Below, in pieces: positions 1 through 24,091 of a stretch of DNA of 24,091 nt. The notes below the pieces were generated by a model. It was not told the origin of the DNA. It ran no database searches and saw only the letters and a list, made by a program, of their open reading frames with translations. This stretch comes from Bdellovibrionota bacterium FG-1 (GTDB taxonomy: Bacteria; Bdellovibrionota; UBA1018), in the NCBI GenBank assembly GCA_051382295.1, contig JBBCAW010000035.1, positions 1 to 24,091 on the forward strand, read 5' to 3'. Each line of letters starts with the position of its first letter. Within the stretch, counting starts at the first letter, position 1. Position numbers and translations under genes: made by a program.

Positions 1-140
1 GTATCATTTCGAACTTTACTGGGACTTGGAACTCTCCGGCCTGGATTAACCTATCGAGAAGTCTACAGCGTTGCGCGCAGCGCGAAATCTTCAAAAACAT
101 CAATTAAGTGACAACCGGATAAGCAGGGAAACTTCCGAGC

Positions 141-1043
141 GTGTACATCAAGTATCTGGAGTATTGCTCCAAGACAAAAGGGCTCTCGGAATACACCCTG
201 CGCATCCGACGAAAGTGGCTGATCCAGTTCCTGGCAATGTTTCCAGGAAAGTGGCACCCCTCGTCGGTTGGACGACTCTCCGTTAAACAGGTCCACGACT
301 ACATGATTCGGGCCGCGAGTAAGCTCCCGGTTGGGGAGAAGAGACATTTGACCTCGAGCCTGAGGGATTTCTTCCGATTTGTCTTCCTGATGGGCTACCA
401 CCAGGAAGATCTCTCGAAGTTCGTCCCTAAAATCAGGATGGCCGAGCTCGCTCATTATCCCAAGGGATTGCCGTGGAACGTGATCAATGAGCTTTTGAAC
501 TCTCCTGACAGGCGAACCCTTCAGGGGAAAAGGGACTACGCGATCTTGCTGCTTTTGAGCCGATATGGCGTCAGACCGCGTCAGGTGATCTACCTCAAGA
601 TGTCCGATATCGACTGGAAGCGCCGGACAATCCTTTTTCGGGCCATCAAGGGAGGAAAGGATGTTCTTGTCCCTCTTCACAAAGACGTAGCGAGAGCATT
701 CCTCAGTTACTTCAGGGCGGGGAGAATGACGGCAAGTCCGGCGCTTCAGGAAGTTTTTCTGACCCTGTGCAAGGGCCGGGAACACGAAGGGCCGTTCACT
801 ACCAGCTTCTATTGGATGTTTGACCGCTATCTCGAAAAAATTCCCTATTCCGGCCCTCAGTGGCGCGGCGGCCCCTCTGCCATTCGACATTCGGTCGCTA
901 GCAAACTTCTTTCGGAGAAAAACTCCATCAAGTCGATTGCTGACCTTCTTGGGCATCGCTCCGTGGAGACGACCTTCATCTATACGAAGGTGGACCTTGA
1001 AAGGCTCTCCGAGCTGACCTTTGAATGGCCGGAGGTTGCTTGA
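141..1043 (+). CDS. Tyrosine recombinase, RitA-like; 5' end uncertain
   Basis: RDYAILLLLSRYGVR, AIRHSVA and LLGH...TTFIY motifs. In-frame stops lie upstream of 141. Confidence 0.85.
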   Translation: MYIKYLEYCSKTKGLSEYTLRIRRKWLIQFLAMFPGKWHPSSVGRLSVKQVHDYMIRAASKLPVGEKRHLTSSLRDFFRFVFLMGYHQEDLSKFVPKIRMAELAHYPKGLPWNVINELLNSPDRRTLQGKRDYAILLLLSRYGVRPRQVIYLKMSDIDWKRRTILFRAIKGGKDVLVPLHKDVARAFLSYFRAGRMTASPALQEVFLTLCKGREHEGPFTTSFYWMFDRYLEKIPYSGPQWRGGPSAIRHSVASKLLSEKNSIKSIADLLGHRSVETTFIYTKVDLERLSELTFEWPEVA

Positions 1044-1044
1044 G

Positions 1045-1998
1045 ATGAAGTCCTTACCGAATCGTTCACTAACAAGACTCATAAATGAACACCTTTCGCT
1101 CCGCCGATCTGTCGGTTTGGAGTCCGAGAAAAATGAATTTTATCTCCGTAAATTTTGCCGATTTTTGAGATGCAAGCAGTGCAGCTATATCCGTAGAGAA
1201 ACCATTGTCGCGTTTCTTGATGGGTACCGGGACATCAGCCTGAGAGGGCAGGAAGCGATTCTCAGTTGTCTGAAACCGTTTTGCGAGTTCTTGATTGCGA
1301 GAGGCTTCACCAGCTACGTCCCGGAAAAATCCCTTTATCCTAAACGTCCGCGCACCTCTCGCTTTTATCGGTTCAAAGAGGAAGAGGTGCTGAAGCTGAT
1401 CGCGATGGCGAAACACGGTGGCTGGCAGAGCACCATTCTTCCATCCACCTATTCCACGATCATAGCCCTTCTCTGGTGTACCGGGCTCAGGCGCATGGAA
1501 GTCTGTAATCTGACCCATGAGGATATCGACCTGGAGCGGCACACGCTCTTTATTAGGGAGACCAAGTTTCACAAGACCAGAATCATTCCCGTAAGCCGAT
1601 CGACCGCCAGGGCTCTGATGGACTACGTCGACCGAAAGCGCAAATTTGGATTTGAAACGCTTCCCTCGTCTCCTTTCTTCGTCAATGCGATGGGTAGAAA
1701 AGTGGAGAAAAGGGCGCTGACTGCCCGATTCGAGATCATAGCTCAAAGATGCCATTTGCTCCCCCAAAACGGGCGCTCACCCAGGCTGCATGATCTGCGG
1801 CATGGATTCGCAACCCGAAGCCTCGAACGATTCTACGAAAAGCGAATGCCGGCCCAAGCATACTTGCCGGTTCTATCGACGTACCTCGGACACGCGAAGG
1901 TGTCTGGTACTGGGTACTACTTGCATCCAAATTTTGACCTCCTCCTAAAAGCGTCGGAGCTTTTTGAGACCTTTTCCATGAAGGGTGATCGAAAATGA
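1045..1998 (+). CDS. Tyrosine recombinase, RitB-like
   Basis: TGLRRME, ETKFHKTR, RLHDLRHGFA and LSTYLGH...TGYYL motifs. ATG at 1045 follows GGAGG at 1031-1035. Confidence 0.9.
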   Translation: MKSLPNRSLTRLINEHLSLRRSVGLESEKNEFYLRKFCRFLRCKQCSYIRRETIVAFLDGYRDISLRGQEAILSCLKPFCEFLIARGFTSYVPEKSLYPKRPRTSRFYRFKEEEVLKLIAMAKHGGWQSTILPSTYSTIIALLWCTGLRRMEVCNLTHEDIDLERHTLFIRETKFHKTRIIPVSRSTARALMDYVDRKRKFGFETLPSSPFFVNAMGRKVEKRALTARFEIIAQRCHLLPQNGRSPRLHDLRHGFATRSLERFYEKRMPAQAYLPVLSTYLGHAKVSGTGYYLHPNFDLLLKASELFETFSMKGDRK

Positions 1999-3008
1999 AA
2001 AACGATAAACTTTTTCAGCATGTCCAGTCGTTCTTCCAAAGCCATCTCCAGCATGAAAAAGGATTGAGTCCGAACACGATCAGTTCCTACCGAGACGTCA
2101 TCAAACTTTTTTTCCTCTACCTGGCTAAGGGGCGAGAGGCGGGAGTGAAGCACATCACGTTTGACGAGTTTACCGCAGAGAACGTCACAAAGTTCTTGGA
2201 CTTTCTTGAAAAGGAGCGAGGAAGCAGCGTCAGAACGCGAAATCAGCGTCTTGCAGTAATCAAGTCCTTCTTCTCCTACCTGATGGCTCAAGATGTGAGC
2301 AGAGTCGGTCAATACGAACGGATTACGAGGATCGCGATGAAGAGAACCTCGCATAAACCGATGACGTATCTTACCGAGGAAGAAATCGAAGCCCTTCTGA
2401 AGCTCAACGCGGGGCCGGACCCAACCAAAGTGCGAGACTACGCGTTGCTTGCAACCCTGTACAATACCGGCGCCCGCGTCCAGGAAATCTGCGATTTGAA
2501 AGTTGAGCATCTGCATCTACAAAAGCCTTTCTCGATTACGTTGACCGGAAAAGGCAGAAAGACCCGAGTCATTCCACTTTGGAAGAACACTGTCGAATCG
2601 CTTATCCGCTACATCAATCAAAGGGGGATTCAAGATTCGCCCGGCTCCAACCTCTTCGTGAATGCCAACAACAACCCCATTACTCGCTTCGGAGTTAGGC
2701 ACATTGTTCGGACATGGATCGAAAAGGCTTCCGATACATGCCCGTCGCTTCGTAAAAAGAGGATCGGACCCCACACCTTCCGGCACACCACAGCTATGCA
2801 CTTGCTTCAGTCCGGAGTTGACCTCGCCGTGATTCAAACTTGGCTCGACCATCTTCATATCGATACGACTCATGCCTACATCGAAATCGACATGAAAATG
2901 AAAGAGCAGGCTCTGCAAAAACACAGGAAGGATCTCAAACCCCATAACTTCCAATCCCTCCTGAGTGCCAATCAGGACGTACTGAAATGGCTGGAGAATT
3001 TAAGATGA
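1995..3008 (+). CDS. Tyrosine recombinase, RitC-like
   Basis: GLSPNTISSYRD N-terminal domain, LYNTGARVQE, GKGRKTR, HTFRHT and WLDH...TTHAY motifs. ATGA overlap with the previous gene. Confidence 0.9.
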   Translation: MKNDKLFQHVQSFFQSHLQHEKGLSPNTISSYRDVIKLFFLYLAKGREAGVKHITFDEFTAENVTKFLDFLEKERGSSVRTRNQRLAVIKSFFSYLMAQDVSRVGQYERITRIAMKRTSHKPMTYLTEEEIEALLKLNAGPDPTKVRDYALLATLYNTGARVQEICDLKVEHLHLQKPFSITLTGKGRKTRVIPLWKNTVESLIRYINQRGIQDSPGSNLFVNANNNPITRFGVRHIVRTWIEKASDTCPSLRKKRIGPHTFRHTTAMHLLQSGVDLAVIQTWLDHLHIDTTHAYIEIDMKMKEQALQKHRKDLKPHNFQSLLSANQDVLKWLENLR

Positions 3009-3073
3009 TACCGATGACAAATAATGTGCAGAGGCGACCCCAAAAACCCTACCAATTCGGGGCTAAAGAGGAT

Positions 3074-4426
3074 TTATTTAACATTATTTTCACACCACAT
3101 AGCATCCGCGCAGTCATTCATCCGTTGCGCGTGAGATCGCGCTGCATAGCCAGCGCTTTCGTTCTCTAACCGCTGCCGGGTGGAGTCGTCCTGCGCGGCA
3201 AGGCCCTCCTCGGCGATGTATTTCATCACTTCGCCCATCGGCCGGGCCTGCTCCTGGCGAAGCTGGAGGGTCATCTCCACCTGGTCCTTGAGCCCCTGGC
3301 GCTTGGATTCGATCTCCTGCCTGCGGTTGGGCGGAAGGTTTGGATTCTGGCCAGCCACCGTGAGGACGTCGATGGAGCGGTTCATGTCGCGGGTGAATCC
3401 CTGCATCGCCATTGCCTGCGCGAGCTTTAGGCAAATACGATCACGCCGTATTGGTGGCAAAAACGCCAGATTGCGAACCACATCGGGGGTGAGCATGGGC
3501 GCCTCGGCCTCCGTGCCGGTGGACGGAAGTGCTTTCATCCGGCGCGCAATCTCGGCATCGGTCACGTAGTCGCGGCCGCTTGCGATCGCGGGTAGGAGCT
3601 TGCCGCAGAACTCGGCTGAAATCTGGTTTTCGAGCGAGAGCAGATACGAGCGCGGTGAATACGCATTGGCGCGCGGCCCGTACTCGACCCGCACATTGCC
3701 TTGCGCCAAGACGGTATCGCCCACCAGGGATTGCAGGAGCCCCGTCACGCGTTCGCCTTCGGCGCCCTGGAACCCTGCCCAGTGAGCCGAGTCAGCGAGC
3801 AGACGATTGGGTTTATTTGGATCGTTAGACCCACCCGCCCAATTTCCCGCCTTGGCCTCGAAAACCCCATTCTGACATTGTGAAAGGGCCGACTCCATGT
3901 CGCCGCCATTTCGTTGGATTGAGCGCTGCACGCAGGATTGGCGTTCGCGGTAGTAGTCTTCCACGCGCGAGTCGGTGTACTTGTCGATGATCTGACACTG
4001 ATTGAGTCGAACTTGAGTGAGGAGATTGGCGGAAACCTGCGTGTGCTTGAGGATCGCGCACCAGGTCGGCGACATATAGCAGGCCGCGAGCATGGGCGCG
4101 CTGCCAAGAATGTCTTGGGCCATACCCTTGAAGTAGTCGCCGCTCAGAAACTTGCCAAACGTCGAGCGAAACGTCCCCTCAATGTTGATCTTTCCGCAGT
4201 CGGAGCCCACCGCGAGGTTCACGCCGAGATCCACGGGCGTGAGCGTCTCGAAAAGATCGTTGCGGCGCTCGGGATTGGGCGCGAAAAGGTAATCCTGGGG
4301 CTTGAGCCGCGCGGATTGGTGAAAATCGGATCCAAATCCGAAGCCATCTGCTCGGACATCTCCGGTCAGCCACAAGAGCAACATCGTGACTGCCACCGCG
4401 AAAGGCCAAAGCCATTTTTTAATCAT
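3074..4426 (-). CDS. Exported Cys-rich conjugal transfer protein, TraH-like
   Basis: N-terminal signal peptide. SDCGKINIEGTF and AACYMSPTWCAIL resemble the TraH CGGID and CPxC segments. C-terminal coiled coil; ATGA-coupled to traC. Confidence 0.6.
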   Translation of the reverse strand: MIKKWLWPFAVAVTMLLLWLTGDVRADGFGFGSDFHQSARLKPQDYLFAPNPERRNDLFETLTPVDLGVNLAVGSDCGKINIEGTFRSTFGKFLSGDYFKGMAQDILGSAPMLAACYMSPTWCAILKHTQVSANLLTQVRLNQCQIIDKYTDSRVEDYYRERQSCVQRSIQRNGGDMESALSQCQNGVFEAKAGNWAGGSNDPNKPNRLLADSAHWAGFQGAEGERVTGLLQSLVGDTVLAQGNVRVEYGPRANAYSPRSYLLSLENQISAEFCGKLLPAIASGRDYVTDAEIARRMKALPSTGTEAEAPMLTPDVVRNLAFLPPIRRDRICLKLAQAMAMQGFTRDMNRSIDVLTVAGQNPNLPPNRRQEIESKRQGLKDQVEMTLQLRQEQARPMGEVMKYIAEEGLAAQDDSTRQRLENESAGYAARSHAQRMNDCADAMWCENNVK

Positions 4427-7029
4427 GACCTTCCCCCTGCTTCTGGCGGCTCTTTGGTACCAAGCGGATAACGTGCGACGAGATCTTCGAGCGCACGGCC
4501 TGGCTCACCCGGAAACTGCGCCAACGTCTTCTGGGCCTCCAGGGCATCTGGCATGTGGGTTGGCATCAGCCAAAGCTCATGTCCCGAGGGGATATTGCGA
4601 AACGCCCCCGAGACCGCCTTGCTCTTGTGGAGGTAAAACAGGTCGGCATGGCTCCCGCGCACAGTGCGCAAGCTCTTAACGATCTGAGTTGATGCTTCAT
4701 CGAGGAGGTTTGAGTTCTTGGCGATGAAATCGACGTTATCTTCCTTCATCGCGAGAAACAGAAAGTGATCGGCCACCGACCACATCGCCTGGCCGGCCGA
4801 CAGGTCAAAATAGTTGCGCGGGTTAGGTGTGAGTCCGATCAGGAAAAAGCCGAGCTTGCGGAAGGTCTCGGCGGCGTCGATGACAAAGTCCTTCGCGACC
4901 GGGTTGTTCCGCCCGAGCATTCCCAGCTCCTCAATCACAATATAGCCGCCACGGGTGCGGGCCTCGTCGGTTTTGATACGTCGGCGGATCTCGTCGACCA
5001 CGCTCATCGTAACGAGAGTCTGGAGAATCGGATCAGCGGCCAGGCCATCCAAATCGAAGACGTGGAGGTCCGCCCGCGCGCGGCTTGCCTTTGCCTCAGT
5101 CTGGCGAAAAAAAGACGCGTAGATGCCATCCCCATAAAATGGGCGCAGTTTTTTTGTGATCTCTTCGACGAATTGCCCGTATTTTTCGTATTCGGGATCT
5201 CCGGTCAGGCCGCCGTGCTGAGCGATCACGTCATCGAGCATGACAGTTGCCACGTCGTCTTGCGCGCCATCGACCAGCTTGCCGTCGTGGTAGGTCACCC
5301 CGGCTGATTGGCTTCTTGATTCATAGGCGCGGCGGAGCGCTTGCGTAAGGCAGGTGCGGTGTTCAGAATCAAGTTGAAATTGTGCGGAGCTGAGCTGCAT
5401 CGCGCTCGTGAGAAGCTGCACGAGAAAACGCAACTTGTCTTCGTCCAGCTCACCGCGAAAAGGCGAGAACGGCATGGGTTTGCCCTGCTCAAAAGTCGTA
5501 AGCTCCGATGGGAGATACTGCGAGAGCATTCCATAGCTTGTCTTGTAGTCGATCACGAAGATCAGTGGCCGAGGCTCGCGCCGGAGCTCGCCGAGAAGGA
5601 TCTTGATGATCTGCCCTGACTTGCCGGAGCCGGTATCGCCGAGAACCGCGACGTGATGGGAATTGCCGACGGATTTGAGGCGAAATGGCACCAATCCATT
5701 TTCTCGCGAGCTAAAAATCGAGCCCGGATCGCTGCTGGTTCCGCGAAATGTGTCGAATACGGGACAAAACTGTACGACATCAGACGCCAAGATGCGGATG
5801 GACCGCTTGGTGGTCCAGTCAGCCATCGGATGATAATTCAGTGGAAGCGCGTTTAGCCAAAGTCCCAGGCCAATCTCGCTTTCGACGATCGCTTCGCATT
5901 CCAAACGCTGTTGGAAACGCGCCAGGCATTCTTTGGTCTGGCGGTCGAGGGATTCGTCATCGGTTCCTTCGAGGAGCACGCAAAATGTCATCTGAATCAC
6001 GCGATCATCGCGCACAAGTTTTTCTTGCAGCTCATCGACCTCGGCTTTTTGGCGCCGCGAGCGAGCCGATGGCGTGTTTTGAAGGAAGAACTCTTTGACG
6101 CCGAAATGCCGCTTGATGGCGGCTGATGATGGGAACGACACGTTCACAGAGATGCGGAACGGAAAATCGAGGCCGAGGAAGTAGGCCATCGCACCGGGAT
6201 AGGCAAATGACGGCGCGTTTTTGAGCGTGATTGTTCGGGTGCGGACACCTTCGCGCTCAATGCCGGGGTAATCCAGGGTGCTGGAGCAATAGATAACCTG
6301 CTCCGAGAGAGGAAGATTGGGGTTCACCTTGGCGAATGGGCGGCGGTAATAGGTAACAGGGTTGAAGGTGCGGCGCAGGACGTCGGCCAGGTCTTCACCT
6401 GTGAGGCGCTGCAAGCGCAGCGGAGAATTCAGCTCGAACTGCGAAAGCGAGTGATTGAAAGCGCGTAGCTGCCGCAAGAACGATTCCACTTCATTGGAGA
6501 GGGTCCGATCTGGGTTTGCCAGCTCTCCTGCGATTTTCTGAAACCGAAGCGTGCGCGAGTCCCGTTTGGGGAAATTTCGCACGGACAGCAGCAACCTTCT
6601 ACGCAAGGGCTCTTGCTTTCGCTGCCGCTCGACGTTCGCCAGATGAAGCTGCGCCGGGATGTCGCCGCGGTGCTGGTCCTCGGGCGAAACCCAATGATCC
6701 CAGGCGGAATCGTAGGGAGACAGGCGCGCCTGATCAAAAAGTAGCGACAAGACCAGATCGTCTCCGATCCGAAACCAGCTCTTTAGATTCCCAAGAAGGC
6801 TCACGATCTCCTGAGCGGTTTTGGTCTCGTGCTCACAGAGCGCCACCTCGTAAACCGCGCCGAGGCTCCCATCTTTCTGACGAAAGAGGCCAAACTGCGG
6901 CAGGTATTCGTCATAGGGCAGATATCGGCTGAGACTCTCGGATCGCTTGAAAAGCGCCTGAGCAAAGGTTTCCTGTGATGCAAGTGCCGCCTTGAGGACA
7001 TCGGGTAAGTCGGGAAGGTTTGGTTTCAT
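4423..7029 (-). CDS. traC: VirB4/TraC-family T4SS ATPase
   Basis: 868 aa. YLPYDEY N-terminus, Walker A GDTGSGKS, IFVIDYKTSY, Walker B variant YIVIEE, ETFRKLG. Lies directly after traB-traV. Confidence 0.88.
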   Translation of the reverse strand: MKPNLPDLPDVLKAALASQETFAQALFKRSESLSRYLPYDEYLPQFGLFRQKDGSLGAVYEVALCEHETKTAQEIVSLLGNLKSWFRIGDDLVLSLLFDQARLSPYDSAWDHWVSPEDQHRGDIPAQLHLANVERQRKQEPLRRRLLLSVRNFPKRDSRTLRFQKIAGELANPDRTLSNEVESFLRQLRAFNHSLSQFELNSPLRLQRLTGEDLADVLRRTFNPVTYYRRPFAKVNPNLPLSEQVIYCSSTLDYPGIEREGVRTRTITLKNAPSFAYPGAMAYFLGLDFPFRISVNVSFPSSAAIKRHFGVKEFFLQNTPSARSRRQKAEVDELQEKLVRDDRVIQMTFCVLLEGTDDESLDRQTKECLARFQQRLECEAIVESEIGLGLWLNALPLNYHPMADWTTKRSIRILASDVVQFCPVFDTFRGTSSDPGSIFSSRENGLVPFRLKSVGNSHHVAVLGDTGSGKSGQIIKILLGELRREPRPLIFVIDYKTSYGMLSQYLPSELTTFEQGKPMPFSPFRGELDEDKLRFLVQLLTSAMQLSSAQFQLDSEHRTCLTQALRRAYESRSQSAGVTYHDGKLVDGAQDDVATVMLDDVIAQHGGLTGDPEYEKYGQFVEEITKKLRPFYGDGIYASFFRQTEAKASRARADLHVFDLDGLAADPILQTLVTMSVVDEIRRRIKTDEARTRGGYIVIEELGMLGRNNPVAKDFVIDAAETFRKLGFFLIGLTPNPRNYFDLSAGQAMWSVADHFLFLAMKEDNVDFIAKNSNLLDEASTQIVKSLRTVRGSHADLFYLHKSKAVSGAFRNIPSGHELWLMPTHMPDALEAQKTLAQFPGEPGRALEDLVARYPLGTKEPPEAGGRS

Positions 7030-7436
7030 TGGACGTTCCTTGGTTTGCCCTTTGCGCGCCGCTTGGACGGGTGAATTGCGCGTACCGCAGCGGGCGTGTC
7101 GGAATCGTCATCGGGCTTCTCGAAGGTCCACTCGTCGGCGGCGACAACTAGAGAAACGTAGCCTCCCCAGAAATAATCCCTGGTTGGGAGTTCATGCGGG
7201 TAGAGGTAAACTTTCGCGATCCGAGGCGAGGAACGACGCACCAATGAATCTGGGTTGTGGCGCGCGCGCTGATAGAGCGCCACCTCTTCGTCCTCCGCGT
7301 CGGCGCTGTAAGCAGCTCGGCTGTCGAGCATTCGCAGCGACGGAGCCCGATTCTGGCATCCCGCCATTGAAAAAGCTAAGGCGAGGAAAATGACGTTAGT
7401 CCACGAGTTTTGTGAAATGCGAATAGACTGAAGCAT
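7026..7436 (-). CDS. traV: TraV-like lipoprotein
   Basis: Lipobox MAGC and a TraV-like core RSSPRIAKVYLYPHE...GGYVSLVV...W. ATG at 7436 with AGGAGG upstream. Confidence 0.75.
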   Translation of the reverse strand: MLQSIRISQNSWTNVIFLALAFSMAGCQNRAPSLRMLDSRAAYSADAEDEEVALYQRARHNPDSLVRRSSPRIAKVYLYPHELPTRDYFWGGYVSLVVAADEWTFEKPDDDSDTPAAVRAIHPSKRRAKGKPRNVQ

Positions 7437-8760
7437 GAATTGCGCCTCCTGATTCGTTTTGAGCAAAATAGTCACGCGGCAGGTCCACCTGGTCCTGCAT
7501 CACGATCCAGACGTCCTGGCCGGACCCCACATTGATCGTCGGTAATAAATTCTGCGCTTGTTTGAGATACCACTGCGTCACCATCGTTGCGGCTTCACTG
7601 GCACCACCGGCGCCGATGTATTTTGCCTGATCGCCAGTGAGAACCGATTGGCTGCCACCAAGCGGAGTGGTCTGCTGCGTGGTCTGGGCTTGTTGGATCG
7701 CCTTTCCAATCCCGGAGACGACGCCAGCCAGAAACGCGGTAGCGGCAACGCGATCCTGTTTGGTGTTGACAGAGCCCATCACCGCAAACGAGTTGTCCGC
7801 GTCGTCGGCGATGAAGCCGTTGACCTCGCGCTCAAACATGCCGCCGCTCTTTGATACGCACGAGAGTTTGGTCGCCTGCATTTGCACGCGCTCGGTCGAC
7901 AAGTCGCCCTGAGCCTTGGCGATGATAAAGCAGCCCGCCAGATCGAGGCGTTTGTGGTTGGGGATGACATATGCAAAGTCGAGTTGCATGAGCACCGGGT
8001 AGGATTTCCCCTCGGGGGCCTCGACGCCGGTCAGGAGCTTGGCCCTCACATAGCTTCCGCTCGGAAGGACGATGCCGGGCTCGTGCAGAAAGACTCGCCC
8101 TGTGGTCTTGACCGGAAAGGAGATCGTCGGCGAGCCTGGCTTCATTGAACGTGGCCGGTCGATGACATCCATCCCAAATCGTGGGCGGGAGGGTCCGGCC
8201 TGTGAAGTGTGGGTCGTGTCCGAATTGGCGGCAGGCTTTTTCACTCCACTTATTTGGGTGCCGCCGTAGTCTTCAGCGGGATTGCTCATCTGAACCTGCG
8301 TCATGGCCTTCGCTGGATCGCCACTCGGAGTTGGTGCGGGTGGACCGTAGGTTGCGCTGGTATCGGCAGCGATGGGCACGCCTGACGGCCCGGCCGCTGG
8401 TGCGTGATTTTGGTTCACGAGTTGGAGTTCCGCGTGCAGCTTTTCGACCTCGGTTTTAAGCTCCTTTTGACCGGCGATGAGATCGCGCTGGGTTTGGGAG
8501 AACTGTTGTTCCTCGCCCTTGAGGATTGTCTTGCCGGGATTTCCGAGGATGCTCGCATTCTTGAAGTCAGGAATTCCCTCGCGCTGAAAAATGGTTTTGT
8601 GCTCGTCGGGGCTGTTCGCAGCAGTGAGCAGAACCACGGTGAGCCCCGCCGCACCGCCGATCCAGAGACCGGGCTTTTTGCGTATCGTTTCGACGAGATT
8701 GCGTTCGGTCATTCGGGCAATTGAGCGTTTCATTACACTTAGGGCACATTGAAGTTTCAT
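7396..8760 (-). CDS. traB: TraB/VirB10-like core complex protein
   Basis: N-terminal TM, coiled coil and Pro-rich linker, then LPSGSYVRAKLLTGVEAP and GCFIIAKAQGDLSTERV typical of F-type TraB. Confidence 0.88.
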   Translation of the reverse strand: MKLQCALSVMKRSIARMTERNLVETIRKKPGLWIGGAAGLTVVLLTAANSPDEHKTIFQREGIPDFKNASILGNPGKTILKGEEQQFSQTQRDLIAGQKELKTEVEKLHAELQLVNQNHAPAAGPSGVPIAADTSATYGPPAPTPSGDPAKAMTQVQMSNPAEDYGGTQISGVKKPAANSDTTHTSQAGPSRPRFGMDVIDRPRSMKPGSPTISFPVKTTGRVFLHEPGIVLPSGSYVRAKLLTGVEAPEGKSYPVLMQLDFAYVIPNHKRLDLAGCFIIAKAQGDLSTERVQMQATKLSCVSKSGGMFEREVNGFIADDADNSFAVMGSVNTKQDRVAATAFLAGVVSGIGKAIQQAQTTQQTTPLGGSQSVLTGDQAKYIGAGGASEAATMVTQWYLKQAQNLLPTINVGSGQDVWIVMQDQVDLPRDYFAQNESGGAIHASVYSHFTKLVD

Positions 8761-9578
8761 TTGGAATCACCTCCCTTGGATTCGTTTTTTCCTTCGCCTC
8801 GGATTGCCACTGGCAGAATGATCCGCTGGGACGATGCTCCGGGCTTGGCGACGATTCGAAGCACGGTTTGCCTTTCTTCGGCAGTCTTGCCGCCGATCTG
8901 GAATTGGTCGACCCCGGCCAGAACCGCGAGATTGGGCTGGCCGATTGAAAGGCCCTTGAGGTCGATCTCGAAAGCGTGATCCGAGCTATCGGTTTTGAGG
9001 ATATAGACGTATCCGTTGACGTCCTTGCCAGAGTAGACCTTGACGAGCGTGGCCGATAGGTGTGGCGAACCCACTCCGATAGCTTGTGAACGATGACTCA
9101 GGTCAAAGCCTGCGACATTTTCGCTGCGGATCATCGCACGCATGAGATCCAGCTCAGAGATGACCATCGGATCGTGTTTTTCTGCCAGGTTCGGATTGGC
9201 GGCCGCGAGGTCATCCTTCGGCTTGAAGTCGTAGATCGAGTCTTTTCTGAGATTGGGGCGGTTCGCAATGACAAGCTGAGTTCGGATTACGCTTCCATTC
9301 GACAGGATGAATGTCACGTCCGCAGCGCCCTCACTCATGCGCGGTTTCACGGCAAGAACGCTGTAGTCGGGCTCGTCAGAGTTGGAAGGTCGGATCTCAA
9401 AGCGACTCGCCTCGGTGACGGTCTTCACTTCCATCGGAAAGCGGAATAACGATTCCACGCCGAAGGCTACCGGGATAGTCTCGCGGGCCTTTCCATACAC
9501 AACAAGGCGCGCACTGGCAGTTTCAGGAAGTCCCAAAAATAGAATCAGCAGACTTGAAAAAATAATGGCGCGTTTCAT
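8757..9578 (-). CDS. traK: TraK-like exported core protein
   Basis: Signal peptide, beta-rich N-terminal domain, ELDLMRAMI segment. Lies between traE and traB with ATGA overlaps. Confidence 0.65.
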   Translation of the reverse strand: MKRAIIFSSLLILFLGLPETASARLVVYGKARETIPVAFGVESLFRFPMEVKTVTEASRFEIRPSNSDEPDYSVLAVKPRMSEGAADVTFILSNGSVIRTQLVIANRPNLRKDSIYDFKPKDDLAAANPNLAEKHDPMVISELDLMRAMIRSENVAGFDLSHRSQAIGVGSPHLSATLVKVYSGKDVNGYVYILKTDSSDHAFEIDLKGLSIGQPNLAVLAGVDQFQIGGKTAEERQTVLRIVAKPGASSQRIILPVAIRGEGKNESKGGDSK

Positions 9579-10399
9579 CGGGAGCCCTCCACGCTGGGTT
9601 TCGGCGGTGGCACCGACATTTTTGATTTAACGCGAAACGCGTTGGCGTCTTGACTGACAAGTTTCTCGATTTCGAGATACCAACGGCGTCCGGCTTGCGG
9701 CGGAATGAGCTTAAGCACCATTTCGATCACGATGTCTGTTGCGCCAATGTGCTCGTTGTTGACGAAGGAGTCTTTTCGACCAATCGCCGTGACGTGGTAA
9801 TATCCATCGCCACTGGAGCGGATCTCTTTTTCTGTAATCGAAAGAATCTGCGCGATCCCTTCGTCTTTAACTTTTGCACGCCAGGGCGCGGCCTCAAGTT
9901 CAAACTGGACGCGTAGGTCAGGACTCATACTGTCGGTCAGTCTACGGTACTGTTCCTCGATGTTGGTCGGGCTGAAGTTGCCAAAGGTCTGAAGAAATTC
10001 CATCGCGGCGTTTTGAACGTGCGAATCCGGCACGCTTTGCGGTGAAACGGCGATAAAGTCCTGCACGCCCGGCGCCAGGATGTATTCCTTGGCGCGAAGT
10101 TTGGTATTGAGTCTGTAGACTTCCCAGCGCGAGCCGAGGAAAACGACTAGAAATGCGGTCGCCAGGATCGCGAGCCAGAATTGAAGCGCGACTTTCTCTC
10201 GCAGTAGGGCCGCCTTGTAGCAGATGAACTTGGGCAATACGCGAAGATCCACACCGTCCACCACATGCGCCGGAGGTGTCTGGAGTTTCGCAGCCTCAAA
10301 GCCCTTTTCCATGGGACCGATGACATAGCTGTGTAGGAGGCGCGAGGCCTCTTGGTTCAACGTCTTGAGCGATTCTTTTGCTACGGTTTTGATTTCCAT
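9575..10399 (-). CDS. traE: TraE-like membrane protein
   Basis: Single TM followed by ILAPG...FGNFSPTNIEEQY, resembling TraE. RBS GAGGAG; gene order fits. Confidence 0.65.
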   Translation of the reverse strand: MEIKTVAKESLKTLNQEASRLLHSYVIGPMEKGFEAAKLQTPPAHVVDGVDLRVLPKFICYKAALLREKVALQFWLAILATAFLVVFLGSRWEVYRLNTKLRAKEYILAPGVQDFIAVSPQSVPDSHVQNAAMEFLQTFGNFSPTNIEEQYRRLTDSMSPDLRVQFELEAAPWRAKVKDEGIAQILSITEKEIRSSGDGYYHVTAIGRKDSFVNNEHIGATDIVIEMVLKLIPPQAGRRWYLEIEKLVSQDANAFRVKSKMSVPPPKPSVEGSR

Positions 10400-10408
10400 G
10401 ATTGCTCC

Positions 10409-10720
10409 TCAGTCTGATACGCGACGGCGCATTCCCGGATTGACCAGGCCAGGTAGGTGCATCTTGAAGCGCCGATAGGGGTAATGAAATGCCATCCCCT
10501 TGTTGAAGTTGCGCCGCACGTAGGGGAGCCCGATCAGCGTAACGGCAAGCGAAAGGCAGAGCAGAAACCACTCGTAAAAGAGCACGCCGAGCACCAGGAT
10601 CAGGAATAGCGCAACGAAGATCTCGGAAAGCTCCCAGACATCAAAGAGCGTGATCGGGGAATCGAGGGTCTGACTCACTGGACGCCCCAGAGTGCGGCGA
10701 AGCTCGGAGTAATCATGCAT
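10409..10720 (-). CDS. traL: TraL-like small membrane protein (103 aa)
   Basis: SQTLDSPITLFDVWELSE, two hydrophobic segments and a basic tail. ATG at 10720 overlaps the pilin stop codon. Confidence 0.7.
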   Translation of the reverse strand: MHDYSELRRTLGRPVSQTLDSPITLFDVWELSEIFVALFLILVLGVLFYEWFLLCLSLAVTLIGLPYVRRNFNKGMAFHYPYRRFKMHLPGLVNPGMRRRVSD

Positions 10721-11231
10721 CGGTTCGGCCCCTATCACGAAGCAGCGCGAGCCTGGCGTTGCCGGTCTCACGTTCCTGCATCGAGAACACGCTGTCGGCA
10801 CCGCCGATTGAAAAAATGTTTTTCACCCAGGTCGGCGCGGTTCCAAACAGAATGGCGGCGATCATAGAAATGACGGCCGGACCAAAGCGCATTTCCTTGA
10901 GGCTCCAGCCTGCGCCGAAGATGCAAAGACCGGCGAGAACTCGCGCCGTCCACTTGAAGATCCCGGTGTCCACGAAACGCAGCAGCGTTCCGGCACTTTC
11001 CATCTTGGCCGATATGTCCTCTCCGGGGAGGCGGCCATCGGCCAGTGCCGGGACCGTGTGGAAGAGCACAAAGGCTGAGAGGGCTGCCAATACGAAATAG
11101 AAGAACAGCGGCGCCCAGCGCTCCAGGCCCTCCGTGAGTCGTTCCGACTGAGAATCGCTATAAGCATCGCTCGGCGTGGGCGGTGCGGCCGTTTCGATCG
11201 TGGTCGTTGTTTTCCTGATCACCTGATCCAT
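10713..11231 (-). CDS. Conjugative pilin precursor (TraA/VirB2-like)
   Basis: Long leader ending VPALA, two hydrophobic helices separated by KEMR. RBS AAAGGAGA; first gene of the A-L-E-K-B-V-C order. Confidence 0.65.
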   Translation of the reverse strand: MDQVIRKTTTTIETAAPPTPSDAYSDSQSERLTEGLERWAPLFFYFVLAALSAFVLFHTVPALADGRLPGEDISAKMESAGTLLRFVDTGIFKWTARVLAGLCIFGAGWSLKEMRFGPAVISMIAAILFGTAPTWVKNIFSIGGADSVFSMQERETGNARLALLRDRGRTDA

Positions 11232-11295
11232 GAAATCTCCTTTCACGGGGGCCGGTGTGTTTACGTCTCATCCGGTCCCTGTGATGGGGGATATG

Positions 11296-11310
11296 TGCAA
11301 GGGCGTGCCA
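11296..11310 (-). promoter_or_regulatory. Sigma54-like -24/-12 motif TGGCACGCCCTTGCA upstream of the pilin operon
   Basis: Matches TGGCAC...TTGCA, with an identical copy at 22710-22724. The GG-GC spacing is 9 nt, one short of canonical. Confidence 0.6.
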
Positions 11311-11374
11311 ACTTATGGCGTTTTGGTGATGTTTGATAAGGCGTTGTTTTGTTTGGGATCAGCGGTGATCGCGG

Positions 11375-11413
11375 AGTCTCAAGCGTGAGACTGAGTCTCG
11401 GGGAGTCTCATTC
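11375..11413. repeat. 39-bp box AGTCTCAAGCGTGAGACTGAGTCTCGGGGAGTCTCATTC, copy 1; putative activator-binding site
   Basis: Identical to 22789-22827. Contains the palindrome AGTCTCA-N4-TGAGACT plus two further AGTCTC units. Confidence 0.85.
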
Positions 11414-11448
11414 AACGCAACCGCACCGAAAGGAGCGAGAGGTGAAGA

Positions 11449-12159
11449 TCAGGCTGTTTTCCTGGCGATCAGAATGGTTCGCACCAGTTCGTCCGAGTCC
11501 ACGGGCTTGGCCAGATGCGCCTGGAACCCAGCCGACAAAGCCAACTCCCGACTTTGCGAATCGGCATAGGCGGTCAGAGCTACGGCTGGAGTGTGGCCAC
11601 CCATTTCAGGACTGAGTTTTCGAATCTTTCGGATCAGGCTGTAGCCATCCTCCAGCGGCATCGCAATGTCGCTCACGATCACATCAGGCTTGGACTTTTC
11701 GAATTCTGCAATCGCCTCTGGCACTGACGAGGCCAATTTGACCTGTGCTCCAAAAGAAGAAAGCATTTCCCTTATCGAAGTCAGTGTACTTGCTTCGTCG
11801 TCCACGAAAAGCACACGAACCCCGGAAAGATCAATTCGGTCTGAAGGTTTCTTTCTATCCGTGTAACCGGAGGCTGGCGTTGGTGGGGACACATCGTAGG
11901 CATCCCCAGTGAAGCGCGAGGCTGCACCGAGCGGAAATGTTACTATGAATGTCGCGCCTTTTCCCTCGCCCTCGCTCTGTGCCTCGACCATTCCGCCCTG
12001 AAGTTTTACCAAGCGTTGAACAAGTGCCAGCCCAAGCCCCAAACCCCCGTGCACACGAACGCTCGAAGAGTCGGCCTGAGAAAACTGTTCAAAAATATGA
12101 GGCAGGAAATCGGCCGAAATTCCCTTTCCAGTATCCCGAACGCGGATCTGTGCGTTGCG
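11449..12159 (-). pseudogene. C-terminal part of the IS-interrupted hybrid histidine kinase (end of HATPase plus receiver domain)
   Basis: VRDTGKGI, IFEQF and GGLGLGL boxes. Receiver motifs VLFVDD, SDIAMP, ALTA and KPV. Confidence 0.92.
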
Positions 12160-12164
12160 TGTTC

Positions 12165-12327
12165 CGTCCCAGCAACCCGACGGCAGTTTAGCTGAGGTTA
12201 TTCCCACATAGTCGACGACACTTTTGGGGCCCCCATTCCCAGATATCCGACGACAGTTGGGATGGGGTCATTCCCAGATAAACGACGACACTTTCCGGGG
12301 TTCCATTCCCAGATAGACGACGACACC
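12165..12327 (+). repeat. Five IS21 subterminal repeats (TCCCAGATANNCGACGACA-like) at a 35-bp period
   Basis: Units begin at 12165, 12200, 12235, 12270 and 12305. Two inverted copies lie at the right end (about 14804-14852). Confidence 0.9.
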
Positions 12328-12385
12328 TGATTTCTTTTGCATTGCGGTGCGGCGGTGTTCCCTTCGACGAGAGGGGGATCATCGG

Positions 12386-13993
12386 ATGACACGGCAGACA
12401 AGGAAAAGGTTGATGGACCGCAGGATCGTGGAGCTATTTTTACAGGGCAAGAGCGCGCGCGAAATCATGCGGCAGCTCGGGACGGGAGACCGCCGCGTCA
12501 GCAAGGTGCGATGCCTGGCCGAGGAGTATGGGTATCTGCTGCGCCGAGGCGCTACGGGCACTCCGGGAGTACCGCTGCCGCCGTATCCGGAGGCGCTGTT
12601 TCCGGACGGCCCCGATGGCCGCGCCAGCAAGGCATCAGAGGCCAACACCCTGATCCTGGCTCGGCGGCCATGGATCGCTGAGCGCCTGCTCGCGGGCTGG
12701 CACCCCATCACGGTGTACGAGGAACTGGGTATCCCGGTCAGCCGCTCGAGCTTTTACCGGTTTTTGCACCGCCACGCCCTGTGCGAGCTGGGCGATAACG
12801 CCCGCAAGCGTGTGGTGCCTGAGATCCGCCATCGTCCGGGCGAGGCGCTGGTGCTGGACTGGGGCAAACTCCGTGACGTAGTTGATCCCGCGACCGGCAA
12901 GAAAAGGACGCTCTGGGCCTTTGTCGGCGTGCTGGGCTACTCGCGCTTCATGATGGTCAGGCTGGTCTGGACCAATGAGACCCGTCTCACGCTCACGGCC
13001 ATTGAGGACATGCTGCGCGAGATCGGCGGCGTTCCCGAGCGCGTGACCTCCGACAATCCCAAATGCTTTGCGCTCGAAGCCTCCCGATACGAGCCGCTAC
13101 TGAATCCCGCCTTTGAGCGGATGGCCGGCCACTACGGGATGCGCATCGAGTGTCTTCCGCCGGCAGATCCCCAGAAAAAAGGCAAAGTTGAGCGACTCAT
13201 GCCCTATGTACGCAGGCTCTATGAGGCCCACGGCGAGGCTTGGCACGGGATTGACGAATCTCAAGCCTATCTCGACCGAAAAGTGGCCCTGGCCAATGAG
13301 CGCATGCACGGCACCACGCGGATGAAGCCCCTCGAACAATTGCTGCAGGTCGAGGCCGCGCACCTCAAGCCCTTGCCCGCGCTTGCCTACGCGCCAGAAG
13401 AAGTTTCTGACGGCAAGGTCCGGCGCGACGGGCACGTTCGCTTTGACAGCAAGTACTATTCGCTCGACGAGAGTTTCATCGGAAAAACGGTCTTAATCCT
13501 GGCCTCCGCCTCCCAGGTCTCGCTCTACCACGAGGGCAAGCTCGCGGAGGTTCATGAGCGGATTCCCGTAAATGACCCCTCCCGCTCGAAATCGACCAAG
13601 CCGCATCATCTCAAACCCTGGGAGCGGGAGATGAAAGACGGCTCGCTCTACCGGCGGCGCGCCCAGGCGCTGGGGCCCGATGTGGATCAATTCGTTCTAC
13701 AGCTTCTCAATCAAGGCGATGGCTTCATCGACACCCGAAAAATCTGGGGCGTTCTCAGCTTTGATAAATCCTTCACCCCGGCCCAAATTAACGAGGCCTG
13801 CAGGCAAGCCCTGGCGCTGGGCACGTTGAGTTACCGCATGGTCAAATCCCTGCTCAAACTCTTGCCGACCCAACCCGTAGGTCAGGGGGCGGCGGACGCC
13901 GGCACATTCCCGGAGTCCCATCGGGAAAATAACTCCAACAAGTTCGTCAGGCCGATGTCGGTCTACGAGGAGCAGCTCAGGCTGCTTCATTAA
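12386..13993 (+). CDS. istA: IS21-family DDE transposase
   Basis: N-terminal HTH, VLDWG, TSDNPK, KGKVER and HGTT motifs. ATG at 12386 follows GAGGGGG. Confidence 0.95.
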   Translation: MTRQTRKRLMDRRIVELFLQGKSAREIMRQLGTGDRRVSKVRCLAEEYGYLLRRGATGTPGVPLPPYPEALFPDGPDGRASKASEANTLILARRPWIAERLLAGWHPITVYEELGIPVSRSSFYRFLHRHALCELGDNARKRVVPEIRHRPGEALVLDWGKLRDVVDPATGKKRTLWAFVGVLGYSRFMMVRLVWTNETRLTLTAIEDMLREIGGVPERVTSDNPKCFALEASRYEPLLNPAFERMAGHYGMRIECLPPADPQKKGKVERLMPYVRRLYEAHGEAWHGIDESQAYLDRKVALANERMHGTTRMKPLEQLLQVEAAHLKPLPALAYAPEEVSDGKVRRDGHVRFDSKYYSLDESFIGKTVLILASASQVSLYHEGKLAEVHERIPVNDPSRSKSTKPHHLKPWEREMKDGSLYRRRAQALGPDVDQFVLQLLNQGDGFIDTRKIWGVLSFDKSFTPAQINEACRQALALGTLSYRMVKSLLKLLPTQPVGQGAADAGTFPESHRENNSNKFVRPMSVYEEQLRLLH

Positions 13994-14015
13994 TCAAAAA
14001 CAAAAAAGGACCCAC

Positions 14016-14786
14016 ATGAATCCAGAAATAGTGAAATCACTCCTGACTGACCTCCGCCTGCATACCGCGGCTCGCGAATTGGAACCCGTGCTCGCCAATC
14101 AGAAGAAAGCGGTCAGCCTCGGCTGGGCGTCCGACCTCCTGGGCCGAGAAATTGATTTCAGGCGTGAAAAGAGCCTAAAACACCGCCTCAAAACCGCCCG
14201 CTTCCCTGAGATCACGACACTTGAGGGCTTTGACTTCAGCTTCAACCCGGACATCGACGAGGAAAAAATCCGGGACCTCGCCACCCTGAAGTTCATGGAT
14301 CAAAATCAGATCGCGCTGTTTCTGGGCGCTCCCGGCGTGGGCAAAACCCATCTCGCGCTAGCCATCGGGCTTTTGGCCGTGCAGGACGGCCGGCGGGTCT
14401 ATTGCACGAGCGCCAAGCGCCTGGCCCAGGAAATTATGCTGGGAAAACAGCGCGGGCTTCTTGATCTGGTTTTTAAACGCCTGCTTTCGGCCCACCTCTG
14501 GATCATTGATGACTGGGGTGTCGTCTCGATGAGTCGCGAAGTGGCCGAGGAGATCTTTGATCTGATGGACCGCCGTAAACACAGCTCGGCCATGATCCTC
14601 ACCAGCAATCGCGACGTGAGCGAATGGGCACAGGTCTTCCCCGATCAGATCATCGCCAACGCCACGGTCGACCGGATCTTCGATCGGGCCCGCATCGTGC
14701 TTTTCAAAGGCGAGAGTTACCGCCTGAAAGGACGAATTCAGGCAAAGGATTTAAAGGGGGTTGACGAGATCGTCACAAAACACTAA
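14016..14786 (+). CDS. istB: IS21 helper AAA+ ATPase
   Basis: LEGFDFSF, Walker A GAPGVGKTHLA, IIDDWG, ILTSN and GESYR motifs. Confidence 0.95.
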   Translation: MNPEIVKSLLTDLRLHTAARELEPVLANQKKAVSLGWASDLLGREIDFRREKSLKHRLKTARFPEITTLEGFDFSFNPDIDEEKIRDLATLKFMDQNQIALFLGAPGVGKTHLALAIGLLAVQDGRRVYCTSAKRLAQEIMLGKQRGLLDLVFKRLLSAHLWIIDDWGVVSMSREVAEEIFDLMDRRKHSSAMILTSNRDVSEWAQVFPDQIIANATVDRIFDRARIVLFKGESYRLKGRIQAKDLKGVDEIVTKH

Positions 14787-14857
14787 CTGACAGCACTCAA
14801 ATCAGGTGTCGTCGGATATGTGGGACGATACTGCCGTCGGAAATCTGGGACGTGACA

Positions 14858-16558
<1,701 letters not shown>

Positions 16559-16932
16559 AACCTGGCCTCCTGAGGTACTATTGGATCAATGGGGTTCTTG
16601 ATCGCATCGTTAGGCGAGGATGGTGCGTGGTGAGGCATCATTCGAAAACAATAATGTGCAATTTTAGAACCCATGCAAACCCTCGAAAGGCCGGGCAAAA
16701 TGCGCGCAGACCCCGCGTGCTATATAATTCAATTTGTTCCGTTAAAACAGCGTAAACAGGAGCTGTCGGGCATCTTTGCGGATAACGTTCTTGCTTTTTC
16801 ATCCGTGTTTAACCCGCTCGAAACAAGGGTGAGGGAATGGGTGTGTGCCACATCCGAAGCGGTGCGTTACTTGACTTTGGGACATCTTGGCCGTTTTCAG
16901 TCCTCGGAAGCATGTTTTTGGAGTCAGGATGG

Positions 16933-17775
16933 CTATTTTTGGACAGGGGCCGGCGGGATTTCTCGCGTATTTGCTTTCTCTGAAAGGGCAGCGAGGACGG
17001 TTGGCGCCGGCTGATACCCCTGCATCTTGAAAAACGACTTTGCCTTGAGATCCCCAACCAACAACACCGGCACCGCCTGGATGCCATAGGTTTTCAGCTC
17101 CTCCGGCGACGCGTCCGTTACTGGGAAAGGGATGCGCGCTCGAATCGAGCGATCCTGGTCAATTTGCCGAAGCTCCACGTAATACCCTCGTGCCGCAAGC
17201 TCCGACATGGTGCCAATCATCCGCTGGCAATGCGGACAGTGGGAATCAAAATAAAGCCGCAGCCGAAAACGCTTTGCATCCGGTGCCACCGCCGACGGTT
17301 TTTCAACCCGCGCCGCCACTTTTGCCATCATTTCAGGGTTGTCCGATAGGCCTGTCGAGTAGGGGCTCGGCAGCGCACTCACCTTGGACGGGTTTCGCTG
17401 CGCGTATTCTGTGAGCCTTTCCTGGAGTCGGTGAAGCGTTGTGTTTTTCAGCTCGATATAGCGATACCAACGCTCGATATTCTCGTTCGTGGGGTTTCGA
17501 GCGATCTCGACGAACGGCGCTGGGGGCGTGTAGTCGCCCTCGCGAAAGAATTCGTCGTGCGCGGGATTGAGGTATTTGTCCCAGGCAAAACCCTTGGTAG
17601 GAACGCCGGCTGGACGGGACACCTTAGGCAGGATCGGGGTCGGCGGCGTGCTCTGGTCTGCGCGGCTCCAATAGTCGATGTCAGGTTTGGAGAAATACTG
17701 GAATTCATCGTCAGCGTAGGACGCCGACGTCAGGAGCGACGCTAATCCAACAAACGTCGCCAATCTACTCCACAT
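16933..17775 (-). CDS. traF: TraF/TrbB-like exported thioredoxin-fold protein (280 aa)
   Basis: Signal peptide from ATG 17775, ARNPTNENI (TraF-like), YFDSHCPHC (CxxC) and YGIQAVP (cis-Pro loop). Confidence 0.72.
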   Translation of the reverse strand: MWSRLATFVGLASLLTSASYADDEFQYFSKPDIDYWSRADQSTPPTPILPKVSRPAGVPTKGFAWDKYLNPAHDEFFREGDYTPPAPFVEIARNPTNENIERWYRYIELKNTTLHRLQERLTEYAQRNPSKVSALPSPYSTGLSDNPEMMAKVAARVEKPSAVAPDAKRFRLRLYFDSHCPHCQRMIGTMSELAARGYYVELRQIDQDRSIRARIPFPVTDASPEELKTYGIQAVPVLLVGDLKAKSFFKMQGYQPAPTVLAALSEKANTREIPPAPVQK

Positions 17776-18871
17776 GCAATGCCTCGAAAACGTCGACTTC
17801 ACCTTGGCGAGCCAGCTCGATTGCCGCGTCTCGCAACGGCTGGGTAGGTGCCGCCCGATCGCCGGACGTCCGGGAGCACTCAAGATATTCGAAAACCGGC
17901 ACGCGCGATGCGATTCCCCTGGTGCAATGAGCGCATCCTTCCGGATTTCGCTTCTTAAATCCGTCCGCGTGTCCGAGGAGCGCGATACCACGGCGGCGGT
18001 CCTCGACGCTCAGGGGTTGGCGACAGTGCGTGCAGAGGCGCCCCATGAGGCGCTGGGCCGAGCTAAATCGCAGGCACGACGCGGCCAGATCCTCGCGAAC
18101 ACCAAGACCGGCCAGGCGACGACTGACCTCGGAGGCATTATTCGCGTGGAGGGTCGAAAGCACCAGGTGGCCGGTCGCGGCCGCTTGAAAACAAAGATCT
18201 GCTGTCACTGAATCGCGAACCTCACCTACGAGGATGACGTCTGGATCTTGCCGGAGCATGGCGCGCAGCGCGTCGGCGAAGGCGAGCTTGGAAGTTACCT
18301 GCACCTGCGTGATACCGGGGAAGGTGTATTCAACTGGATCTTCGATCGTCACGATGTTCAGCCGCCGCCGATCGAGCGCGGCCAGAGCGGAATATAGTAG
18401 TGTGGTTTTTCCGCTCCCCGTGGGGCCGCTAATGAGGTTCACTCCGGTCCGGTGCTCTAACGCGCGCTGAATTGCCTGGACGGCACCAGTATTGAGCCCG
18501 ATCGAGTTCAGATCAAATTGACGTGTCTGGTCCAGCAGGCGCAAGACCAGTTTTTCGCCATGAAGCGACGGCACCAGGTTGACGCGTACATCGAGCTTGA
18601 GGTCGGGCATCGACAGGCGCGCGTCTTGGGCGCGCCCGGCGATCGCGAGCGAACACTGCGAGAGCTGCTTGGCCTCTTGGAGCATGGCACTTTTGTGCGC
18701 CGCTGGAATATACTTCCACGGGGTCAACTCGCCATGAATCCGAAAGCGGATCTCGACACCTTCGCGTTCGGGTTGAATATGTATGTCCGAGGCTTTTGCG
18801 GCAGCGGCGCTGGCGATCATGTCTCGATAGAGGCTTGCATAAGGGCTTTCGCGGCCAAGTTCGATACCCAT
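17765..18871 (-). CDS. PilB/GspE-family traffic ATPase lacking the large N-terminal domain
   Basis: ASDIHIQP, GPTGSGKTT, TIEDPVE, LRQDPDVILVGEVRD, TGHLVLSTLHAN and the Cys4 motif CTHC...CAHC. Confidence 0.92.
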   Translation of the reverse strand: MGIELGRESPYASLYRDMIASAAAAKASDIHIQPEREGVEIRFRIHGELTPWKYIPAAHKSAMLQEAKQLSQCSLAIAGRAQDARLSMPDLKLDVRVNLVPSLHGEKLVLRLLDQTRQFDLNSIGLNTGAVQAIQRALEHRTGVNLISGPTGSGKTTLLYSALAALDRRRLNIVTIEDPVEYTFPGITQVQVTSKLAFADALRAMLRQDPDVILVGEVRDSVTADLCFQAAATGHLVLSTLHANNASEVSRRLAGLGVREDLAASCLRFSSAQRLMGRLCTHCRQPLSVEDRRRGIALLGHADGFKKRNPEGCAHCTRGIASRVPVFEYLECSRTSGDRAAPTQPLRDAAIELARQGEVDVFEALHVE

Positions 18872-18874
18872 TGC

Positions 18875-21800
18875 CTAAATTCCTCCGCTGGGCACTGCTA
18901 CGCAGGCGAGTCTGAGCGCCTGAATCGCGATAAAGGCCGCCGGTGCCTCGGCGATGTCGCGGCAACAGCTCACTTTCTTCCATACGACGAAAAGGTATCC
19001 CGTAAGTTTGCCGAGCATCCGTTGTTCCTCGCGAACGCCTTTCAAGGGTTCAAGCAGGCCAAGCGATTGTCCTTCCTTGAAGCAGGATGAACTCTGCGGA
19101 TAGAGCATCTGCCAGCTTTCACTCAGGTCGCCAGGAATGGTGTGCGTGATTTCAGCGCCCAAGCTCTTGAGTCTTGCCGCGATCATGAGTGCCGCCCCGG
19201 CCTGTGAAGCGCCGTGGTAGACACCATATCGGGGATAAAAAACGCCCCAACCGTTACAGGCTTCGCGCGGCGAAGGCGGATACTTCGGAAGCGGTAGCGG
19301 AAAACTGCACCCGCCTGAGTCCATACCGATCGAGGGCGTGGAGCCACCGCCCAAGACTCCCTCTGCCGCCCCCTTAAGAATGCAGGCCTTCGGAGAGAGC
19401 TGCCAAGCAAGAAAGCTGGGTTGAAGCAGATCGGCCTTGCCAGTTTTCCAGTCGCTGACGTCCTCGCTCATCATGTCAAAACACGGTTTGTCCATTCGGG
19501 CGCCACCGCAGGGCAACTCTGAGAATGTTTCCCCCGTCAGAGGCACCGCGATGGAGTGAGCATGAAAGCTGAATGTCGCGTTGTCATCTTCGGCGCCGAA
19601 GGGCAGGCCACCGGCGTGAAGTCCAAGTTGGAAAGCAGCCGGGTGCTGCTTGAAGAACGACTCGCTCGGGTTTGGCCAGACCTCAAGGAATGTCTGCGGA
19701 ACGTAATAGCTGATTTGGGCGCAAGGCCGAGGGATCGGCCAGCCGCACATGCACGCACCTACCTGAAAATCCAGGCACGATGAGAATTCGCCAGCCTTTA
19801 CCACCGAGCACACGTTCGGGAACAACAGCCCTGCGCGGCCTTCAGTAGCTCCGGCGAGAAAGCTGACTAACATCATTGCCACGCCAAAACGGAATCTACG
19901 GCGAGTCTTAGGCTTGTGGGGCGCGCGCCCGACTTCGGCGGCCTTTCGGAGGTCTTCCAACACCTTTCGGTGGGGCGTCCTGATGTCCGTGAGGTAGTGA
20001 GGCTTGAGAAAGAGCTTTTCGAATTGCGTTTCAAGGCCATCGAAAATCTGGGCGAATGCCTCGAATGCCCGTAGACGGGCGAATTCCCGCGCCGTGATCG
20101 GGAACTCTTGGATTGTATGGGTCGACACACCCTCGCTGATGCTCGATCTGCCGCCGTCAAAGCCGCCGAATAGGACATCGGTCTTGGCGTTTTGGGCGCT
20201 TTCGGAAAAATTATGAGAGCTTCGCTCGCGCTCGACCTGGCCGTGGGGCTCCTGAAAGAGCCGGACGGTCTTGGGGTCGGTCGTATTGCCAAAAACCCGG
20301 GTTCTGAAGTTCTGTAAAATTTCAGCCGTGGCCGAAGGACTGCGAATCGCGTTTTCGAGCGAGCTGACGCTTTGGGTGGCCGCGATCGTGATCGACTTCG
20401 ATTCGCGGGCCATCGCCAGAAAGCGATCGTCGCCCAATCCGGCGCCGCCGCCGCTGGTGGCGACATCCTGATATTCGTCCATGATCAAAAGCGCATGACG
20501 GGTAAAGGTTTGGGCCTCTGGCCCCCGGACACGGGCGAGAATGGCTTCTTGATAGAGGAGCTTGAGCAGCGTGCCGATGGAGCGCGCGAGCGCGTCGTTT
20601 TCAATATGAATACAGATCATCTTGCCCTCGCGAACCGCCCAGGTCATCGAGGGGAGATTGATTTCACTGCGTTCCGGCGAAAGTACGCGGGAGACTCGAT
20701 ATTCCAAAAATTCGTTGAGAAAACTCGTAGCGGTCGCAAGAATGCTGGTTCGGATTTTCTCGTCCATTTGGGTGAACTCCGAACGAAAATAGTTCGTCGC
20801 CATCTCTAAATTGCCGCGTTCTTCGGCATTCCATTTGTTTGCACTCTCGGGCGTGGCTAGGTAGCTCACCAGCTCCTCGACAATCTTTCCGTCACGCGCG
20901 TCCACCAGGGCGCGATACAGTTCCTTGAACGTGAAATAGTCATGTTTGGCCGCGCAATAAATCAGCGCGGTTTTGAGCAAATTGAAGCTGGATTGCTCCC
21001 AGAATCGGCTATCGGATGAGCTGCCGATAAAATTCATGGATGCCAGGCGCAGGCTGTTGGCGACCGCCGTAAAGTTGGACTCTACGAGCATCCCCTCACG
21101 CCAGATCGGGTTGAACCGAACCGTCGCGGCGCCGGATTCTAAAGAAACCCACAGGAGTCGATCCTTCATGCCCAGGCTCTCAATAATCCGTCGAAGCTCG
21201 CGGACGAAAGTGCGCTTCGGGTCAATCGCCAAGAGCGTCGGGCTTTCGCTGAAGTTCAGCAGGCACTGTTTGATCAGGCGGAGGAGCACCTGCGATTTAC
21301 CCCAGCCGATCGCGGCCGTGATAAGAATATTTCCGGTCATCCCCTTGAGACCCTGGCAGCGCCATTCGGTGGGCTTTCCGGCTGGTGGCGCCGGATCACC
21401 TGTGAGGCCACACTCATGAATAGCACCGAGGACGATGCCGTCCTGGATCTCGGGCGCCCGTGGCAGACGATTCTGCCATGGAAAGCTCAGGGAGCCGACG
21501 GTAACCCAGGTCGAGGCATGGCGGAGAATGAGTCCGAGACCAATCCCGGTTAAGAAAAAGCATACCGCGAGCCCCTGAATCCAAGCTGTAGTCGTGAGCG
21601 CGAACGGAAGCAGCCCGATCCTGACGAGTACAAACTGCCGCGCCAAGATCCACGCGGCAACCACCGCGCCAATGTTGAATCCGACAGCCGTCTTCCATGA
21701 CGGTCGTTCGGTCTTTTCCTGAACGCTTCGGCCTGTCTTCGAGCGCAACGCCATCTTTTTGAAATGTCGCTGTGCAAGAGTACCAACCCAAAGCACGTTA

Positions 21801-22000
21801 AACGCGAGGGAAGCCGCTGCAACACTGAGGGGCATCAGATTGAGGGTTCCAAAGCGGTTGAGCCGAAGGAGGAGTGCTTCGGTTTCACGAGGTGCCTTGA
21901 GCCAGAGAAAGAGCAGGCCGAAGCCAGCCGCAGCGAGCAGTGCGACGGAGAGAGGAACGTCGGGCTTGCGCGCGGCGGGGTTCAGGAAGTCGTTAGACAT
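18875..22000 (-). CDS. Type IV coupling protein (TraD/VirD4-like) fused to a C-terminal TraU-like domain, 1041 aa
   Basis: N-terminal TMs, AAIGWGKS, IDPK, FNPI, FWEQ, LIMDEYQ and ARESKSITIAATQS. After a hydrophobic segment come CMC...ISYYVP, GWGVFYPRYG, WQMLYP and VWKKVSCC. ATG at 22000 with GGAGG. Confidence 0.8.
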   Translation of the reverse strand: MSNDFLNPAARKPDVPLSVALLAAAGFGLLFLWLKAPRETEALLLRLNRFGTLNLMPLSVAAASLAFNVLWVGTLAQRHFKKMALRSKTGRSVQEKTERPSWKTAVGFNIGAVVAAWILARQFVLVRIGLLPFALTTTAWIQGLAVCFFLTGIGLGLILRHASTWVTVGSLSFPWQNRLPRAPEIQDGIVLGAIHECGLTGDPAPPAGKPTEWRCQGLKGMTGNILITAAIGWGKSQVLLRLIKQCLLNFSESPTLLAIDPKRTFVRELRRIIESLGMKDRLLWVSLESGAATVRFNPIWREGMLVESNFTAVANSLRLASMNFIGSSSDSRFWEQSSFNLLKTALIYCAAKHDYFTFKELYRALVDARDGKIVEELVSYLATPESANKWNAEERGNLEMATNYFRSEFTQMDEKIRTSILATATSFLNEFLEYRVSRVLSPERSEINLPSMTWAVREGKMICIHIENDALARSIGTLLKLLYQEAILARVRGPEAQTFTRHALLIMDEYQDVATSGGGAGLGDDRFLAMARESKSITIAATQSVSSLENAIRSPSATAEILQNFRTRVFGNTTDPKTVRLFQEPHGQVERERSSHNFSESAQNAKTDVLFGGFDGGRSSISEGVSTHTIQEFPITAREFARLRAFEAFAQIFDGLETQFEKLFLKPHYLTDIRTPHRKVLEDLRKAAEVGRAPHKPKTRRRFRFGVAMMLVSFLAGATEGRAGLLFPNVCSVVKAGEFSSCLDFQVGACMCGWPIPRPCAQISYYVPQTFLEVWPNPSESFFKQHPAAFQLGLHAGGLPFGAEDDNATFSFHAHSIAVPLTGETFSELPCGGARMDKPCFDMMSEDVSDWKTGKADLLQPSFLAWQLSPKACILKGAAEGVLGGGSTPSIGMDSGGCSFPLPLPKYPPSPREACNGWGVFYPRYGVYHGASQAGAALMIAARLKSLGAEITHTIPGDLSESWQMLYPQSSSCFKEGQSLGLLEPLKGVREEQRMLGKLTGYLFVVWKKVSCCRDIAEAPAAFIAIQALRLACVAVPSGGI

Positions 22001-22004
22001 TGGA

Positions 22005-22490
22005 TTAGGCCTCCGTTTCCATTGGGGGCGTTGGTTCGCCGAGAGCAATGGTTGCCTCATCCCACTCGTCAAATGCCGGTCCCGGCGGAACGTCGCGGGT
22101 CGGTAGTCCGAGGTTGTTCCATCCTTCGGCGGCTACCTTCAAGGTATGCAGGCGCTCGACCTTGCACACGTCAAAGGCCACGATCTCGACCGCCGACCGC
22201 TTTTCGCCTTCTTTCCCGGTGTAAGCTGACATCCGCAGCTCACCCTTGACCATGACAAGGTCACCTTTCTTGACGCTGCCAAGAATCTTTTCGGCGAGGC
22301 GTCCGAAGCTCGAAACCTGAAACCATTGCGTACTCTTCTGTACGAGTTTTCCGGTTTCTGGCTCGCTCCCCAGCACTGACTGCGCGATAGCGAATCCGAC
22401 GACGGGCTTGCCGTCGCGAGTTCGCGCTCGCGCGACGGGGTTGGCGCCGACGTTGCCCACGAGAGACACCTGATTGGTCAGCATGCTCAT
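22005..22490 (-). CDS. ssb: Single-stranded DNA-binding protein
   Basis: NQVSLVGNVG, TQWFQV, KKGDLVMVKGEL and EIVA OB-fold motifs. Confidence 0.92.
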   Translation of the reverse strand: MSMLTNQVSLVGNVGANPVARARTRDGKPVVGFAIAQSVLGSEPETGKLVQKSTQWFQVSSFGRLAEKILGSVKKGDLVMVKGELRMSAYTGKEGEKRSAVEIVAFDVCKVERLHTLKVAAEGWNNLGLPTRDVPPGPAFDEWDEATIALGEPTPPMETEA

Positions 22491-22654
22491 ATGCGAAAGC
22501 TCCCCCAGCGGCGGATGTCGAGCTGGATCTCTTCGCGGCGTTTTCGGGCGTTGTCTTGATAGCGGTTTCCCTCGCCGCCTTGCCAATCTGTCGGGGGCTG
22601 CTCCGATACCTGCTTTAACCAGTTACGAATCGCTCCAAACCATTTCTTCAGCAT
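22487..22654 (-). CDS. Small hypothetical protein, 55 aa (not in the ORF track)
   Basis: AGGAGG RBS, ATG at 22654, TGA overlapping the ssb ATG. Translation: MLKKWFGAIRNWLKQVSEQPPTDWQGGEGNRYQDNARKRREEIQLDIRRWGSFRI. Confidence 0.75.
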   Translation of the reverse strand: MLKKWFGAIRNWLKQVSEQPPTDWQGGEGNRYQDNARKRREEIQLDIRRWGSFRI

Positions 22655-22709
22655 AAGTCCTCCTGTTGTGCGTCCTGAGTCTCAGGCCGCGTGTTTGGAG
22701 AACCACTTA

Positions 22710-22724
22710 TGCAAGGGCGTGCCA
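22710..22724 (-). promoter_or_regulatory. Sigma54-like motif TGGCACGCCCTTGCA upstream of the ssb operon
   Basis: Identical to 11296-11310, in the same orientation relative to the downstream operon. Confidence 0.6.
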
Positions 22725-22788
22725 GCGGGGAGTGAAAAGTGTCGGGAAGGTATCTTGCGGAAAACGCTATGGTCTTGGTGTTTTGGAT

Positions 22789-22827
22789 AGTCTCAAGCGT
22801 GAGACTGAGTCTCGGGGAGTCTCATTC
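22789..22827. repeat. 39-bp GTCTCA box, copy 2
   Basis: Identical to 11375-11413, with the same 64-bp gap to the sigma54-like motif. Confidence 0.85.
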
Positions 22828-22874
22828 GAGAGGGGTGTTTCGCTAGGGGGAAGAAGGAGTGCTGAGATGAGATT

Positions 22875-23912
22875 TCATCCTGCGGCAGCGGCTGACAGCA
22901 ATGTTTTCAGACCTCTGCCGGTGAGATAATACGAAGCTCCCCACCATTCCTTCTGCATTTTTCCATTAGACCAATGATCCCACTGCTTGGTTTGTTGGAC
23001 TGTGGAAAATGCTTTAAGCAGATCCTTCTTTCCACGAGATGAAAGGAAACGGGTCTTGTACGGTTCCCGAGTGTCAAAAAACATTAAAACAGCTTTTCTC
23101 TTCTTGTGTGGGTGATAGGTCTTAAATTTTGCCAGATACACGCGAGAATTGCTGCGTACTTTAACGCCGTCGCCATTCTCAGACGCACGTATGATAATAA
23201 ATACCGGATTACGCGCATGAAGTGTGTCGGCGAACTTCCCTAGCTTTTTTTCGAAGGCCTTATCGTATAATGCCGTGTCCTCCATGAAGTCGTCAGAACC
23301 CTGTCGTCGTTGAAATTCCTTCATTACAACAGGCTGACCTTCGACAACAAGACGCTCTTTTTTTGGCTGAATGTCCGAAAATTCTGTGTACAGACAGAAT
23401 ACATAATCATCAGGATGTTTCAAAATGTCGGACAATTCGACCGCCTGCTTTCGGTGGCTGCCAATGGCCCCATTTGCTGGCGTGTCTTTGCGGGGACCGC
23501 TCCCGTGTCCTGAATGCACAATGGCTCGCCACCATGCAATCTTTTTCTTCAGTTCGGCACTGCTAATGCTCTGTGATTGCTTCTCTTTAGTTTTGCACCA
23601 TTGCCTAATTTTTCGGTAGGCAGGTTCATCTGGAGAAATAAACACGGCTGCTTCGATCAGGGCGGCTGGAACGCCCTCGTATAACTCCAGGCCGTTGGTG
23701 GACAAGTTCGCAGAGCCCACTATTGCGCCACGCGATGAGCAATAGACCTTTGCATGCAGATTTTTAATCTTGCGGACTCGAAAATGCTTTTTCTTAAGGG
23801 TTAGAATTTCCTCAGGGTTTGTACCCATTGAATCAAAATTGCAAAGTAGCGTGACCTTGTGTTTCGGCAGGGCCTTGCTTGCTGAGCGTCCAATATATGC
23901 GACGGCAGCCAA
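22875..23912 (-). CDS. Phospholipase D-family (NgoFVII-like) nuclease-domain protein; start uncertain
   Basis: AVAYIG and LHAKVY...IVGSANLSTNGL...EAAV. The frame stays open to 24056 with no further ATG/GTG/TTG. Confidence 0.72.
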   Translation of the reverse strand: MAAVAYIGRSASKALPKHKVTLLCNFDSMGTNPEEILTLKKKHFRVRKIKNLHAKVYCSSRGAIVGSANLSTNGLELYEGVPAALIEAAVFISPDEPAYRKIRQWCKTKEKQSQSISSAELKKKIAWWRAIVHSGHGSGPRKDTPANGAIGSHRKQAVELSDILKHPDDYVFCLYTEFSDIQPKKERLVVEGQPVVMKEFQRRQGSDDFMEDTALYDKAFEKKLGKFADTLHARNPVFIIIRASENGDGVKVRSNSRVYLAKFKTYHPHKKRKAVLMFFDTREPYKTRFLSSRGKKDLLKAFSTVQQTKQWDHWSNGKMQKEWWGASYYLTGRGLKTLLSAAAAG

Positions 23913-24091
23913 GCCGCCGTTTTCGAGTAAGTGCCTTACCCGTTTTGTAATCTGACCAGACGTTAGGGGCCGCCCAACAATAACTTCACATTTTTTGAGG
24001 ACGGATGGTGTAGTTCCATTTGGGTAAATTTGGATGGAGGTCCATGCGCAGGGCTTTCATTTCTGAATCCGCGATCTTGACACCCTTGGGG

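Follow-up and report, generated by a model that had tools for sequence, protein, structure and literature searches.

A Bdellovibrionota family of probable conjugative elements with a VirD4::TraU fusion and a PilB-type ATPase, possibly a new class of mating-pair formation system

Which kind of transfer machine is encoded in a 24,091-nt contig of Bdellovibrionota bacterium FG-1 (the window, analysed at its full length), and where does it belong among the known T4SSs? The original prediction proposed a new subtype of the F-like systems, built from two co-regulated operons with a coupling protein fused to TraU, a PilB-type motor and a single-strand DNA-binding protein (SSB). Its reading of the genes is sound, as a traA-L-E-K-B-V-C-H-like run and an orf55-ssb-T4CP::traU-pilB-like-traF run are real, with coupled ORFs on the minus strand that follow the stated order and whose starts and stops overlap or abut (Table 1). 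We consider it highly probable, from sequence comparisons, that the window holds the mating-pair formation and coupling genes of an integrative conjugative element (ICE) from a family restricted to Bdellovibrionota, which would work by the mechanism proposed below. Conjugation in this phylum is essentially undescribed in the literature that we searched.

Table 1. Features of the window, with their coordinates and the evidence for each name
Feature	Position	Strand	Evidence
Three tandem tyrosine recombinases, inserted immediately beyond traH, outside the transfer machine	141..3008	+	each matches Pfam Phage_integrase
TraH/Tfc22-like periplasmic protein, 450 aa, Cys-rich	3074..4426	-	PF06122 E 0.0013
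VirB4/TraC ATPase, 868 aa	4423..7029	-	PF11130 (TraC_F_IV) over Pfam cut-off
TraV-like lipoprotein	7026..7436	-	lipobox Cys conserved; family profile
TraB/VirB10	7396..8760	-	PF03743 (TrbI) 2.9e-21; PRK13729 1e-30
TraK/VirB9-like	8757..9578	-	TraK_C E 0.011; position; C28 paralog 1.2e-4
TraE/VirB8-like	9575..10399	-	PF05309 E 0.0037; C28 paralog 2.8e-6, over cut-off
TraL/VirB3-like	10409..10720	-	PF07178 E 7e-4; start overlaps traA stop
VirB2/TraA-like pilin	10713..11231	-	PF04956 E 0.069; leader and two hydrophobic helices; family consensus conserved
Cassette 1: enhancer-like repeat array and sigma54-like box, spacing one base short	11296..11413	-	
PAS histidine kinase/receiver hybrid, cargo, interrupted by the IS21 element	11449..16558	-	related gene on contig C92
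IS21 element, repeated terminal inverted repeats	12160..14857	+	istA 12347-13993 (NF033546), istB 14016-14786 (NF038214), both over cut-off
TraF/TrbB-like, thioredoxin fold, CPHC motif	16933..17775	-	PF13728 over cut-off; motif conserved; start overlaps pilB stop
PilB/GspE-type ATPase, 368 aa	17765..18871	-	profile scores, motif alignment (T2SSE ATPase over Pfam cut-off)
VirD4::TraU fusion, 1041 aa	18875..22000	-	TraU and TrwB_AAD_bind/T4SS-DNA_transf in one ORF
Linker inside the fusion, similar to a signal peptide, with a small-X-small signal-peptidase-type site at its end	19829..19915	-	
Single-strand DNA-binding protein	22005..22490	-	PF00436 7e-21; sub-clade accessory
orf55, small ORF	22487..22654	-	ribosome-binding site; coupled to ssb
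Cassette 2: enhancer repeat as in cassette 1, with a sigma54-like box of equally short spacing	22710..22827	-	
PLD-like nuclease-domain gene, probably defence cargo	22875..23912	-	weak PF09565 and PF13091 matches

Pfam cut-offs are exceeded by VirB4, TraB, TraF, the T2SSE ATPase, SSB and both domain sets of the fusion, but not by TraH, TraK, TraE, TraL and the pilin, whose names also lean on synteny and family alignments; the TraH, K, E, L, A and G labels are low-score, weak assignments. Ten of 30 TraH family members match PF06122 (best 4.7e-7), and the nearest named Atlas clusters are the MPF-G-type “integrating conjugative element protein” (0.97). TraV, with zero Pfam matches in the window, has a family profile that finds F-type TraV at 3.8e-9. 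The window pilin was rejected as a type IV prepilin, as the prepilin motif is absent and the protein shows a leader and two hydrophobic helices. No family match was obtained for orf55, which is without a paralog in the genome.

We fetched 71 related loci (36 + 35), of which 27 after de-duplication span both ends. The two gene blocks occur widely together in them, in the family order (virD4::)traU-pilB-traF-traA-L-E-K-B-V-virB4-traH-traG-relaxase module-xis-integrase. The proposed two operons are not a family trait, since the traF-traA gap is below 400 bp in 29 of 34 junction-spanning loci, and the split in the window is local cargo; neither is SSB a core part, being confined to a few loci of the window's sub-clade. 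The only conserved unlabelled gene in the transfer run is an occasional small ORF after virB4.

The class of the system is best approached through VirB4, whose best NCBIfam and plasmid matches are F-type TraC. The TraL, E, K, B, V core and the TraA pilin stand in F order (K, L and pilin scores are weak), and TraF, TraH, TraG (TraG_N E 3e-8 in sibling element C28) and TraU, described as F/G hallmarks in a section of PMC4027160, are all present. These facts would suit a fast-evolving member of MPF-F (or MPF-G) devoid of TraW, TrbC and TraN, whose separate branch would be an artefact of divergence or thin sampling. A topology that forces the family next to F remains acceptable (p-AU 0.156), and reference sampling was thin, with the single MPF-T reference misplaced beside F in the large tree. 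However, VirB4 scores 154 of 567 bits on TIGR02746, where nine F references reach 428-894 and three G references 84-138, and 103 of 521 bits on TIGR03744; its identity to plasmid VirB4 proteins does not exceed 23%. In all three trees a branch sets F (10 references, support 100) and G (support 100) each apart from the family, G being a five-member clade in two of them, and in the large tree the family nests in an unnamed clade of 64 rows with support 99. A sister-group signal to G, with support 97, fell to 41 with wider sampling. As for the missing genes, also unrecognised in the original prediction, none of five carrier genomes matches TIGR02743, PF09673 or PF06986 at E 0.1, with E. coli controls detected; the contiguous gene run has no room for TraW, TrbC or TraN, and very divergent copies could lie elsewhere. 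No NCBIfam match to G-specific Tfc genes (RAQPRD, TIGR03747, TIGR03759, two pilins) was obtained among the 21 window proteins. Membership of MPF-F or MPF-G is doubtful to us: in the trees run VirB4 falls in neither described clade, and the label “subtype of F” gives way to a branch that lies outside F as sampled and may be an MPF class of its own.

The fusion of coupling protein and TraU was correctly recognised, with both domain sets over the Pfam cut-off in one ORF (36.7 bits against 26.5 for TraU). Four N-terminal membrane segments are followed by a TrwB-fold motor (residues 179-671), the linker (about 696-724) and the TraU domain (727-1041). Like other coupling proteins of the VirD4/TrwB kind, it has membrane segments at the N-terminus, Walker A/B motifs and the TrwB fold, and the structure model of the motor matches TrwB with a fold Z of 28.4 and an rmsd of 3.3 over 376 residues. 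The fusion is conserved, as 107 of 116 clusters extend over 96% or more of the stretch from motor to TraU. Is TraU then a permanent part of the pump? The linker could be an uncleaved membrane anchor tying the pump to periplasmic TraU, so that substrate loading would be coupled to the mating-pair machinery. The survival of the fusion across 39-100% identity, its apparently ancestral state (free TraU is nested among fused forms) and some forms in which the N-terminal membrane part is a separate ORF and the linker the sole anchor left all speak for such an attachment. Against it, 102 of 106 parsed homologue junctions retain a small-X-small site (53% in shuffles), and in 59 of 106 it falls exactly at the mature start (19% in shuffles), at the place where the signal peptide of free TraU has its own cleavage site; this conserved internal site suggests a cleaved polyprotein. 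Linkers also vary freely in sequence and length (31-62 residues, counted from the final conserved motif of the motor), and in elements that lost VirD4 the same TraU survives behind a normal signal peptide. In the window itself the linker is weakly hydrophobic, under the hydrophobicity threshold, and is modelled as a low-confidence helix. Internal ribosome-binding starts were as rare in the fusion as in the control (1/17 each). We thus give lasting attachment a rather low chance, and favour a single VirD4::TraU chain whose linker would act as an internal signal peptide. TraU would then be exported, and signal peptidase I would most likely release it; otherwise it would stay tethered.

The PilB-type ATPase is real too, GspE/PilB-like by profile (GspE 302 and PilB 300 bits versus PilT 156, TraJ 79, DotB 69 and VirB11 56) and placed between traU and traF in all 32 loci spanning both. 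Its Walker A/B, Asp box, His box and four-Cys motifs are intact, and invariant in 24 aligned copies except for one Asp-box position. Such a protein might instead drive host type IV pili (PilC, PilA, secretin) for mating contacts, as with the thin pili of R64 and PAPI-1 but borrowed from the host, whose genome has pilB-pilT-pilC and gsp clusters. The longer family members speak for this too, as they keep an N-terminal MshEN domain, and in one long form an MshE-type c-di-GMP motif is over the cut-off. The N-terminal domain of such ATPases binds PilM/GspL, and all of it has been lost in the window's sub-clade, which counts against a host-pilus motor. So do the fixed place in the transfer operon and the co-divergence of the ATPase with VirB4 across host classes (Mantel rho 0.58, 0/2000 permutations, 25 elements). 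In the tree, host PilB/GspE attach inside the element ATPases on a long branch, and monophyly of the latter is not supported. The prepilin motif is found in 0 of 1231 ORFs, and no conserved gene for a PilC platform, prepilins, an alignment complex or a secretin appears among the unlabelled gene clusters. The claim that F-type systems lack such an ATPase meets a published exception, and PilB inside an F-like system is already known: ICEAfe1 of Acidithiobacillus ferrooxidans, an F-like ICE, carries among its tra genes (PMC6370655, Table 1) a 396-aa pilB (COG2804), listed as the VirB11 equivalent, a further point against the host-pilus role. That role looks rather improbable, and we lean slightly towards a third T4SS motor, which would fill the place taken elsewhere by VirB11 or DotB, with c-di-GMP gating in the long forms.

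Since the window is the whole contig, absences in it are uninformative on the content of the element. TraG and a relaxase, not recognised in the original prediction, adjoin traH in the complete siblings C28 and C19 of the same genome, which also carry mobC, xis and an integrase, with a PF03432 relaxase. Integrase, excisionase, relaxase, coupling protein and VirB4 are thus found at one chromosomal locus in both siblings and in related loci. This relaxase, of MOBP type, retains its N-terminal Tyr and His motifs; a relaxase module, of MOBP or another type, is present in 24 of the 27 loci. Downstream of traG, an oriT-like site (a shared 10-mer behind a GC-rich element) occurs in 11 of 17 regions. 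In one of six regions examined an attachment direct repeat was seen, as two copies (23 and 22 bp) of the 3' end of a tRNA-Asn at 55-60 kb upstream of an element without a relaxase module; no such repeat is visible for the window's copy. In 8 loci, tRNAs stand directly outside the integrase or recombinase. Of the suggested “ICE or plasmid”, it is the ICE that stands, directly in the siblings and, for the window's copy, through contig C58. This contig is probably its other arm, carrying TraG and relaxase: TraG of C58 is 94% identical to that of locus L010, and L010 in turn shares 94% identity in VirB4 and 92% in TraH with the window. No direct assembly join between both contigs was seen, and the window contig ends in a repeat common to nine other contig ends. 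The copy is interrupted by the recombinase trio, which we take to be a RIT-type element; with this cut, and with a C58 link based on identity, it may be decaying.

The family is almost confined to Bdellovibrionota, in 39 of 401 sampled genomes (about one in ten), and a carrier often has several divergent copies. A secretion system for proteins or a DNA-uptake system, domesticated for predation, would fit the largely predatory hosts and the three of 27 loci without coupling protein or relaxase beside the T4SS, but is very improbable given this patchy presence, the divergent copies, the frequent relaxase and the integrase and xis kept even in those three loci. Repurposing for uptake or effector export, also suggested originally, loses ground in the same way, as relaxase, oriT-like site, integrase and tRNA attachment favour conjugation.

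The DNA-processing module follows the coupling protein. In the 27 loci, VirD4 is fused to TraU in 12, all with MOBP, frameshifted in one, with MobC, and absent from 14, where free TraU comes with an FtsK-type ATPase and MOBC (11) or without module (3); mixed states were not found. In these loci the FtsK-type ATPase (PF01580 over cut-off) never occurs together with VirD4, and its 11 loci form a single sub-clade, so that the replacement of VirD4 and MOBP counts as one event.

Both gene blocks are preceded by the same promoter cassette, as proposed, with a 39-nt identical repeat (11375-11413 and 22789-22827) followed by the same -24/-12-like box. The spacing consensus of sigma54 -24/-12 boxes is strict, and the host genome has 32 canonical sites. 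As in sigma54 promoters served by a bacterial enhancer-binding protein, there are -24/-12 boxes, a repeat 77-89 bp upstream and neighbouring genes for a kinase and a GAFTGA activator: kinase and activator lie upstream of the cassette in loci L109, L111 and L114, and a GAFTGA-intact ortholog is on contig C75. In contrast to the canonical GG-N10-GC, all 12 copies with a box read GG-N9-GC, which counts against the use of sigma54. From its sequence, the cassette is a sigma54-type enhancer/promoter with a putative activator site.

In the mechanism that we propose, an element-borne histidine kinase and NtrC-type activator would bind the repeat array and turn on sigma54 promoters before ssb-virD4::traU, traA and traG. 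Integrase and excisionase would circularise the element, and MobC and the MOBP relaxase would nick oriT just downstream of traG. VirD4 would then pump relaxase-ssDNA into a reduced channel of TraL/E/K/B/V, VirB4, TraG, TraH, TraF, TraU and a VirB2-type pilin. A bolder reading, tentative as a whole, would be a ninth, Bdellovibrionota-specific MPF class within a larger unnamed VirB4 radiation, with a signal-peptidase-processed VirD4-TraU polyprotein, a c-di-GMP-gated PilB replacing VirB11 as pilus motor, a DNA-processing module swapped for an FtsK-type pump and MOBC in a Gram-negative host, and sigma54 promoters whose one-base-short spacing is usable by the element's own activator only.

The function of TraU has been described as unclear in a passage of PMC10018362, and a natural minimal F/G-like machine without TraW, TrbC and TraN would give a handle on it, the fusion being a Rosetta-stone link between coupling protein and TraU. 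The family is also a test case for the use of type IV pilus motors by F-like systems, and the exchange of VirD4/MOBP for FtsK/MOBC, which happened naturally while the channel stayed the same, bears on single- versus double-stranded DNA transport by FtsK-type couplers. The cassette would be a conserved exception to sigma54 promoter spacing, and the family could yield a native tool for delivering genes to predatory bacteria.

How does this family compare with known systems? With MPF-F (F, IncC, IncH, SXT/R391) it shares the TraA-L-E-K-B-V order, a TraC-like VirB4 and TraF, TraH, TraG_N and TraU homologues, but its TraG has about 495 aa, its coupling protein is fused to TraU, it has the PilB-type ATPase and its relaxase is MOBP or MOBC instead of MOBF/MOBH. 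With MPF-G (ICEHin1056, ICEclc, Legionella GI-T4SS) it shares a short TraG (505 aa in ICEclc, as given in PMC10018362), TraH-like and TraU-like genes and the ICE lifestyle, and its TraH looks closer to the G-type protein; MPF-G, however, has a separate coupling protein and a MOBH relaxase, and its traU lies downstream of virB4, not upstream of the pilin. ICEAfe1, compared by its published description, resembles the family in pilB and a divergent TraC, and differs, in the parts of PMC6370655 concerned, by separate TraD and TraU, TraW, TraN, a 1218-aa TraG, a TraA-type relaxase and four clusters. MPF-I and Dot-Icm likewise use a type IV pilus-family ATPase, but their TraJ/DotB are PilT-like according to a section of PMC4027160, whereas the element ATPase is PilB/GspE-like with a four-Cys motif. 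Finally, the FtsK sub-clade, to which the window's own copy does not belong, recalls the MPF-FA elements with TcpA (pCW3, Tn916, ICEBs1) in that its FtsK/SpoIIIE ATPase occupies the place of the lost VirD4, beside a different relaxase; according to parts of PMC12857230 and PMC3548315, TcpA occurs in some Firmicutes MPF-FA systems only, whereas the sub-clade has diderm hosts and a MOBC-like relaxase.

Every ORF of the original prediction was found in the window, which is one complete contig among the 158 of this genome, and all of them run on the minus strand in translationally coupled fashion. Pfam and NCBIfam searches bore out VirB4, TraB, TraF, SSB and the GspE/PilB ATPase, together with the proposed T4CP::TraU fusion, a single ORF of 1041 aa with matches to coupling-protein and TraU domains. 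TraH, TraK, TraE, TraL and the pilin remained below cut-off in these searches and TraV gave no Pfam or NCBIfam match in the window; their identities are backed by family profiles and paralogs. The cargo separating the two gene blocks is a hybrid histidine kinase disrupted by IS21, and beyond traH a trio of recombinases precedes the contig end. A hexanucleotide tandem repeat encodes a long Glu-Asn run in the PAS region of the kinase, which could vary in length. Defence-like cargo adjoins these elements, comprising a PLD-domain nuclease, a methylase, a SIR2/HerA-like pair (judged by eye) and a metallo-hydrolase (Table).

The same genome carries two complete siblings of the element, on contigs C28 and C19, and fragments on C63, C58 and C14. 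Past traH, both siblings carry traG, mobC, a MOBP relaxase gene (PF03432, with MOBP-type top NCBIfam matches) and then genes for a conserved protein of 115 aa, an excisionase-like product and a tyrosine integrase, so that the TraG and relaxase not recognised originally do belong to the system. On C58, a copy of the promoter cassette seen in the window is followed by traG-mobC-relaxase-xis-integrase. The TraG encoded there shares 94% identity with the TraG of the related locus L010, and L010 in turn matches the window at 94% (VirB4) and 92% (TraH) identity, against 70% for C28; because of these identities, C58 is probably the other arm of the window's element, with no direct join visible in the assembly.

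Scans with a VirB4 alignment retrieved 36 loci from species genomes and 35 from metagenomes. Nearly all records with a name belong to Oligoflexia, Bacteriovoracia or Bdellovibrionia, and the few with other or unspecific labels may be cases of mis-binning. A profile of the fusion matches 39 of 401 genomes of the phylum, three of them only weakly and on the motor part. Bdellovibrionota are accordingly the likely hosts. The synteny search across genomes and MAGs placed both gene blocks together in one fixed order, [virD4::]traU-pilB-traF-traA-L-E-K-B-V-virB4-traH-traG-module-X-xis-int, where the module is that of the relaxase. Once nine near-duplicate loci had been removed, as also for the sets of 32 and 27 loci below, traF and traA lay less than 400 bp apart in 29 of the 34 loci spanning that junction; the split into two operons, taken originally as a trait of the system, is therefore local. 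The reported lack of TraW, TrbC and TraN held in all five carrier genomes examined. Two records of the one-genome-per-species collection (L028 and L029) are 99.99% identical across 22.5 kb, through either recent transfer or a binning duplicate. A search of sequencing runs listed no RNA run as containing the window, and the DNA shares were small.

These elements probably function as conjugative ICEs of the F/G type. tRNAs lie directly past the integrase or recombinase in eight loci, and in one element, which also has raised GC, the tRNA 3′ end recurs 55-60 kb upstream in copies of 23 and 22 bp; attachment repeats were absent in five of six regions examined. In 11 of 17 MOBP regions a shared 10-mer, which may resemble MOBP nick sites, stands behind a GC-rich element downstream of traG. 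Three loci (L015, L025 and L040) hold complete mating-pair clusters and an integrase with no coupling protein or relaxase nearby, and one of them, the element with the 23- and 22-bp copies, has clear tRNA-Asn attachment repeats. Between the relaxase module and the excisionase, nearly all elements encode a conserved protein of 111-152 aa, possibly a ribbon-helix-helix regulator, with weak MetJ likeness (0.87) and unnamed Atlas clusters rich in Bdellovibrionota.

The structure of the VirD4::TraU fusion was predicted from 105 sequences with a pLDDT of 88 (a four-row alignment gave 35). The model has four helices at the N-terminus and then a motor of TrwB fold (Z 28.4); a linker, modelled as a helix with low confidence, sets the TraU domain apart from it. 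The fold searches matched the motor domain only and barely covered the TraU domain, which has a mean of 13 cysteines versus 5 in the motor. The linker is signal-peptide-like, combining basic residues with a short stretch free of charge and a small-X-small site, the cleavage rule of signal peptidases. This site occurs in 102 of the 106 junctions that could be parsed (10 of 116 proteins were left out), versus 53% of shuffles, falls precisely at the mature start in 59 of the 106, versus 19% of shuffles, and lines up with the signal peptides that free TraU proteins carry. We thus lean towards a polyprotein that would be cut by signal peptidase I, a reading weakened by the low hydrophobicity of the linker in the window's own copy. 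Its rival leaves the linker uncleaved and TraU tethered to the coupling protein. An internal translation start for TraU was rejected, as no sign of one was found, and an assembly or frameshift artefact is ruled out by four paralogs in this genome and by 107 of 116 protein clusters covering the full motor-to-TraU span. Apart from this putative polyprotein, one record (P0033, 1361 aa) joins coupling protein, TraU region and PilB-type ATPase, possibly through a frameshift. Fusion forms of ~800 aa (P0037, P0044, P0059 and one in L020) miss the N-terminal membrane part, which in L020 is encoded by a separate 197-aa ORF upstream.

The motor is of the PilB type, as predicted: the ATPase scores 300-302 bits with PilB/GspE profiles versus 56 with VirB11 (PilT 156, TraJ 79, DotB 69), and it keeps every catalytic motif as well as the four-Cys motif. 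It is present in all 32 loci spanning traU-traF, and its distances follow those of VirB4 (rho 0.58; 0 of 2000 permutations). No prepilin or platform protein is encoded in the elements. Host PilB/GspE forms a long branch that joins inside the set of element ATPases, whose monophyly is unsupported by the tree. An MshE-type c-di-GMP motif exceeds cut-off in the long ATPase forms and has been lost in the window's sub-clade.

Among the 27 loci reaching both ends, 12 combine the fusion with MOBP; in 11 others TraU is free, and traG is followed by genes for an FtsK/SpoIIIE ATPase and a MOBC-like (replication-relaxation) protein. Three have a free TraU and no module, one has a frameshifted VirD4 with MobC, and none is mixed. 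Free TraU forms are also common in the protein collection. Since the FtsK loci group as a single clade, nested among fused forms in the VirB4 tree, the swap to FtsK/MOBC is, on this phylogeny, a single event, and the fusion looks ancestral. A possible donor type is an unrelated T4SS on contigs C24 and C115, which has a similar FtsK/MOBC pair (~26% identity). This second T4SS type of the genome, with its VirB4, FtsK-like ATPase and replication-relaxation protein, is unclassified in the trees. Coupling proteins of the TcpA type are described, in the parts of two sources that deal with them, as restricted to some Firmicutes systems (PMC12857230, PMC3548315). Upstream of traU, FtsK-type elements (L026, L028, L031-L033 and L067) carry pairs of small genes for helix-turn-helix proteins of the sigma70-region-4 type, preceded by a canonical sigma54 promoter.

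The shared promoter cassette predicted ahead of both blocks of the window was confirmed as an identical 39-nt repeat followed, ~89 bp on, by the same -24/-12-like box. The cassette occurs in 5 of 401 genomes, ahead of ssb, traA, traG and mobC, and 12 of its 13 distinct copies, some from the same element or near-duplicates, have the downstream box. All 12 boxes read TGGCAY-N4-TTGCA, one base below the sigma54 consensus, whose spacer is given as N5-7 in the relevant part of PMC12316311. The distance from repeat to box is 87-89 bp in ten copies and 77-79 bp in two, a difference of one helical turn; short-spaced boxes in helical phase with the repeat array are found in the window and in L006, L007, L010, L011 and L099-L102. 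The host genome has 32 canonical sites and nine short ones (five in these elements); other spacings give a background of 4-7. Sibling C28 and the Bacteriovoracia elements combine different repeats with the canonical spacing. A second sigma54 factor was rejected as the explanation of the short spacing, with one rpoN match in each of 21 genomes. In L109, L111 and L114, a kinase and a GAFTGA activator, a pair whose mechanism we draw from the portion of PMC7057263 describing it, lie upstream and group in a single clade with a gene on C75. In L114 what follows this same pair and the cassette is a T4SS of another, smaller kind; the regulatory module thus travels between elements that are unrelated. 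In L006 and L007 the traG start codon follows the -12 box by just 13 bases, which suggests a nearly leaderless transcript.

Table. Positions of the features discussed in the text.
Feature	Sequence	Position
Cassette copy with short-spaced box	window	11296-11413
Cassette copy with short-spaced box	window	22710-22827
Hexanucleotide repeat of the kinase	window	15962-16045
Defence-like cargo	window	22875-23912
Defence-like cargo	C75	383-8788
Defence-like cargo	C28	14944-17180
Second T4SS type	C24	3995-12670
Second T4SS type	C115	34288-45371
Conserved 111-152-aa protein	L011	13545-13889
Fusion form of ~800 aa	L020	830-3238
Kinase/activator pair, cassette and smaller T4SS	L114	2994-20000
traG start codon close to -12 box	L006	10332
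traG start codon close to -12 box	L007	4012

The literature searched holds no account of the family, the VirD4::TraU fusion or the short sigma54 spacing, and supplementary tables of the CONJscan type may list these loci; the text of a comparative-genomics paper on Bdellovibrionota (PMC11656739) contains no conjugation or T4SS terms. Among 72,556 plasmids, the best VirB4 match reaches 23% identity and none covers the fusion. In VirB4 trees with 10 F, up to 5 G, one T, one B and one unclassified references (I, C, FA and FATA not being sampled), the family is a clade of its own outside F and G, with a stem as long as that of MPF-G. Topology tests did not reject a position sister to F (p 0.156) and rejected F+G excluding the family (p 0.008). 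We do not claim a sister relationship with MPF-G, for which support of 96-97 in two trees fell to 41 with wider sampling. The wider tree, with 91 full-length metagenomic representatives out of 150 matches, sets the family inside an unnamed clade of 64 rows (support 99) that is separate from F and G; in this tree the base is poorly resolved and the T reference misplaced. A broad radiation of unnamed metagenomic VirB4 proteins (P0117-P0266) branches apart from the F and G clades sampled here. With TIGR02746 the window's VirB4 scores 154, close to the 84-138 of G references and well short of the 428-894 of F references. On VirB4 and gene content the family falls outside both MPF-F and MPF-G, and the proposed subtype of F is unsupported; that it represents a new class combining all of the unusual mechanisms seems doubtful to us.

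The eight-class MPF scheme, in the part describing it, makes TraU, TraH and TraF common to F and G (PMC4027160). For F systems, TraW is reported as required and TraU, TrbC and TraN as strong contributors in part of 10.1101/2023.12.05.570194, and ICEclc requires IceU, the function of TraU being called unclear in the corresponding passage of PMC10018362. The premise that F-type systems lack a VirB11-class ATPase has a counterexample in ICEAfe1, whose F-like tra genes include a pilB of 396 aa, given as the VirB11 equivalent in the section of PMC6370655 describing the element. Compared by that description, ICEAfe1 differs from the present family in having separate TraD and TraU proteins, TraW, TraN and a long TraG.
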